Part shown: in pieces, positions 1 through 64,000 of the stretch
Numbering within the stretch: the first letter of the stretch is position 1
How the letters are laid out: each line of letters begins with the position of its first letter
NCBI RefSeq assembly: GCF_036588685.1
Contig: NC_086374.1
Span: forward strand, 60,884,001-60,948,000
Length of the DNA: 64,000 bases
Reading direction: 5' to 3'
DNA from: Mytilus trossulus
Taxonomy: Eukaryota
The notes under the pieces: generated by a model
What the model was told of the DNA's origin: nothing
Seen by the model: only the letters and a program-made list of their open reading frames with translations
The model's database searches: none
Program-made: the position numbers and the translations under genes

Positions 1-337
1 AAAGAGATTATATTTCACCATTATTACTATTGGAAATCAAATCTTTGGACGATTCTCTTTCCAGAAATATACACATGCATAGCTCAAATACGGTATTAAG
101 CCTTATTTATTAGGAAGGAAGGGAAAGAGGAAAGAGGGTGTTTAAAAATTAGGAGTGTCAATTCTATTTTTTTCCTATATATCTGTGACTTGACACCCAC
201 CCTAGTGCATAATTTTCTCGCTGCGTTGGGTTGTTTCTTCTATTTGGTCGAGCTTCTGTTTCTTTGACATTTCCATTCTCAATTTAATCAAGGATTTACT
301 ATACTCACTGAAGATTTTTTTAAAGACTGTACAGTTA

Positions 338-683
338 GTTTAACCATATTTATTTATAGTGGATTGGGAAACAAGTTTTGCAACTAAAATTCATCCCTTT
401 CCACTTTGCGGGTGCGAGTGCTGACTTGTAGCGGCATTATGCTACTCTTTTTCGAAATCTACAAGGGTGTCTTTAACGTGCAAGAGATATGGCTCTCTCT
501 TAACACCGGTCAGCCATTTATCGTCCCCTTCCGACGGACTAACATCGTTTCCTCAAGACCATACTCGCAAATGGTGTCAAGGGAGAGCCGAAAATTGAGT
601 TCCTGAAATTTTCATCCCGAACGGGAATCAAACCAGTAACCTTTGTGCTAGTAGTCCGATGCACTAACCACTACACCACGGCT
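338..683 (-). mobile_element. Full-length tRNA-derived SINE with Deu/Nin-like central domain
   Basis: The minus strand begins AGCCGTGGTGTAGTGGTTAGTGCATCGGAC (A-box) and contains GGTTTGATTCC (B-box-like). It is flanked by an exact 11-bp TSD, CTGTACAGTTA (327-337 and 684-694). The body GTCCGTCGGAAGGGGACGATAAATGGC...GCACGTTAAAGACACCC recurs at ~23505, ~44184 and ~58982. The Deu/Nin assignment is from recalled resemblance only. Confidence 0.85.
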
Positions 684-2134
684 CTGTACAGTTACATATA
701 ATTATGCTGTTAATGTCACTCCTTTGCGGAAGCAACGTTAAGTAAGAGATGGTCAGCAAATTTTAATGTGATTCTTGTAAATAACAGTTAAGATCAGTTA
801 ACAGAGAAAATAATGTCAAAAACAGTGAACACTTTAAGTATAACAAGAATCTCAATTTCAAATAAACAGTTAACATCATTGCAAATTTTAACAAAACAGA
901 TTACAGACAGTGGGTCGAAAACAGTTAACAGTTTTTAAAATTTATCAGTCAAATAACAGTTTAAAAAAAAATAAACCTTGAAAAAGACAAAATCAGTTTA
1001 ATATAAAAAGGACCCCCCACCTGAGATATTTGAACATAATACTTTATTTTCTTTGAAAGGACGCGGTAAATAACTATTCTAAAATTAGCAAGTTGCCATA
1101 CAGTTGAAAACAAGTTGCCATACAGTAAATTTGTCAACACAAGCAAGTAGCCGTACCCTAGACTTTATTTTTTATGGTCTATATTCTTTAAAATACATCT
1201 TTTTGACAACCAATTTCAGTAAGTATGATGCCACACTACAATAATCTAAAATCGTGTCTGGAAAAATAATGAAAAACAGTTCAATATCTTGAGAACGGGG
1301 CTACAGAGGACGATAGACCTCGAAATTTTCCGGTACTAAGTGGCAAGTTTTGGAGTATTACACAAAATGTTGTATTTATTTTGTACTTATCGGCCTAATA
1401 ATTTAAAGAATTATATATCAGAAAATCAGTTCTTAAGCGGCACCCTCATCAAATGAGTGGAAATGCTTTAAATTGAATGAATTCTTAACTTGTTTATTTT
1501 TTTTTTCTGTTTCTCACCGCTTCGTTAGTACCCAATTTCCGGTGGCGATGATACACAGTGATTCTCTTATATTTAATGCGTTTTCTTCGGTTTTGGTTTG
1601 TGAACCGGATTTGTTTTTTTTCTATCGATTTATCAGTTTGAACATCTGTATACTACTGTTGCCTTTATGTATACCCTAAAGTGGGTTCAAAGAGACACAT
1701 GTTTTTCAACTTTTTTCCTTTCTAACTGCAACCATTTCAGTATCTGCCAAAATATCTATTTTGAAATAAAAAATCAGCCAAAATTATTGAATACTTTAAA
1801 TTTCTTGCCAAAGAATTTGAAATTTAACACCAAAAAAAAAACCTATACAGTATTACCCTAGATGCTGCTTAAACCAACTGTTTCAAATTCTTTAAGTTGT
1901 ATGCTCTGTATTTAGTCAAGTGGTCCATACTTTTTGACATACCATGTTTTTTAGACACATTATTTTAACTAGATTCAAATTCCGCAATAATCATGATGCT
2001 GAACACAAGAGAGAAGTCAAGTTATGAAAATAGCTAACTTGATCCTGTAGGCATGATCATTGATGGGTCCATTGAGATAGGAATGGTTCTGTAATGTTAT
2101 GCATGCATAAATGAATTCAAAAATAATGACATAC

Positions 2135-2245
2135 CTCACATTTAAACCTTGGTTTATGTTTTGACCCTGTCTGTCCAAACTCATAACACGGTGTGACCTT
2201 TCTTTTCCCACACCAAGCATATAAAAATTGTTTAACATCACCCAT
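2135..2245 (-). CDS. DHX9: DHX9 / RNA helicase A (maleless) orthologue, first coding exon (start of dsRBD1); gene continues beyond the left edge
   Basis: Acceptor TTGTAG|ATG at 2245 and donor GAG|GTATGT at 2134. The 111 nt translate to MGDVKQFLYAWCGKRKVTPCYEFGQTGSKHKPRFKCE, which closely matches the vertebrate DHX9 N-terminus (MGDVKNFLYAWCGKRK.TP.YE...G.K...F.CE). This exon is not in the ORF track. Confidence 0.92.
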
Positions 2246-2725
2246 CTACAATAAGTAAAAAATCATAGATATTTCAAAAATACTTCTGTTCATCATAATT
2301 GTTATTTATAATTGTATTTCTTAGGTTAAATTATTAGATTATGAATATTATAAAGCATATACCAATCTCTATCCAGCGCTCGCTTCTAAAATTCCATATA
2401 CTCAGTACACTACAATACAATAAATCATAAATAATGTAGTGATACGAAGTAACTATGAAACAAATGTGAGATCTGCTCTGGAGATTGATTGTATACATGT
2501 AAATTGTTTGTTCACACCAGCATTTGACTCAAATAGACAGCCATGGATATCCATCAAGCTGAGTCTTTGACAGAACTTTACCCATTGTTCTCCTGTAAGT
2601 CTTCATTTCATCAACATAATGTTAATATTAAAGAATTGTCAAACCTGTGCATCTAGAAAAATATTAGATGCTGGCTGGATCTGGACCATATAAAATATAA
2701 ATGCATTTTAAGTTTCAGAATACTA

Positions 2726-3786
2726 AACAAGAGGCTCTCAAGAGCCTGAATTGCTCACCTTAATTTTTTTGGTTAAATCTCAAATCAATGATTATTTTGG
2801 CTTTTCAATTTATTTAAATATTCTTTGAATCGTCCTATTTTCTTCAAAAGCAAAAAAAATAAATCATTTTCTCCTATTGCATGTCCTTTGTTTCTTAGAT
2901 AATAACCAAAAACTGCAAAATTTCTTTAAAATAATCAATTCAGGGGCATTATACCTGAAAAACCAGTTACCCAATTCGGCTGAAAATTTCAGGACAGGTT
3001 GACCTTGACCTAATAAATACTTTAACTTCTTGTCTTATTTGCTCTAAATGCTGGAGTTTTTGAGATATAAGCCAAAAACTGCATTTTACCCTGTGTTCTA
3101 TTTTTAGCCATGACGGCCATGTTTTTTGACGAAATAGAAAAAAAATTACAAACTTTATTTTATACACCCTACTGATCATTCAGTTGAAGTTTGGTTGAAT
3201 TTGGTTGAGTAGTTTTAGAGGAGAAGATTTTTTAAAGTTAGCAAATATGATGAACAAATTGTGAAAAATTGTCATTAAAGGACAATAACCCCTTAAGGGG
3301 TCAATTGACAATTTTGGTCATATTAACCTATTTGTAGATCTTACTTTGCTTATCATTTTTGCTGTTTACAGTTTATCTTTATCTATAATAATATTCAAGA
3401 TAATGACCAAAAAACTGCAAAATTTCCTTAAAATTACCAATTGGTTGTTTGATTCATCTGAAAATTTCAGGGCTGATAGATCTTGACCTAATGAACATTT
3501 TTACCCCCATGTCATATTTGCTCTAAATGCTTTCGTTTTTGAGATATAAGCCCAAAACTGCATTTGACCCCTATGTTCTATTTTTAGCAATGGCGACCAT
3601 GTTTGTTGATAGATCAAAACTTCGGATACAATTTATAAACTAGATACCCTAAGGAACATTCAGATAAAGTTTGGAAGTATTTGGCCTAGTAGTTTCAGAG
3701 GAGAAGATTCTTCGAATAGTTTACGACAACAGACGCCAAGTGATGGCATAAGCTCACTTGGCCCTTTGGGCCAGGTGAGCTAAAAA
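2726..3786 (-). mobile_element. Non-autonomous Helentron/HINE-like element
   Basis: One end is the hairpin AGCTCACTTGGCCC-TTT-GGGCCAGGTGAGCT followed by an A-run (3751-3786). The other end is AACAAGAGGCTCTCAAGAGCC (palindrome) plus a subterminal GCTCACCT complementary to AGGTGAGC. There is an internal ~500-bp diverged duplication (AAAACTGCAAAATTTC at ~2907 and ~3412) and no clear TSD. Confidence 0.7.
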
Positions 3787-4024
3787 CTTTAACTGGATTT
3801 AGCTTTTCATTTTTTTTCATTCCTGCAGAAAATGCAAAAATTAACTAATTTGGGAAAGAGGTTTGAGAAACCCCTTTCATTAATCATATTAATGACATTA
3901 TCATAATATGATAAATCTTATCAGTTGCATTGAATGGACAATACATTATTATGTAACATATTAATTGCAAATATGATTTAAACTGTGTTACTGATTAGAC
4001 TGAATCAAATTAATTTAAACTTAA

Positions 4025-4308
4025 GGTGGTACCTAACACTTTCACTAAAATTTATTTGGCTTGTTTAATTTTCATAAAATTTTGTCAATGTATTTACTTT
4101 GACCCTTTAACAAAAATATAAAAATGTCAAAAATTTTGAACCAACTGTTTTGTCAGAAAAATTACACTGGTTATATAGCAGTTTGACAAACACCAATTTT
4201 GATCATTGAGAAGCTTAATATTCCTTTTACAACACAACGCAACCTCATTAAAACATTTACCTAATTTTACAGAGTTATTTCCCTGTAGTGTTACATGTAG
4301 GTACCACC
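4025..4308. mobile_element. MITE with GGTGGTACCT termini (Kolobok-like, TTAA-type site)
   Basis: ttaa|GGTGGTACCTAACACT ... AGTGTTA(catgta)GGTACCACC|ttat, i.e. inverted termini. Confidence 0.6.
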
Positions 4309-5218
4309 TTATAGCAAGTGTTTGGTTGGGTTATTTTTTGCTATCCTTAATACAGACTGAATGAAAATATTCATCAAAAAATTTAAATCCAAGTACATTT
4401 TTAATTTTTTGAAATCCAAACTTCATAATTTTTTGTATATTTAGTGTCATAAAACTTTCCTGGATGCTTCTGTTGGTCTGTACTCATTGTCAAGGGTAGA
4501 ATTTGTAGTGTAAATAAGACTTTATTTTTAAGTTCCATTTGATTAACCTTAATTTAAAGCATTTATAATTATACACCATTTCTGGAGTCAAGTCCTCCAT
4601 GGGAAAAGATCATCAATTTTGCATGCCTTTATGATGTTATTTACCAGAAAGAAGCTTTAAGGCATGCCTGTATCCCTGTGCTATTAACATGATTAAAGTT
4701 TCAAGCACTTCACGGTCATAATTCTGCAGGGTAGACCGTAGTATAGAAATAATTCATGTTTCATAAGTGCGTATTCTTAATTTCCTTACAACTGAAGAGA
4801 TGGTGACCTACTTAATAGAATTAATTTCTAAAATATTTTGTGCAGTTCAACTTCAAGATACAAATGTTTTACCTCATTACATTTACATACATGTATACAT
4901 TGTACCTAATCTCTCAAGTTCTCAACATCATTACATGAGTTGGAAATGACAATGCCTACACTAAGTCTCATGGTGATGGAAGTAACATGACAGATTCAAC
5001 TAACTACTGGGCTATTGTCTGACATGTTGAGGATGGAAGAACAGACAGACAATGATATACCATAATATGTCTCGTGAACAGGGTAATAAAAAGTGATTGT
5101 TGTATGACCTCAGATGGCCATTTGTCAGCAATAACTGGACATCACAAAAATTTTAAGTCCTAATACAAACCATCTGATGCCCAAATGGAAAAGTGATTGT
5201 TGTATGACTGTTCACGTC

Positions 5219-5478
5219 AATACACCTTATCACTATTTGTCCGCCATTACTGGATATCACACAGGTTTCTGTAAAATTTTGACGTCATAAAACAAAATAT
5301 CTAAAGCCACAATGGAAAAGTGATTGTTGTATGCGTCAAAAGGTCAAGCAGCCGGTTCAGCCAGCCGAGAAGGCTAATAGCGATAAGGTGTATTGTTTTT
5401 AAAAGCTCAATTCGTGACTTAGCGTGGCAGATACTCAGGCCAACCGTCACAGATTTTCAAATAGCGATAAGGTGTATT
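5219..5478. mobile_element. Small inverted-repeat element (AATACACCTTATC...GATAAGGTGTATT) with a duplicated right end
   Basis: AATACACCTTATCACTAT at 5219, with near-complement ATAGCGATAAGGTGTATT at ~5377 and ~5461. The motif AAAAGTGATTGTTGTATG occurs three times between 5088 and 5333. Confidence 0.45.
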
Positions 5479-5939
5479 CAGTTATTAGATTAATTAAGCA
5501 GGTTTGTTACATTTCATGAGTTTACTATCCATACAAACCACCAAATGACTTTTTTCAGAGTTCCTGTGGATAGTAGATGCGTCACATAAAATTTGTAACA
5601 AACCCCAGCGATTGGCAGTTACCTTTGTAAGGTTAGAAAACATACATATGCTAAAGTTTTATATAAAGAAATTTGCTTAACTATGATATGCATGAATATT
5701 TCGAATTTACTTAAGTTTTTAAATTATGGGGTCGAATAATTTGCAAGTAAAAATGAAGTAGGGAAACCACTTTCTCTTGCAAACGTATCTGCGTACAACT
5801 GTTTGTAACAGTCACCCTCCTTGGAATTTATATGTACAAAAACTCTGCTGCTAAATACCACATATTCAAATAATTTCAAATGACCTTAGAATGCCTTCAT
5901 TAGCTGTAAAGCGGTTTCATTTAGCAGAGCACTTACTCT

Positions 5940-6040
5940 TGTTTACGGGGACGTCTACTCTTTCAGCAGATCTACCTTATTTCGACCCGAATTCCTTTCG
6001 CCACTATGCGATCACAATCGTCGACCCAAATCAGCTCTTT
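5940..6040 (-). promoter_or_regulatory. Candidate non-coding exon 1 / promoter region of DHX9
   Basis: The DHX9 ATG directly follows a splice acceptor, so an upstream non-coding exon is expected. This is a locally CpG-rich patch with a minus-strand donor AAG|GTAGAT at 5975. The position is an inference. Confidence 0.35.
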
Positions 6041-6234
6041 GAATTCATTTGGATATTATAAGTGCTCAACAACAACAAAATGATAATAATAATAATAATA
6101 ATAATAATAACTAGAAAAAAATATTCCTTATTATTTAAAAGAGGCATGTACCTTGAACAAAATCTTGATACCTGAAAAAAATAAATCAGTGATTTTTTTT
6201 CTCAATCAAACGTTTTTTAACAGAAATATTTAAC

Positions 6235-6420
6235 TGGTGACCCTGTGTTGGTAAAACTTGTGTCCTCCACGAGTTCTACTGTCGACACCTTTAAGGTAGG
6301 TACTCTTGTTGATGTCTATCAGCTCATTCTGCATACGATAGAGCATGCATAACCTGTTGTCACGGCGTCTTGTCTGTAATGACGCAGACTGATCAATGCG
6401 ATATTCGAGTTGTAACTTTG
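6235..6420 (-). mobile_element. 3' fragment of a non-LTR retrotransposon (LINE) ORF2, copy 1
   Basis: Translates SLQTRRRDNRLCMLYRMQNELIDINK...DSRTRGGHKFYQ, typical of the post-RT C-terminus of LINE ORF2. A paralogous copy lies at ~14036-14240. Confidence 0.6.
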
Positions 6421-6796
6421 TGCAATTACTGTCCCACTTGTGAATGGAAAAGTCAGGGATACCATTTACGCAAAAAAAAAAAGAAACAGAAATTGCGCCA
6501 ATATTCGGAACTCATTACCGCCAATTTACCTGTGGGCTAATATATCAAACAAATTAATGATTAATAAATAATTATTCTTATTTTTGGCTTATTAAGTAGA
6601 AGTCTCATTCGTGAAATTATTGTTACTCTTGTGCATATCATGACACTGGCAAACCCACAACAGTTAGAGTGGTAAATAATACGAATGACTCAACTTAAGA
6701 CCAACTAGACAGTCCATGCATGTACAGATTGAGAACGAAAAGAACTGTACTCTACCCAACCCAACTTTCCTGATGAAGGTAATTTTTGTTTGCTAT

Positions 6797-8205
6797 TACG
6801 GGGCGCCGAATGGGACTCTTGTGGTTTTGTACTCAAAATTCAATTTTGTACGGACAAAAGTGACTTTTGTTCAACAAAAATGAGTTCAGTTTAACAAAAT
6901 TTGTATCATACTACAAATTTGAAATTTTGTCATACAAAATTATCTAGCAGCGGACAAAAGTCACTTTTGTCATGACAAAATTCATTTTTGTTACACAGAC
7001 TTGACTTTTGTTACCTAATTTGAAAATTGAGCGACAAAAGTCAATTTTGTATTTAAATTAGTTTAGTTTGGTTTCTGTGAACTAATTTGCATACAAAATC
7101 GACTTTTGTTACACAAAATTGACTTTTGTTACACAAAAATTACTTTTGTTACACAAAATTGACTTTTGTTACACAAAATTGACCTTTGTTACACAAAATT
7201 GACTTTTGTTACACAAAATTGACTTTTGTTACACAAAATTGACTTTTGTGAGACAAAATTGACTTTTGTTACACAAAATTGACTTTTGTGAGACAAAATT
7301 GTCAAAATTGAATTTTGTCTCAACAAAATTAACAAAATTGAATTTTGTCTCAACAAAATTGATTTTTGTCTCACGAAAGTCAATTTTGTCTCACGAAAGT
7401 CAATTTTGTCTCATAAAAGTCAATTTTGTTGTTACAAAATTGAATTTTGTCATCACAAAAATGAATTTTGTCGTCACAAAATTGACTTTTGTTTCAACAA
7501 AATTGACAAAATTGACTTTTGTCTCAACAAAATTGAAAAAATGACTTTTGTCTCAACAAAATTAACAAAATTGACTTTTGTCTCAACAAAATTTACAAAA
7601 TTGACTTTTGTCTCAACAAAATTAACAAAATTGACTTTTGTCTCAACAAAAATGACAAATTTGAATTTTGTCTCAACAAAAATGACAAAATTGAATTTTG
7701 TCTCAACAAAAATGACAAAATTGAATTTTGTCTCACAAAAGTCAATTTTGTCTCACAAAAGTCAATTTTGTCTCACAAAAGTCAATTTTGTCTCACAAAA
7801 GTCAATTTTGTCTCACAAAAGTCAATTTTGTCTCACAAAAGTTAATTTTGTTTCACAAAAGTCAATTTTGTCTCACAAAATTGAATCTTACCGTACACAA
7901 TTGACTTTTGTGATTTAATTTCCATATCAGGTAACAAAAGTCAATTTTGTATGCAAATATGTTTATATTTGCATACCTTTAAGACAAAATTGACTTTTGT
8001 CATGACAAATATGAATTTTGTCTACAAAAATGAATTTTGTCATGACAAAAATGAATTTTGTCTACACAAATGAATTTTGTCATCCCAAAATTGAAGTTCT
8101 CACAAAACAAGTCTGTAGCACATAGTTTTGTAAGACAAAAATGATTTTGTTATGACAGAATTGAATTTTGTACAAAACCACAAGAGTCCCATTTGGCGCC
8201 CCGTA
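6797..8205. mobile_element. Non-autonomous foldback-type TIR DNA transposon (1409 bp) with an internal 20-31-bp satellite
   Basis: 36-bp TIRs TACGGGGCGCC(G/A)AATGGGACTCTTGTGGTTTTGTAC with one mismatch. 5-bp TSD GCTAT (6792-6796 and 8206-8210). The empty site TTTGTTTGCTATGGTG is visible at ~14613-14628 in the duplicate. The interior is made of ACAAAATTGACTTTTGT units in both orientations. Confidence 0.93.
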
Positions 8206-9082
8206 GCTATGGTGTTATCAATTTGTCGTTGGCTAATGAGTTTGAATATTTTTTTGGAATTTTCAACTTTTCTCTTCTCAACCCGGAATAACTTTCATTA
8301 GATGCAATCGAGATCAAAAGTTTTGGAAGACAACTTGTATGAGACGAAAATGAATGATTTCTAGTCATATACCTTTAAGGTTAATGGTCACTTCGAGTAC
8401 GGACAGTCCACAAACATTGAAACCAATCCAAAAAAGTTATTATTGTCATATGATAGCAATTTCATTTCGGACGACTCGTGTTTCTTCAACAAAAAAGAGG
8501 GTCGAAAGATACCAGAGGGACATTCACACTCATAGATGGAAAATAAACTGACAACGCCATGGCTAAAATAGGGGAAAAAACAAACAATCAGACAGACAGA
8601 CAAACAACAATACACCAGACACAACAAAAAAACGTAATGAATAAGCAATGAAATCAAAATCTTGAGGTGATCTCCGATGCTTCGGAAGGGCAAATAAAGA
8701 CAACAGTAGTATACCACTGTTCGAAATTCATCAATCGATTGAGAAAAAAACCAAATCCGGGTTACAAACTAAAACTGAGGGAAACACATCAAATATAAGG
8801 GGAGAACTACGATTTAACATGCAGAAACACAACATTTACATGTAACACACACAGAAACGAACTATAATATAACAATGTCCATTTTCCTGACTTAGTACAG
8901 GACGTTTTAAGAAAAAAAAATGGTGGGTTGAACCTGTTTTTTTTTGCATGCCAAACCTCCCGCTTTTATGGCAATGTTAAATATAACATTAAAATGACAA
9001 CATACAAATAAATAGGAGAACATATAGGACAGAGAAACACGCGAATGATAGCTTACAAAGAGTACCAGGTATAAAATGTAAT

Positions 9083-11765
9083 ACGCCAGACGCGCGTTTC
9101 GTCCCCACAAGACTAACCAGTGACGCACATAAGAAAATAGTTCGAATGTCAAAACAAGTACAATAAACTCATCATAGATACCAGGACTAAATTTTTTATA
9201 TACGGCAGACGCGCGTTTCGTCTACAAAAGACTCATCAGTGACGCTCGAATACAAAAAAGTTAAAAAGGCCAAATAAAGTACGAAGTTGAAGAGCATTGA
9301 GGACCAAAATTACTAAAAGTTTTGCCAAATACAGCCAAGGTAATCTATGCCTGAGGTAGAAAAGCCTTAGTATTATAAAAATTAAAAATTTTGTAAACAG
9401 GTAATTTATAAATATTACCATATCAATGATAATTCATGTCAGTACAAAGTGCTGACTACTAGTCTGGTGGTACCCTCGGGGGAATAAATTTCCACCAGCA
9501 GTGGCATCGACCAAGTGGTTGTAAATAAACTCATCATAGATACCAGGACTTCATTTTGTAAATACGCCAGACGCGCGTTCCGTCTATGAAAGACTCATCA
9601 GTGACGCTCGAATCCAAAACAGGTTAAAAGGCCAAATAAAGTACGAAGTTGAAGAGCATTGAGGACCAAAATTACTAAAAGATTTGCCAAATACAGCTAA
9701 GGTAATCTTTGTCTGAGGTAGAAAAGCCTTAGTATTTCAAAAATTTAAAATATGGCAAACAGGTAATTTATAAATATTACCATATCAATGATAATCCATG
9801 TCAGCACAAAGTGCAAAGTTGAAGAGCATTGAGGACCAAAAGTTCCAAAAAGTTGTGCCTAATACTGCCAGGGTTTTCTGCCTTGGATATAACATCCTTA
9901 TTATTTAGAACAATTCATACGTTTGCCAACTGAAAAATGCCTCTATTATAGTACATGATAAAACCGAAGTGGTGACTAACTACAGAATAAAACCAGCACA
10001 TACAAAAGGGTAATCAGTTCCTGTCCCTCGTGTGGCACCCAGCGCGCAATCCTCTATCAAGGAAATCATCTCTTTTGTCGAAATTTTTTATTTCCAACCG
10101 ACCCCATTGATAATTTCGAGATTTAATCCAAGATATGAGGCAGACTTAACTGTGTCTGTTGTATCCTTTATCGCTAGTTCGAATGGATAGATGCGTTCAA
10201 CATAGTCACAATATTTTGAATAATTTAGCGAGAGAACATTATCTTTACAACGGAAAGTAAAGTTAAAGGACATTGTTGACTTCTTTTCTTTCTTCCGATG
10301 ACGTTCTTGTATGAAGTCAGCATCATACGAATAAAGGAACAATTCGACAAGAAGAGGGGCACAGTTGTTTCCCATGGGAATACCGATAGTATGTTGAAAA
10401 AGTTATCCAAACGTAACAAATATGTTGTCAATCAAGATATCAAGCATCTTGATAATGTCAGTTTCAGAGATTTTTTTTGTTTGATTCAGAGTGATTTTTT
10501 TTACAAAGAAGAAAGTATCCCTCACAAAGACAAGAAACTTGCATCTACGTTGGCTTTTCTTTTTTATGAAACAAAGCAATACGTACTCTTTCAATTTGTA
10601 TTTTAGCTTGGAAAAGGAAATACTTGTGTAAAGTTTAGAAAAGTCAACTATTTCAATATTAATGGAAGATGAGTCTTGGATCGATGTAATGTAATTGATG
10701 CTTGGAATTTTTTAGTATCCACATCTGATTCACATCACCTCTAGAATAGGCAGCTTTAAAATAACTTTGAAGCATTGCTTTGATTGCTGATAAATGCGAT
10801 GTAAATAATTAAGAAAGAGGTTTCGTGGAGAACTTGGGAGACACAGCAATATACCGTTGTTTGTAAGGGCACTTATGTAATTTAGGTATCCAATACAATG
10901 ATTGAAGATTATTTTCTTAATCTTTGGTTGTATTTCCAAGGGAACATAGAAAAGAATAAAGAAAATATTATCCAGGATTTCTTCTTCAGTAATTGTCGTG
11001 TGGATATATGTTGAGTTTCTAAGTGAATTGCGGGAACAACAACATATTTGCCATGGAGGTAGGACAAGTATTTGCAACATTTGGGTATTTAAAGATTGAA
11101 ATAACGTGGGTATTGATAGACCTATCCAGTTGCTTAATTCTGGTTTGCATCAACGACCTCACAGTCTTAATTCATATGGAAAAAAGCATCACGTCTTATT
11201 TCTAGTGTTTAACCAATCGCCTGGAATAATCCCTGACTTACTCCATCAGTATTTCAAAGTTGTGTTTCTAATTGACGGATTTAAGCTCACGATATTTTGG
11301 ATCTATGGATTACACATTTCGCAGGGTTATTGACAATGTCGAGGTCACCAATAATAACGTGACCAGCCGGATTTTATATGAGAGGGAATCTAGCACAGCT
11401 GCAATCAGGAGTTTTAGACTTGAATTCGTCAATATTGATATCCTGCAAAACCTGCTTGTAGTTGAAAATCTTAGTTGCAATTGGTTTGGTATTGGTATAA
11501 GACGGATCTTTAAAATAGGGAGATATTTGTGTTTGAACTAATTTATGATGAAGGATATTGCCCAATTTGACGGCAGCGAGGCCTTTGTTGGCAAAGGAAA
11601 GTTTAAAAAAGGATCTCTTTCTCTTTTTCATCTTTTCCAATGCGAACTGGTTTGAAAAGTCTGTAACTTGGAATATCCAAAATGATAGCTGTAAATTTGT
11701 ATTGGTTAGAATGAGGGTTTGTAACAGTGGTTTCCAATATAAATCGAACAGAGAATGAACTTTAA
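9083..11765 (-). mobile_element. Decayed Penelope-like element (RT remnant plus hammerhead-bearing terminal repeats), copy 1
   Basis: Frameshifted ORF pieces: FFKLSFANKGL...LGNILHHK; IPMGNNCAPLLVELFLYSYDADFIQ...FRCKDNVLSLN (decayed YIDD); ...SASYLGL...FDKRDDF. These are PLE-type RT motifs. The 362-bp tandem repeats with HHR motifs follow at the 3' end. No GIY-YIG domain was recognised. Confidence 0.85.
9201..9247 (-). ncRNA. Minimal type-I hammerhead ribozyme (core intact)
   Basis: Minus strand GAGCGTCA-CTGATGA-GTCT TTTGT AGAC-GAAA-C GCGC G-TC^TGCCGTA: CUGAUGA and GAAA cores, 4-bp stem II, palindromic stem-III loop, GUC cleavage triplet. Flanking copies at 9083-9128 (core CTGGTTA) and 9563-9609 (GGAA instead of GAAA) are mutated. 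Confidence 0.85.
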
Positions 11766-12045
11766 CAACATTTACCAGATTCTCTCAAGATTGATGTTTT
11801 TTATGTCGTAAACTTACCGACGACATTGTTCTTTATCATTCGTTGCTTTGATGTGATGGAAACCAGAATTTACTCGCAGAAGTTTCTATCCACTCGAAAA
11901 ACATATACAGTTTAAAATTCAGTTTAAACAAGTTTATGATAAATAAAGATGCAATTTCTTAACGGAAAATATAAAACTAATACATACAAAATGGAAAGTA
12001 AATTGTTATATGACTATTGTTTCTTATAATTCTATTAAATACAAT

Positions 12046-12851
12046 TCACCGTTCAAAGTTTTGAAATTCTCCTGGCATATTACTTAGTTCTTTAATGGTT
12101 GGGAATTTTTTTGTATCCCTAATTCTTTTAGTCACCGTTATATCTGGTTGAGGTCTAGGGGTCTTAGAAGATCTGTGTTTCAAATCAACTGAAAACACTG
12201 ATAAATTTGCTTCAGACATAACCATATCAATACTAGAAGGTCTCTGAATCGATAACGGTGTTGAAGTTCTAGGATCATAACTAAAAGAATTGTTAAAACT
12301 ATTGTCATGAGCTGCTGTTTTAATTGTTCCATTTGTGATTTTATTTTTGCGCATGCTCATTGTTCGACTTTTTGCTTGAGGGTCATGAACATATTGACTC
12401 ATTCTACTTTTAGGTGGAAAAATTGATGCTGCCTGACTCATTTTACTGGCTGCTGCTTCTCTATTATATGCATCTTTATTCGCAGCATCCTTAGCCTTTA
12501 ACACTGCTATAACACGCAACTCCCTTTCTAAGTTAGTTTTCACTCTGTCGATAACGAGCGCCTGGTTGCGTTTACGTTCACTGTCTTCACGCATCTGGGT
12601 AGCAACTCGACTTTTCATTGTGTCTATTGTCGCTATGGGTGGTTGCGGTTTTGTTACTAATTTAAGCTGTCCTTCTGGTTCTTGAAACTCAGAGTTTTGT
12701 TTCCATTGTTGTAGTTCCATGCTCTGTGGTTGCCCATTCCTGATTGGTTTTACTACAAGTTTAGGCTCTGTTATTATTTCCTTGTTTACCATGGTATTGG
12801 TGTCTGACAAAGTAAACACAGTATGGGCTCCTCTAGGAAGTGTTTTTGGAA
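12046..12851 (-). pseudogene. Duplicated terminal exon of gene A (intact ORF and acceptor; possible alternative last exon)
   Basis: Encodes the same protein as 18476-19281 and keeps the acceptor TTTTATAG|TT at 12852-12853. The upstream intron and its donor (13944-13949) are also duplicated, but only ~15 nt of the TM exon are. Confidence 0.75.
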
Positions 12852-13314
12852 CTATAAAATCAAAAAATCAAAAACGATTATATTAATTTATTAATTGGAC
12901 TTATTCTCTATCTCTAATCTAAGAGGAAAATTTCTAAACATTTTTCATTTGATTAAGCACATACATATACATGTTTTGATTCACTATAATATATAATGTG
13001 TTGTACGTATTGACGTTAATGCCTCAACAGCTTTGGTTAAAAATCCTTTTTGAAATATTCATGAAATAGGAATGAAGATGTTACATCATTCAAGTTGTAT
13101 AGTTGTATAGTTATTTCTCAAACTGTTTGAAATTTTATTAATTTGCACTAATATTGTGTTAATTTATCGCTCTTTGGATTGAGCACATTTGGGAAAAAGA
13201 TCTGTTCCATGGCAGTAAATCAGATGCATGAATAAATTTTAAATAAGATAACATTCTAACTAAATGATAATAAACTATCGGTTTTGTCATTGGTTTAATA
13301 AATATTTTGATTTT

Positions 13315-13360
13315 AGCGTCACTGATGAGTCTTATGTAGACGAAACGCGCGTCTGGCGTA
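13315..13360 (+). ncRNA. Solo minimal hammerhead ribozyme (PLE/retrozyme fragment)
   Basis: AGCGTCA CTGATGA GTCT TATGT AGAC GAAA C GCGC GTC^TGGCGTA. Stem I GCGUCA/UGGCGU is fully paired, counting G-U pairs. Confidence 0.85.
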
Positions 13361-13960
13361 CTAAATTATAATCCTGGTACCTTTGATAACTTTTAACACT
13401 ATTTTGATAAAAAATGATTAGATATCATATTATATTAATCTAATCTAAGATCGCACCAAATTCTGATTTAAAATACTGTTATCTTTGGTTCGTATGGTCT
13501 TCAGAAATATGCGTTTTCAGATATTGTTCTCTTAATTTTTTATTATCTCAGACTTTTTCTATTCCTTCTTTGCATTAGCCCTTTTACATTTTGACTAACA
13601 ACAACACATGAATTAATGCTGTCAGTAGTCATCGTGTTGAAATTCCTACTAATTACTTGAAACAATATGTGACATGGTTAATTGCTAACTCTGATTACAT
13701 AAATACTGTAGATTTTTTAAAATTAAATATAACAGGGGATTCAATTGGCGTTAGATGCATGCATGACACGAGTCGATAACCTGTTCTTTTGATTTCATGC
13801 GATTCTTCGTTTTATTACGTTAATTATTATCTATTTGATTAACGCATTAATAAGATTTGAACATCGATAAACTACTGTTATCTCTAATATATCTAGTGCA
13901 ATTTACAATTTGCTGTTTGACAAGAGCATTGAAATTAGCCTATACTTACTGATAGTGATT

Positions 13961-14035
13961 TTCTTCTTCTTCTTCTTCTTCTTCTTCTTCTTCTTCTTCT
14001 TCTTCTTCTTCTTCTTCTTCTTCTTCTTCTTCTTC
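13961..14035 (-). repeat. (GAA)25 microsatellite, probably the LINE 3' tail, at the duplication junction
   Basis: Perfect (TTC)25 on the plus strand, abutting the LINE fragment on one side and the truncated TM-exon remnant on the other. Confidence 0.9.
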
Positions 14036-14240
14036 AGGCAGGTTGTTACAGTTAAAATTATGTACAATCGTCCAGTCTGGTATTAATGTGTTGTCTGTAG
14101 GCCTGAGTCTACTGTCGACACCTTTAAGGTAGGCACTCTTGTTGATGTATATCAGCTCATTCTGGATACGATAGAGCATGCAAAACCTGTTGTCACGGCG
14201 TCTTGTCTGTAATGACGCAGACTGATGCGATATTCGAGTT
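14036..14240 (-). mobile_element. 3' fragment of a LINE, copy 2, ending in the (GAA)n tail
   Basis: SLQTRRRDNRFCMLYRIQNELIYINKSAYL, within ORF 13946-14353. Confidence 0.6.
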
Positions 14241-15507
14241 GTAACTTTGCAATTACTGTCCCCCTTGTGAATGGAATAGTCAGGGATACCATTTACGCCA
14301 AAAAAAAAAAACCAACAGAAATTGCGCCAATATTCGGAACTCTTTAGCGCCAATTTACCTGTGGGCTAATATATCAAACAAATTAATGATTAATAAATAA
14401 TTATTCTTATTTTATCTTATAAAGTAGAAGTATCATTCGTGAAATTATTGTTACTCTTGTGCATATCATGACACTGGCAAACCCACAACAGTTAGAGCGG
14501 TAAATAATACGAATGACTCAACTTAAGACCAACTAGACAGTCCATGCATGTACAGATTGAGAACGAAAAGAACTGTACTCTACCCAACCCAACTTTCCTG
14601 ATGAAGGTAATTTTTGTTTGCTATGGTGTTATCAATTTGTCGTTGGCTAATGAGTTTGAATATTGTTTTGGAATTTTCAACTTCTCTCTTCTCAACCCGG
14701 CATAACTTTCATTAGATGCAATCGAGATCAAAAGTTTTGGAAAACAACTTGTATGAGACGAAAATGAATGATTTCTAGTCATATACCTTTAAGGTGAATG
14801 GTCACTTCGGGTATGGACAGTCCACAAGCATTGAAACCAAAATAGTTATTATTGTCATATGATAGCAATTTCATTTCGGACGACTCGTGTTTCTTCAACA
14901 AAAAAGAGGGTCGAAAGATACCAGTGGGACATCCACACTCATAGATGGAAAATAAACTGACAACGCCATGGCTAAAATAGGGGGAAAAACAAACAATCAG
15001 ACAGACAGACAAACAACAATACACCAGACACAACAAAAAAACGTAATGAATAAGCAATGAAATCAAAATCTTGAGGTGATCTCCGATGCTCCGGAAGGGC
15101 AAATAAAGACAACAGTAGTATACCACTGTTCGAAATTCATCAATCGATTGAGAAAAAAACCAAATCCTGGTCACAAACTAAAACTGAGGGAAACACATCA
15201 AATATAAGGGGAGAACTACGATATAACATGCAGAAACACAACATTCACATGTAACACACACAGAAACGAACTATAATATAACAATGTCCATTTTCCTGAC
15301 TTAGTACAGGACGTTTTAAGAAAAAAATGGTGGGTTGAACCTGGTTTTTTTTGCATGCCAAACCTCCCACTTTTATGGCAATGTTAAATATAGCATTAAA
15401 ATGACAACATTACATGACAGGACTACAATACAAATAAATAGGAGAACATATAGGACAGAGAAACACGCGAATGATAGCTTACAAAGAGTACCAGGTATAA
15501 AATGTAA

Positions 15508-18195
15508 TACGTCAGACGCGCGTTTCGTCCCCACAAGACTAACCAGTGACGCACATAAGAAAATAGTTCGAATGTCAAAACAAGTACAATAAACTCATCA
15601 TAGATACCAGGACTAAATTTTTTATATACGGCAGACGCGCGTTTCGTCTACAAAAGACTCATCAGTGACGCTCGAATACAAAAAAGTTAAAAAGGCCAAA
15701 TAAAGTACGAAGTTGAAGAGCATTGAGGACCAAAATTACTAAAAGTTTTGCCAAATACAGCCAAGATAATCTATGCCTGAGGTAGAAAAGCCTTAGTATT
15801 ATAAAAATTTTAAATTTTGTAAACAGGTAATTTATAAATATTACCATATCAAAGATAATTCATGTCAGTACAAAGTGCTGACTACTGGGCTCGTGGTACT
15901 CTCGGGGGAATAAATTTCCACCAGCAGTGGCATCGACCAAGTGGTTGTAAATAAACTCATCATAGATACCAGGACTACATTTTGTATATACGCCAGACGC
16001 GCGTTCCGTCTATGAAAGACTCATCAGTGACGCTCGAATCCAAAACAGGTAAAAAGACCAAATAAAGTACGAAGTTGAAGAGCATTGAGGACCAAAATTA
16101 CTAAAAGATTTGCCAAATACAGCTAAGGTAATCTTTGTCTGAGGTAGAAAAGCCTTAGTATTAGAAAAATTTAAAATATGGCAAACAGGTAATTTATAAA
16201 TATTACCATATCAATGATAATCCATGTCAGCACAAAGTGCAAAGTTGAAGAGCATTGAGGACCAAAAGTTCCAAAAAGTTGTGCCTAATACTGCCAGGGT
16301 TTTCTGCCTTGGATAAGAACATCCTTATTATTTAGAACAATTCATACATTTGCCAACAGAAAAAATGCCTCTATTATAGATTTACATGATAAAACCGAAG
16401 TGGTGACTAACTACAGAATAAAACCAGCACATACAAAAGGGTAATCAGTTCCTGTCGCTTGTGTGGCACCCAGCGCGCAATCCTCTATCAAGGAAATCAT
16501 CTCTTTTGTCGAAATTTTTTATTTCCAACCGACCCCATTGATAATTTCGAGATTTAATCCAAGATATGAGGCAGAATTAACTGTGTCTGTTGTATTCTTT
16601 ATCGCTAGTTCGAATCGATAGATGCGTTCAACATAGTCACAATATTTTGAATTATTTAGCGAGAGAACATTATCTTTACAACGGAAAGTAAAGTTAAAGG
16701 ACATTGTTGACTTCTTTTCTTTCTTCCTATGACGTTCTTGTATGAAGTCAGCATCATACGAATAAAGGAACAATTCGACAAGAAGAGGGGCACAGTTGTT
16801 TCCCATGGGAATACCGATAGTATGTTGAAAAAGTTCTCCAAACGTAACAAATATGTTGTCAATCAAGATATCAAGCATCTTGATAATGTCAGTTTCAGAG
16901 ATTTTTTTTGTTTGATTCAGAGTGATTTTTTTACAAAGAAGAAAGTATCCCTCACAAAGACAAGATACTTGCATCTACGTTGGCTTTTCTTTTTTATGAA
17001 ACAAAGCAATACGTACTCTTTCAATTTGTATTTTAGCTTGGAAAAGGAAATACTTGTGTAAAGTATAGAAAAGTCAACTATTTCAATATTAATGGAAGAT
17101 GAGTCTTGGATCGATGTAATGTAATGGATGCTTGGAATTTTTTAGTATCCACATCTGATTCACATCACCTTTAGAATAGGCAGCTTTAAAATAACTTTGA
17201 AGCATTGCTTTGATTGCTGATAAATGCGATGTAAATAATTAAGAAAGAGGTTTCGTGGAGAACTTGGGAGACACAACAATATACCGTTGTTTGTAAGGGC
17301 ACTTATGTAATTTAGGTATCCAATACAATGATTGAAGATTCTTTTCTTAATCTTTGGTTGTATTTCCAAGGGAACATAGAAAAGAATAAAGAAAAGATTA
17401 TCCAGGATTTCTTCTTCAGTAATTGTCGTGTGGATATATGTTGAGTTTCTAAGTGAATTGCGGGAACAACAACATATTTGCCATGGAGGTAGGACAAGTA
17501 TTTGCAACATTTGGGTATTTAAAGATTGACATAACGTGGGTATTGATAGACCTAACCAGTTGCTTAATTCTGGTTTGTATCAACGACCTCACAGTCTTAA
17601 TTCATATGGAAAAAAGCATCACGTCTTATTTCTAGTGTTTAACCAATCGCCTGGAATAATTCCTGACTTACTCCATCAGTATTTCAAAGTTGTGTTTCTA
17701 ATTGACGGATTTAAGCTCACGATATTTTGGATCTATGGATTACACATTTCGCAGGGTTATTGACAATGTCGAGGTCACCAGTAATAACGTGACCAGCCGG
17801 ATTTTATATGAGAGGGAATCTAGCACAGCTGCAATCAGGAGTTTTAGACTTGAATTCGTCAATATTGATATCCTGCAAAACCTGCTTGTAGTTGAAAATC
17901 TTAGTTGCAATGGGTTTGGTATTGGTATAAGACGGATCTGTAAAATAGGGAGATATTTGTGTTTGAACTAATTTATGATGAAGGATATTGCCCAATTTGA
18001 CGGCATCGAGGCCTTTGTTGGCAAAGGAAAGTTTAAGAAAGGATCTCTTTCTCTTTTTCATCTTTTCCAATGCGAACTGGTTTGAAAAGTCTGTAACTTG
18101 GAATATCCAAAATGATAGCTGTAAATTTGTATTGGTTAGAATGAGGGTTTGTAACAGTGGTTTCCAATATAAATCGAACAGAGAATGAACTTTAA
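15508..18195 (-). mobile_element. Decayed Penelope-like element with hammerhead repeats, copy 2
   Basis: ORF 16519-16974 contains GIPMGNNCAPLLVELFLYSYDADFIQ. The same architecture as 9083-11765. Confidence 0.85.
15627..15673 (-). ncRNA. Minimal type-I hammerhead ribozyme (core intact), duplicate copy
   Basis: Same sequence as 9201-9247. Mutated neighbours at ~15508-15553 and 15989-16035. Confidence 0.85.
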
Positions 18196-18475
18196 CAACA
18201 TTTACCAGATTCTCTCAAGATTGATGTTTTTTATGTCGTAAACTTACCGACGACATTGTTCTTTATCATTCGTTGCTTTGATGTGATGGAAACCAGAATT
18301 TACTCGCAGAAGTTTCTATCCACTCGAAAAACATATACAGTTTAAAATTCAGTTTAAACAAGTTTATGATAAATAAAGATGCAATTTCTTAACGGAAAAT
18401 ATAAAACTAATACATACAAAATGGTAAGTAAATTGTTATATGACTATTGTTTCTTATAATTCTATTAAATACAAT

Positions 18476-21400
18476 TCACCGTTCAAAGTTTTGAAATTCT
18501 CCTGGCATATTACTTAGTTCTTTAATGGTTGGGAATTTTTTTGTATCCCTAATTCTTTTAGTCACCGTTATATCTGGTTGAGGTCTAGGGGTCTTAGAAG
18601 ATCTGTGTTTCAAATCAACTGAAAACACTGATAAATTTGCTTCAGACATAACCATATCAATACTAGAAGGTCTCTGAATCGATAACGGTGTTGAAGTTCT
18701 AGGATCATAACTAAAAGAATTGTTAAAACTATTGTCATGAGCTGCTGTTTTAATTGTTCCATTTGTGATTTTATTTTTGCGCATGCTCATTGTTCGACTT
18801 TTTGCTTGAGGGTCATGAACATATTGACTCATTCTACTTTTAGGTGGAAAAATTGATGCTGCCTGACTCATTTTACTGGCTGCTGCTTCTCTATTATATG
18901 CATCTTTATTCGCAGCATCCTTAGCCTTTAACACTGCTATAACACGCAACTCCCTTTCTAAGTTAGTTTTCACTCTGTCGATAACGAGCGCCTGGTTGCG
19001 TTTACGTTCACTGTCTTCACGCATCTGGGTAGCAACTCGACTTTTCATTGTGTCTATTGTCGCTATGGGTGGTTGCGGTTTTGTTACTAATTTAAGCTGT
19101 CCTTCTGGTTCTTGAAACTCAGAGTTTTGTTTCCATTGTTGTAGTTCCATGCTCTGTGGTTGCCCATTCCTGATTGGTTTTACTACAAGTTTAGGCTCTG
19201 TTATTATTTCCTTGTTTACCATGGTATTGGTGTCTGACAAAGTAAACACAGTATGGGCTCCTCTAGGAAGTGTTTTTGGAACTATAAAATCAAAAAATCA
19301 AAAACGATTATATTAATTTATTAATTGGACTTATTCTCTATCTCTAATCTAAGTGGAAAATTTCTAAACATTTTTCATTTGATTAAGCACATACATATAC
19401 ATGTTTTGATTCACTATAATATATAATGTGTTGTACGTATTGACGTTAATGCCTCAACAGCTTTGGTTAAAAATCCTTTTTGAAATATTCATGAAATAGG
19501 AATGAAGATGTTACATCATTCAAGTTGTATAGTTGTATAGTTATTTCTCAAACTGTTTGAAATTTTATTAATTTGCACTAATATTGTGTTAATTTATCTC
19601 TCTTTGGATTGAACACATTTGGGAAAAAGATCTGTTCCATGGCAGTAAATCAGATGCATGAATAAATTTTAAATAAGATAACATTCTAACTAAATGATAA
19701 TAAACTATCGGTTTTGTCATTGGTTTAATTAATATTTTGATTTGAGCGTCACTGATGAGTCTTATGTAGACGAAACGCGCGTCTGGCGTACTAAATTATA
19801 ATCCTGGTACCTTTGATAACTTTTAATACTATTTTGATATAAAATGATTAGATATCATATTGTATTAATCTAATCTAAGATCGCACCAAATTCTGATTTA
19901 AAATACTGTTATCTTTGGTTCGTATGGTCTTCAGAAATATGCGTTTTCAGATATTGTTCTCTTAATTTTTTATTATCTCAGACTTTTTCTATTCCTTCTT
20001 TGCATTAGCCCTTTTACATTTTGACTAACAACAACACATGAATTAATGCTGTCAGTAGTCATCGTGTTGAAATTCCTACTAATTACTTGAAACAATATGT
20101 GACATGGTTAATTGCTAACTCTGATTACATAAATACTGTAGATTTTTTAAAATTAAATATAACAGGGGATTCAATTGGCGTTAGATGCATGCATGACACG
20201 AGCCGATAACCTGTTCTTTTGATTTCATGCGATTCTTCGTTTTATTACGTTAATTATTATCTATTTGATTAACGCATTAATAAGATTTGAACATCGATAA
20301 ACTACTGTTATCTCTAATATATCTAGTGCAATTTACAATTTGCTGTTTGACAAGAGCTTTGAAATTAGCCTATACTTACTGATAATGATTTTCTTTGTGT
20401 GCTTTTTAATATAACTTCTATAACAGCAAATACCAATTACTAGAGCCAGAAATATGATTAACATTAGACTGAAAACTATTGCAAAGATTGCTGCAATTGA
20501 CAGCGGATCATCTGGCGGGGTTACTGGTGCTGAAAGTAGAGATATCAAAATGATGTTCGGGCTGATTCGTCGTTTAACATTCTAAAGGATTGCGGATAAT
20601 TGCTATGTTTGCATACAAATGTGAAAACAAAGTTATGCAATTTGATGACTAGGCTAAACATTGTATCCACAACATATGTTGTACGCTTTTGAAAATATTT
20701 AAAGAAATAACATTGATGTTAAAAAAAATTACATGAATATTGTTTATCAAAGATACCAGACAACATACGACCCATCAATGAGAATCAAAACAGTTCGAGG
20801 TCCAAGTCGAAAACGAAGTTAAAGAGCATAAACCGAAAAGTAAAAACATTTGTAATCAAAGTTAAGAAAAGGTATAGTAATTTTAGAAATAATTATTTTA
20901 AACATAACATTTGGTTTACAAGTTTAATGCAGCATTCAGATATGAACCAATGATCTCGCTAGTTGTCAGTTAAACTAGTATTTTAAATGGTAAGGTAGAA
21001 CTAGAGCGAATTCAAGATATGGACTGCTGTGTCACTGATTTCGACCCATAGCAATTACTAGTAATTGACAACAATATAACTCTTGAGAAAATTTCCGTTG
21101 ATGTGACCAGTTGAGGCCTGTTGTATACAAATTATGTTTGTAAAGTATTCAATCAGGTGCACTGATAGTTTAAAGCAAGTTAATACTCACCACAGGATGC
21201 TGAAAATAGTGTATAATTAGAATTAAAAAGGTATTAATTAAAATGATTAATGAAATGTTTTTTTCTAAACACAAGCAAAACTTGCATCACCATAACCAAG
21301 TACAACATGTATATCATTACGCTTCATGATAGTTTGAACGTTGATTTCCCTTAAAATATAAGCTCGATTGCAAGTAGTCCTGTGATCTTTTCAGAAAAAG

Positions 21401-24400
21401 ACATTTCTAATGTAAATTATGTTCGTGATAAACACTTTATGGCAAGTTTTAAATTTATATGGTTTATGACAGCAATAATGTTAAAATGAACATATCAATT
21501 TCATCAGAGCACAATGGTGGTATTACTACTCATGAAATCTATCGCTAGTACCCTGAATTAAGGCTATGCATTTGCGTGTGCTCTTAAAAAAACAGAAAAC
21601 ACATCCAAAAAGTATTTCGGTATGACACTTAAAAATCATCCTTCATTATAAACCTAAACCTTCGAATTGTTTTGAAAAGTCCTAATATAATTACTGATTA
21701 CTCTGGTAAATGTGTTCATAGGAAGATACCGAAGGGAGACCAACAAAAACATGATAAAAAGAATAATCCAAGAAAAACCAGGGCGATCTTAGGTACATCA
21801 GGAGGACAAACAGATCCTGCTTCTCTATTGGCATTATAGTGTAAGTCTCATTTGGGGATGTTTTAATCTTGGACAATAGGAACGGGATTTAGCTACCACA
21901 ATCAGAACATATATAAAGGCAACATTTGTACATATCTTGGTCATTGAGGCACGGGTATTCCATATTAATTAACATAATCATTATGGCATTCTTTACACTT
22001 TAGATGGGATTGCTTCAACTTTACCACTAAGAGCCTTTGGTTCAATAGCTTCCTTGACAGCAGCAACCAGCTATCAAGGAAAACCAGGAAGGAAAACTAA
22101 AGCTTTGGTGTATCGTGTCAACTGGGAGATGATATTTACTCCCTACACAGGCGCTGATGAAATGTCACTGAAAAGCCTCTGTATAAAGCACAAGTATATA
22201 AATTAAATGAACCGGTCGACATGAAGACGTGACCAGTTGGTACCTACATACATGCCGATTGTCTGTTGAAAACAGGTCATAAAAAACGTAACAAAGGAGT
22301 TGTCAATTAAAAAAAAATAGCATCTTGTTGATATCATTTGTTTTAAATGTAATTAATTATCTGTTTAATGTGTTTGAGCTTTTGATTCTACCATTTGATT
22401 AGGGACTTTTTTTCAAATCAGTATTTTTATGATTTTTCTTTTTATACCAACTTACTGACAGTTGTGAGTTGAAGAAGAGCACCATCTGTAGGAAGAACCG
22501 TCGGACTGGAACCTGATGAACATTTATTTGGACTTTGACTGACCATTGTAATATTGGTATCAAATTCCACCGTCTAAAAATAATAAGAAAAAAATTATTA
22601 GGAATCATATTCTAAGTTTTACATTCATGACACAAAATCAGTATGTGCACAGCAAAAAAACATTGAAAAATAAAAAAAAGTTTTGCTCTATCAAAATCCT
22701 ATTTAGGCCTTAAACACGGAGTATCTCACTGTAAGTGTAAGAAGGCTCTTAGCACAGTTTTATATTTCATTTGGGGGGTGGGGTGAGGGATTTGTAAATA
22801 TTCGAACTTTGATAGGCAATTTTAAATTTCTATTAGGCATTCAACAACCAATACTACAAAATGAAGTACTCTGTGTTTATCATTACCAGTAAATGCGTAT
22901 ATGTAGGTGCGCATGCGAATGATTGTGTATGAACACTCTATTCACTCCATGTAAAGCAATAATATGATAGCAAACAGAATAAAAAAAAATGTCTGATTTA
23001 CTCACAAAACACGTAAATCGCTTTGTAGACGCTCCATTTACAGTAGTATCAAAGTTGTAAACACCTACATAGTAAACACTGGTACTTGTTGTGTCTTGGA
23101 ATGATGTGATACAACCTAATGAACCAGACGCTGGAATGAATAATGATAATTAATTTATTTATAAAAATGTGTGATGAATTTGAATGTTCGTTGTGCTTTT
23201 TTGCTGCTTGGTTTGTTTTGTTTTGTTTTGGTAATTAAGAGTTATCAAATTTTTGCTCAAAAATACAAGAAATAACGTGAGTAAATTCTTGGTAGTGTAG
23301 TAGAGAAGATATTAGCTCAACATAAAATTTCGTAAATATGTCATCAGCTATAAAATTATCTATTAGTGAAAAGAATGAATAACTTTGCTTCATTAAAAGA
23401 GACTAATTTGGTAAGTTACATGTGTGATTTCATAGAGATACTTGTATACCTTCATGTATTTCATACGGATTTGGATCATAGTTTAATAAAGTCAGAGGGG
23501 GGGGGGGCGATAAATGGCTGAATCGTGTTAAGAGAAAGTCTTATATTTGCACGTAAAAGACACCCTTGTAGATTGCGAAAAAGAGCAGGCTAATGCCCCT
23601 AAAAGGCATCACTCGCACCCGCAAAGTGGAAAGAGACCAATATAAGTTGCAATAACTTGTTTCCCAATCTACTATTTATAAATATGTTTAAATAAAAGCT
23701 GAGTTTATGAAAATCTGTGAATCTTTATTTTGAACCATATAAAAAGAGTATTGTTTTCTACTAGGACAATTTTAGACTTTCACTGATAAACTACTCGATC
23801 ATAAATTGCAACTACTAGTACTCTTATGGTAAACTAAAGAGATTTTTTTAAATCATTTTATTTGCTACATTTGTGCGTCAATAAAATAAATACTGGCATT
23901 GTCATACGTTTGCCTCAAATATTCACTGGCGCGGAATGACCAAATGTTGATTCGCATATTGAGTGAAGCATGCATATCAGATGACGCTTATCCTGTCAAA
24001 TCATCAAAAGGTGCCCTTTTTTGGAGTTAATGCGATTTCCTAAGCCTTTATATCCCCTTTAGTGTGTATGCTCTAAACGAATTTATGAGATTAAAACATC
24101 AGTAAACAACTGTTCATTTTATGAATAAACACAATGTGTCTTTTGAACACACGTATTCTTCATACTTCGTCTGATTGCTGCTATGCTGTTTCCTTCGTAA
24201 AAATATTTCAAAAATATCGTAAAATGCATTATACTTTAAAATTAGTCTAAATTCAAACTAATAGAAATTTACAAAAAGGATCTGGTGAACAAAAATACAA
24301 AGAAATCACGGGAAGAAAATATCGTAAAATGCATTATACTTTAAAATTAGTCTAAATTCAAACTAATAGAAATTTACAAAAAGGATCTGGTGAACAAAAA

Positions 24401-27400
24401 TACAAAGAAATCACGGGAAGAAAAACAGACTATACTATATAAAAAATTATTAAAAAAAAACCCAAAAAAACATTATTTAAAAAAAAAAAAAAAAAACATT
24501 ATTTAAAAAAAAAGAACCTAGAAACATGACCCCCACTAAAAAAATAAATAATGTAGACGGAAAGCACAAAAGATATTGATCGTGACTTTTAATGACAAAT
24601 TTTCGATGGGTCAGGCCATACTGGTACTCTCCAATATCTTATGTTGGTTGCATGAAATGACGAAGAAACTATATTTGGTTATCAGATGTGAGTGTATATA
24701 ATGTATAAGGTGAAAAACAGAGTTTCAAGTTCCTTACACGATCTCATCAATCTGAAGAGACAAAAAGGAAGATATTCGATCAGTTATATATTGTAAGACA
24801 TTGTTTTAATTAAAACCTACTAAACATTGTGTTGCATATGAAAAATACAGCTACTTTATACATTTACCTGAATATCCAACGAACTGACTTCCACAGGCAG
24901 TATTATTTAGAGTAATAATAGTTGTATTAGAACATCCTTCCCAGAAAGCAGATACCCCACATTGCGATGAATCGGTTCCAAAGTTCATGGTATAAGTAAA
25001 ATCACCAAGCAAAGGTACAGGAACAGCGCTTAATCCTTCCTTTGCAGAAGCTGTATAATATATAAATAAATAGTACTTCAGGCATACGCACACATTTTAA
25101 CAATTAAAGTATTATTTTATCATATATTTAAAAAAATCATTTTGATATGACGCTTTTGTAGTTCCTATTGACTATTACTGTAGTAGTCTGCTGCTAGGAT
25201 TTTCTCCGTCGTTGAAACAACGTACTGATAATTTTAATAATTGAATATTAATCATAGCTTAATGTTGACCTTAGATGGATTTCGCTCTTCTTTTATGTCT
25301 CTTCCGGTCTTATAGACCTTCAAATGTTTGAGTAGCTATGCATGTTTGGCTTTAAATGTTTTGGGCGTGAAGTTCTGTATAAAGGTAAATACAAAAAAAT
25401 CGCTTTTGAACAAAATTGTATGTTTTTTTCAAATTGAAAGAAATCATTAGTGCATAAGATTGAGAGAGTTTCGTGTCCTTTTTTGTGATTTTGTTCTAAA
25501 TGGAAATGCCGTTCTTAGTCGGGTTTTCAGTCGAAATGATCCAGAAAACCTAGAAATATACTGATTCAGTATGATGAACGTTCGACATAGTATTCTAGTC
25601 TTATTTGTTCAATGCAATTGGAAATATTTAGCATTGATTATCGTTATGCGTATGAAATATTTGGAAAAGAATAGTCTTGTTATGTTTATATGAGTTAAGT
25701 TCTAAACAACTCACCAGGATTTACAAGCATATGGAATTCACCGACGCCTGGTGAAGTATTACACACATCTGCTTCTGTTACAGTTGTAACCGTTGTTGCA
25801 ACGGGGACTACATCGCCAAAATTTAAATTGTCTTGATCACCTGAAATGATATGTCAACGACTTAATCTATATGTATTTTTAACGAACATGTCTTTTATCT
25901 ATTTAAAAATACACGAACATTTTTCAAAGATAACAGTCTTATAATTGATGAGCCAGATGCGCGTTAAGTATATGTCAGACCCGTTAGTAGCACATGAATC
26001 AATACAGAAGAAAGGCCGAATCAAACGCGAAGTTGAAGATCATTAAAAGCAGATACATGTAAATCCCAAAACGGTGACAAAATAGGAGTGTATTCTTATA
26101 TCAATTGGAAGCTTTTAAGAACAAAAATCACTTACTTGATCTGAGGTAATAATAAAATGATGAAGTTGTTAATGATTTTATTTCGAAGCATATCCATACA
26201 TTAACAGTGAAACCACCAAGAATACCTAGCGTGACAGCCTCAACGCTTCTGAAAAATAAAATAAATAGCAGGCATTTATAGGATGCATATCTCTTTGATT
26301 TCAGGTACAGATCCACAAACGTAACGTCTTCAAATAGCTAAAATCATATACGACGTCGGCTTTCCACCCCAGAAAACGTAAGCGTAACAAACACACTGGA
26401 CACGTAGTTTATCACATAATTTTAAAAATAAACGTTCAGCAGGTTTAATTTTTTCCGAACAACAAAGTACAGCAAATGCACATTCTGAAAATCTAAGAAA
26501 ATACATGCTAAGAGCGGTGTAAAAGAAATAAAAAGCGACTATGTCGTAGACCCTTTTCATAAAATAGCGTTAAAACGTCAATTCTTTAAACTGTAACATA
26601 ATCGCTGGACATTTAAAAAAATCAGATGTTCGGCCTTGACTATCGAATCATTCATATTTTGAAGAGTTTTCAAAACCTCTTGTTATGCACATTTGGAATA
26701 TCGAGTCATTTCGAAATAATTTTTTTTAGCAAGTACATATTTATTCACCGATTCTTCCATTTGCTAATATTAATCCTTCCAAATTACTACTTCTTACATA
26801 TAACTAACTAAATTCCAAAGTCAATCACAATGGCCGATTTTGATTTTTTTTAGATGAGGATCGTATGATGTCATAGTCCGAATACGGAAAAAAATATTGT
26901 ATGAAAATGCAGGAATATACGTTGAATTTGTACAAAATTCAGGTCAAAAACTATACTTTATTATTATTTAATGTTACAAGTTACACATATTTTTGCCGTT
27001 TTTTTCATGTTCGTTTCATTCTTTAGAGATTTAATTTTAATAACCTTATTAATTATGTGGATTTGTATAGCTGGCTCTAAACATTTTATCATAAAAAAAA
27101 CTTCCTATTTAAAATATTTGTTTAACACGTTTGTATAAAGCTACTTTTAAAAGCGTATTTTACAGTGGCCGTCAACTCTGTGCACGTCGTCAATATACAT
27201 TCATTGCATTGTCGAAGACCGTGTTTTGGTATCTTAATGTCATTTCTATGTTTGATGAGATTTTCCTTTGCCCTGTATTCCTCATCGTCCTATATCCATA
27301 TTCTTCAAAATAAAATTCATTTGTAACAAACAAACAAAAATAGAATCGTACAAATATGCCATTAAAATGATAAAATATATTATTAACTCATCAAAGATTC

Positions 27401-28669
27401 CAGCCTTATAATGTATGACAGGCGATACATCTACAAAAGACTCAATAAAGAAGCGGAATTTCAAGGATGAGAGAAATATTAAATAAACTTCAATGAGATT
27501 TAGAAGGCTAATAGCACTCCCCCCCCAAAAAAAACCCCAACTAAATTAAAAAAAGCACAATACATCAAAATCCAAAACACAAAACAAGACAAAAATAAAA
27601 ATAATAGCAAACCATTAAACATCAAAAACAAAACATAACAAAAACCACACTATGTACATACATGCAAAGTAACTGTAAGACATTACTGTTCATACATGTA
27701 CAAACACTATGACCTTGTTATATATATATATATACTTACTTTGATACATACATATCTCCATTATTTAGTTGACAAGTAAAGTTTGTATTTGTGAAACCAG
27801 TAACGAATTTTTTCGTCTCCATGTTCATAGAAGAATCTGTAAAGGCGATAGTACCATAAACGCTGTCGTACCATGTTCCTCGTAAGTCACTTGGGTAAGT
27901 ACATAGTCCACCTAAAAACATATAGAAAGGTAAAATAACGTGTCTTTCGCCAAGTAATCAACTTCCAATGAAATGTTTGACAATTGGTTATCTGAACTAG
28001 CTAGGAGTTTAATGAGAGGAAAACATGTCAAAGATTTTTCAATTTGATGTTAAAAGTAGATTTTTATATAGATTTAAGTGGCATGTTTATGACTTTCGAA
28101 CAGTGGTATACTACTGTTGACTTAATGTGTACTGTTGTTTATTGCGGTATGTTATATTTGTTTTTCGTTAGTCCTTAGGTCATTAATAAGACCGTTGTTT
28201 CTATTGTTTTGTTCATGTCGAGTCCTTTTTAAAGCTGCTTATACGGTATGAGTGTTGCTCAATGTTAACGTCTTTTCGGTGACTTATAGTTGCTAACCTC
28301 AACGTAATTTTTGTCTCTGATTCAAATTTGTTTTATTTGAAATCAATCAACATCACCTTATTTAAAATATTTATCAATTTTGAATACTGTCCATTCATAA
28401 CAGAAAACATAACTTTCATTGTTTTGTGAGTCGTTAAGGGAGTTTTTTGCTTTTATTAGTGATGTTACATAAGAAGTTATGGTTTTTCTGGTACCAGCGT
28501 CAATCTTGTGATAATTTAATTTGATGCGACATGTCTTTTAAGTTGCAACAGCAAACGAATTATCTGAAACAGCTTATATTTATTATGAAACAAAACATTC
28601 AAAATACTTACAACTTTGATGTATTAACAGGAACAATCCATAAATCAGTCTTACGTCAAGTACCACCAT
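18476..28669 (-). CDS. Gene A: uncharacterised single-pass type-I membrane protein with a Cys-rich ectodomain (619 aa, 10 exons)
   Basis: Exons 28669-28612, 27911-27740, 26248-26136, 25840-25715, 25050-24868, 23130-23006, 22573-22456, 21199-21191, 20529-20380, 19281-18476. All introns are GT-AG, with phases 1,2,1,1,1,0,1,1,1, giving 1860 nt open. Signal peptide MVVLDVRLIYGLFLLIHQSCG; ectodomain LCTYPSDLRGTWYD...RFTCF; TM IAAIFAIVFSLMLIIFLALVIGICCY followed by basic residues. Confidence 0.9.
19744..19790 (+). ncRNA. Solo minimal hammerhead ribozyme in the last intron of gene A (antisense to A)
   Basis: GAGCGTCA CTGATGA GTCT TATGT AGAC GAAA C GCGC GTC^TGGCGTA. Confidence 0.85.
21191..21199 (-). 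CDS. 9-nt microexon of gene A (T-S-C)
   Basis: TATTTTCAG|CATCCTGTG|GTGAGT, phase 1-1, with a CTAAT branch-like motif upstream. Confidence 0.85.
23505..23692 (+). mobile_element. 5'-truncated copy of the tRNA-SINE
   Basis: Similar to the reverse complement of 340-530. Confidence 0.75.
24211..24424. repeat. Perfect 105-bp tandem duplication (intronic)
   Basis: AAAATATCGTAAAATGC...CACGGGAAG starts at 24211 and again at 24316. Confidence 0.9.
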
Positions 28670-29947
28670 TTTGATCCATCAGAAATATTCCAAAGATTAA
28701 AATAACATGTAACATTTTTTCTTCATTTTGATAATTTACAAAAGGATGGTTATTTAAACCTATGGCAAAAACCTGCCATTGAAATTAACAATTTTAGATA
28801 ATTTTTCGCATGTTTTATTGTTTAAACAAAAGACAAGATTTTAAATTTGTAACTTAATATTGCATGTGTTATTTTACCATTGTTCATGTTTAGTATCTAT
28901 GTGTTGATATTAACAACCGGATTAATTACCTACAAATTAAAAGTCGTAAAAATAATTTCATTTTTTAAACACCAAGTATTTAAATATGAATATCATAAAA
29001 GAGAGGTTGTTAAATAGACCAATAGAATGTATATTCATTTCAATTGAAGGGTCGACATTTTGTTTGGCAAAAATGTAGACGAATTTCTAAGGAATATATT
29101 GAAAGATGTGTAAAAATAATTGGATGGCTCGAGTTTTTAATTATTGACACTGTTTGTAACAATTCATCAATGCGATAGCATTTCACAACACATTCAAACC
29201 AAAAACAAACATATGATTTTATTACTCAAACATTGAAAACATTCACTACACTTTAAAAAGTAAAACAAATTTCATTTTGACATTTTTTTATATGAGCGCT
29301 TACTGTTAAGTCCAAAATTGGTGTTTTGTACAAACACTTCTCATCTTCTAGTGCTTAGATGCACCAGACTCTTTCCTTTTATGTACCTCGTCCTTAAAAA
29401 AGAACTTAACTTACGATTTGTAAGTTTCAAATCACTTAGTAAATAAATAAATTTTAATTTGGTAAAATTAAATAGGTAAATTAAAAAGCAAGACCGAACG
29501 GAAAAAGAATGGAAGAAAGAAACTGATAAATAAATAACCATAACAGAAAGAAAGTAAATAAGCAAATTGAAAATATAAATATTTTCAGTATTCACACTTG
29601 TTTCCTATATGAATGTTGTTTTAGTAAGAGCACACTTGTATTACTAAATTAGAATAAAAACATATTGAGAGAGAATATAGATAAATATCATAAGAAAAAA
29701 CAAGGGAAAGTTATGGGACAAACTGTATGGAAACCAATGAAATCTTTAAACATTCGATTAACATCTACACAGTCAAAGCATTTAACGTAAGTCTTATTCC
29801 GTACCCGTGACCCCATGAAATCGTTGAATATCACTTACGTTCCTTTTCGTTTGTGTTAAACAAATAAGCTAAATCATTCAATGAGTTTTATTGTAACACT
29901 AACTTCTAAATAGTAATGGTGGAAAGGACATTATAAACATTACACAA
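28670..29947. promoter_or_regulatory. Candidate bidirectional promoter between head-to-head genes A and B
   Basis: The start codons diverge 1278 bp apart and no obvious TE lies between them. The TSS cannot be determined from sequence. Confidence 0.5.
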
Positions 29948-32900
29948 ATGGATACGAAAGGATGCATTTCATTTTTATCAGAACTTTGGTTTGTTCTACA
30001 CATTCAGTCTGGTAAGTTTCAATTGTGATTCAATACACACCGACTATATGGACTTCTTTATTTTACTTACTCACAATTGACAACCCATTTTTTTTTATAC
30101 TCATACATGTTTTGTAAAAATATTAGATTCAAATTAGAAAATTAATTAAAGGTTACGTAAAGAGAAAAGAAAAATGATTTTATTCCATAGAATTGGGAAA
30201 ATTGAATATATAGAAGTTTTACCAACTTTGTGTTCACTCCCGTTTTGGGCATCGGAATGATTAAAATCTACAGGTTATTACAAAAACTTTTTTTTCATTA
30301 TTATAGTAATTGTCGGATTTTAATTTTGTTCTTCCTAGATTGTTGCGATCAAACTGTATATTCACATATACATGTGTGATAGTTGTTGTTTATACACTAT
30401 TGTTCCAAAATGTTTCCTGATCAAAGCATACTGTAAGAAGTTTACCAAATATTCAACCATGTAAAAATAGCTTTTAACTTGTATTATTTTAATAAAGGAA
30501 ATAAAACCTTAGTCGAAGTGAATTTATACAATGATGTTATCAAATTTTTCCAATAAACTATATTTTGTACATTGTCATGCGCAACAAGGTTACAGCCATT
30601 ATTTGTGCTCTATTCCGAATCTCATTAGTATTCTTGTATAATTTCTATCTTCTAGTGAGTGCTGATTGCACGTTTGATAGTAGCTTTGTTGGATCATGGA
30701 CGAGTAACGATTACGAGACAATAACCGTCTCTAGTAGCATATTAACATTAGGGAGTCATACATTCAATATAAACGGAAAGACTACATCCGACTGGACGTG
30801 TCATGATAATTCCACAGAGCCGTATGTTATTTTAAGGTATTTATATACTTTTATATAAAATTCAGTTTTTTTTAACTATGTAATGTGACTTTTCATGTGT
30901 ATTATAAGTTAAAGTGCAACATTAAGCTTACTTTGAGTATTTATCACTCTTTCGCAATTAAACATGAGACCCCCCCCCCCCCCCCCCATTATAAACATTT
31001 TTTTAAATTTATTTTCGAATGAAATTGGATACAGCTTCGTATTTTTAAGAAGTGAACGACCCTTTTTCGAGTTTCTTCTTTTTTTTTTTTATATCATAAT
31101 TACATCTTATATATAAGTATCCTCTATTCAGCATAGGTTGATAAAAAGTGAATAGTGCATAGACTTTCTTTTTATTTATATGAAATTCATGTTGGAATAC
31201 AGTTGTTTTTGGAGATAAGTGTCTGTGACACATTCAACTCTTTTATCGAATGAGGTTTATGTGATGTCTGGTATAGCCAAACCCTTATTTTAGACTTGCC
31301 TGATATAAATTTTGGTTGTCATAAAACACCGTTTGTTTGATTGTCAAAAACAATAGAATGATGATGAGTTGTATACTTCTTCAAAATGTTCTAATTATAG
31401 TTTATATAGACTTTGGTAATAAAGATATACATGTTGTGGATAAAATCAATTTTACGCGAGGACAAACCTGAACTGTCTGTTCAGTATTTTTTAAACCTCT
31501 TTAAAGTCGTTCCATCATGCATACGGTTTTTTATCTTTATTTTCAATCTCTTTCATGTCTTCAAAAATAAACAATTACTAGCTTCCATTATCGCGTTATT
31601 TAATTGTCCTACTATTAAACCAATAATTCCTGTACGTAAATTACCTTTCTGGTACACCAAAGTTTGTAGATTTTAATTTATTTATTGGTCTTTTTCTTTA
31701 TGCTGGTTAGCAAAAAAACACAAGCTTGCATCATTTAGAAATTCTACTAAATATAATGACAAAAAAGAAAGCTTCTTACCAATAACTTACACAATTGTAA
31801 AGAAACCCATTTAAATGTTTTACAGGTCTGAAATATTTGAACTATATAAGTCTGAGTCCGTTGCTTATATCTGCATGGAGGCAACAACAGTCAATAATAA
31901 TAGCTATTACTTCTATATGAATTCTCGTAAGTACAAAATAAATAACAAAACATACTACTTATTATTGATTCTTTGATATATTTGTAATTGTAAATTTGAA
32001 ATATTTCTTCTTTTAATTTACTTCGTCTCTTTTTCATGGATAATACCTCATGAAAATTTAAATAAAATGTTAAACGGTTTTCAGTTAGAAGCTTTTATGA
32101 CAAAAAAATAAATAAAAAACGAACATTCAGCAATTATTCAATGTTATAAAATCATATTCGATTATGTTCCAAATCACCAAAAAGTAAAAAAAGACAGGTT
32201 AAAAAAACGTTAACTTATAAATTAAAGAGACATAGACAGAAATTGTTTCATAAATAAATAAAAAAGAGACCAACAAGCATGAAACAATAAAAAGAACAAC
32301 AAGCATGCACAAAAAATGAGAATAACACGGGTGAACAAATAAAGAGAACAACAAACAGGAACAAAAAACTACGAACAAATAAAGAATACAACAAGCATGA
32401 ACAAAAAAAGAACGACAGGCATGAACAAGTAAGACAACAACAAGCATGAAAAAATAAAGGGAACATAAAGAATGCAAAAATAAAGAAACAACATGTACTT
32501 TCCCTCCATTACTAAAATAGTAACAACAATAATGGGGTTAATATTGGTAATCAAACTATATAAAAATGTAATAATTTTGTTTTATCATATTAACTTTTTT
32601 AATGTTGTTGTAGTTCTTTTTTTTCCATTGCAGCAAAAAATATTTTTATAGGTAGTGAACGAATACATATATTTGGAACAGCATCAAATTCAACGGGAAA
32701 TGCAACAGAAATTTGCACAGAAACACCATCAAAGGCAGAATTTATAAGCATTGTCAGGACAGGTAAATATTCATTTTATTATCACAAAAATAAATCTGGC
32801 TTTGATGAACAAAATATATGTTTGTCTACTTTGGAGTATACAGTATGACAAAACATTTTCCAGCGCAATTTTATGTCTCAAGTTATAATATGTAAATTGA

Positions 32901-35900
32901 GTTTTCCTTTAGGATAATACGGAATTTCGGGTCTCCAATGCTCTTTAACTTTTTACTTTTTTGGCTCTATAAATATTTTCATCTGAGCGTCACTGATGAG
33001 TCTTATGTAGACGAAACGCGCGTCTGGCATACTAAATTATAATCCTGGTACCGTTAATAACTGATTAAAAAAGTTGTTGAAAAAAATGAGGTCACGTTTG
33101 TTATGGTAAATTTTCTTCTTTAACATTCAAGAGTCATGTTATAGATAATGCATACTCTAAGGGTATTCTAAGTAAATTATAGTTCGCATGTTTATCAAGG
33201 AATATATTACATCACACTGGTCATTATTTTATGCCTTGGACCATATATCATTGAAACATGGTATCGTCCGGGTAGATTCTTCGAAAGAATGACCTATCGT
33301 TCTAAATGAAAATTACTCCATATAGGTATATAAGTTCTTTGATAGTTTTGAGAATGACAATTTATGTAGTTTCCGTGTAATTATTTATGAACCGTTTGAC
33401 GAATATTGTTCAAGTTAAATTTTACTTGTAACTTGTGACAAAATCGAGGTAAAGAACGACATTGAAATTTTTCATTTTTGCGGTTCACGATTTATTGCCC
33501 ATGATAGATTATAAAATATGCACAGAAAATGGCAGTTCACACATGCATGAAAGCGTCTAAAATACAAAAACACCGATTTTATGTTAATTTCCAAGCTTTT
33601 TTTTGGTAAAATTTGCTTTTGATATACATAAAAATAAAATTGAGAATGGAATCTAGCAGTTTAGCAGATAATACCATTCATGAGAAGACTTTTTATATAT
33701 TGAGTTGTGTAAAATCTTAGTAATAATGATGGAACATTTGGTGATACAACAATACCATTCATCTATTCGCCTGTAAATATCAGTTGAGGTACGTGAACGA
33801 CCCGTTACAAGTACTTCTAGCGTAGTGCACCATTATAACAGGAACAGCTCTTCATACTATTTCGACGAATAGAACATTAGGGAAAACGGTACTATTTATT
33901 CTGCCATAGGCGACAATATTAACATTTTCTGAATTTACCACTTTTTATGATAAAAACCTGGATAAAACAGTTATATCTGAATTTACCACTTTTTATGATA
34001 AAAACCTTGGATAAAACAGTTATATGTGGTGTTAGTACTTTATTATTCTGTTTTAAAACTTAAAGCCAAATAGTAATATGATCAACTTCCAACAGAGCTT
34101 GTTCATGTTATTCATGCCCACCGTCATTTTGCACCAAATTTATCCAATTTTTTCGAATAATTCTCTAGAAAATATTTCAATAGGTTTCAAAATTTATATT
34201 GTAGATATACACACTGCAGTTATTCATAGATAAATAAAAAAATATATTGTACCCTTACATCCAATCACAGCGCTACTAATTTGACTTCCTTCGCTTGCCT
34301 TGGGTACACAAAAGGCCAACCTAATGCTGGGAAAATGTAATAGTACCGTTTTCCCATTAGACCGATGGGACAGTTAAATAAGACGTGATGCATAAGTATA
34401 AAAGGATAATCTTCAATATCTGAATAAAAGAAGCAAAAGAATAAACTTAATAATTTAGTTGCAACAACTTTGTGCAGTAATTTCCTCATACACGTTTTAT
34501 CTAATTGACATTTAAAATATCTTTTTTTTATTCAAAGGTTCAGAGGAAAGTGCTTTAACTGATTGTCCAGATCCACTTTACAGAAATTTTACCTACATTT
34601 TCAACACTGGTGGAACAGATATATGTTCTTCGCCGAACAACGGATTTGTTTCAGTTTGTCCTAGCAGACAAGAGTTGAACTTTGACTACGACAAATGTGC
34701 CAATAAAATAGCGTATACGAGTATGTGTTAGAATTATAATATAGATATAAACAAAATAAAATAATGAGATGTGGGTTAAACGTCGATGAGGCAACAACAC
34801 AACACATTGAAAAAATCAATTCATCTCGCGTTATGTCAGGCGCTTGCATAAATATTTAGCTACATTTGTGATATTTACAAAACTTAGCTTTCTCTGGTTC
34901 TTATCTGTTGACAAACTAATTAAATGCAATAAGAAATATGTAAAAATTTAGTTTTAATTGCACCCAATGAAGGATGGATATTTACGGCGATGCCATTTTT
35001 TTTTAATGTTACATCTGTTATGAATGAATGTTTTGGGCTTTGAAACGAATTTGGATCCAGTATTGTCTTGATCCCTTCTTTTGCTTGATAAAATAATTAT
35101 ATATCAACCAATAAAAAAAAGATGGTGCTCACTTTGATGTAAAAAAGGGTAAAATCAAGATATCAAGACAACTTCAATATCTTTACCTTTATCGACAATG
35201 ACATAGATCACAGGATAAGCTACAAAACGTCCAATGTACATGACAATTAATGTGAAAAACATAAAATATGGAGACAAACAAATACATTATTTAGATCAAC
35301 AAATGAAAGCGATATAAAACATAAACGTCTAGGACAAGATCTTGCATAGTTGAATCATGTTTTCATAATAAATCTTCTTATCTTTATGCAGCATTTGGAA
35401 GACTTGGTTGTGTTGCGTCTATCGTTGACGATTCATCAGGAACATACTATGCGTCTTTGTATAATTTTGACGATACAGTTAATCGACTGTCAACATTCAG
35501 ATTCACTTGTGTGGTAAGCTCATCAATAGCCACACTACAGTTAGTGTGTATATAATGTGAACTGAGTTAACATATTAAGGGCAGCAGTGAATAAAAAAAA
35601 AAAGAAGATATTATAGTACATTAATAAGACAAAAAAATCCAACAATAACAACAAACAGCACAAACCTTTAAGATTAAATTCTCCAGTTAAAGAAAAATTT
35701 GAACGCTTGGTGATCATTTTCTAACACAAAATAATGAAATTTGCAAATATTGAAAAATATCACAAAACTTCTTTTAATTTTTATTTAGTATTCCAACAAT
35801 AATTTTAGCAGTTATTCATATTCTGACTATGATGCATTAGATGAACAAAATCTTAACCCCACTAAAATGATAGTAAATTTGTTGTTCTATTTTTAGGCAG

Positions 35901-38900
35901 TCCAAAATGCAGCCTCGGGAGATATTCAGGTGACCTATACACAGGGTGGTCAATGTGTTGCTGATCAGACATACAACACCAAACCCGCATCTGGAGGACT
36001 AATTACACTGACCCCTAATGGTATTTAATGAATTAAAATGTGTGATATACATATATTTATTAAAAATCTTTGTTCTGGTATGATCATGTATACACAGCGA
36101 ATTCTTGTTACAATAAATGTAATTATCATTCTCTTTTTCCAAAATGACTTTCTTCGGGGCGGTATGAGATTGCTTAAATATTTAGTTATATAGATGGGTT
36201 GCTTTAAAATGTCATGGGTTAAGAAAACGATAGAACGTATTTTTGTTCGTCATACTAATTCATATTTAAAACAATTTCAGGTACATGTGGTATGTATGGA
36301 TAAAGTTAATCAAATTGGCTTGAGAACCATTGCAGCCATAAACACTTAAAAAAGGCAACTACACCAACATAATTCATGATACATAAACATATTCATAATA
36401 GGAGACAATAACGAAAAGAAGAAATGGAATTATATAAGAAACCTTCAAATAATTAATTATCAATCGTTCCTGTGATTTTGGCAAAATGAAACAGTTTATT
36501 TTTTGATTTAGAGACTATTTTTTTTACAGAGAATATAACAAATACGCCATCAACACGACACACGCACTAATTTAAAAAAAAATGATAGTACATCCTATTA
36601 CACTGACCCCTAATGGTCTTTATCTTTATCTTTGTTTTTTGTGCATGGTTGTGGATTATCCTCTTTATATACTTGTATTCACAATCGATGTATTCAACTT
36701 AATGTATAGTAAAGCTTACACTAGAAAAGTAATACACTCTGCAACTGGCGTAAGTTGTAAACTATTCTTCCAAAATCAGGAAAAAGCTTTGCTAACGGAA
36801 CTTTGTAATTACCAACCTTTGTTTCCATTTTATTTGTTTTCTATAACCAGCGTAGAATTAACATAACCGCCACATGTTATCTGAGAAGAGGATAACTATC
36901 GCAATATATATATTGTCTCAGATGTTGTTATATTTTGAATCTAAGATAACGAGGCAAGTTTTCTACACCGATTGCCATTATCAAAAAAAAACAACACTCG
37001 ATCAATATTTTCTCCAACTAAAAACAAAGGTTTAAGCATTAATCTCTTTTTGAAATCACACTTTTTGATTTAAAGTTTATTCATTCAACAGAATATCATT
37101 ACGAAACATATCACTGTTTCACTTTTATGAATCCAACCTCTTATATAATGTATAAACCAAAGAAAAGTGCTGTTCTAGAACTTAAATGATTGACAATATA
37201 ACTATACACCACATAAAAATATGATACAATGTATTTGTTTAAGTAAAAATGTTCACCACAGAAATTTCTTTTCATTTGTCAATATTCTTTAAATCATTTG
37301 GACAGAAATAACAACCACATCAACATCAACGACAACTACAACAACAACAACGACTACTCCGACAACAACACCGGAAGTAACTACGATAGAAACTACGACT
37401 AACACAACAGAGTCAGCTACTATTGATTCCAACGATAGTAATATATGGCCCATTGTTGGCGCCGTATTAGGTGGTTTACTAGTTATTTCATTATTGTTAC
37501 TTATTCTGTATTGTCTTCTGCGGAAAAAGAAAGTGCCTGATGCTAAGGATGACTTGGTAAAAGTTGAAGATGGTTTGGGTAAGTGATAAAATCGTGTCTA
37601 GAACTATTTCCGTAAAATTATAAACAGGTACGTTTTTTTCTCTTGCATGTCGCTAAAAAATTGGAGTTTAAATATTTGAACATGCGTTTAACATGCGTTA
37701 ACATGAATTCGAACGTACCAACTTTACTATAGGTATGTTAGTGTTATAATAAATTGATTTGATTAGACAAAATCGCATCATGCATTTTGTATTATGAAAC
37801 TTACATATTTGTTTTTATTTGGAGACTTTTGTGTGAAAAGCAGATCATTTAGGTTATTCATATCTATTTTTGAAGAGAAGATGTTTTTTTTTATCGGAAT
37901 TGTTGATTACATATCGTGGTCGTTGGAAATGTAATGATAGTTATAAGGAATTTTCTACTGAAAAGAAAAATTGCGGAATATAAAGATAATTAATTAAAAC
38001 TTGAAACTTGAAAAACATAAAACATACATAATCCTGTAAAACTTTTAGAAGAGTGGGCTGGAACCATACCTTTTTCATAACACTTAGATAGAATCGCAGA
38101 TATTTGTGTTATCAAAATCAAACCAACCATTTGATGACCAAGAACAAGATTAAAAAACACAGAAAAACTTTTGATTTTGATTTTTTAATTTTACATATAT
38201 CACTATATCATTTAACTAAGTTTAATTTATTTAGTTTTCAAATATTTCAGACGATGATCCGAGCGATGATGAATCAATACCATCTATTGAATATCCAGAG
38301 ACATGGGACACGCCCACAAAAGATCCCATTGGACCTTTAAGGCGATACGTCACAACAGGTAACACTAGGTTCCATTACATCTTCAAACTGTTTACTCATT
38401 ATTTCATTTAAGATCGTCACTATGACATTTTAATTGAGCACGTATAGTATGGACAACAATAAAAGGCAAATAAAGGCTACAGTAGTACACCAGTTTCAAA
38501 AGTCGTAAATCGATTGAGAGAAAAAAAATCCGGGTTACAAACCAAAACCGACGGAAACACATCAAGTATAAAAGAAAACAAAAGTATAACAGGAACATCG
38601 AAGTGCAACAAAAACAAACGCCAACACACAAACAAACAAAAAACGAACTATCTGATAATAAGTGCCATATGCCTGACCTGGTACAGGACATTTTAAGAAA
38701 CAAAATGATGGGTTGAACCTGGTTTAAAAGCATAGTTGTATTATCTAAATCAAGGACGTTTATCACATCATATATTTGCACAATTGTCTTCCTACTACTC
38801 TGCGTGCGTCTCCTTGACTGAATCGGATAAAATAAAACACAGTTTCTAAAACTGGTTTATTTTTGTATGGAGATATTAGCTATTTGTCATAGTCACGTTA

Positions 38901-41900
38901 TGCATAAATGATGGCGGTGACTAGTGACTGTAACTATTATTCGACCAGTAGAATTAAGAATACTAAAAAATCAGTTGTTTTTATTATCTTATAGATACGA
39001 TGTCTCAAACAGAACTTCTAAAAAAACTAAAGAATATAAATTTTAGAGAACCAGAAAAACCTCCAACACCACCACCACCACCGCCGCCGCCAACACCACC
39101 ACCAAAAACACCACCACCAAAATATATGCCATGGCCTTGGAGAACTGCAAAAAGAGCCTCTGCCTTAGGTTCAAAACAAGATAAGGGAAATTTAGCAGAC
39201 TATACAATATCTAAATATGGAATAAAATATGATGACACAGGCATTCCCATTTCTGACAAAAAGCTATCTAGACAGGCAACAAAATTTATACCACCACCAA
39301 AATCTTTGATGCGCATGTCTAGGGAAAGTTCAGTTATCTCAAGATCAAACTCGCTTCCCTCTCTGAAAGAGTCTCAATCGACCGAAATTTCCCCACAAAC
39401 ACGCATGTCTAGTCCTGATGAGTCTTTCTACCGTTCTCAGTCAATGGAAGATATTCCGGCTACATCAACAACTGATCTTGATAGTCAGGTGGTATCGACG
39501 ATAGATCCTTTATCAATGCAAGACATTCAGATACCAACACCAAGTACTACATTTAATTCTTTTGCCCCACCGAAGGGAACACAGTTACCGTTAATAATAC
39601 ACAAACCAATTATTAATACTGGAGTTAGTTCAGCTGCTTTGACAAAAGATATACAGACACCTGCGCTAAAGCGAATACAAATGTATAGAGCATTATCTAC
39701 TGGGTCAATCGGAACTTTCTCAGACAGAACACAAACAGAAATATTAATGGAAGAAGAGAAGGGAATAAATGAAGCAGATGTAGTGAATAAAACAGAAATA
39801 ATAAATGATAAGGATAGACCCTCCATAATGGATCAAACAAAACCATATAATAAAACAGTTCCACATTACATGTTTCCTATTAGATCAAATTCACTTACCA
39901 AATTTGAGAAAAAGATGGGCAAAAATCCTCTCTCACAGACTCTACCAAGATCGAAAACAGAAATGGTACCATTGTCGGACAAAATAAATAGACCGAAGAA
40001 AAATACATTGAAAAAAAAGAAAAAGAAGGGAAAGAAAAGTAAGAACAGTCCATATATGGACAGTCTTACACCAAGAGCTCTTCCTCCGATTGTAACATTA
40101 AGCCAGAAAAAAGGCTCTAACAATAAAGTTAAACCTGTAGACTCAAACAAGAAGCGAAAGTCAAAGACTAATGCGAACTTTAACACTGGAAGTGCGTCAA
40201 ACAAGTCGACAACAGCAAAAAATGATAACACGCCAGGTATTATTATTTATGATAACTAATAATTATTGCTTATATGTTACAGTATAAGCTTGCCATCAAT
40301 GTAAAAACTTTTGATTAAGTTGTTTTTGTAGTTTGAACTTTATTTCTATATTAATGAAACGATTTCATTGGCATAATATGGTTCTACAATACGATTCATC
40401 TGGTTCTATTAAGATCAAAACTTTAATATCTTAATATATAAAACGTGCAGAAATAGATAAATCAAGAAAGGCCTATGCAGAATAAAACATGGTCTCATAT
40501 TTTAAACTATAAATGACTACGCCATCTCAAATATGAAAACAAAACCTGAAGAGAAAATTTACGACTTGATGCATGCATAAAACAATAAGCGACTAATTGC
40601 TGTTCGCGTTTAGTTAATTGGGTGTCTGTGTATTCGGTAAATTATGCAAGTATGAGGGAGGAATTAAGAAACCGTAATAATGCAAATTAAATGAGTAACG
40701 TGTTTTCATCACAAAATTATTTTAACGGTATCTAGCAATGAAAAAAGTTAAATGTTCGAGACAACATAAAACTTGTGTAACACTTGTACATGTCATATCA
40801 AAAATTATAATTGATGAAAATTATTTTATTCAAATATATTGCCAATCCATTTTATTCATTTGTATTTGTATAACTCTATCCTCAACTACATGGTTATATT
40901 TTAAGAAACAGATCACCCTTCTCCAAACCTTGGAATGAAATCTGAAACGTTTGTCAGAAAACAAGAACAAACTGAGAATATACCACCTTCAACTGACTTT
41001 TTACATAGAATGAAATCATCTGCGACGGATTTTCAAGGTAATGTTCTGTGCCAAAAAATCAATTTCATTTTTCATGTTTTCTTTTTATAGATACTGTAGA
41101 TATTGACTTATAAGCTTATTGGTTGAAATAATAAAATTACATACATTTTCTTTGAAAAACATACATTTATTTTTTTTTGAAAAAATACCTATATTTTCTT
41201 TGAAAAAAATACATATATTTTTTTTTTTTTAAAAATACATATATTTTCTTGGAAAAAAATACATATATTTTCTTGGAAAAAAATACATATATTTTCTTGG
41301 GAAAAAATGCAAATATTTTCTTGGAAAAAAATGTAATTTGATTTAATCAGATGCACATTTCAAAATATACGAAGCACAAAATCTAACACAAAGCAGAAGA
41401 ACAGATAAAACCAAAAAGATCCAAATCATATAGCCAAACGAGGACATGAAATCAGAGCTTTGCATTGGAGATATAGAATAACTAATTTATAAATTATTAC
41501 AGCAAATTCAAATAAATTAATTTCCTTAATTGTATCCAAGTATCGCAGTACTGGCTACTGGGTTGGTTGGTCACACTCTCCGGAAATAGCAGTCCACTAG
41601 CATAGTTAACGACAGGTCCGAGTTATAAAAAAGATTACCGGTACACATTTCATTGCACCAAATTACGAAGTTAATGTACTTTCGATGAGGCCCAATGCCT
41701 AAAAATTTGAAGTGCAAAACCTAGTACAAACGTTGAAGAAAAAATAAAGATACACCAGGGATGACCATTACTTGATTTCAAAATTAAATTATTACTTAAA
41801 ATTATGACAACAAATCTAAAAAGAAAACATCTGTATTTTTGGTCTCAAAGTATCCGAAGTTCTATGCTTGTGGTATCCTCGGGAACTATACGTCCATCCG

Positions 41901-42769
41901 CACAGACATCGACGCAGAGATAGTAAAATATTAACGGTACCAAATGTATTGCATCGGAAGTGCGTTTTGATAATTCTAAATGTCTCTTCAGTAATGCTTG
42001 AATTCAAAATAATGTTAAAGACTAAGAATTATAGTCTGCATGAAGGGGATAATTCCTTGAATGATTCGAAATTATATTAAAAAAAAAAGGAAAATATCAT
42101 TATTTTCATGTCCAAAATCATGACATTGAACGAAGAATTACACTAACATTACAAACTCAATTTAAGAAAAAATGATGCAACAGTTATTGGTTTACTCCTT
42201 TATTTAATATGAATGTGAAAAAAGTAAAATCACAAAAATACCGAATTTTGAATAAAAATCTAATCGGAAAGTCCATAATCACATGGCAAAATCAAATAAC
42301 AAAACACATCAAAAACGTATGGACAAGAACTGTCGTATTCCTGACTTGGTGCAGGCATTTTCAAATGTAGAAAATAGTGGATTAAATCTGGTTTTAGAGC
42401 ACTAACCCTCTCACTTTGATGAGAGTCTCATCAAATCCCGTTATATTTACAATGATGCGTGAACTAAACAGACATAATACAGTCAAAATAAGGGTAAATC
42501 AGTCATCATCGTATAACAATTTTAAAAGGAACAATTTAACAGAACACAAAATTATCTATCTACAAACGTACTTTCTTTTTATTATAGATTCTGGCATATC
42601 TGCCGATGAGTCATCACTAGATAGACAAAGATCGTACTGTGCTACTAAACTTCCAAGTATAACGACACATTCAGAAGTTAGCAATAATGAACAACAGAAA
42701 AATGATGAACTAATCAAACTTCCCGACCTTGAAACAAAACAGAAGAGTTATGTGAGACCGTGGCGATAA
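29948..42769 (+). CDS. Gene B: paralogous type-I membrane protein with Cys-rich ectodomain, Thr-rich stalk and long Pro/Ser/Lys-rich tail (~949 aa, 13 exons)
   Basis: Exons 29948-30011, 30656-30836, 31826-31926, 32634-32762, 34538-34720, 35392-35513, 35897-36020, 36281-36289, 37306-37578, 38251-38358, 38995-40236, 40906(or 40912)-41037, 42588-42769. All GT-AG and in frame. TM IWPIVGAVLGGLLVISLLLLILYCLL followed by RKKK. The last two exons are less certain; read-through of exon 11 stops at 40259. Confidence 0.87.
32985..33031 (+). ncRNA. Solo minimal hammerhead ribozyme in intron 4 of gene B (sense)
   Basis: GAGCGTCA CTGATGA GTCT TATGT AGAC GAAA C GCGC GTC^TGGCATA, inside a ~140-bp retrozyme/PLE-repeat fragment (~32925-33062). 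Confidence 0.8.
33928..34025. repeat. ~48-bp tandem duplication
   Basis: TCTGAATTTACCACTTTT(T)ATGATAAAAACCT(T)GGATAAAACAGTTATA occurs twice. Confidence 0.8.
36281..36289 (+). CDS. 9-nt microexon of gene B (G-T-C)
   Basis: ATTTCAG|GTACATGTG|GTATGT, with a TACTAAT branch motif ~25 nt upstream. Confidence 0.85.
38462..38725 (+). repeat. Dispersed repeat (further copies at ~1545-1665 minus, 8690-9000, 15100-15400, 44445-44690, 45622-45720)
   Basis: Shared core CAGTAGTATACC..TGTTC.AAA.TCATAAATCGATTGAGAGAAAA.AAATCCGGGTTACAAAC.AAAAC.GAGGGAAACACATCAA. Class not determined. Confidence 0.7.
41140..41335. repeat. ~22-bp AT-rich minisatellite
   Basis: About 8 units of ATACATATATTTTCTTGGAAAAAA. Confidence 0.75.
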
Positions 42770-44183
42770 AGTATATGAAAGTGTGAAAAAAGAAACAATA
42801 AAGACGGAATTTTTAATATTGATAATATTATGTCTTTTAAAAATGTTTTATTAGATAAATTGAAAAAACAATAGAACATGCAAAACTGTTGGTAGAAAAT
42901 ATCAATACGATATTTGAATCAAATTTATTTACATAAAAGAAATCAATTAATTTCTATATTTGAATAGAAGGTATATTAACACAGGTGTTTCACTAAATCT
43001 TTTAACACTTACATGTTCCAATTGAATTTTAATGTTCCATAAAAACATGTTATATTGGTCTTTTAGAGATATTGCCACTTTGGACTAAGTAGTTTTTATA
43101 CATCTTCAACTTTTAGATATTTGAATTTAAGCGTTCCAGATGATAGTAAATCTAGTAAAGCTTCAGACGCACGAAATTTATTAAGTATCAATTTCATCTA
43201 CTGGTACTGGTACTCGATAGTCGATACTATTGCTTATGAATTACTAGCCACAAATTGGACAATCAGCTCATTAGCTTGTGCTTTGGTATTAACATTATAA
43301 TAAGTTCGTAATAAACGATGGTTTCTTTGACTTTTGTGTTTCAATTCGAATTGCAAGTGATGCATTCACAGTCAGAATGAAACACTGTAAATAGATCCGG
43401 ATACGCTCTTCTTAGAGTTCGTGCGACACCCTCGTTTTTTGTATTGACAAAAAAAACAATTAACGAGTTGAAGTCCTGTAAACTTGTTAAAAGGGATGAT
43501 GGTGTGTATTTTAAATTGAATTTATTCAAACGCAAATACTGCCCGACATTATTTGAACCATTAGTTATGTCATCATGTTTGTCATTCTACATATTGTTTT
43601 TTATTGAATTGGGCACTGGTGTATTGTCCAATAGTTTTAATATCGTACTGGTATGTGTGCTTAATTTAAACAAATGGGATGGAACCATGATTAAGTATCC
43701 GGTTCTGAATAGAAGCATGTTGTAGGTAATGAACTAATTAGCCTTAAAGTATGGGGAGGCAGACTTATGTAACGTTATATCCCCATCTCAAATAGAAGAC
43801 TCTCAAACAGATAAATATACTTTTTGTCTCAATTGATTGATTCTTAGATCTAACTTCCTTATCTGTTTATGGAATATATGTATATCGAACAAAGTTATAT
43901 CCATCTCATGAAAACATCACCTTAGAAAAATTGGTCACGAAATGCCCCACAGAGATAAAGTGATAATTGTAACCTTTCTTATGAATATAGGGAAAGCTGT
44001 TACTGTGTCAACAAACGTTTAACTTCATTAAATGGAAAGGACACTTTAAAAATACATTTAATTATATGTAATCTATGTCAGAATTATAAAGAATGAGATT
44101 AATTTGGCAATGTATTATGGGATTGAGTCTGAATGGTTGATATTGATAAGGGCGCGTTGCCTCAGAATACTAAAATAAAAGTG

Positions 44184-44353
44184 TTTAGAGAGAGAGCCAT
44201 ATCTCTTGCACGTCAAAGACACCCTTGTAGATTTCGAAAATGAGCAAGGCTAATGCCGCTACAAGGCAGTACTCGTACCCACAAAGAGGAAAGGGATTAA
44301 TACAAGTTGAAAAACTTTTTTTTCCAATCCACTATAAATAAATATGTTTAAAC
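44184..44353 (+). mobile_element. 5'-truncated tRNA-SINE copy with an 8-bp TSD
   Basis: Similar to the 338-683 element. TAAAAGTG at 44176-44183 and 44354-44361. Confidence 0.78.
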
Positions 44354-44954
44354 TAAAAGTGAAGTCTGTAAGACAAAAATGATGCCTCACAACAGGCTCT
44401 ATATGCTCCATTTCTAACAGTAAAAATACAGATTCTTAATAAATAGTAGTATACGTCTGTTCAAAAGTCAAAAATTGATCCAACTGAAAAAATCCGGGTC
44501 AAAACCAAAAACCGTGGGAAACACATCTATTTTAAGAGGAAAATAACGTTACAACAGAAACACGTAACTGTTATAAAAACAAACACCAACATACATAGAA
44601 ACGGACTCTTTGATAACACATGGAATATTCCTGACTTCGTACAGGACGTTATAAATAAAAATGATGACTTGAATCTGGATTTGTTAATAGCTTAAACTGA
44701 GTGGTCTTGACATCCTATCAGTATGAGATATTGAGTTGGTAATCATACCGTCACAAATTATTTCAATGTTCATATAGATCGATCAGACATGATTGAATTA
44801 AATTGATGATACATTTTTTAAGTTGTGTCCATGGAGGAAGTGATTTTGTTGCATTGGTTTCTTCTTTTCTGTGATTGGAAGAATTGCACATATATTATAA
44901 TTGAACTGCATCATCAATTTATCACCCAACTTAACTAGCTTGTTGGTGTAACCT

Positions 44955-45370
44955 AACCTTCTATGACAAAAGGCTGTGTTCTATCTGAAAGAAAGCCTTT
45001 CATTCAAGCAATCTGGTTTCCTTTGTGTCTATACTGATCAGGTTTATAAATAAAGAGACTTTGGCTTACTTTGCCGAATGCATTCGAGAAATCTACGATG
45101 AGGCAGTTTGTTTTTTGTCCATTGTCAATGTTCTTCGTGCTGTCCTCGATGAACTCCATTAGTTATACCTCGCATGCCAATTGTTTTCTAAATCCATGCT
45201 GCATTTGTAGAGGATGTTATTCTTATCTCCATGGTTCATTATGTGGCTGGCAACTACATGCTTCAGCATTTTGCAGGAGATGGAGGTAATATGTACATGT
45301 CTATAATTAATAGCTTTGAAATGTTTGCCTTTCTTTGAAACTAGGCATACACTTGCTGTTTTCCAGTGAC
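44955..45370 (-). mobile_element. Highly decayed LINE reverse-transcriptase fragment
   Basis: Frameshifted minus-strand motifs ITSISCKMLKHVVASHIMNH, QHGFRKQLACE, DFSNAFGKV and FLSDRTQ. Confidence 0.7.
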
Positions 45371-46232
45371 ATATGTTCTTCTATATATCATTGTTAGGAT
45401 TGATGTTACTAGTAATGCCATCTCTTGCAATACTCTATGTGTTAAATTGCATGGGCTCTCTGCTTTATGTAGGTTTAGTGTTTCTAGTAGCTTTTTTATT
45501 CCACCTTTCTGTTATGATAATGTCTGTCGCTGTTTCAAAGTTACCAAAAGGTTTTCGTTCGAGTTACTATATATTTTATCTGTTGTTTGTGATTATATGT
45601 CTGACCCTTTAATACTTTGAAAAAAGGCAACAGTAGATTACCGGTGTTTAAAAGACATAAATCGATTGGGAGAAAACAAATCCGGGTTACAAACTAAAAC
45701 CGAGGGAAACACATCAACTGAATTTATTCAACATATCATACTCTTAACTTGTCTGTCACCTTTTTGCTGGGTCCGTTTACAACTGTTTTAGCATCATATG
45801 TTGCCCCTTTCTATCAGTAATTGTCTGAAGTGCCGAAAATACGGTGCAAGGTGCTAACAGTTAATATTATTTTATTTTTTTGTCATTGCGTATGTAACTT
45901 TACTATTGTTTATACTTAAGTTTCTATTAGAGATAACATTATATTAGATATTTAAATTTAGATTGGACACGGCATTATTACTATACATATTCACCAAATG
46001 GATCTTAATTTCACTTTAACAAAGAAAGTCCATATATATTTAACGGTGATTTAATTAATCATTCACATTTAATTAACCCATTTAATTTGAAACATATGTT
46101 TATTGTTCCCGCTCATTTACTCAGGGTAAAAGCTTAAACATAATTCTTTTGTTTCGTCGTTAATCAGTCCATTTACCTCAAAACAATAGAAAAATCAAAT
46201 ATTTACCGAATGGAAATTATGGTGGACGAAAA

Positions 46233-49200
46233 ATGAAAAGTTGTGTTTCTCATACAATACTGTATGTTGTTGTCTTTACAACTGCTGGTAGGTATAAAGT
46301 TAAGTTATAAGACTTCTTTGAAAGACAAAATGTAAATTGTAATCAACTACGAATGGAAATTAAACAAACAGAGTATCTTGTAATATATCGGTTGCACAAA
46401 ACGACCAACCATGGTAAGCCATTCTTTCAATTTTGAATTCCCATTCATGCTAAATATTTTCGATCTATGAGTTTGAATGTCCTTCTGGTGTCTTTCGTGC
46501 CACTTTTATAGAGGACTTCACACCATACACCAACGACATGCAATGTGCAAGAAGACGCCATTTCGTACCATGCTAATATTAAAATATACAGATTTTCAAT
46601 GAAGAAAATACACAAAAACACCTTTTAAATCTTGCTTCAAAGCCAAATAAATATTAATTCCCTATTAAGACACACTGATTAAACATCAAAACTTTTTATT
46701 TTTTAGCAAAACGCTAAAAAGAAGGATTGTGAAAAAGTATAAAGCATTATGTGACATGCCACTTTTTATTGAAAACTGGCAACTGGAATCATATTTCATC
46801 AATGTATTTCTATATTTGACATTTTGACCGGTTTTGTTTGTTGACCGATTTAACTGCTTTTATACTTTTCACCATTTAATATATAACGTTATTAAAACAT
46901 GAGACCTACATATAAATGCGCACCTATCAAAAATATTAATTGATGAGTTTACAATCAATAAGAAGGCGCGAACGGAACAAACTATTAAAGGGCATACGAT
47001 CCAGTTTTGATCCCGTATTTACAGTTTGATAAAAATGTCCATATAGGCTATTTTTGGCCTGATTAAATCAAATATGTAATAAAAATATACCTTAATGTGC
47101 TACTTTTTGGGCTAAATGAGGTCGAAATTTTGTATGTTTGCTCAAAATTCGGATTTGTGGCCGCATTTTTCCTTTCGAAAGAAAGACAACTTTTTTGTTT
47201 TAAAAGATAAGCACAAATTGTTTTTGTTAAATAATTTGCAATTTCTGTATTTTATAAGTATCCTAAAGTGTATGCACTTTTTATTCAGAAATAAATCATA
47301 TTTATCAAATGGTCATGAATTGAAAAAAAAATCGTCTTTTTTTGCTGTATATTTATCAAAATTAAAAAAATTTGCACTATTTACAGTTTTTTAAAATTTG
47401 GTCCGCACAATCTCCCTGCAAAATGAAACAAAATGTCGTTTTAAGAAATAGGGGTCCATGCACTCGTTTTCAAATTAAATCAGTTTGAAGGATAAAAATC
47501 AGTAGATAATAGTAAATCTAGAAAGTGTGAATTACTTTATAGAGAATATTTTTGTTTTGTTTGTTTCCTCTCTTTTATTCTAAAATTGCCTAACGATATG
47601 CCATTTTGTATTATCAATAGTTGTAGCTTATGAAATCGGTCTCAAAATTCAGCGATAAAAATATTAATTGAATTCGTGTTTTCAGTAAACGGATGTACAT
47701 TTGACAGTGGTCTTATTGGTACATGGAACAGCAATGCATATGGAACAATCACCATAACCAGTAATACACTAACTTTAGGAGAACATGCATTCCAGATAAA
47801 CAGTAAAACGTCTACCGATTGGACATGCTTTAATGATGCTACTTCTCCATATATTATATTGCAGTAAGTATAATACAAAAGTAGCGGGAGAGCCCTCATT
47901 TAAATAATAATTTAAAGAAAATTAAGAAAAACGATGGTCATTTTGTCAAAAGATTTAAAGGAACATTGAATACATATAATATTTAGCAGGATCATAATGT
48001 TTGGATAATAAGTATATGAAACTATATAACTGAACTCAAACTACACATATATTTTTTGTGTTACTGAAACTCCGGAAATATGGTATCTTTGTAAACTTTT
48101 GACTACAACAAAAGAAGTGCAAGCGTTTGTTTAAACTTTTGGGCAACTTTTTGTATTCCTTATTCTATATAAAAGTGTCTTAATTTTGAAATCTTGAAGA
48201 CTCACATAGGCTTATTTACTTATTGTCGACTTGTTATAAAACCCCTTTATAAAGTAAGTAGAACATTTATTTTTTTAATTACAGGTCGGAACTTTTTCAA
48301 TATTTTTCTACATCATCCTACGCTTATATATGTATGAATATTCAAGCCGAAAATTCCAACAGCTATTATTTCTATATGCACTCACGTAAGTATGAACTTC
48401 AGCCAAAATAATCATGGAAATAAATAATCTTTTAATTAAGCCCCAGTCACACTGTCAATTTTAACTACGTTTAAAAATTCTACGTTTCAACTACGTTTTG
48501 AACAAAAATGTCGCGTTATTTTGCAAAATAGGTTTTACTAGGTTTGTGCTACGTTCTAATCACGTTTGCTACGTATTAGAACGTGTAGATCCACGTTTTC
48601 ACCACGCATTGCTACTTTTCAATAGGTAGTTAGCACGTTTTGTTGCGTTCCGCTTAACTTTGATACGTATTTACTAGGTTTCTATTTCGTTACTTTCGCT
48701 ACGATTGTTGGTTGAATTTTCAAAACATACGGTCCCCATACGGAGCAGGCCCAGTTTTGTACAAAGGATCACTACGTTTCGATACGCTTCGTTGTACGTA
48801 TATTCCCGTTTCGCTACGCTGTCAGTCAAAACTTAGTATTACGTAGCAGTGTGACTGGGGCTTTATGTGCATTCAATCCATGACAATAAGAAAGAGAAGA
48901 TACAACATACACTACCGTAGTTTTTCTTAAAGTCAACCGAACTTTTGATTCGCCTAGGGTGATTGAAGGTTCGAACTCCAGCCGAGTCAATCCAAAGACT
49001 TGCATAATAAAGTATCTTCAATCAAGTATCTATTGTCCTCTCGAAGACATCATGATGAACGGTTTCGTATAAAGTAGAGTTGGTACTCATATCAAATTTG
49101 AAATTGCTTATCCTGAATATGCATCTAATATTTGTTACTGGATGTTAAAGAGCTATCTACATATCTTTTTTTAAATGCATTTTGAATTGTAAAAAAATTC

Positions 49201-52200
49201 AGTCTGAATTTAACAACTAGATCTTAAATATGATAAAACGAATAGAGAGAAACTGTATTAATAATGTTTTGACTTTTGTATTGCCTGTTTAATGTCAATT
49301 GCAAATATGTCATATGAATGCTGGAAAGTCAGAGCTTATAATTTGTTTTTGATCCGATAGTAATTTCATCTTTTATCTCTCTATATTTACATAAAAGCCA
49401 AAAAGCAACGTCTCTACAAATCTGATTTAGTTTATATCTATTTTTTATTATAGCTAAAAATAACCAGTTTTCTAACGAACGTATAAATGTTTATGCTGCC
49501 ACAGCAACGCCTGGGAATCCTGCTGTAGCATTGTGTACAGATACGCCATCTACCGCGGAATTCATTAGCATGGTGAAAATAGGTATTATAATTATATGTA
49601 CAAGTTTAACCTGTTTGAAAAAAAGATATGGAGTGCTTCATATTACATAACTCAACGTCTGCTTTTGTTTTTGTTTCTGTGATTTTTGTGATAGCTGTTT
49701 TTTTGTACTGTTTTGAAAGTTTTAAACATCGAAGGAACGCATATGCTAACAAATCTATCATTTTCGCATGTTTTATAAGAGATTAAATTGGGTTTACATA
49801 ATAGATAAAAATGGACAAAATATGCAGAGTAAAAGGCACAACAAATGAAGAAAAAATAATTTAAGTCTAAAAATTAGAGATAAAGAAATGAATAGACCCT
49901 CTTATCCAGACCATCTTACATATATGCAATGACTAATAATATGATATTAACATCATGCATATCAAACATGGGAAATAGTGTGAATAAAACTATCTGTATC
50001 ATATAGTTTATAACAAAGGAAATGCGTTAAAATAAATGTAACTAATGTTGACTTTGAACGCCTACTATTCAATACTGTAAGGCTGTGTATGGCTGAGTAT
50101 AGTTTCTCCTTATTTTCATTACGATTTTCTGACCCCCCACCCCCCCTCAATTTAATAACTCATTAAAACCAATAACATCTTAGCCACACCAAAAAACAAG
50201 TTATCAAATCTAACTGCTGTTTATCAATGATTTTAGAATATCGAATGTATCTAAAAGCTTCGAACTAAGGTGCATGGCAACACGTATTACTATATCATAC
50301 CCATTGGATTTGAACATGTTTTACACTTTACTAAGTAATAATAAAAATATTAAGAAATAAAAGAAGGTACTATGTATACGTTAATGAGACAACAACCGAA
50401 ATCTCAAATAAGTCAAAAGATGTATAAAAGTCAACATACGATCTATACATATAGCACAAAATTGACCAATTTCTAGAACTTTTTTGTCACGCCAGTATAA
50501 CACCTATCAAATATCAGCCATCAGTGCCTACTATCCTTTAACTGATTAAAACACAACACCGTCATTTTAAAACAGCAAAAAGTAATAAAAAAGATCAAAA
50601 CAAAACCAAACCAGTAAGAATACATTTTACATTTGAAGACAACCATTGCAACCATTGACGATGCATCTGACATGGGATAAGGCACATGTGTAGTTTGTCG
50701 TGGGAAGTTGAGGTTGAACTGTTTTTGGATCAGTGGAATTAACAAATGTGAAAGAAAGAATTTATATTCATTGCAAAACAATTTTGAGACATGCAGAACA
50801 TCGAGTGTCAACCATTAAAATGACTTTCTTCTTTGATTAATTTGATTTTGGCCAGTTGTGCAAACATATCTCTTTAAATAGAGTATTGTCTGGTGAGGAA
50901 ATAATGGTAATCGTATTTATCATTATAAATTAATTTCGTAAGTATGACCTGTGCATCCAACATCAACACTTTTGCTGCCTATATTTTGAGTAATTCATTA
51001 TTTAATACTTTTATTACAGGTTCTGAAGAAAATGCTTTGACCGATTGTCCATACCCGCTACACAGAAACTTTACCTACATCTTCAATGATGGCAATGGAG
51101 ACAAGTGCACTGCAAACAGTTTTATATCTGCCTGTCCTGGACAACAAGAGATGAACTTTGACTATACGAAGTGTGCTGAGCGTATTGCATACTCCTGTAA
51201 GTGAAAACATGTAATTTGGAACACTAAAATAATTTTCTTAATTATATTGTATAATTAGGTATAGGAAGATGTGGTATGAGTGCCAATGAGACAATTCTCC
51301 ATCCAAATAACAATTTATAAAAGTAAACCATTATAGGTCAAGGTGTAACAGTAAATTTGGTCGGGTAGTAAAATCTGTCCGCCAGACTTTTTTTCCTAGG
51401 AAATCAAGTCCATGATCATTATTTTACTAGGAACCTAAGTCACAGGACAAATTTTCCTAGGAAAATAAGTCCATAGGTAGTAAAATATGTCCGGAACTTA
51501 TTTTCTAAGGTAGAATTGTCCTACGATGTTATACTAGTATTTTTTTTCATATTATAACAATTATTGAAAATAAAAAAATCATATTTTTTAGTTAGGATTT
51601 GAAAGTTTCATTATTTTTCCCCTTTTTAAAATAAAGGAAAGTGGCGTAATAACCAAGGAATGTTAATGACATGGACATGAGGAAAATAAGTCTGGGGACA
51701 TATATTTTAATAAAATATTAATACACAACGCTATAACCGAATATTGAAACATAACATTTATATTGATCTTTTAAAACAAAGGTCATGGACGATTTTACCA
51801 AGCCAAAAATTATTGACAGGGACACGATTTTCCTACGAAAATTAGTCTGAGGACATCACTTGTATTGATATTATAACACAACTCTAAAACTGAATATTGA
51901 AACATTACATTTATATTTATCTTTTAAAATAAAGGTCTGACATTTTACTTAGCAATATTATTGACATGGACATGATTTCCTAGGAAAATTAGTCTGGGAA
52001 CGTACATTTCATTAAATTTGTAATGCCCGAGCTCTTGATCCGAACAATATTTTAAAACATAAAAATTGCATTTTCATGTAAATAATTCGTTTCATTAAAA
52101 CATTCCTTTTAGAATACAGGACATGGGTGAATTTACCTAGGAGTATTAATGACATGGACAAAAATTCCTGGGAAAGTTAGTCTGGGAACATAAACTTTAT

Positions 52201-55200
52201 TAAAAGAATTGCTACACAACTCTTTATAACAATATCAAAAGATAACATTTTTATTTACCTTTAAAAACAAAAGGGCATGGACGTTTTTACCTAGGAATAT
52301 TAATGACACGGACATGACTTCCTAGGAAAATTAGTCTGTGGACATACATTTTATAAAAAATATAAATACAAAACTCATAAGTTTCCATTGTTTTAACGTA
52401 AATGATTTCATTCATTAATATTTTTCCTATAAAGAGGACATGGACGTGTTTACCTAGGAATATTAATGACATGGACTAGAATACCTAGGAAAATTAGTCA
52501 GAGGACATAAATTACTTACATCGGACAAAAAAATACAAGTAAATTTTGTAACCATGGACTTTTTCTACTAGTTATATGTGTCCGCCCAGACATATTTTAC
52601 CAGGACAAATTTATCTCTTACAAAGGTACTGATTTCAACACGGGATCTTGGCTCACACCGAACAACAAGCTATAAAGGGCCCCTAGATATTAAGTGTAAC
52701 ACCATTTAAACGGAAAAACCAACGGTATAATCTATAAAAAAAACCGAGAAACGAGAAACATATATAAATTACATACTACTGTACTGAAAACTAATGTACA
52801 TCAGATTCCTGATTTAGGACAAATGCAAACATTTGCAGCGGGATTAAACATTTTAATGGTACCAAACCTTCTCCCTTTTACTGAGACAATTATAGTATAA
52901 CATCACAACATAGAAAAACACACGATAAAATATCAATTGAAAGGCTTAACTCAATTCAAAAACGTAAATTAACACTCTATGAACGATTTAATTTGAGATG
53001 TTTGCTTGATGTATACACAACATTCCCTGTTACTATGCAGTTTCTCGTTTCACTAGATACTATCAGGGACAACAATCTATAAAATCTTAAATTACGTTTC
53101 AGTACCTACATTTGTTAAACTTACTTTCGTGAAATTTTCACGCCTTTCTCAAAAAATGAAAAGAAAAATAAACAAGCAAAAACTCAAACAAAAACAACAA
53201 CAAAAAACACTAAAAGAACCTGAAAAAAAACCAACAACAATAAAACAAAAAACTTCACTACTGTATTCATGCAATAATGTAACTGCCAAAAGTATAATCA
53301 TTTCTTATCAAAAAGATGTTTTCAATGAAAGTTAAGTAATGTTCATATATATTTTGTAGCTGAAGGAAGAATTGGTTGTGTTGCCACTATAGATGATGGC
53401 TCAGGCACTCTATACACATCGCTGTATAATTATGATGCCAGTGTAAATGGGTTAACTACTTTTAGATTTACATGCGCTGTACGTAAGATCATAGATTAAA
53501 CACGACACGTTTCAATTTAATGTACATTTCCTGAAATAAAAATAAATGTGCAAAATTCAAAAATAAAGAAATAGAAAGAAATCTTCTGCATGACCAAAGA
53601 ACTGTAATGTGTATGCATAAATGAATAGGAACTGATTTCTCTTTCAGTAACACTTGTCAAATTGAGACCACCTTCGGTTTATTTTGTGGAGTATTTAATT
53701 TTATATGTAGAATTTTATGGACTATTTATGGTAGTTTTTTCGTCGTTTTAGAAAAGGATAGAAAGATGTAACATGTACTGAAATAATAAATTAATTTGAA
53801 AGATATTTGCTATTGTCAATTACCTCCAGCACATCTAAATATTAATGTAAGTAATATTTTTCTACTGAAGGCTGTTCAGGGTGTGACGTCAGGAGATGTA
53901 CAAGTTAGTTATGCGAAGAAACGATGTGATGCCGATCAGCCTTACAGCTCTAGACCTCCTGATGGTGCTCTACTGACACTCACGCCTAACGGTAAGGTCA
54001 GCAACTCTTATCCGATATGAAAATCACAGAAGTTGTTAATTGAGAGGTCTAGATCGCTAGAATTCTGTATGAAAAAAGAAGACTTGGTACGATTTCGAAT
54101 CAGACAACTCTCCACCAAATGACATAGAAGTAAACAATTAAAGGTCATCGTACGGCCTTCAACAATGATTTGACCCCATACCGCAATAAAGGTATGGGTC
54201 TGACAAAAGTATAACAATTTAAACGAGAAAACTAACGACGTGATTTATGTACAAAACAATGTACGATAACAATTTTTTTTAAATGAAACAACAAACGACA
54301 ACCACAGTCTCTATCATAATAACTTGTGACATGCACATCTAGAATTACACTAGGTTACTGTCTCTAAATCCTCAATATAACTGGGACAGTGGTGTGAATG
54401 TTCATAAGTACATAATAGCAATACTTAGTTTGTTGGTGCATAGTAATATCCGAAATACAAGTAAACATGCTCCTGTGAAGTTGACTTAAAGACACAAGGA
54501 ACCGCAGTGCATTGTGGACTACTTCGCGTTAATAAAGCCTACGTAGGATTACATAATAGCACATAGAATATGGTTCAAAAGAGTCATTTTGTGTTGAGTA
54601 TATGTCGGAAACTCATCTACGTAATATAAAACATAAAATATATTTATCAAATTCTTCAACTGATATGCGCAGATTTAAAGTACATTTTTCCTCAGTTTCC
54701 ACATTTGAGTTTGTTTTTGTCATGTCAAAGTAGTATTAAAAGAGCAGATTTTATTATATGAGATAGACCGGTGCATTAATATCAAGTGAAATGAAAACGC
54801 ATTGACCATTCCAGTAAAACTCATTTGAACCCTTAAAACCTAGTAAACATATTTTAATGTATAGAATTATTTATTTGATACTGAATGATCTATAAATGTT
54901 CGTATCATGTAAAGATACGTCTTTTCAAAATCGGTGCTCTTTCAAGAAACACGGAGAAGAATACGGCATCGAAATCTTCATTGATATCAAATATTACAGC
55001 CAGCGTTTTGTATGAAAATGACATATGGTTTATCTGCGATGAGTAATTGACTTTTTGGTTATATCTGTTTTAAAATGATTACATTTGAATTAGTATTCAT
55101 TATTCTGAATAATTCGTAGGGCTTTTTTTTTCAAATTTTGAGAATGGATTTACGCTTAAACAATGATAGAGCAATGTTCAGGGCGTGTGATAACACAATA

Positions 55201-58200
55201 ATTTCTATAAAGGGCAGACAACATTTAAGCTTTACTTTTTTAGGGCATAATTCCACCTTGCCTAACGGCTCTGGAAATTTGTACCTCTCAACCGGCAAAT
55301 ACCCCTTGTAAGCATGATATATTTGTATAAAATCTTTTTGTGGACTTTCATTAACCTTTGGAATAACAGATGTAGGTTTCAAAATATAAAATCTATGTTG
55401 TGTCAAAATGAAAAAAAAATTTGTTAATTTAAAAATGGAAGTTGTTTTGTGATTTCCAATTAAAAACTCCCCAACAGAGATAAACTGACGTACACGTAAA
55501 TAAACAAGTCACTGCATGGCCTTCAATAATTAGCAAAATCTATACCACACAGAGAGTTATAGAAGGTCCCGAAATGTTAAATGAAACGCAATTCAAATCA
55601 GAAAACTAATGGCCTGATTTATGATGATAAACAGCAACAAAAACAACCAGTGAATTGTCGACTGATTAATTTATAACTTTTTATTTCAAAAGAGGTTCAC
55701 ATTTGAATTAAATTTTGATAAATTACGATTAAACATCTATAAAAACAGACGAAAGTGAAACACAAGTTTGGCTTTTCCTTATCTTCATATATTTGGCTTC
55801 CTTTCATTTTTAGCTTTGCCAGCAATCAATGATTTAAAAAACATTTTTTTTTCAACTTTGGCCTCACGAAGATATAGAAACGCCAGCAGGTCAGACACAA
55901 ATAAACATGTATTTGACATTTGTATACATAAAAAATGACCTGAATAATGTCACATATCAATCATTACTTAACACTTCAAACAATTATATATCTCTGTATG
56001 GATATGTTAAAATGGAGATACTTATTATAAGGAGGTGAAAACTTGACGCAACAAATGAACAAAACAAAACAAAACAAAAGATCGTTGTGACTTAGAGTTC
56101 TTTTAACGACACCCAAAAATGTTAATACTATATCTATGATAGAAAAATTTCTGTTACAGGTACTTGTGGTGAGTAAATTAAAAAAAAAAATCTTACTACC
56201 TTTTTATGTTAAGAAAACTGTTACTTTTTTGTAATTTATCAGAAATGGTTGTTTCTATTATTCCATATTATCAACATTACTACAGCGTAAAAATATTACT
56301 AACAAATATGCTAACAGTCAGTTTCAAAATCTAAAAAAGTGAAGATCTGCTTTTTAAAAAAACAATATTTAAGCCAAGTTGTGAAGCAACAAAGCCGACA
56401 TAAGATATGTTAAATGCAGTTCGACCGAACAATAGTACATATAACATAGTAACAAACCCGACATAAGATATGTTAAATGCAGTTCGACCGAACAATAGTA
56501 CATATACATAGTAACAAATCCGACATAAGATATGTTAAATGCAGTTCGACCGAACAATAGTACATATACATAGTAACAAATCCGACATAAGATATGTTAA
56601 ATGCAGTTCGACCAAACAATAGTACATATTACATAGATATGTTAAATGTAGTTCGACCGAACACTAGTACATATTACATAGATATGTTAAATGTAGTTCG
56701 ACCGAACAATAGTACATATTAAATAGATATGTTAAATGCAGTTCGACCGAACAATAGTACATTTACATAGTAACAAACCCGACATAAGATATGTTAAATG
56801 CAGTTCGACCAAACAATAGTACATATACATAGTAACAAATCCGACATTAGATATGTTAAATGCAGTTCGACCAAACAATAGTACATATAACATAGATATG
56901 TTAAATGCAGTTCGACCGAACAATAGTACATAAACATAGTAACAAACCCGACATAAGATATGTTAAATGCAGTTCGACCAAACAATAGTACATATTACAT
57001 AGATATGTTAAACGTAGTTCGACCGAACAATATTACATATTACATAGATATGTTAAATGCAGTTCGACCGAACAATAGTACATATTACATAGATATGTTA
57101 AATGTAGTTCGACCGAACAATAGTACATATTACATAGATATGTTAAATGCAGTTCGACCGAACAATGGTACATATTACATAGATATGTTAAATGCAGTTC
57201 GACCGAACAATAGTACATATTACATAGATATGTTAAATGTAGTTCGACCGAACAATAGTACATATTACATAGATATGTTAAATGTAGTTCGACTGAACAA
57301 TAGTACATATTACATAGATATGTTAAATGCAGTTCGACCGAACAATAGTACATATTACATAGTAACAAACCCGACATAAGATATGTTAAATGCAGTTCGA
57401 CCGAACAATAGTACATATACATAGTAACAAACCCGATATAAGATATGTTAAATGCAGTTCGACCAAACAATAGTACATATTACATAGATATGTTAAATGT
57501 AGTTCGACCGAACAATAGTACATATTACATAGATATGTTAAATGCAGTTCGACCGAACAATAGTACATATTACATAGATATGTTAAATGCAGTTCGACCG
57601 AACAATAGTACATATTACAAAGATATGTTAAATGTAGTTCGACCGAACAATAGTACATATTACATAGATATGTTAAATGCAGTTCGACCGAACAATAGTA
57701 CATATTACATAGATATGTTAAATGCAGTTCGACCAAACAATAGTACATATTACATAGATATGTTAAATGCAGTTATACCGAACAATTATCTTACATATTA
57801 CATAGATATGTTAAATGCAGTTCGACCGAACAATAGTACATATTACATAGATATGTTAAATATAGTTCGACCGAACAATAGTACATATTACATAGATATG
57901 TTAAATGCAGTTCGACCGAACAATAGTACATATTACATAGATATGTTAAATGCAGTTCGACCGAACAATAGTACATATTACATAGATATGTTAAATGCAG
58001 TTCGACCGAACACTAGTACATATTACATAGATATGTTAAATGCAGTTCGACCGAACAATAGTACATATTACATAGATATGTTAAATGTAGTTCGACCGAA
58101 CAATAGTACATATTACATCGATATGTTAGTTGCAGTTCAACCGAACAATAGTACATATTTCATAGATTTGTTAAATGCAGTTATACCGAACAATTATCTT

Positions 58201-61200
58201 ACATATTACATAGATATGTTAAATGCAGTTATACCGAACAATTAGCTTACATATTACATAGATATGTTAAATGCAGTTCGACCGAACAATAGTACATATT
58301 ACATAGATATGTTAAATATAGTTCGACCGAACAATAGTACATATTACATAGATATGTTAAATGCAGTTCGACCGAACAATAGTACATATTACATAGATAT
58401 GTTAAATGCAGTTCGACCGAACAATAGTACATATTACATAGATATGTTAAATGCAGTTCGACCGAACACTAGTACATATTACATAGATATGTTAAATGCA
58501 GTTCAACCTAACAATAGTACATATTTCATAGATTTGTTAAATGCAGTTCGACCGAACAATAGTACATAGTACATAGATATGTTAGTTGCAGTTCAACCGA
58601 AAAATAGTTCATATTTCATAGATTTGTTAAATGCAGTTCGACCGAACAATAGTACATAGTACATAGATATGTTAAATGCAGTTCGACCGAACAATAGTAC
58701 ATATTACATAGATATGTTTAATGCAGTTCGACCGAACAATAGTACATATTACATAGATATGTTAAATGCAGTTCGACCGAACAATAGTACATATTACATA
58801 GATATGTTAAATGCAGTTCGACCGAACAATAGTACATATTACATAGATATGTTAAATGCAGTTCGACCAATCAATAGTACATATTACATAGATATTTTAC
58901 ATTGTGTCATCTTTTAAAAAGGCGTATAATAGATAATGTCTCTTGAAAATAAAAAGACCACATTATCTATTTGAATACACACTCTCCCTTGACACTATTT
59001 GCGAGTATGGTCTTGAGGAAACGACGATCGTCCGTCGGAAGGGGACGATAAATGGCTGACCCGTATTCAGAGAAAGTCATATCGCTTGCACATTAAAGAA
59101 ACCCTTGTAGATTTCGAAAAAGAGCACGCTAATGCCGCTACAAAGCAGCACTCGCACCGCAAAGTGGAAAGGGATTAATATAAGTTTCAATACTTTGTTT
59201 CCCAATCCACAATGTTTTGCAATTATCTTCCTCTACTTTTTTATGAACTCTTTATCACTAATTTTGTACCATTAAAAGCTTTCTTTACAAAAAAAATATT
59301 AATAAAATTGAGAAAGGAAATGGTGAATGTGTCAAAGCGACAACAACCCGACCATAGAGCTGACAACAACAAAAATATTAAGACTATTTTTTTTTTAATT
59401 TAGAAACAACAACAACGACAGAGGAAGCAACAACAACTGAGGAAATAACAACTGAAAATGACGAAACAACAACGGAGACATCTACAACAACAACAGAATC
59501 ACCAATACCCATTCTAACAACCGATAGTGTTAATGTTGGTGCAATTATTGGAGGAGTACTAGGAGCCATATTATTTATAATTCTTTTGTTGTTACTGGTT
59601 CTGTACTGCATTCATAGACATAAGGTTGTTGCTAAGCAACGGGCCATCATCGACCGAAGACTTAAGTTGTTCAAGATAAAACAAGCTCAAGGATTAGGTG
59701 AGTTACACAGCATATGTTCGAAAATGTATAGTTATGTTTACTGGTCTTGATTTAGGACAGGCACATACAGAATGTGGCTAAACAACATGTTGTTCATGTC
59801 TGACATCCATAACCTTCTCTAAATGCATAGACAAATGCATGAAATATGTTTTCAATAAAATTCAAATAATTAATCAGACATAATCATTTCATATACTTAC
59901 GACCTTTGCTTCTTTTAGCTTAGTCTGTTTGGAAATTTGGATATTCATTTCATACTATTATGTTGTATATAAGTAATGTTATATGATTGTTTGATATTGG
60001 TGCACCAACGGTATTAGCTTATATTATACTTCATCTACGTTGCTTTTTCATATTTATATTGATCTTTTTCGCCAGTTTGTCTGCAGTGTCAAAATGTATA
60101 GGTGTTTATCATATTGTGTGTTAGCATTAATTTTTAGTGTTTTCTTCAACAATAGTGTCATTGCCTATGTCATTTGCAACATTTAAAAAAAGTGTTAAAA
60201 GTTTTCACAACCATGTTAAGTGCTTTTAAGATTTTTTCATCTTCCACTTGTATAATAATCTGTTGGATGTAATTATGCTTTTAGAGAAAACTGGTTTAAA
60301 TGACTATAAAAGTCTTTTAAGTAATCTTTCTAGAAAGTATTTATTTACGACTTTGTAATTTTGTTACCAAATTTCTTTGTTTTTAATATTATTTCCAGGT
60401 TTTGTTAGTCTGAGTTTTATTCCAATTTATATCTCAATATATGTGGTATAGAGCTTTTCTCTATTCTTTTTTCATTTATGATAGCGAGTTTTGTTTTCTG
60501 TACTTCATGGGTGCATGTAAATCTATCTCATCAGAGACCTGAGTTTCCAAATCATCATATACCGAGTTTAAATCATCTAAACATTTATTTGCATCATGTT
60601 AAAAAATATAATATTATTATCAATATCATTAATCACATTCAGTGCTTGTTGTTTTTTTCTGTTTCGTATCGATCTAATGAGTAAAGCCTTTTCAATTCAA
60701 CTGATTTTTATACTTGTTTTAATGTTATAATGTTAAACCACTGTCCCAAGTTTAAAAGAGGGACGAAAGATACCAAAGGGACAGTCGTACTCATAAATCT
60801 AAAACAAACTGAAAACGCCATGGCTAAAAATGAAAAAGAAAAACAGAAAAACAATAGTACACATGACACAACATAGAAAACTAAAGAATAAACAACACGA
60901 ACCCCATGATTAAAGTTGGAGGTGGCCTTCGAAGATATTTAACCCTGATACAGTATGGTGTGCCTGTCTCAAGTCAAGAGCCTGTATTCAAGTAGTTGCA
61001 TGTCGTTGTGTCATGTCTGTCACATATGTTAGTCTTATAATGATTTATTGAAGGATTTATTGCTAGTGTTTAATGTAACTTTTGTCGTGACGGTCAATTT
61101 GAATTGTTGCAGGAAGCCTGAGTGTTTGGAGAGAATCTCCGACCTGGGGTAGGATAACTGATAATTCTTGTCAATTACTACCTGAGTGGTTCAACTCACA

Positions 61201-64000
61201 ACCTCAGTGTCGACAGACTAGTAATACAGAATTAAACTATAGCCACATACACCACTCGGTCACCGAGTCCTTGCGTATGCACATTCGATAAATAATAATC
61301 ACAGAACACTGTCATGTACACCTATCTTAACAACTTCTGTCGTCTTATTTATTGATTTTTCTTCAAACATTTTTGTCAATAATGGGATATATTACGTCTT
61401 CTCTGTGGTTTATGAAAGAATTAAAATATTTTTGAATATTTCAGACGATGATGACAGGATTCTTAATGAACCATCGTTAGACCCTGATTTTCCACATTAC
61501 TGGGAAGCACCTAAGCAAGAACTTATACCACCCGTTGAAAAGAAAAGTATTACAAAGGGTAGGATAATTTGCTGTAGCTTATATGTTTTTAAAGAATTTT
61601 AATTGTTTGATTTTAAACGCCAATGAATCAAAATTATTGTGTTATATTCAATAAATGTTTAATTCATTAAATGTTATTGACTTTAAATAACATCAAGCTG
61701 AAATACAAGGGTGTTGTTTGGTTTATGGAAATTCGGTCCGTTGGTATGCCTCCACAATAAGTTCCACACGAGAAACGTTAACTGACCTAGAAGGCCTAGT
61801 ACGTGTCTATTGAGAGTAAGTTGGAAAACAAAATGCTCTATCTGTTAATTGTTTTTAAAGTCAACATGTTGTTGTTGTTGCTAATAATAATAATAGTATC
61901 TGACAAAATGGTTCTACATTACAAAGGAAACAAGTCTATCTTTGCTCTATTCCTGAAGTTTCACATTTTGACCCAGCCATTTCGTCTTTCATCGTTTTCC
62001 TTAAATTAATTGCTGTACTTTCGGTAGCTAGACGGTGCTGTTTGACATTTAAGACTAAGACATATGGCTTAGAATTGAACGGTAGCACTGTTCATACGCA
62101 AAAATACAGTTTATCAAACCCAACCACATGTTGCGCATGTGCTATGTGACGATATATGTACTCATGCTTTGTTCGATGTTGCTTGTATATTTTGGACGTC
62201 TTTTTTCTTGTATGGAACGATTAACCGTGGCTTGTGTAGTCGACCACTTTTAGTAGTTCACGATATTTTGTTTTCTAAGTTAGTGTTTTGTAATAACATA
62301 TAACCAAAACTGCCATTGTAACTGAAATACTGACGAAATTATATCCTAAAACTCATTGACATAATTGAAATATTGTAATAATACGATTACTTATAGTATC
62401 TAAATATTAGTGATACACAGTCCACACAAGGGAAATTGACTTAGAAATGCATAAATTATTAGAACTGAACTCTTCCTGAATATTAAGTTAAGTAATATTT
62501 ATAATGAACTCTGTTTCAATGTAGGTCATGTAAATTTTAGTGGAATTGTATTACTGTACTGAACGAAATAATGATTTTCAGATATGATGTCACAAACAGA
62601 ACTTCAGAAAGAACGAAAGAAAATCATTCCTCAATTACCCGAACCTCAAACACCGACGCCAAAATATCTCCCGTGGCCGTGGCGAACAGCTAAGAGAGCT
62701 TCAAATAAATCTGCTTTTCAGTCACAAACAGATTTGCGAAAATTTGGACCAATTCCGGAAACTACCAAAGAATGTGTAGATTTGGCTGATTATACAGTTT
62801 CCAAGTACGGGCTTAGATATGATGATACTGGTGTTGATGGTGTAAATGACAAAATATCTAGACCACCAACAAGATTCATGCCAATATCTAACTCTGAGAG
62901 AAATATGTCTCGATCGAGAACAACTATATTATCTAGGTCAGGCTCTGTTGCATCACTGCACAGATCACAATCATTGTTTGACTTGCAAACTCCAACGCCA
63001 AGGAGAATACAGTTGTCAAGAGCATCATCACTGAAATCCCTAGTTACAGAACGAACACAAACACATGTGCTTATGTCGATAAAGGAAAAGAAAGTTAACT
63101 ATAAGAAAGAAATACCATCGATTATAAAGAAAAACGACACATCTGTCAGACCTGTGCCTCACTACATGTTCCCAATACGATCCAATTCATTGACTAAATT
63201 TGAAAAGGCACAATTCCAAAATCCACTTGCACAACCATTACGTCGGTCATATACTCTGTTGAGACCAATGCCTAATAGAAACCACAAAGTTGAGAACATT
63301 GAAGTTCGGAAAAAAACAAAGAAGAAGAAAATGAATAAGAAAAAGAAGAGTCCATACACAATTATTCCAACTCCTGTGCGACAAATAACACTCATTCCGC
63401 TTACTCGAAAAAACGTCACGAACAACAAAGTGAGACCATTGAAATCAAAGCCGAAAAGCAGACCACCAAAAACCACTGAAACAAATTTTGTAGTAGAAAG
63501 TCCGTCTACTAAATCACCAAAGACTACTGAAAGTATATTTACTCAAAGTCCAGGTAAAATATTTTAAATGATTTTGTCTCATTTCAAGGAAAAAATAAGC
63601 ATAATTATATAAACAATAACTAATTTCAATAGGATTATTTTAATCAATTTATTTGTTAACAGGAACGACCGCTCACAAACTAAGTGAAATTTTTAAAAGC
63701 TTTTCTCTTAATTTTGTTTCTGAGCCTTTGTTTCAAGACTAAGCTAAGTTTACATTATTTTTTTAAAAAACAGTGTTTTGTATCTGAACATTGTTTGTTG
63801 CTATTTCTGCGTCATGTCCCCTTAAATTTTTAGGTTTTTGTACTTCATAGTCAATTAAAAAAAAGAGAGAATATGGTTGAATATTATTATTCTCGCTATA
63901 ACAACAAACCAGTAAAAAAAAATCTTGCTGTTCTTTATCTATTACTTGTTTTATTTGCGGTCATTGTATTTCAGATACTATTATTTCAACTGTCAACACA
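46233..64000 (+). CDS. Gene C: third paralogue, closest to gene B; 3' end probably beyond the window
   Basis: Exons 46233-46287, 47686-47863, 48285-48385, 49454-49582, 51020-51196, 53360-53478, 53871-53991, 56160-56168, 59404-59697, 61445-61558, 62582-63553, and a possible next exon from 63975. Same phases as B. TM VGAIIGGVLGAILFIILLLLLVLYCI. Read-through of exon 11 stops at 63567. Confidence 0.87.
48439..48862. mobile_element. PIF/Harbinger-type MITE
   Basis: Perfect 16-bp TIR AGCCCCAGTCACACTG / CAGTGTGACTGGGGCT, 3-bp TSD TTA (48436-48438 and 48863-48865), interior rich in CTACGTTT motifs. Confidence 0.88.
51344..52622. mobile_element. Ginger-like non-autonomous element (TGT...ACA, 4-bp TSD) nested in another dispersed repeat
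   Basis: Imperfect TIR TGTAACAGTAAATTTG / CAAATTTATCTCTTACA. TSD AAGG (51340-51343 and 52623-52626). Internal ~150-180-bp repeats with CCTAGGAAAATTAGTCTG. The host repeat (~51261-52960) resembles 54080-54300 and 55450-55650. Confidence 0.75.
56160..56168 (+). CDS. 9-nt microexon of gene C (G-T-C)
   Basis: CTGTTACAG|GTACTTGTG|GTGAGT. Confidence 0.87.
56385..58895. repeat. Intronic minisatellite, ~50 units of 45 bp with 61-62-bp variants
   Basis: Unit GATATGTTAAATGCAGTTCGACCGAACAATAGTACATATTACATA. The long variant adds GTAACAAACCCGACATAA. Confidence 0.97.
58982..59210 (+). mobile_element. Headless copy of the tRNA-SINE
   Basis: Similar to the reverse complement of ~360-587. Confidence 0.78.
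61050..61270 (-). mobile_element. Decayed second SINE family (tRNA-like head, Meta/V-like core)
   Basis: The minus strand starts GGACTCGGTGACCGAGTGGT (A-box-like) and contains GTTGTGAGTTGAACC (B-box-like). The plus strand shows GGAAGCCTGAGTG...GGAGAGAATCTCCGACCT. Confidence 0.5.

What the first reader, a model, noticed from the sequence alone, without database searches (positions are those of the whole stretch)
9083..9815. Tandem hammerhead ribozymes at 362-nt spacing: retrozyme/circRNA-type unit at the end of a Penelope-like element
Seen: HHR motifs on the minus strand with cleavage nucleotides at 9570, 9208 and 9089 (15996 and 15634 in the duplicate). The repeat period is 362 bp. Stem III is reduced to about one base pair around a palindromic CGCGCG. 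Established: PLE terminal repeats and animal non-LTR retrozymes carry minimal type-I HHRs that cleave as dimers and release monomers that circularise. Here only the middle copy has both cores intact; the upstream copy has GGAA and the downstream copy CUGGUUA. Because dimeric HHRs swap strands, a hybrid active site could still be assembled from intact halves of different copies (inference).
Basis: partly seen in the sequence, partly recalled or inferred. Interest (0 to 1): 0.7.

Follow-up and report, generated by a model that had tools for sequence, protein, structure and literature searches.

The report
Mussel retrozyme made of Naiad parts
The 362-base repeat is a worn copy of a known mussel ribozyme repeat, predicted to make little or no RNA circle here, but its whole unit matches two pieces of Naiad jumping genes (a folded start signal and a tail segment with a likely dead ribozyme), so Naiads are likely both its copying helper and its close kin.

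Summary
The three hammerhead motifs are real (C17 at 9570, 9208, 9089), but they are not one array, and not a Penelope terminal repeat. 9814-9162 is a decayed 1.8-unit copy of a dispersed family that fits the published Mytilus non-LTR retrozymes. It sits inside a fragment of a Naiad 3' UTR ('Naiad C'), which sits inside another Naiad relic. The third motif belongs to that UTR: canonical cores are absent from every copy of that family scored, so it is a family-wide fossil. A stem-III swap cannot join one copy's CUGAUGA to another's GAAA; only the middle core could cut both sites, and its own stem I is mismatched. RNA-seq shows family-level reads only. The interesting result lies outside the coordinates: unit positions ~42-105 match a covarying 63-nt leader that opens three autonomous Naiad families, and positions 105 to the fixed 3' end match the Naiad C 3' UTR. 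The scan already noted the leader link on other DNA (four notes). The UTR fossil appeared in none of my note or paper searches. Whether Naiad C captured the retrozyme or gave rise to it is unresolved.

The parts
9162..9814 (-). Retrozyme family 1 insertion, 1.80 units, from unit position 118 to the family's fixed 3' end (position 46)
   Evidence: junctions
9208..9569 (-). 362-nt monomer between the two cleavage sites (the circle that double cleavage would release)
9564..9607 (-). Upstream type I hammerhead, core CUGAUGA, A13G (GGAA), stem I 6 of 6 pairs; variant seen in 0 of 152 other family 1/2 motifs
9202..9245 (-). Middle type I hammerhead, core intact, stem I with a U-C mismatch (variant seen in 11 of 152)
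9455..9520 (-). Structured 63-nt leader shared with the 5' start of Naiad families A, B, C; this copy breaks 4 of 18 pairs
9083..9126 (-). Third motif: fossil hammerhead (CUGGUUA) of the Naiad C 3' UTR, not a unit of the 362-nt array
9815..10005 (-). Naiad C 3' UTR fragment, upstream half (contiguous with 9161 in other copies)
8691..9161 (-). Naiad C 3' UTR fragment, downstream half, ending at that family's fixed 3' end; the whole fragment is flanked by CCCTT at 10010-10006 and 8690-8686
10006..11763 (-). Decayed, 5'-truncated Naiad A relic (RT with frameshifts, stops and two deletions), 81-82% to young copies
8493..8690 (-). 3' end of the Naiad A relic
14620..20395 (.). Second copy of the whole nest in a 98% local duplication of 8206-13965

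Best explanation
The 362-nt repeat is a decayed 1.8-unit copy of a high-copy mussel hammerhead repeat, nested in a Naiad 3' UTR fragment that is nested in a second Naiad relic, and the family is likely copied into the genome by Naiad reverse transcriptase, which is predicted to recognise a folded leader that the repeat shares with Naiad 5' ends. Shown: nesting, fixed 3' ends just before the leader, variable 5' ends, the leader and its covariation, homology of the rest of the unit to the Naiad C 3' UTR, non-canonical cores there. Taken from the literature: mussel retrozyme transcripts self-cleave and accumulate as circles. Inferred: the leader, lying just 3' of the copying start in a tandem or circular RNA, recruits the RT-endonuclease for target-primed copying; Naiad C most likely captured a leader-less retrozyme in its UTR before families 1 and 2 split, and the ribozyme lost activity because a cut there would sever the ORF from the 3' end; this particular copy would release a circle poorly at best.
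For: Family: 4500 first-look candidates, 40 scored, full-length copies 86-93% identical on many contigs. 3' ends at unit position 45-55 in 28 of 28 family 1 loci and 38-45 in 29 of 29 scorable family 2 loci (1 of 30 cut by the locus edge), 5' ends scattered. Leader: the only retrozyme-like stretch at a fixed place in full-length PLE loci; follows the upstream 3' end in Naiad A (L121, L123, L037, L038, L056), 78-88% identical to retrozyme copies; leader plus ORF start is 98-100% conserved in 40 of 40 listed copies; present in Naiad B and in Naiad C, found later, which folds into the same structure. 138 of 138 cells paired, 7 of 23 pairs with double changes, slid controls 39-52%. None of the C-terminal-EN PLE loci hit the leader. 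Nesting: the two window halves are contiguous in L217, L235, L276. Naiad C: 6 of 30 loci chosen by upstream UTR sequence run into a Naiad-type RT C-terminus at the same offset; L276 holds a tandem with a 927-codon open frame with N-terminal GIY-YIG, CxC and DKA. Homology to the family 2 unit starts at position 103-107 in 17 of 21 and ends at the canonical 3' end in 18 of 21 loci with a hit. Canonical core in 0 of 26 older UTR copies (2 not scorable), G8 absent in 17 of 17 cores at the expected place, core or GAAA broken in 22 of 22 motifs of the younger set, against 113 of 152 intact in retrozymes.
Against: No experiment links Naiad RT to the leader; a DNA-level promoter or a shared ancestry without current use could give the same similarity. 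Covariation rests on only five families and on a structure read from these sequences. Other PLE families with their own minimal hammerheads and long frames exist in this genome and are alternative helpers. The tree is unrooted and places the UTR fossils outside families 1+2 (100/99), so it does not show capture. The homology boundary at the leader base is one ancestral event, not 17. The monomer circle folds no better than shuffles (z 0.04). No clear target-site duplications at retrozyme ends. Identity with the published mussel clones could not be checked (supplement unreadable). That A13G, A6G and G8U abolish cleavage is recalled knowledge; searches found no paper to cite.
Confidence: 0.7

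Rival explanations
1. Retrozymes were born from Naiad C itself: an ancestral Naiad carried an active hammerhead in its 3' UTR, and a deletion joined its 5' leader to that UTR segment to give the 353-362-nt unit; the autonomous lineage later lost the ribozyme.
For: Leader plus UTR segment account for the entire unit, abutting at position 105; UTR fossils fall outside retrozyme families 1+2, with the two single-change (CUGAUUA) copies nearest to them; retrozymes derive from PLE terminal sequence in Xenopus (10.64898/2026.07.22.740005).
Against: The fossil ends exactly at the retrozyme's own 3' end, ~430 nt inside the UTR, as an insertion would; 5' truncations near the leader base are common (positions 84-122 in 11 of 57); retrozymes insert into Naiads often (this window, L190, L195); the retrozyme leader is closer to Naiad A than to Naiad C.
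Confidence: 0.25
2. One reading: the tandem is the terminal repeat of the adjacent Penelope-like element and releases a 362-nt circle through hybrid dimers among three copies.
For: Same strand and 3' of an RT relic; 8-bp inter-copy helix III possible (-13.3 kcal/mol); middle core with upstream GUC has a full stem I (-6.9).
Against: 0 of 28 sister Naiad A loci have the unit at their 3' end; third motif is from another element; in the equilibrium ensemble the productive middle/upstream pairing has probability 0.01-0.045, the unproductive third/upstream helix 0.81; upstream unit carries 16 private changes, 4 in the downstream unit.
Confidence: 0.07
3. The family is mobilised by a canonical PLE (C-terminal endonuclease) or a LINE, and the leader is only a borrowed internal promoter or a relic of ancestry.
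For: Such PLEs with long frames and their own minimal hammerheads are present; Penelope and Chlamys have internal promoters at this junction (PMC8557442 passage).
Against: No sequence shared with those PLEs at a fixed place; paired changes point to an RNA structure; both Naiads and retrozymes end a few bases before the leader.
Confidence: 0.2

Closest known systems
Mytilus galloprovincialis non-LTR retrozymes (Cervera and de la Pena 2020, PMC7229834; parts 2-4 of 6 read; supplement unreadable)
   Same: Type I HHR in 350-390-bp repeats, two similar families, low GC, no ORF, thousands of copies.
   Different: This copy has only one intact core and a damaged leader; the paper names PLEs in general as candidate helpers, not Naiads, and in the parts read describes no leader or fixed 3' end.
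Naiad Penelope-like elements (Craig et al. 2021, PMC8557442; section 6, passages and two supplement rows read)
   Same: N-terminal GIY-YIG, CxC, DKA, KR-rich block, 5' truncation, partial tandems; Naiad B here carries the same EN peptide as Naiad_Mgal.
   Different: Naiads are described as lacking canonical HHRs, and neither Mytilus row is flagged HHR_core; here one Naiad lineage carries a retrozyme-homologous fossil HHR in a ~1.2-1.7-kb 3' UTR.
Xenopus retrozymes as derivatives of PLE pseudo-LTRs (Li, Clavereau, Pollet 2026, 10.64898/2026.07.22.740005; parts 1-3 of 5 read)
   Same: Retrozyme sequence homologous to PLE terminal regions.
   Different: Vertebrates only; there Naiads were found only in the coral outgroup and not tied to retrozymes; no shared structured leader reported in the parts read.
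Minimal HHRs of metazoan PLE pseudo-LTRs (Cervera and de la Pena 2014, PMC4209133; parts 1-2 of 4 read)
   Same: Type I topology, palindromic stem III region allowing dimers.
   Different: Those have helix II of 6-8 bp, short helix I and little or no helix III; here 6, 4 and 2 bp, the paper's canonical metazoan type.

Membership tests
Metazoan non-LTR retrozyme | Type I HHR in each unit of a 150-450-bp tandem repeat | tested here: met
   362-nt period, motif in both units; arrays of up to 7 units elsewhere
Metazoan non-LTR retrozyme | Non-coding, GC below 50% | tested here: met
   36% GC, longest stop-free frame 65 codons; PBS/PPT not searched
Metazoan non-LTR retrozyme | Dispersed high-copy family | tested here: met
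Metazoan non-LTR retrozyme | [quoted passage not shown] 2026) | tested here: not met
   upstream motif has GGAA; middle has a stem I mismatch
Metazoan non-LTR retrozyme | Highly self-paired predicted circle | tested here: not met
   -67.2 kcal/mol vs shuffles -67.4 +/- 5.4, for this decayed copy only
Metazoan non-LTR retrozyme | Self-cleavage and accumulation as circRNA | not testable with these tools
   family-level reads only; junction reads cannot tell circle from tandem
Mytilus galloprovincialis retrozyme (published clones) | Sequence identity to the cloned repeats | not testable with these tools
   supplement unreadable; filing rests on size, two families and a Mytilus-type Naiad
PLE pseudo-LTR with minimal HHR | Motif lies in the terminal repeat of the flanking RT element | tested here: not met
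   0 of 28 Naiad A loci carry the unit at the 3' end; 3 of 28 have a motif elsewhere
PLE pseudo-LTR with minimal HHR | Long helix II, short helix I, no helix III | tested here: not met
   6/4/2 bp; true minimal motifs occur beside other PLEs
Naiad PLE (relic and family C) | N-terminal GIY-YIG, CxC, DKA | tested here: met
   met in long copies L121-L123 and L276; the window relic shows CxC and KR block, is truncated before the EN and broken at DKA
Naiad PLE (family C) | No canonical HHR | tested here: met
   only non-canonical fossils:

The most novel reading that the evidence does not exclude
Mussel retrozymes are Naiad-built and Naiad-driven: the unit is a Naiad 5' RT-recruiting leader joined to a 3' UTR segment of an ancestral hammerhead-bearing Naiad, whose autonomous descendants silenced the ribozyme by several routes. 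This would name the origin and helper of an abundant animal circRNA family, show that Naiads once carried an active hammerhead, and give a 63-nt structured start signal for a telomerase-like RT.
Probability: 0.25. Interest if true: 0.75.

Novelty: new variant of a known kind. Interest (0 to 1): 0.47.

Why it matters
The locus itself is an ordinary decayed copy of a described family. What matters is the family's anatomy: the helper of animal retrozymes is an open question (PLEs proposed, not identified, in PMC7229834), and how PLE reverse transcriptases choose their start is unclear. A short covarying leader shared by three Naiad families and two retrozyme families makes both directly testable, and a fossil hammerhead in a Naiad 3' UTR bears on whether hammerheads serve or parasitise PLEs (raised in PMC8557442).

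Tried and rejected
Rfam gathering scan missed all three motifs; an E-value scan of four loci gave no ribozyme, tRNA or other family for the leader, only NEAT1_2 at E 0.39. Pfam found no RT in the short relic frames; identification came from relatives. Run search: no RNA holder listed. Four raw RNA runs: 4172-8604 reads each at 88% likeness, mostly 90-95% alike and often family 2, with more first mates on + over the hammerhead in 3 of 4 runs (strandedness not established); no pile-up at cleavage sites. At 98%, 48-79 reads per run, nearly all only partly laid, none across the nest junctions; other individuals, so no evidence of silence. The apparent fixed 5' end 50 nt upstream was a search-window artefact. 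'Family 3 is a non-autonomous element' was dropped. A TGGTA-type motif near the 3' ends of Naiad A and retrozymes is absent from Naiad C's end and is not used. 10 of 23 insertions of at least one unit end at 1.0-1.15 units (expected 18%, P about 0.005, post hoc): fits a cleaved 5' end or stalling after one round, so it does not decide circle versus linear template. Equilibrium folding ignores core energetics and co-transcriptional folding. Paper searches gave nothing on core mutants. Searches listed no paper tying Naiads to retrozymes or to a UTR hammerhead fossil beyond the general remarks cited; subscription journals and the preprint's supplements were not seen.

Full report
Observation. On the minus strand three hammerhead motifs end at 9570, 9208 and 9089, repeated at 15996, 15634 and 15515 in a 98% local duplication; three more motifs lie on the plus strand at 13353, 19783 and 33024. 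The period is 362 nt with 291 nt repeated. All three have a 6-bp stem I position, 4-bp stem II and a 2-bp stem III closing GCGC within an 8-nt palindrome. The upstream one has GGAA, the middle one a U-C mismatch in stem I, the third CUGGUUA. This is the canonical metazoan type I form of PMC4209133, not the minimal PLE form.

The 362-nt unit. It is non-coding and 36% GC and belongs to a dispersed family (4500 candidates, 40 scored). A second family, about 80-83% alike, has a 353-nt unit. This matches the published mussel retrozymes: two families, 350-390 bp, cleavage at about 0.1/min, abundant circles (PMC7229834). The genome is likely a Mytilus (inference: one PLE here has the EN peptide of Naiad_Mgal). 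I could not compare sequences with the published clones. Of 152 family 1/2 motifs in non-redundant loci, 113 have intact cores, none has GGAA or CUGGUUA, so the upstream change is private decay. The upstream unit has 16 private changes, the downstream 4, shared 2. In six other arrays units are 94-98% alike within and 88-92% between arrays.

Ends. 3' ends fall at unit position 45-55 in 28 of 28 family 1 loci and 38-45 in 29 of 29 scorable family 2 loci, past the cleavage site; 5' ends are scattered; no consistent target-site duplication. In the set chosen for full monomers, two insertions run about 40 nt further, like the PLE tail described. This is the pattern expected of target-primed reverse transcription (established knowledge).

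Context. The relic at 11763-10062 is a Naiad (family A), 81-82% identical to young copies with N-terminal GIY-YIG, CxC and DKA. Its 3' end resumes at 8690-8493. None of 28 sister loci carries the unit at the 3' end. Between lies an insert, 10005-8691, flanked by CCCTT, itself split by the retrozyme: the two halves are contiguous in L217, L235 and L276. So the order is Naiad A, then the insert, then the retrozyme, then the duplication.

The third motif. It belongs to that insert, a high-copy sequence with a fixed 3' end. Canonical cores are found in 0 of 26 copies (14 read CTGGTTA, 2 not scorable; chosen by likeness to the window copy). In 30 loci chosen by upstream sequence alone, G8 is absent in all 17 cores at the expected place, A6 kept in 4, and 6 loci run into a Naiad-type RT C-terminus at the same offset. 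A search with that RT found a younger family: 22 of 29 loci show the motif downstream, all with core or GAAA broken, mostly CTGGTGA with AAGG. L276 is a tandem with a 927-codon Naiad frame, 66% to family A and 59% to B. The third motif is thus a fossil in the 3' UTR of a Naiad lineage (C). That these changes stop cleavage is recalled knowledge, not tested.

The leader. Full-length Naiad A begins, right after the upstream copy's 3' end, with about 63 nt that match what follows the retrozyme's 3' end; 40 of 40 listed copies keep leader and ORF start together. Naiad B has it with an extra hairpin (6 of 18 pairs with double changes; B rows are misaligned in the inner helix). Naiad C, found after I had defined the structure, folds the same way; over retrozymes 1, 2 and Naiads A, C, 138 of 138 cells pair and 7 of 23 pairs change on both sides. 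Five families and a structure read from the same sequences limit this. PLE loci with C-terminal endonuclease gave no hit. The Naiad C UTR matches the rest of the unit, from position 103-107 (17 of 21 loci with a hit, of 30) to the canonical 3' end (18 of 21); the leader stem ends at 105. Majority identities are 84% to family 2 and 77% to family 1, against 85% between them; an unrooted tree puts the UTR copies outside families 1+2.

Mechanism. Family (70%): transcripts self-cleave and circularise as published; Naiad RT-endonuclease likely binds the leader and starts copying just 5' of it, giving fixed 3' ends, truncated 5' ends and partial tandems (inferred). Naiad C more likely captured a leader-less copy and lost cleavage than gave rise to the family (about 3 to 1, inferred). 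This copy: in a stem-III swap CUGAUGA, stem II and GAAA remain on one copy (follows from the topology; merging of stems III per PMC6466107 passage), so only the middle core can act. It could cut 9570 (stem I -6.9 kcal/mol) and, weakly, 9208 (-2.4); the released circle would carry an intact motif. Equilibrium folding gives that pairing 0.01-0.045. RNA-seq shows the families are transcribed but nothing specific to this locus.

Novelty. The repeat is known. I reached the leader link; the scan had noted it four times on other DNA, unchecked notes that I do not count as support. Searches list no paper reporting it. The Naiad C UTR fossil was in no note and the two Mytilus rows of the Naiad supplement carry no HHR flag. 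Interest 0.47.

Noticed in passing
window 12046-12867 (-), duplicate 18476-19297: 273-codon open frame with a polypyrimidine-AG site near 12850 and a stop at 12046; looks like a host gene's last exon, 2 kb upstream of the nest on the same strand, a possible source of read-through transcription. No Pfam hit.
   Followed up: no
window 13290-13417, 19720-19821, 32961-33089 (+): 5'-truncated single copies of retrozyme family 2 with intact cores; the last passes Rfam's gathering score.
   Followed up: partly
L162, L167, L172: Minimal hammerhead-like motifs (core CTGAAGA, no stem III) beside PLEs with C-terminal endonuclease; three at 548-nt spacing in L162.
   Followed up: no
L155/L156 3' UTR; L190; L195: Further retrozyme pieces inside Naiad sequence: a family 2 3' end in a Naiad B subfamily UTR, family 1 copies in a Naiad C end and a Naiad A body.
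   Followed up: no
window 8870-8975 (-) vs L157, L160, L161: A ~105-nt block of the Naiad C UTR is 75% identical to the Naiad B 3' UTR, a second conserved Naiad UTR element.
   Followed up: no
L277:3850-3920: A divergent leader-like sequence upstream of a 5'-truncated Naiad C frame, perhaps a further family.
   Followed up: no
L015, L028: Arrays whose units all lack 2 nt in the stem III palindrome, showing array-wide propagation of one variant.
   Followed up: no
window 6830-8170; 56385-58900: 20/30-nt minisatellite with inverted arms, and a 45/62-nt satellite array.
   Followed up: no

Follow-up and report, generated by a model that had tools for sequence, protein, structure and literature searches.

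Three paralogous DUF7042-family genes of Mytilus trossulus encode putative type I receptor-like proteins with a predicted double-barrel ectodomain

APCDD1 is a membrane-anchored double β-barrel protein with 12 cysteines that binds lipidated WNT (mouse ectodomain structures 8e0p and 8e0r; PMC10193966), its two apposed barrels carrying six disulfides, one of them interdomain (PMC10193966). Pfam separately catalogues DUF7042 (PF23069) and DUF7043/DUF7044 (PF23070/PF23071), invertebrate extracellular domains with a gathering cut-off of 27 bits. We analysed a 64,000-nucleotide stretch of the Mytilus trossulus genome (the window; contig NC_086374.1, positions 60,884,001–60,948,000) whose gene products can be set against both systems.

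The window holds three paralogous multi-exon genes: A (18476–28669, − strand), B (30577–42769, + strand) and C (46233 to past the window end, + strand), with A and B head to head and C downstream of B. All three loci are real genes, transcription being demonstrated for B alone. They have in common their exon boundaries, intron phases and 12 ectodomain cysteines, and every exon border is GT–AG. Exon-wise blastp inside the window pairs B with C at E values of 1e-10 to 1e-26 and A with B at 1e-4 to 1e-11; across the ectodomain, B and C are 58% identical, and A shares 30–32% with each of them. Searches, family scans and folding used single exons or public orthologues as queries; exons were joined only to check frame, length, counts of cysteines and N-glycosylation sites, and identity to orthologues. 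No DHX9 or other coding ORF was seen among the open frames of window positions 1–6300.

Gene A encodes a product of 619 residues, from these exons:

28612–28669, − strand: exon 1, signal peptide, donor phase 1 (scan for ATG, hydrophobic run and phase-1 GT; matches the N terminus of M. edulis model P0159)
27740–27911, − strand: exon 2, barrel 1 start, with C..P..L.G.W and FTC (blastp, motifs; weak DUF7043 match, E 0.029)
26136–26248, − strand: exon 3, with WIC (homology, motif)
25715–25840, − strand: exon 4, with EF...V (homology, motif)
24868–25050, − strand: exon 5, DUF7042 start, without the first cysteine of the domain (homology, alignment)
23006–23130, − strand: exon 6, with G.LGC and YNFD..VN....RFTC, donor phase 0 (blastp, motifs)
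22456–22573, − strand: exon 7, DUF7042 end (homology, motifs)
21191–21199, − strand: 9-nt micro-exon, T-S-C (AG/GT-flanked candidate; 'TSC' present in P0159)
20380–20529, − strand: stalk (~10 residues) and transmembrane exon (ORF, homology; RefSeq P0153 joins it straight to the tail exon)
18476–19281, − strand: last exon, cytoplasmic tail, stop at 18476 (96–97% identical to M. galloprovincialis LOC143063892)

Two further candidates in A were discarded: an alternative exon 1 (28715–28667), dropped in favour of the P0159-matching 28669–28612, and an 'exon 9' (20085–20038), ruled out by the direct link in P0153. Exon 9 of B and C is missing from A. The assembly also shows a putative 5.8-kb duplicate of the 3′ end of A.

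The B coding sequence spans 2865 nt with no internal stop, giving 954 residues:

30577–30836, + strand: exon 1, signal peptide and barrel 1 start in a single open frame (ATG at 30577; DUF7044 match, E 0.0035)
31826–31926, + strand: exon 2 (blastp, motifs)
32634–32762, + strand: exon 3 (blastp, motifs; the RNA contig end before 34536 maps to 32731–32760)
34538–34720, + strand: exon 4, DUF7042 start (Pfam 25 bits; RNA joint 34720 to 35392 in four runs)
35392–35513, + strand: exon 5 (RNA joint 35513 to 35897)
35897–36020, + strand: exon 6 (homology, RNA)
36281–36289, + strand: 9-nt micro-exon, G-T-C (nine extra letters in RNA; exact AG-GTACATGTG-GT in the intron)
37306–37578, + strand: Thr-rich stalk and transmembrane exon (homology, RNA)
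38251–38358, + strand: juxtamembrane acidic exon (RNA joints 37578 to 38251 and 38358 to 38995)
38995–40236, + strand: large tail exon, donor at 40236 rather than the ORF stop at 40259 (RNA, orthologues)
40906–41037, + strand: tail exon 11 (tblastn of P0001; the RNA contig end behind 40236 is 40906–40935)
42588–42769, + strand: last exon, DSGISADESS ... RPWR, stop (tblastn, frame check)

Gene C continues past the window:

46233–46287, + strand: exon 1, signal peptide (scan; matches the N terminus of M. coruscus P0009)
47686–47863, + strand: exon 2 (blastp, motifs, Pfam)
48285–48385, + strand: exon 3 (blastp, motifs)
49454–49582, + strand: exon 4 (blastp, motifs)
51020–51196, + strand: exon 5, DUF7042 (above the 27-bit cut-off by itself)
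53360–53478, + strand: exon 6 (motifs, Pfam)
53871–53991, + strand: exon 7 (homology, motifs)
56160–56168, + strand: candidate 9-nt micro-exon, G-T-C, proposed from sequence (AG/GT; 16 of 20 letters identical to the B micro-exon with flanks)
59404–59697, + strand: Thr/Glu-rich stalk and transmembrane exon (present in P0004 and P0151)
61445–61558, + strand: juxtamembrane exon (homology to P0004)
62582–63553, + strand: large tail exon (ORF, P0004)

From exon 2 onwards, intron positions and phases match among the three genes (2,1,1,1,0,1,1,1). The original prediction of three spliced paralogues is borne out by blastp, by the shared exon and phase structure and by the GT–AG borders, and every ectodomain motif that it listed recurs in A, B and C. 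Its identical intron phases stand after exon 2; upstream, the B signal peptide shares one open frame with exon 2, so intron 1 seems absent there, and exon 9 is absent in A. The models, offered as complete or near-complete, lacked the micro-exon and the two 3′ exons of B (beyond 40236), and C runs past the edge of the window. RNA mapping of the junctions, proposed as a check, confirmed eight in B; A and C are supported by homology and by the predicted proteins of other species.

Spliced RNA contigs (four runs from four studies, mapped over B exons 4–10) sit only on B exons, comprising the joints given above and contig ends in exons 3 and 11. A single 2,959-nt contig (X6) connects the ectodomain, stalk/transmembrane and tail exons, and both X6 and X1 (1,264 nt) carry the nine extra letters between 36020 and 37306. 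This micro-exon, encoding x-T/S-Cys, precedes the stalk/transmembrane exon in all three genes and is RNA-seen for B. Within the B stalk, an in-frame indel separates the RNA contigs from the window sequence. Public Mytilus databases already list orthologues of all three genes as predicted proteins, often truncated at the micro-exon; RefSeq P0001 and P0002 (B), P0004 (C) and P0153 (A) begin at the stalk/transmembrane exon and lack the ectodomain, and one M. coruscus model omits the transmembrane exon. Given these truncated and transmembrane-skipping models, tail-only or transmembrane-less isoforms may exist. There is also an annotation lesson here, since the RefSeq models of all three genes are truncated at the position of this conserved 9-nt micro-exon.

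Against DUF7042, exon 5 alone scores 32.9 bits in C, 25.0 in B (34538–34720) and 13.9 in A; the full orthologues P0009 (C type) and P0010 (A type) reach 53.8 and 36.3 bits over positions 3–114 of 123, and 41 of the 42 aligned relatives match. The domain's motif pattern, CP..L.G.F.YT ... C ... C ... C ... GxxxC ... RFTC ... C, is present, with every cysteine in B and C. A lacks the first cysteine of the domain but has an extra one at the exon 1/2 junction. The N-terminal domain stays under the Pfam cut-off. Exon 2 alone, half a domain in each gene, scores 18 bits (DUF7044) in B (30577–30836), 15.1 (DUF7044) in C and 15.1 (DUF7043) in A, the best relative (P0080) reaches 23.3 bits, and at E values up to 10 DUF7043 and DUF7044 match 13 and 7 of the 42 relatives, respectively.

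A family profile search retrieved 126 relatives, spanning bivalves and gastropods, and all 20 named ones are molluscan. Relatives in Haliotis, Magallana, Solemya and Nucella repeat the same layout of signal peptide, ectodomain, cysteine, stalk, transmembrane segment and long tail; Atlas clusters that carry these Pfam families mostly bear the label Arthropoda. This genome carries at least 16 exon-5 loci, and ectodomain identity between Mytilus species is 88–96%. By their sequences, A, B and C are added members of a catalogued but uncharacterised family.

An AF2 model of the P0010 ectodomain (A type, folded without the micro-exon cysteine; pLDDT 89.8, pTM 0.85) is all-β with two domains. The ectodomain (~280 residues, 12 cysteines) is predicted to comprise two calycin (lipocalin-like) β-barrels, of which barrel 1 resembles DUF7043/7044 and barrel 2 corresponds to DUF7042. 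Per-domain VIA alignment matches barrel 2 to calycin barrels at Z 5.5–8.9, in a range (Z 6–9) that the tool calls common for barrels; the best matches are Tp0751 (Z 8.7–8.8) and the lipocalin-like 4qrl (Z 8.1), with nitrophorin, FABP and avidin also found, while barrel 1 matches the lipocalin-like 3hty (Z 6.5). Foldseek on the whole model was less informative, yielding only low-TM two-domain look-alikes (MoaF, single-chain streptavidin and TbpB). Searched against the PDB, the family profile matched chains only at the stalk, transmembrane and juxtamembrane parts.

By sequence features, the A, B and C products are type I single-pass membrane proteins, each with a signal-peptide-like exon 1 or N terminus and a 21-residue window of mean hydropathy 2.7–3.2 followed by K/R-rich sequence. 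The micro-exon supplies a cysteine between ectodomain and stalk. The stalks vary from ~10 residues in A to ~45, Thr-rich, in B and ~42, Thr/Glu-rich, in C; as a group they are Thr/Pro-rich and presumably O-glycosylated. The B tail is predicted to be disordered (AF2 pLDDT 43.8, with the transmembrane helix alone confident at 87–91) yet carries invariant short motifs. In a shallow alignment of 10 sequences, used for both folding and motifs, the B/C tail type retains the islands PKYLPWPWRTAKRAS, LADYT.SKYG..YDDTG, PHYMFPIRSNS and DSGISADESSL and a C-terminal PWR; the orthologues P0004 and P0151 hold ~130 further C-tail residues, ending in that PWR. The A tail has no significant similarity to those of B and C (best E 4.1), and Pfam scans of the tails found no domain, TIR, death and ITAM-like domains included.

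Variable stalks and an A tail unlike the other two had both been foreseen, and the suggested DUF7042/DUF7044 resemblance proved correct (C exon 5, P0009 and P0010 exceed the cut-off; the DUF7044 part is sub-threshold). The loci, the Pfam DUF and the topology features agree with the proposed expanded, functionally uncharacterised family of single-pass receptor-like proteins. The label 'orphan' does not hold, as this is a Pfam family with relatives in bivalves and gastropods and with A/B/C orthologues already in Mytilus databases.

Because a full-text literature search found no experiment or publication on any family member, function is argued from fold analogy; ligand type, signalling and glycosylation are inferred. 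The likeliest extracellular ligand of the barrels would be a small hydrophobic or lipid-modified molecule lodged in a barrel pocket, or else a protein or glycan that docks on their loops; the tail would recruit cytoplasmic partners through short linear motifs. With two tail types (B/C and the unrelated A) and variable stalks, the three similar sensors would couple to different partners and stand at different distances from the membrane, and it is reasonable to suppose that the binding domains may sit at different heights, as the original prediction had it. On balance we favour, with some reserve, a reading in which the three genes are tandem paralogues within the molluscan DUF7042 family, their products acting as type I receptor-like glycoproteins with ligand-binding barrels, stalk, transmembrane segment and motif-bearing tail.

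Expansion to at least 16 exon-5 loci could also reflect adhesion or immune recognition, in which loops would bind proteins or glycans, the mucin stalk would serve as a spacer or anti-adhesive, and the added copies would serve pathogen or self/non-self recognition instead of small-ligand signalling. DUF7042 also turns up in extracellular proteins with multiple EGF or tandem modules (P0014 and P0012), stalks differ in length between paralogues and by the in-frame indel between RNA contigs and window, and the top fold match is a lipocalin-fold surface protein, Tp0751, which acts as an adhesin. The tails, however, lack TIR, death or ITAM-like Pfam domains and the ectodomain is conserved between Mytilus species rather than hypervariable, and we regard this alternative as unlikely. 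Highly improbable, in our judgement, is that each locus comprises two genes, one for a secreted double-barrel protein (exons 1–7) and the other for a small membrane protein (stalk/transmembrane and tail exons), with the 'receptor' a read-through artefact. Such a split would suit the four RefSeq models that all start at the stalk/transmembrane exon, the ectodomain-only P0010 and a short unspliced RNA contig in a B intron (36660–36871). Yet X6 and X1, from different studies and source organisms, join B exon 6/7, the micro-exon, transmembrane and tail exons; M. edulis P0159 (A) and M. galloprovincialis P0151 (C) contain both parts joined; and continuous type I relatives exist in Haliotis, oyster and Solemya. 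The truncated models, moreover, all start right behind the micro-exon, a feature that aligners would commonly miss.

Layout also recalls APCDD1: signal peptide, two barrels (predicted in the mussel proteins), transmembrane segment and 12 cysteines are the same, including one cysteine near each ectodomain end; the APCDD1 domain ABD2 aligns over 116–117 residues (Z 6.0–6.7), among the longest stretches listed; and an APCDD1 cluster is a low-scoring Atlas neighbour (0.75, where scores under 0.9 are leads only). It is nevertheless very unlikely that the ectodomain is a remote APCDD1 homologue acting as a lipid- or WNT-palmitoleate-binding feedback inhibitor. The Z values are not above those of unrelated lipocalins, and a bona fide APCDD1 gene is present elsewhere in the mussel genome. 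Membership of the APCDD1 family itself is rejected: Pfam APCDDC (PF14921) matches 0 of 42 relatives at E values up to 10, hhalign yields a probability of 0.1% when the family profile is set against both domain exons of that mussel APCDD1 gene, and the profile retrieves no APCDD1 chain from the PDB, leaving an analogy in fold and layout only. We also consider it decidedly unlikely that the ectodomain is an invertebrate counterpart of APCDD1, be it remote kin or convergent. This would be a six-disulfide calycin pair whose micro-exon cysteine closes an N-to-C interdomain bond near the membrane, trapping WNTs or other lipid-modified or hydrophobic ligands, on stalks of ~10 versus ~45 residues and with two tail types.

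The locus contributes full-length models for B (RNA-supported) and A, a partial one for C, and a predicted fold in which a membrane anchor carries two calycin-like barrels. Molluscs, and apparently arthropods too, possess a sizeable extracellular family of DUF7042-type proteins, for which the invariant tail motifs can serve as bait. Should the barrels, like those of APCDD1, bind lipids or lipidated signals, the family would constitute a new class of cell-surface lipid sensors in invertebrates; if not, it would be an ordinary lineage-expanded surface-protein family.

Compared with the Pfam DUF7042/7043/7044 domains, barrel 2 (exons 5–7) fits DUF7042 over ~110 of 123 positions in orthologues, with the same cysteine pattern, and relatives in Mytilus, Potamilus, Lottia and Mizuhopecten are labelled 'DUF7042 domain-containing protein'. 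Whereas other members are secreted, multi-module or EGF-linked, the A/B/C subfamily adds the micro-exon cysteine, a mucin-like stalk, a transmembrane helix and very long tails. The Thr-rich stalk, transmembrane segment and basic juxtamembrane stretch of B resemble TMEM154, glycophorin A, endomucin and MUC15 through sub-threshold Pfam matches that are compositional; those proteins lack a folded Cys-rich ectodomain. Lipocalins, FABPs and avidin share the antiparallel barrel topology predicted for both domains, with nitrophorin 4, LTBP1, FABPs and avidin among the best matches, but at 5–15% identity, and the predicted mussel barrels are tandem, presumably heavily disulfide-bonded, and membrane-anchored. 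APCDD1 is likewise a single-pass type I protein with 12 cysteines and a two-barrel ectodomain, the latter predicted for the mussel proteins, ABD2 aligning with barrel 2 only; it differs in its short cytoplasmic tail, the absence of a mucin stalk and an α-helix/loop insert in its barrels, and has no detectable sequence or profile relationship to the mussel proteins.

Comparison of all open frames in the window (GC ~31%, no N) against one another reveals three collinear sets of short, mutually matching frames, as follows.

18.5–28.7 kb, minus strand: gene A, open-frame matches in shared order
30.5–42.8 kb, plus strand: gene B, open-frame matches in shared order
46.2–64 kb, plus strand: gene C, open-frame matches in shared order

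Match E-values are 1e-10 to 1e-26 for B–C and 1e-4 to 1e-11 for A–B. AG and GT sites flank every matching block in A, B and C, at shared positions and phases and with one reading frame kept across them, which upholds the original prediction of identical intron phases. Exon by exon, the ectodomains are 58% identical between B and C and 30–32% between A and either, and all three genes hold every one of the ectodomain motifs first listed. Because of the matching frames and their collinear order, common splice borders and phases, motifs and identities, the predicted cluster of three paralogues is real, far beyond chance. A, B and C are three expressed or conserved paralogous genes with features of type I topology.

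The final models use GT–AG introns exclusively and have no internal stops (A, 10 exons, 619 aa; B, 12 exons, 954 aa; C, at least 11 exons, 756 aa within the window). Public proteins corrected the end of the B tail exon (donor at 40236, not the ORF stop, from Mytilus proteins) and exon 9 of A (in a public A-type model the transmembrane (TM) exon is spliced straight to the tail exon, with the counterpart of B/C exon 9 absent). Public C-type proteins locate C 3′ exons of the B kind past the window end. In B, the ATG at 30577 begins one open frame holding signal peptide and first ectodomain exon. Further terminal exons are:

28669–28612, minus strand: A exon 1 (signal-peptide/donor scan; agrees with the N terminus of the M. 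edulis model)
46233–46287, plus strand: C exon 1 (signal-peptide/donor scan; agrees with the N terminus of the M. coruscus model)
40906–41037 and 42588–42769, plus strand: B 3′ exons (public proteins; the last ends ...RPWR)

A 5.8-kb tandem duplicate (8206–13965 versus 14620–20395, 98.2% identity, offset ~6.4 kb) spans the last 16 nt of the A TM exon, the intron, the whole tail exon and the 3′ flank, placing a second, identical 257-aa tail ORF at 12046–12819. This may reflect genuine duplication of part of the gene, or else two haplotypes that the assembly placed in tandem.

Each of 17 RNA runs contains 5–14% of the B-locus words. Logan contigs (not reads) from four runs of four studies were aligned to 34500–40300, covering B exons 4–10. 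These lie on exons only, with introns skipped precisely where predicted, confirming the junctions for this part of B; those of A and C rest on homology and predicted proteins. Joints include:

34720>35392, plus strand: B joint, four runs
35513>35897, plus strand: B joint, Logan contigs
37578>38251, plus strand: B joint, four runs
38358>38995, plus strand: B joint, Logan contigs

Contig loose ends before 34536 and past 40236 correspond to the end of the preceding B exon (32731–32760) and to 40906–40935, respectively. Indels between contigs and window within exons are in-frame only (3 nt in exon 6, 6 nt in the Thr stalk). A repeat in a B intron (38380–38767), with summed RNA-contig depth of up to ~3,800, many loose ends and related copies at 1437–1676, 8666–8842, 15075–15251 and 44424–44543, probably represents a transposable element that is abundant and transcribed.

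Two contigs, X6 (2,959 nt) and X1 (1,264 nt), both carry nine extra letters between 36020 and 37306, which identify a micro-exon with equivalents in the paralogues.

36281–36289, plus strand: B micro-exon, exact 9-mer of the contigs, AG/GT-flanked, encoding G-T-C
56160–56168, plus strand: C micro-exon, equivalent AG/GT-flanked 9-mer, encoding G-T-C
21199–21191, minus strand: A micro-exon, equivalent AG/GT-flanked 9-mer, encoding T-S-C

‘TSC’ is found in the M. edulis model of A, and Haliotis, oyster and Solemya relatives have a cysteine at this place, directly before the stalk. Counting the micro-exon residue, the mature ectodomain contains 12 cysteines in each of A, B and C. The intron between micro-exon and stalk exon holds, in B, a single low-depth 212-nt contig from run X1 (36660–36871), which could be unspliced pre-mRNA or hint at an internal start, and, in C, a minisatellite (56585–58899; 45-bp unit, ~51 copies, 84% match) that is the source of long repetitive ORFs.

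Among public Mytilus proteins, the large B tail exon reaches 92% identity with M. galloprovincialis LOC143063894 and 86% with an M. californianus entry labelled ‘rho GTPase-activating protein gacO-like’ in RefSeq; the C tail matches M. californianus LOC127728069; and for the A tail, identity is 97% with both M. galloprovincialis LOC143063892 and M. edulis models. These matches assign the window to a Mytilus genome, at C2:60.88 Mb. The RefSeq models of all three orthologues (P0001 for B, P0004 for C, P0153 for A) start in or just before the exon following the micro-exon and lack the ectodomain, as they would under the main rival reading, in which ectodomain and tail are separate genes. For B this is contradicted by X6 and X1, each of which continuously links ectodomain exons, the stalk/TM exon and the tail; because they span all of these, B ectodomain, TM and tail are on one mRNA. 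For A and C, separate genes are contradicted by the models of other species. The truncated RefSeq models all begin exactly after the micro-exon, which suggests, short of proof, that this 9-nt exon disrupts automated gene prediction; two non-RefSeq models also leave it out, one of them together with the TM exon. A chimeric predicted protein from M. galloprovincialis, P0152, consists of the B tail followed by C ectodomain and TM; the B-then-C order is therefore conserved there, with neighbouring genes fused by annotation.

Pfam-type scanning by single exon matches the first exon of B to DUF7044 (E 0.0035), exon 2 of A to DUF7043 (E 0.029) and exon 5 (exon 4 in B) of all three genes to DUF7042, with C exon 5 alone scoring 32.9 bits (cut-off 27). 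Full-length orthologues also exceed this cut-off (53.8 and 36.3 bits, ~110/123 positions), and 41 of 42 aligned relatives match DUF7042. A, B and C are therefore DUF7042 members, as the likeness of their cysteine pattern to DUF7042/DUF7044-type domains had suggested. Searching 1.84 billion representatives with a profile built from the exon-5 peptides of A, B and C retrieved 126 proteins at E ≤1e-3. The 20 named matches are all molluscan (Mytilus species, Magallana, Pecten, Mizuhopecten, Tegillarca, Solemya, unionids, Haliotis, Lottia, Nucella), except one bacterial repeat protein that matches a short part of the profile only; relatives are named ‘uncharacterized’ or ‘DUF7042 domain-containing’. 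Several have a signal peptide, a ~290-aa ectodomain, the cysteine, a short Thr/Pro stalk, a TM helix and a long unrelated tail. Neighbouring Atlas clusters carry DUF7042/7043/7044 and are mainly assigned to Arthropoda and Mollusca. With this membership and these relatives the genes are no orphans; ‘uncharacterised’ remains apt, a full-text literature search having returned no paper on DUF7042-type domains or these genes.

The genome contains exon 5 at no fewer than 16 loci, most of them on contig C14; in this cluster they are A, B and C alone. Family exon hits on contigs C26 and C14 are paired with identical scores (for example, C26:563950 and C14:39876983; C26:576463 and C14:39890355), pointing to C26 as either an alternative haplotype of a C14 segment or a recent copy of it. 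An intronless member (L001:1747–3825, minus strand; G000:C8:32.93 Mb) encodes a 692-aa ORF with a signal-peptide-like N terminus, DUF7043 (E 1e-12), weak DUF7044 and a hydrophobic C terminus; its DUF7042 scores 39.6 bits in a six-frame genome search and is unlisted by hmmscan of the whole ORF. Its Cys-rich linker appears ShK-like by eye.

The stalk varies much as predicted: from the micro-exon cysteine to the hydrophobic segment there are ~10 residues in A (APVTPPDDPL), ~45 Thr-rich residues in B and ~42 Thr/Glu-rich residues in C. The hydrophobic 21-mers have a mean hydropathy of 2.7–3.2, with K/R-rich sequence directly after. Compositional matches of the B stalk/TM exon to TMEM154, glycophorin A and endomucin are sub-threshold. 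B/C tails are 23–27% hydrophobic and abundant in S, T, P and K; an AF2 model of TM plus tail of a B orthologue (shallow alignment) has pLDDT 43.8, with the TM helix alone confident. Aligning ten B/C-type tails, some only 30–46% identical, reveals invariant islands amid variable sequence.

Invariant islands of B/C tails
PKY(L/M)PWPWRTAKRAS
LA(D/N)YT.xKYG..YDD.G
PHY..PIR..S
NPL; SPY
DSGISADESSL; C-terminal PWR (Mytilus)

The model and alignment show a tail predicted to be disordered and motif-bearing. None of these islands occurs in the A tail, in keeping with its predicted dissimilarity.

For the A orthologue P0010 (307 aa, exons 2–7), folding with a 42-sequence alignment gave a confident two-barrel ectodomain model (pLDDT 89.8, pTM 0.85, two all-β domains). 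Foldseek with the whole model finds weak tandem-barrel look-alikes only. Aligned per domain, residues 150–284 (DUF7042) group with calycin barrels and residues 10–142 reach Z ≤6.5 against lipocalin-like proteins; for the modelled domains, such values show a common barrel fold and do not indicate a specific relative.

Fold matches of P0010 residues 150–284
Tp0751: Z 8.7–8.8
Bacteroides lipocalin-like protein: Z 8.1
Nitrophorin 4, LTBP1, FABPs, avidin: Z 5.6–6.7
Mouse APCDD1 ABD2: Z 6.0–6.7, 116–117 residues

By analogy with calycins and APCDD1, the barrels may bind a hydrophobic or lipidated ligand; alternatively, their loops might bind protein or glycan. The stalk would be O-glycosylated and would set the reach of the ectodomain, and tail motifs may recruit partners, giving two outputs, B/C versus A.

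Tests for homology to APCDD1 detected none: APCDDC matches none of the 42 relatives, the family profile search retrieved no APCDD1 chain from the PDB, and hhalign of the profile against both domain exons of the mussel’s APCDD1 gives a probability of 0.1%. That bona fide gene (L003/L004, G000:C6:1.456–1.463 Mb) has one large exon per APCDDC domain (167 and 77 bits). APCDD1 has a single membrane pass, two barrels and 12 disulfide-bonded cysteines, one bond being interdomain, and binds lipid and WNT7A (PMC10193966). It is the one characterised protein with the overall design—single-pass, two barrels, 12 cysteines—predicted for the A/B/C type.

What the first reader, a model, noticed from the sequence alone, without database searches (positions are those of the whole stretch)
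21191..56168. Conserved 9-nt microexon supplying the last ectodomain cysteine in all three paralogues
Seen: CATCCTGTG (21199-21191, T-S-C), GTACATGTG (36281-36289, G-T-C) and GTACTTGTG (56160-56168, G-T-C). Each has a canonical AG/GT, is phase 1-1, and sits at the same position between the last ectodomain exon and the stalk/TM exon, although the surrounding introns are unrelated. Skipping keeps the frame and removes one Cys. In B and C it is the 12th Cys, so skipping would leave one unpaired. I saw no UGC motif next to the acceptors (the hallmark of Srrm3/4 eMIC-regulated neural microexons), so the exon may be constitutive. Inference: a possible splice-controlled disulfide or dimerisation switch. 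Automated annotation is likely to miss it.
Basis: partly seen in the sequence, partly recalled or inferred. Interest (0 to 1): 0.8.

Follow-up and report, generated by a model that had tools for sequence, protein, structure and literature searches.

The report
Conserved 9-nt cysteine microexon in mussels
Three neighbouring mussel genes for a membrane protein each carry a real 9-base exon that supplies the last cysteine of the folded outer domain; it appears to be always included rather than a switch, and public gene models routinely miss it or break at it.

Summary
All three 9-mers sit at the stated coordinates with AG/GT flanks, in phase 1-1, between the last ectodomain exon and the stalk/TM exon. 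The introns around them are otherwise unrelated. The shared signature occurs 4 times in the window against 0.27 expected by chance.

For gene B, spliced transcript contigs from two mussel species contain exactly the 9 nt (GTACATGTG; GTACCTGTG, a synonymous change). No skipping contig was listed.

The genes belong to a mollusc DUF7044/DUF7042 family with a 12-Cys framework, and the microexon supplies Cys 12. In an AlphaFold model of an oyster member, Cys 12 caps the last strand of a lipocalin-like barrel. Three more paralogues in this genome (very probably Mytilus trossulus) carry the same kind of microexon. One has it fused to exon 6, most simply by intron loss. A first-stage note (s1-823789) reports the same on other DNA of this genome.

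The "switch" reading is not supported. All nine Pecten RefSeq isoforms and eight oyster sequences keep the tripeptide.

The "annotation misses it" reading is supported. Mytilus models skip it, read into the intron, or start at the TM exon.

Verdict: a constitutive, conserved, domain-coding microexon, which is a new member of a known kind. Genes A and C lack direct RNA evidence.

The parts
21191..21199 (-). Gene A microexon CATCCTGTG, phase 1-1, encoding (A)CA-TCC-TGT-G = T-S-C
   Evidence: It is the only Cys-coding AG-N9-GT with a GTGAGT donor in the 1926-nt E6->TM intron. There is no RNA evidence for it here.
36281..36289 (+). Gene B microexon GTACATGTG, phase 1-1, encoding (G)GT-ACA-TGT-G = G-T-C
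   Evidence: contig X1 record 2 and contig X6 record 11 join 36023->37305 with CATGT / CCTGT between. This equals E6 (to 36020) + GTACATGTG / GTACCTGTG + TM exon (from 37306).
56160..56168 (+). Gene C microexon GTACTTGTG, phase 1-1, encoding G-T-C
   Evidence: It is 8/9 identical to B inside a 17-nt conserved island within unrelated introns. There is no RNA evidence for it here.
22456..22573 (-). Gene A exon 6 (last long ectodomain exon, carries Cys 11), with phase-1 donor A|GTAAGT
   Evidence: Boundaries are inferred from paralogue alignment and splice sites.
35897..36020 (+). Gene B exon 6 (carries Cys 11), with phase-1 donor G|GTATTT
   Evidence: joints 35512/3|35896/7 and the junction into the microexon.
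53871..53991 (+). Gene C exon 6 (carries Cys 11), with phase-1 donor G|GTAAGG
   Evidence: Boundaries are inferred.
20380..20529 (-). Gene A stalk/TM exon, phase-1 acceptor; the 3' end is inferred
37306..37578 (+). Gene B Thr-rich stalk + TM exon, phase 1 to 1
   Evidence: pieces 37305/6-37577, joint to 38250/1.
59404..59697 (+). Gene C Thr/Glu-rich stalk + TM exon, phase 1 to 1
   Evidence: It is matched by orthologue models P0142/P0143.
34538..34720 (+). Gene B exon 4, start of the DUF7042 barrel (Cys 5-8). The paralogous exons are C about 51020-51196 and A about 24862-25036.

Best explanation
Each of the three paralogues encodes a type-I membrane protein. The parts in order are a signal peptide, two disulfide-rich beta-barrel domains (DUF7044, then DUF7042), a Thr-rich stalk, a TM helix and a long disordered tail.

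The 9-nt exon is a constitutive, ancient, phase 1-1 microexon. It encodes the last three residues (x-T/S-C) of the second barrel. Its Cys is number 12 of the family's 12-Cys framework and sits directly after the final beta-strand, at the boundary between barrel and stalk. It is presumably locked in a disulfide; the partner is not determined.

The microexon's donor (TGTG|GT) corresponds to the original donor of exon 6. An extra phase-1 intron separates the last 9 nt from the rest of exon 6. This arrangement predates the A/B/C triplication, and one paralogue type has lost the intron.

Inclusion appears to be the default. It probably relies on ordinary strong core signals (YAG acceptors and GTRAGT-like donors) and not on a tissue-specific activator.

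The main practical consequence is that gene-prediction pipelines fail at this junction.

Shown: the sequence features, transcript inclusion in gene B, family-wide conservation of the Cys, and the failure of gene models. Inferred: inclusion in A and C, constitutive status, disulfide bonding, and intron loss versus gain.
For: - Sites, phases and uniqueness.
- Enrichment of the signature, 4 observed against 0.27 expected.
- A conserved island inside unrelated introns.
- Spliced RNA contigs from two organisms contain the 9 nt in gene B, with one synonymous difference (ACA->ACC). No direct E6->TM joint is listed.
- 124 relatives, all molluscs where named. The large majority of full-length ones carry a Cys 3-6 residues after the L.LT strand, just before the stalk.
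- Models that lack Cys 12 always keep Cys 11 and the other framework Cys, and the hole begins exactly at the exon 6 boundary. Real loss looks different: Cys 5 and Cys 9 are lost together.
- All nine Pecten isoforms and eight C. gigas sequences keep the tripeptide.
- Three more paralogues in the same genome have a well-formed 9-nt Cys exon after a phase-1 exon-6 donor: L014 ATACATGTC, L018 CAACGTGTC, L022 GTAGCTGTC.
- The P0104-type gene has the Cys fused to exon 6, ending TGTG|gtagga. It is most similar to the microexon-bearing L018 and L022.
- AlphaFold model of oyster P0088: ectodomain pLDDT about 95, last strand 288-297, Cys 12 at 298, and confidence collapses after residue 300. Barrel alignments end at 295-300.
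- No TGC within 70 nt of any acceptor.
Against: -
- That evidence consists of assembled contigs, which show presence and drop minor isoforms, so skipping at low level or in unsampled tissues is not excluded.
- Two M. galloprovincialis models join E6 directly to the TM exon. I read these as pipeline errors, but they could reflect real skipped transcripts.
- Gene A lacks framework Cys 5, so it has 11 Cys with the exon. The parity argument therefore does not apply to A.
- The disulfide partner of Cys 12 was not determined, because no model coordinates were available.
- Exon structure in other species could not be read. Conservation of the microexon outside Mytilus rests on 3-residue holes and read-through in Potamilus, Sinanodonta and Pinctada models.
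Confidence: 0.78

Rival explanations
1. Regulated cassette microexon. Tissue-, stage- or stress-dependent skipping removes Cys 12. That would leave a free thiol in B and C, changing folding, covalent dimerisation or redox behaviour of the ectodomain.
For: Skipping preserves the frame. B and C would go from 12 to 11 Cys. Two M. galloprovincialis models encode exactly the skipped form, TPN|ETTTTT. Contigs cannot exclude minor isoforms. The literature says UGC is frequent but not strictly required for SRRM3/4-dependent exons.
Against: Only the inclusion form is listed in the two runs that bridge the junction. None of nine Pecten RefSeq isoforms skips it, although they vary in the stalk and tail, and none of eight oyster sequences does either. 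No UGC lies between branch point and AG in any of six microexons. The Cys is the end of the last barrel strand, where loss looks destabilising rather than modulatory. One paralogue has fused it into exon 6 and so made it unskippable. The models with the hole come from pipelines that also make gross errors at this junction.
Confidence: 0.08
2. Only gene B uses the exon. The candidates in A and/or C are relics or chance look-alikes, and those genes splice differently or are decaying.
For: No RNA was examined for A or C. Gene A is the most divergent: it encodes T-S-C, lacks Cys 5, and its 3' part lies in a 98%-identical tandem duplication. All public C-orthologue models lack the tripeptide.
Against: The same phase, the same position, strong acceptors and GTGAGT donors, and a unique Cys-coding candidate in each intron. 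The chance expectation is 0.27 per window. C differs from the RNA-verified B exon at 1 of 9 nt inside an otherwise unalignable intron. Three further paralogues show the same design. Without it, the C ectodomain would have an odd Cys count.
Confidence: 0.07
3. The arrangement is a recent intron gain in one Mytilus subfamily, not an ancient feature. The fused form (P0104 type) would then be ancestral.
For: The microexon's donor equals the exon-6 donor of the fused gene. Exon structure outside this genome was not readable. No rooted tree was built.
Against: Six microexon-bearing paralogues span the deepest splits sampled, and the fused gene is closest to two of them. Potamilus and Sinanodonta (unionid) and Pinctada models show a 3-residue hole, a model end or read-through at exactly this boundary. 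A separate first-stage note reports two more such paralogues.
Confidence: 0.12

Closest known systems
Constitutive, conserved, misannotated small microexons of plants: the 9-nt phase-1 exons in AP2-domain and invertase (GH32) genes (Yu et al. 2022, PMC8831610)
   Same: The exon is 9 nt and phase 1, and it encodes residues inside a conserved folded domain. It is usually included, is conserved across paralogues and species, and is pervasively missing from genome annotations, which yields wrong protein models. Gene-structure variants that have lost a flanking intron coexist with it.
   Different: This case is in an animal (mollusc), in a different protein family (a DUF7042 barrel), and the residue supplied is a framework cysteine at a domain boundary rather than a catalytic or DNA-binding motif. 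Inclusion levels were not quantified here.
SRRM3/4 (eMIC)-dependent neural and endocrine microexons of bilaterians
   Same: A very short, frame-preserving (3n) exon with strong conservation of the exon and its immediate flanks, in a surface or membrane protein.
   Different: No UGC lies between branch point and AG in any of six copies, whereas 74-79% of SRRM3/4-dependent microexons have one. No alternative isoform was seen. The exon lies in the core of a fold rather than in a surface loop. Tissue specificity was not tested.
Pfam DUF7044 / DUF7042 domain family (uncharacterised animal proteins)
   Same: Exons 1 and 4 hit PF23071 and PF23069. The gene C exon 4 passes the cut-off in the genome search. 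Orthologue models score 53.8 bits. The 12-Cys framework is shared.
   Different: Pfam's DUF7042 alignments stop at profile positions 95-114 of 123, 15-20 residues before Cys 12. The model may therefore not reach the final Cys. No publication mentions the family.
Lipocalin-like eight-stranded beta-barrels (e.g. Tp0751 pallilysin 5jk2, lipocalin-like 4qrl); double-barrel membrane-anchored APCDD1 (8e0r)
   Same: The DUF7042 half of the model aligns as a barrel: Z 9.0, rmsd 3.0, 97 residues to 5jk2; Z 6.5, 116 residues to APCDD1. Every alignment ends at residues 295-300, next to Cys 12. APCDD1 likewise has two barrels ahead of a TM anchor (my own knowledge, a lead only).
   Different: The Z values are in the range the tool calls a common arrangement. 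Foldseek finds nothing at E<=0.001. No sequence kinship is shown, and no function can be transferred.

Membership tests
Internal microexon (an exon of <=15 nt present in mature mRNA) | Canonical AG acceptor and GT donor flanking a <=15-nt segment inside an intron of a coding gene, in the frame of the neighbouring exons | tested here: met
   for A, B and C.
Internal microexon (an exon of <=15 nt present in mature mRNA) | The segment is found between the flanking exons in transcripts | tested here: met
   Gene B only: contigs X1 record 2 and X6 record 11.
Conserved constitutive domain-coding microexon (sensu Yu et al. 2022) | Conserved across paralogues and species at the same position and phase, and coding for part of a conserved domain | tested here: met
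   Six paralogues in this genome. The orthologue in a second species carries a synonymous change. Cys 12 is conserved across bivalves and gastropods and lies at the end of the barrel.
Conserved constitutive domain-coding microexon (sensu Yu et al. 2022) | Included in the major or only isoform | tested here: inconclusive
   Only inclusion is seen in contigs and in all annotated isoforms of relatives. No read-level PSI was obtained.
SRRM3/4 (eMIC)-regulated microexon | A UGC motif between the branch point and the AG of the upstream intron | tested here: not met
   No TGC within 70 nt upstream in any of six microexons. The criterion is taken from one search, which also says the motif is not strictly necessary.
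SRRM3/4 (eMIC)-regulated microexon | Neural- or endocrine-restricted inclusion that depends on the regulator | not testable with these tools
   The tissue of the runs is not given, and there is no perturbation data.
Alternatively spliced cassette exon (switch) | Both inclusion and skipping isoforms exist in RNA | tested here: inconclusive
   No skipping joint is listed, and there is none among 9 Pecten isoforms and 8 oyster sequences. Contigs drop rare variants. The M. galloprovincialis models with the skipped join have unknown support.
Pfam DUF7042 (PF23069) / DUF7044 (PF23071) proteins | A match to the family HMM at or above the curated cut-off | tested here: met
   Taken exon by exon, B exon 4 scores 24.7 bits (cut-off 27) and exon 1 scores 18.3 bits to DUF7044. 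Gene C exon 4 scores 30.1 bits, over the cut-off (L003). The C orthologue model P0001 scores 53.8 bits. The DUF7044 match stays below the cut-off. The joined protein was deliberately not searched.
Pfam DUF7042 (PF23069) / DUF7044 (PF23071) proteins | The conserved 12-Cys ectodomain framework seen in the mollusc members | tested here: met
   B and C have 12 with the microexon. A lacks Cys 5, as do several other members.

The most novel reading that the evidence does not exclude
The microexon is kept as a separate exon in many paralogues because it is occasionally skipped on purpose, in particular tissues, stages or stresses. Skipping would release Cys 11 or another partner as a free thiol, converting a monomeric barrel receptor into a disulfide-linked dimer or a misfolded, retained form. 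That would be a splice-controlled redox or dimerisation switch across a whole mollusc receptor family.
Probability: 0.07. Interest if true: 0.6.

Novelty: new member of a known kind. Interest (0 to 1): 0.35.

Why it matters
Conserved microexons of 15 nt or less that code for parts of folded domains and defeat annotation pipelines are documented in plants and are known in animals mainly as regulated neural exons. This is a clean mollusc example in an uncharacterised family, DUF7044/DUF7042.

The practical value is the larger part. In at least three Mytilus species, the public models of these genes are cut in two at this junction, lose the TM exon, or lack a framework cysteine. As a result, a family of single-pass receptors with a double-barrel ectodomain and a long tail is currently annotated as unrelated secreted fragments and as tail-only proteins (one is named 'rho GTPase-activating protein gacO-like'). 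Recognising the 9-nt exon would restore the full architecture for many paralogues.

It also offers a small, datable case of microexon persistence and of intron loss within one gene family.

Tried and rejected
- **Other species' exon structure:** I did not try it by another route.
- **Gene C transcript ORFs:** searching with the gene C TM exon alone returned only an unspliced genomic ORF, P0145, which says nothing about splicing.
- **Foldseek:** the PDB search gave no match at E<=0.001. The wider VIA search gave only middling barrel matches.
- **Disulfide partner:** model coordinates are not stored, so Cys-Cys distances and the partner of Cys 12 could not be measured. Co-absence analysis identifies Cys 5-Cys 9 as a likely pair but gives nothing for Cys 12, because Cys 11 is never absent.
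- **C1 paralogue (L010/L011):** it is a divergent subfamily and its exon 6 could not be located.
- **Intronless C8 paralogue (L012):** it keeps the last Cys but is too distant to count as a retrocopy of these genes.
- **L022 correction:** I first read L022 as 'Cys fused to exon 6'. Codon-level reading showed that this was intron read-through after a phase-1 donor A|GTAAGT, and a proper microexon lies downstream.
- **Fourth pattern match:** the match at 43711 lies outside the homologous introns and is taken as chance.
- **Literature:** no paper mentions DUF7042, and none links microexons with this mollusc family.
- **Joined model:** All searches used single exons or unmodified database proteins.
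Full report
**What is at the coordinates**

- A: ttttcag|CATCCTGTG|gtgagt, minus strand, 21199-21191.
- B: atttcag|GTACATGTG|gtatgt, 36281-36289.
- C: gttacag|GTACTTGTG|gtgagt, 56160-56168.

The window is AT-rich (about 31% G+C) and has no N runs.

**The genes**

I compared stop-to-stop reading-frame segments between the three regions. This gives a colinear set of paralogous exons, listed here as B / C / A:

| Exon | B | C | A |
|---|---|---|---|
| E1 | 30535-30855 | 47634-47864 | 27739-27957 |
| E2 | 31815-31973 | 48262-48408 | 26131-26337 |
| E3 | 32603-32845 | 49426-49647 | not found |
| E4 | 34516-34728 | 50929-51201 | 24854-25096 |
| E5 | 35325-35552 | 53329-53496 | 22886-23149 |
| E6 | 35897-36025 | 53790-54017 | 22445-22573 |
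| stalk/TM | 37293-37583 | 59382-59747 | 20333-20548 |

After these come a short acidic exon and a long tail exon. Scanned exon by exon, E1 resembles DUF7044 and E4 resembles DUF7042. The TM exon looks like a mucin-type stalk plus a membrane anchor.

**Phases**

E6 ends in phase 1 at the same homologous residue in all three genes...TPN+G|gt in B and C, and ...TTV+A|gt in A. The TM exon starts in phase 1. The 9-nt exon is therefore phase 1-1 and reads T-S-C (A) or G-T-C (B, C). Skipping it would keep the frame.

**More than chance**

- Each E6->TM intron (1926, 1285 and 5412 nt) contains only 6, 3 and 6 AG-N9-GT candidates. Exactly one per intron has a Cys codon and a good donor.
- The generic signature AGN5TGYNGTRNGT occurs four times in the 64-kb window on both strands, against 0.27 expected. 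No shuffle of 100 reached four. Three of the four are the claimed sites, each in the homologous intron and in sense orientation.
- The introns themselves do not align. The only shared island between B and C is the 17-nt TTNCAGGTACNTGTGGT.

**Transcripts, gene B**

Seventeen public runs hold 5-14% of gene B's words. I laid the contigs of four runs from four studies on 34400-40300.
- The contigs are spliced at GT..AG joints: 34720|35392, 35513|35897, 37578|38251 and 38358|38995. They are therefore RNA-derived.
- Two contigs bridge the junction of interest: X1 record 2 (organism A, nearly identical to the window) and X6 record 11 (organism B, diverged).
- The tool reports the joint as 36023->37305 with five letters between, CATGT in X1 and CCTGT in X6.
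- The intron begins GTA and ends with G, so the aligner absorbed the first three letters and the last letter of the microexon.
- Written out, the transcripts read E6 (to 36020) + GTACATGTG + TM exon (from 37306) in X1, and GTACCTGTG in X6. The difference is ACA->ACC, Thr to Thr.
- No direct E6->TM joint is listed.
- Contigs show presence and drop rare variants, so this proves inclusion in the main form but not the absence of skipping.

**The family**

A profile of the three E4 exons (one exon, no joining) found 124 relatives. All those with a source name are molluscs:
- Bivalves: Mytilus, Crassostrea/Magallana, Saccostrea, Ostrea, Pecten, Mizuhopecten, Pinctada, Sinanodonta, Potamilus, Mactra, Solemya.
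- Gastropods: Haliotis, Lottia, Nucella.

Aligned, the full-length members share a 12-Cys framework. Cys 12 lies three to six residues after an L.LT strand and directly before the stalk. Examples are TPYITCPF (oyster), TPYEPCPF (scallop), SNQTCVPE (abalone) and TPN-GTC-E (genes B and C).

Models that lack Cys 12 always retain Cys 11 and the other framework Cys. Their sequence breaks exactly two residues after the strand (TPY|, AY|, QY|, PN|), which is the E6/microexon boundary. Alternatively they read on into what looks like intron. Real evolutionary loss looks different: Cys 5 and Cys 9 disappear together in three proteins. I therefore read the holes as annotation errors.

Gene A and a few other members lack Cys 5 only.

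**Is it a switch?**

- Pecten maximus LOC117328786 has nine RefSeq isoforms that differ in the stalk and tail. All nine keep EPC.
- Crassostrea gigas LOC105344726 and six independent transcript-assembly ORFs all keep ITC.
- None of six Mytilus microexons has a TGC within 70 nt upstream of the acceptor. A UGC between branch point and AG is present in 74-79% of SRRM3/4-dependent microexons, though it is not strictly required.
- One paralogue has the three codons fused into exon 6, where they cannot be skipped.

Together with the contig evidence, this favours constitutive inclusion.

**Annotation**

| Model | Gene and species | What the model does |
|---|---|---|
| P0142, P0144 | C orthologue, M. 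galloprovincialis | Join TPN directly to ETTTTT |
| P0001 | C orthologue, M. coruscus | Also drops the TM exon |
| P0143 | C orthologue, M. californianus RefSeq | Starts in the intron just upstream of the TM exon |
| P0152, P0153 | B orthologue, M. galloprovincialis and M. californianus RefSeq | Start at a Met inside the TM exon and lack the whole ectodomain; P0153 is named 'rho GTPase-activating protein gacO-like' |
| P0002 | A-type, M. galloprovincialis | Reads through into the intron |

**Other paralogues in the same genome**

The contig lengths recorded for the M. trossulus RefSeq protein P0104 (4,334,515 and 81,773,519) equal those of contigs C26 and C14 of the window's assembly. The genome is therefore very probably Mytilus trossulus.

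A DUF7042 search of it found at least eight further loci. Three have a phase-1 exon-6 donor followed, in the next intron, by a single well-formed 9-nt Cys exon:

| Locus | Exon 6 end | Microexon |
|---|---|---|
| L014 | ...TAT T\|GTGAGT | ttacag\|ATACATGTC\|gtaagt |
| L018 | ...ACA T\|GTAAGT | ttttcag\|CAACGTGTC\|gtaagt |
| L022 | ...AAG A\|GTAAGT | ttttcag\|GTAGCTGTC\|gtaagt |

The P0104-type gene (L013/L016) instead has exon 6 running on through ...GAA TCT ATT TGT G|gtagga. The microexon's donor is therefore the old exon-6 donor, and the extra intron lies 9 nt upstream of it.

Compared exon by exon, the fused gene is closest to L018 and L022, which carry the microexon. Intron loss in that gene is thus the simplest history. 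No rooted tree was built, so intron gain is not excluded.

An intronless 698-aa distant paralogue on C8 keeps all eight DUF7042 cysteines, including the last.

A first-stage note on another piece of this genome (s1-823789) reports a 9-nt microexon supplying the tenth ectodomain Cys in two paralogues. That fits the 10-Cys subfamily, which lacks Cys 5 and Cys 9. I did not check whether those are loci I examined.

**Structure**

An AlphaFold2 model of oyster P0088, built with the family alignment, is confident (mean pLDDT 84.8; ectodomain blocks 92-98). It shows two beta-rich domains, a stalk and a TM helix.
- The last strand is residues 288-297 and Cys 12 is residue 298.
- The pLDDT block is 86 for residues 291-300 and 49 for 301-310.
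- Foldseek finds nothing significant in the PDB.
- The exhaustive aligner places residues about 168-300 on eight-stranded lipocalin-like barrels. The best match is 5jk2: Z 9.0, rmsd 3.0, 97 residues. APCDD1 gives Z 6.5. All alignments end at residues 295-300. These Z values show a common arrangement and do not show kinship.

The microexon therefore encodes the very end of the folded barrel and not the linker.

**Comparison with what is known**

The nearest described kind is the class of small (15 nt or less), conserved, mostly included microexons that code for parts of domains and are pervasively misannotated. It was documented in plants, where the commonest are also 9-nt phase-1 exons (AP2 domain, invertase) and where variants that have lost a flanking intron coexist (PMC8831610).

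It differs from the SRRM3/4 neural programme by lacking the UGC signature and any sign of alternative use. No paper mentions DUF7042 or this exon.

**Verdict**

- The exon is real in B and very probably real in A and C.
- It is best explained as a constitutive, ancient microexon that completes the DUF7042 barrel.
- The switch idea is not supported but is not excluded.
- The annotation problem is real and affects several species.
- It is a new member of a known kind, of moderate to low general interest and of practical value for mollusc gene models.

**Limits**

Noticed in passing
window 8592-13965 and about 15001-20395: A tandem duplication of about 6.4 kb at 98.4% identity. It contains gene A's 257-aa tail exon twice, with identical ORFs at 12046-12819 and 18476-19249. 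Its right edge (20395 / 13965) falls within the last about 16 nt of gene A's TM exon. It is either a very recent duplication of the gene's 3' part or an assembly artefact.
   Followed up: partly
window 56388-58899: A large minisatellite in the intron just downstream of gene C's microexon: about 51 copies of a 45-nt unit, with 62- and 107-nt variants. It creates long spurious ORFs on both strands.
   Followed up: partly
window 34536-40236 (gene B exons): Between the window and organism B's transcripts, the ectodomain and stalk exons differ by about 7-12% (for example 16 of 128 nt plus a 3-nt deletion in exon 6). The tail exon differs by only about 1% (13 of 1114). The ectodomain evolves much faster than the cytoplasmic tail.
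   Followed up: no
window 38340-38733: An intronic stretch of gene B with very high contig depth (up to about 2700) and many loose ends in all four runs. It is probably an expressed interspersed repeat.
   Followed up: no
window 40236 onward; ORFs 40935-41090 and 42416-42769: Gene B's long 'tail' exon is not terminal. Transcript contigs splice out at 40236, and the M. galloprovincialis model P0144 matches further exons near 40935-41090 and 42416-42769. That model is a chimera of gene B's tail and gene C's ectodomain.
   Followed up: partly
L012 (G000:C8:32926000-32934000, minus strand): An intronless 698-aa ORF encoding a distant multi-domain DUF7044/DUF7042 paralogue with a hydrophobic C-terminus. 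It keeps all eight DUF7042 cysteines.
   Followed up: partly
L013 vs L016 and L020 vs L022 (G000 contigs C26 and C14): Contig C26 (4.3 Mb) carries near-identical copies of two family genes that also lie on C14. It may be an alternative haplotype or a recent segmental duplication. RefSeq annotates both (LOC134700185 and LOC134695799).
   Followed up: no
window 43711-43727: A fourth match to the microexon signature (AGAAGCATGTTGTAGGT), outside the homologous introns, in the region 3' of gene B. It is taken as chance.
   Followed up: no
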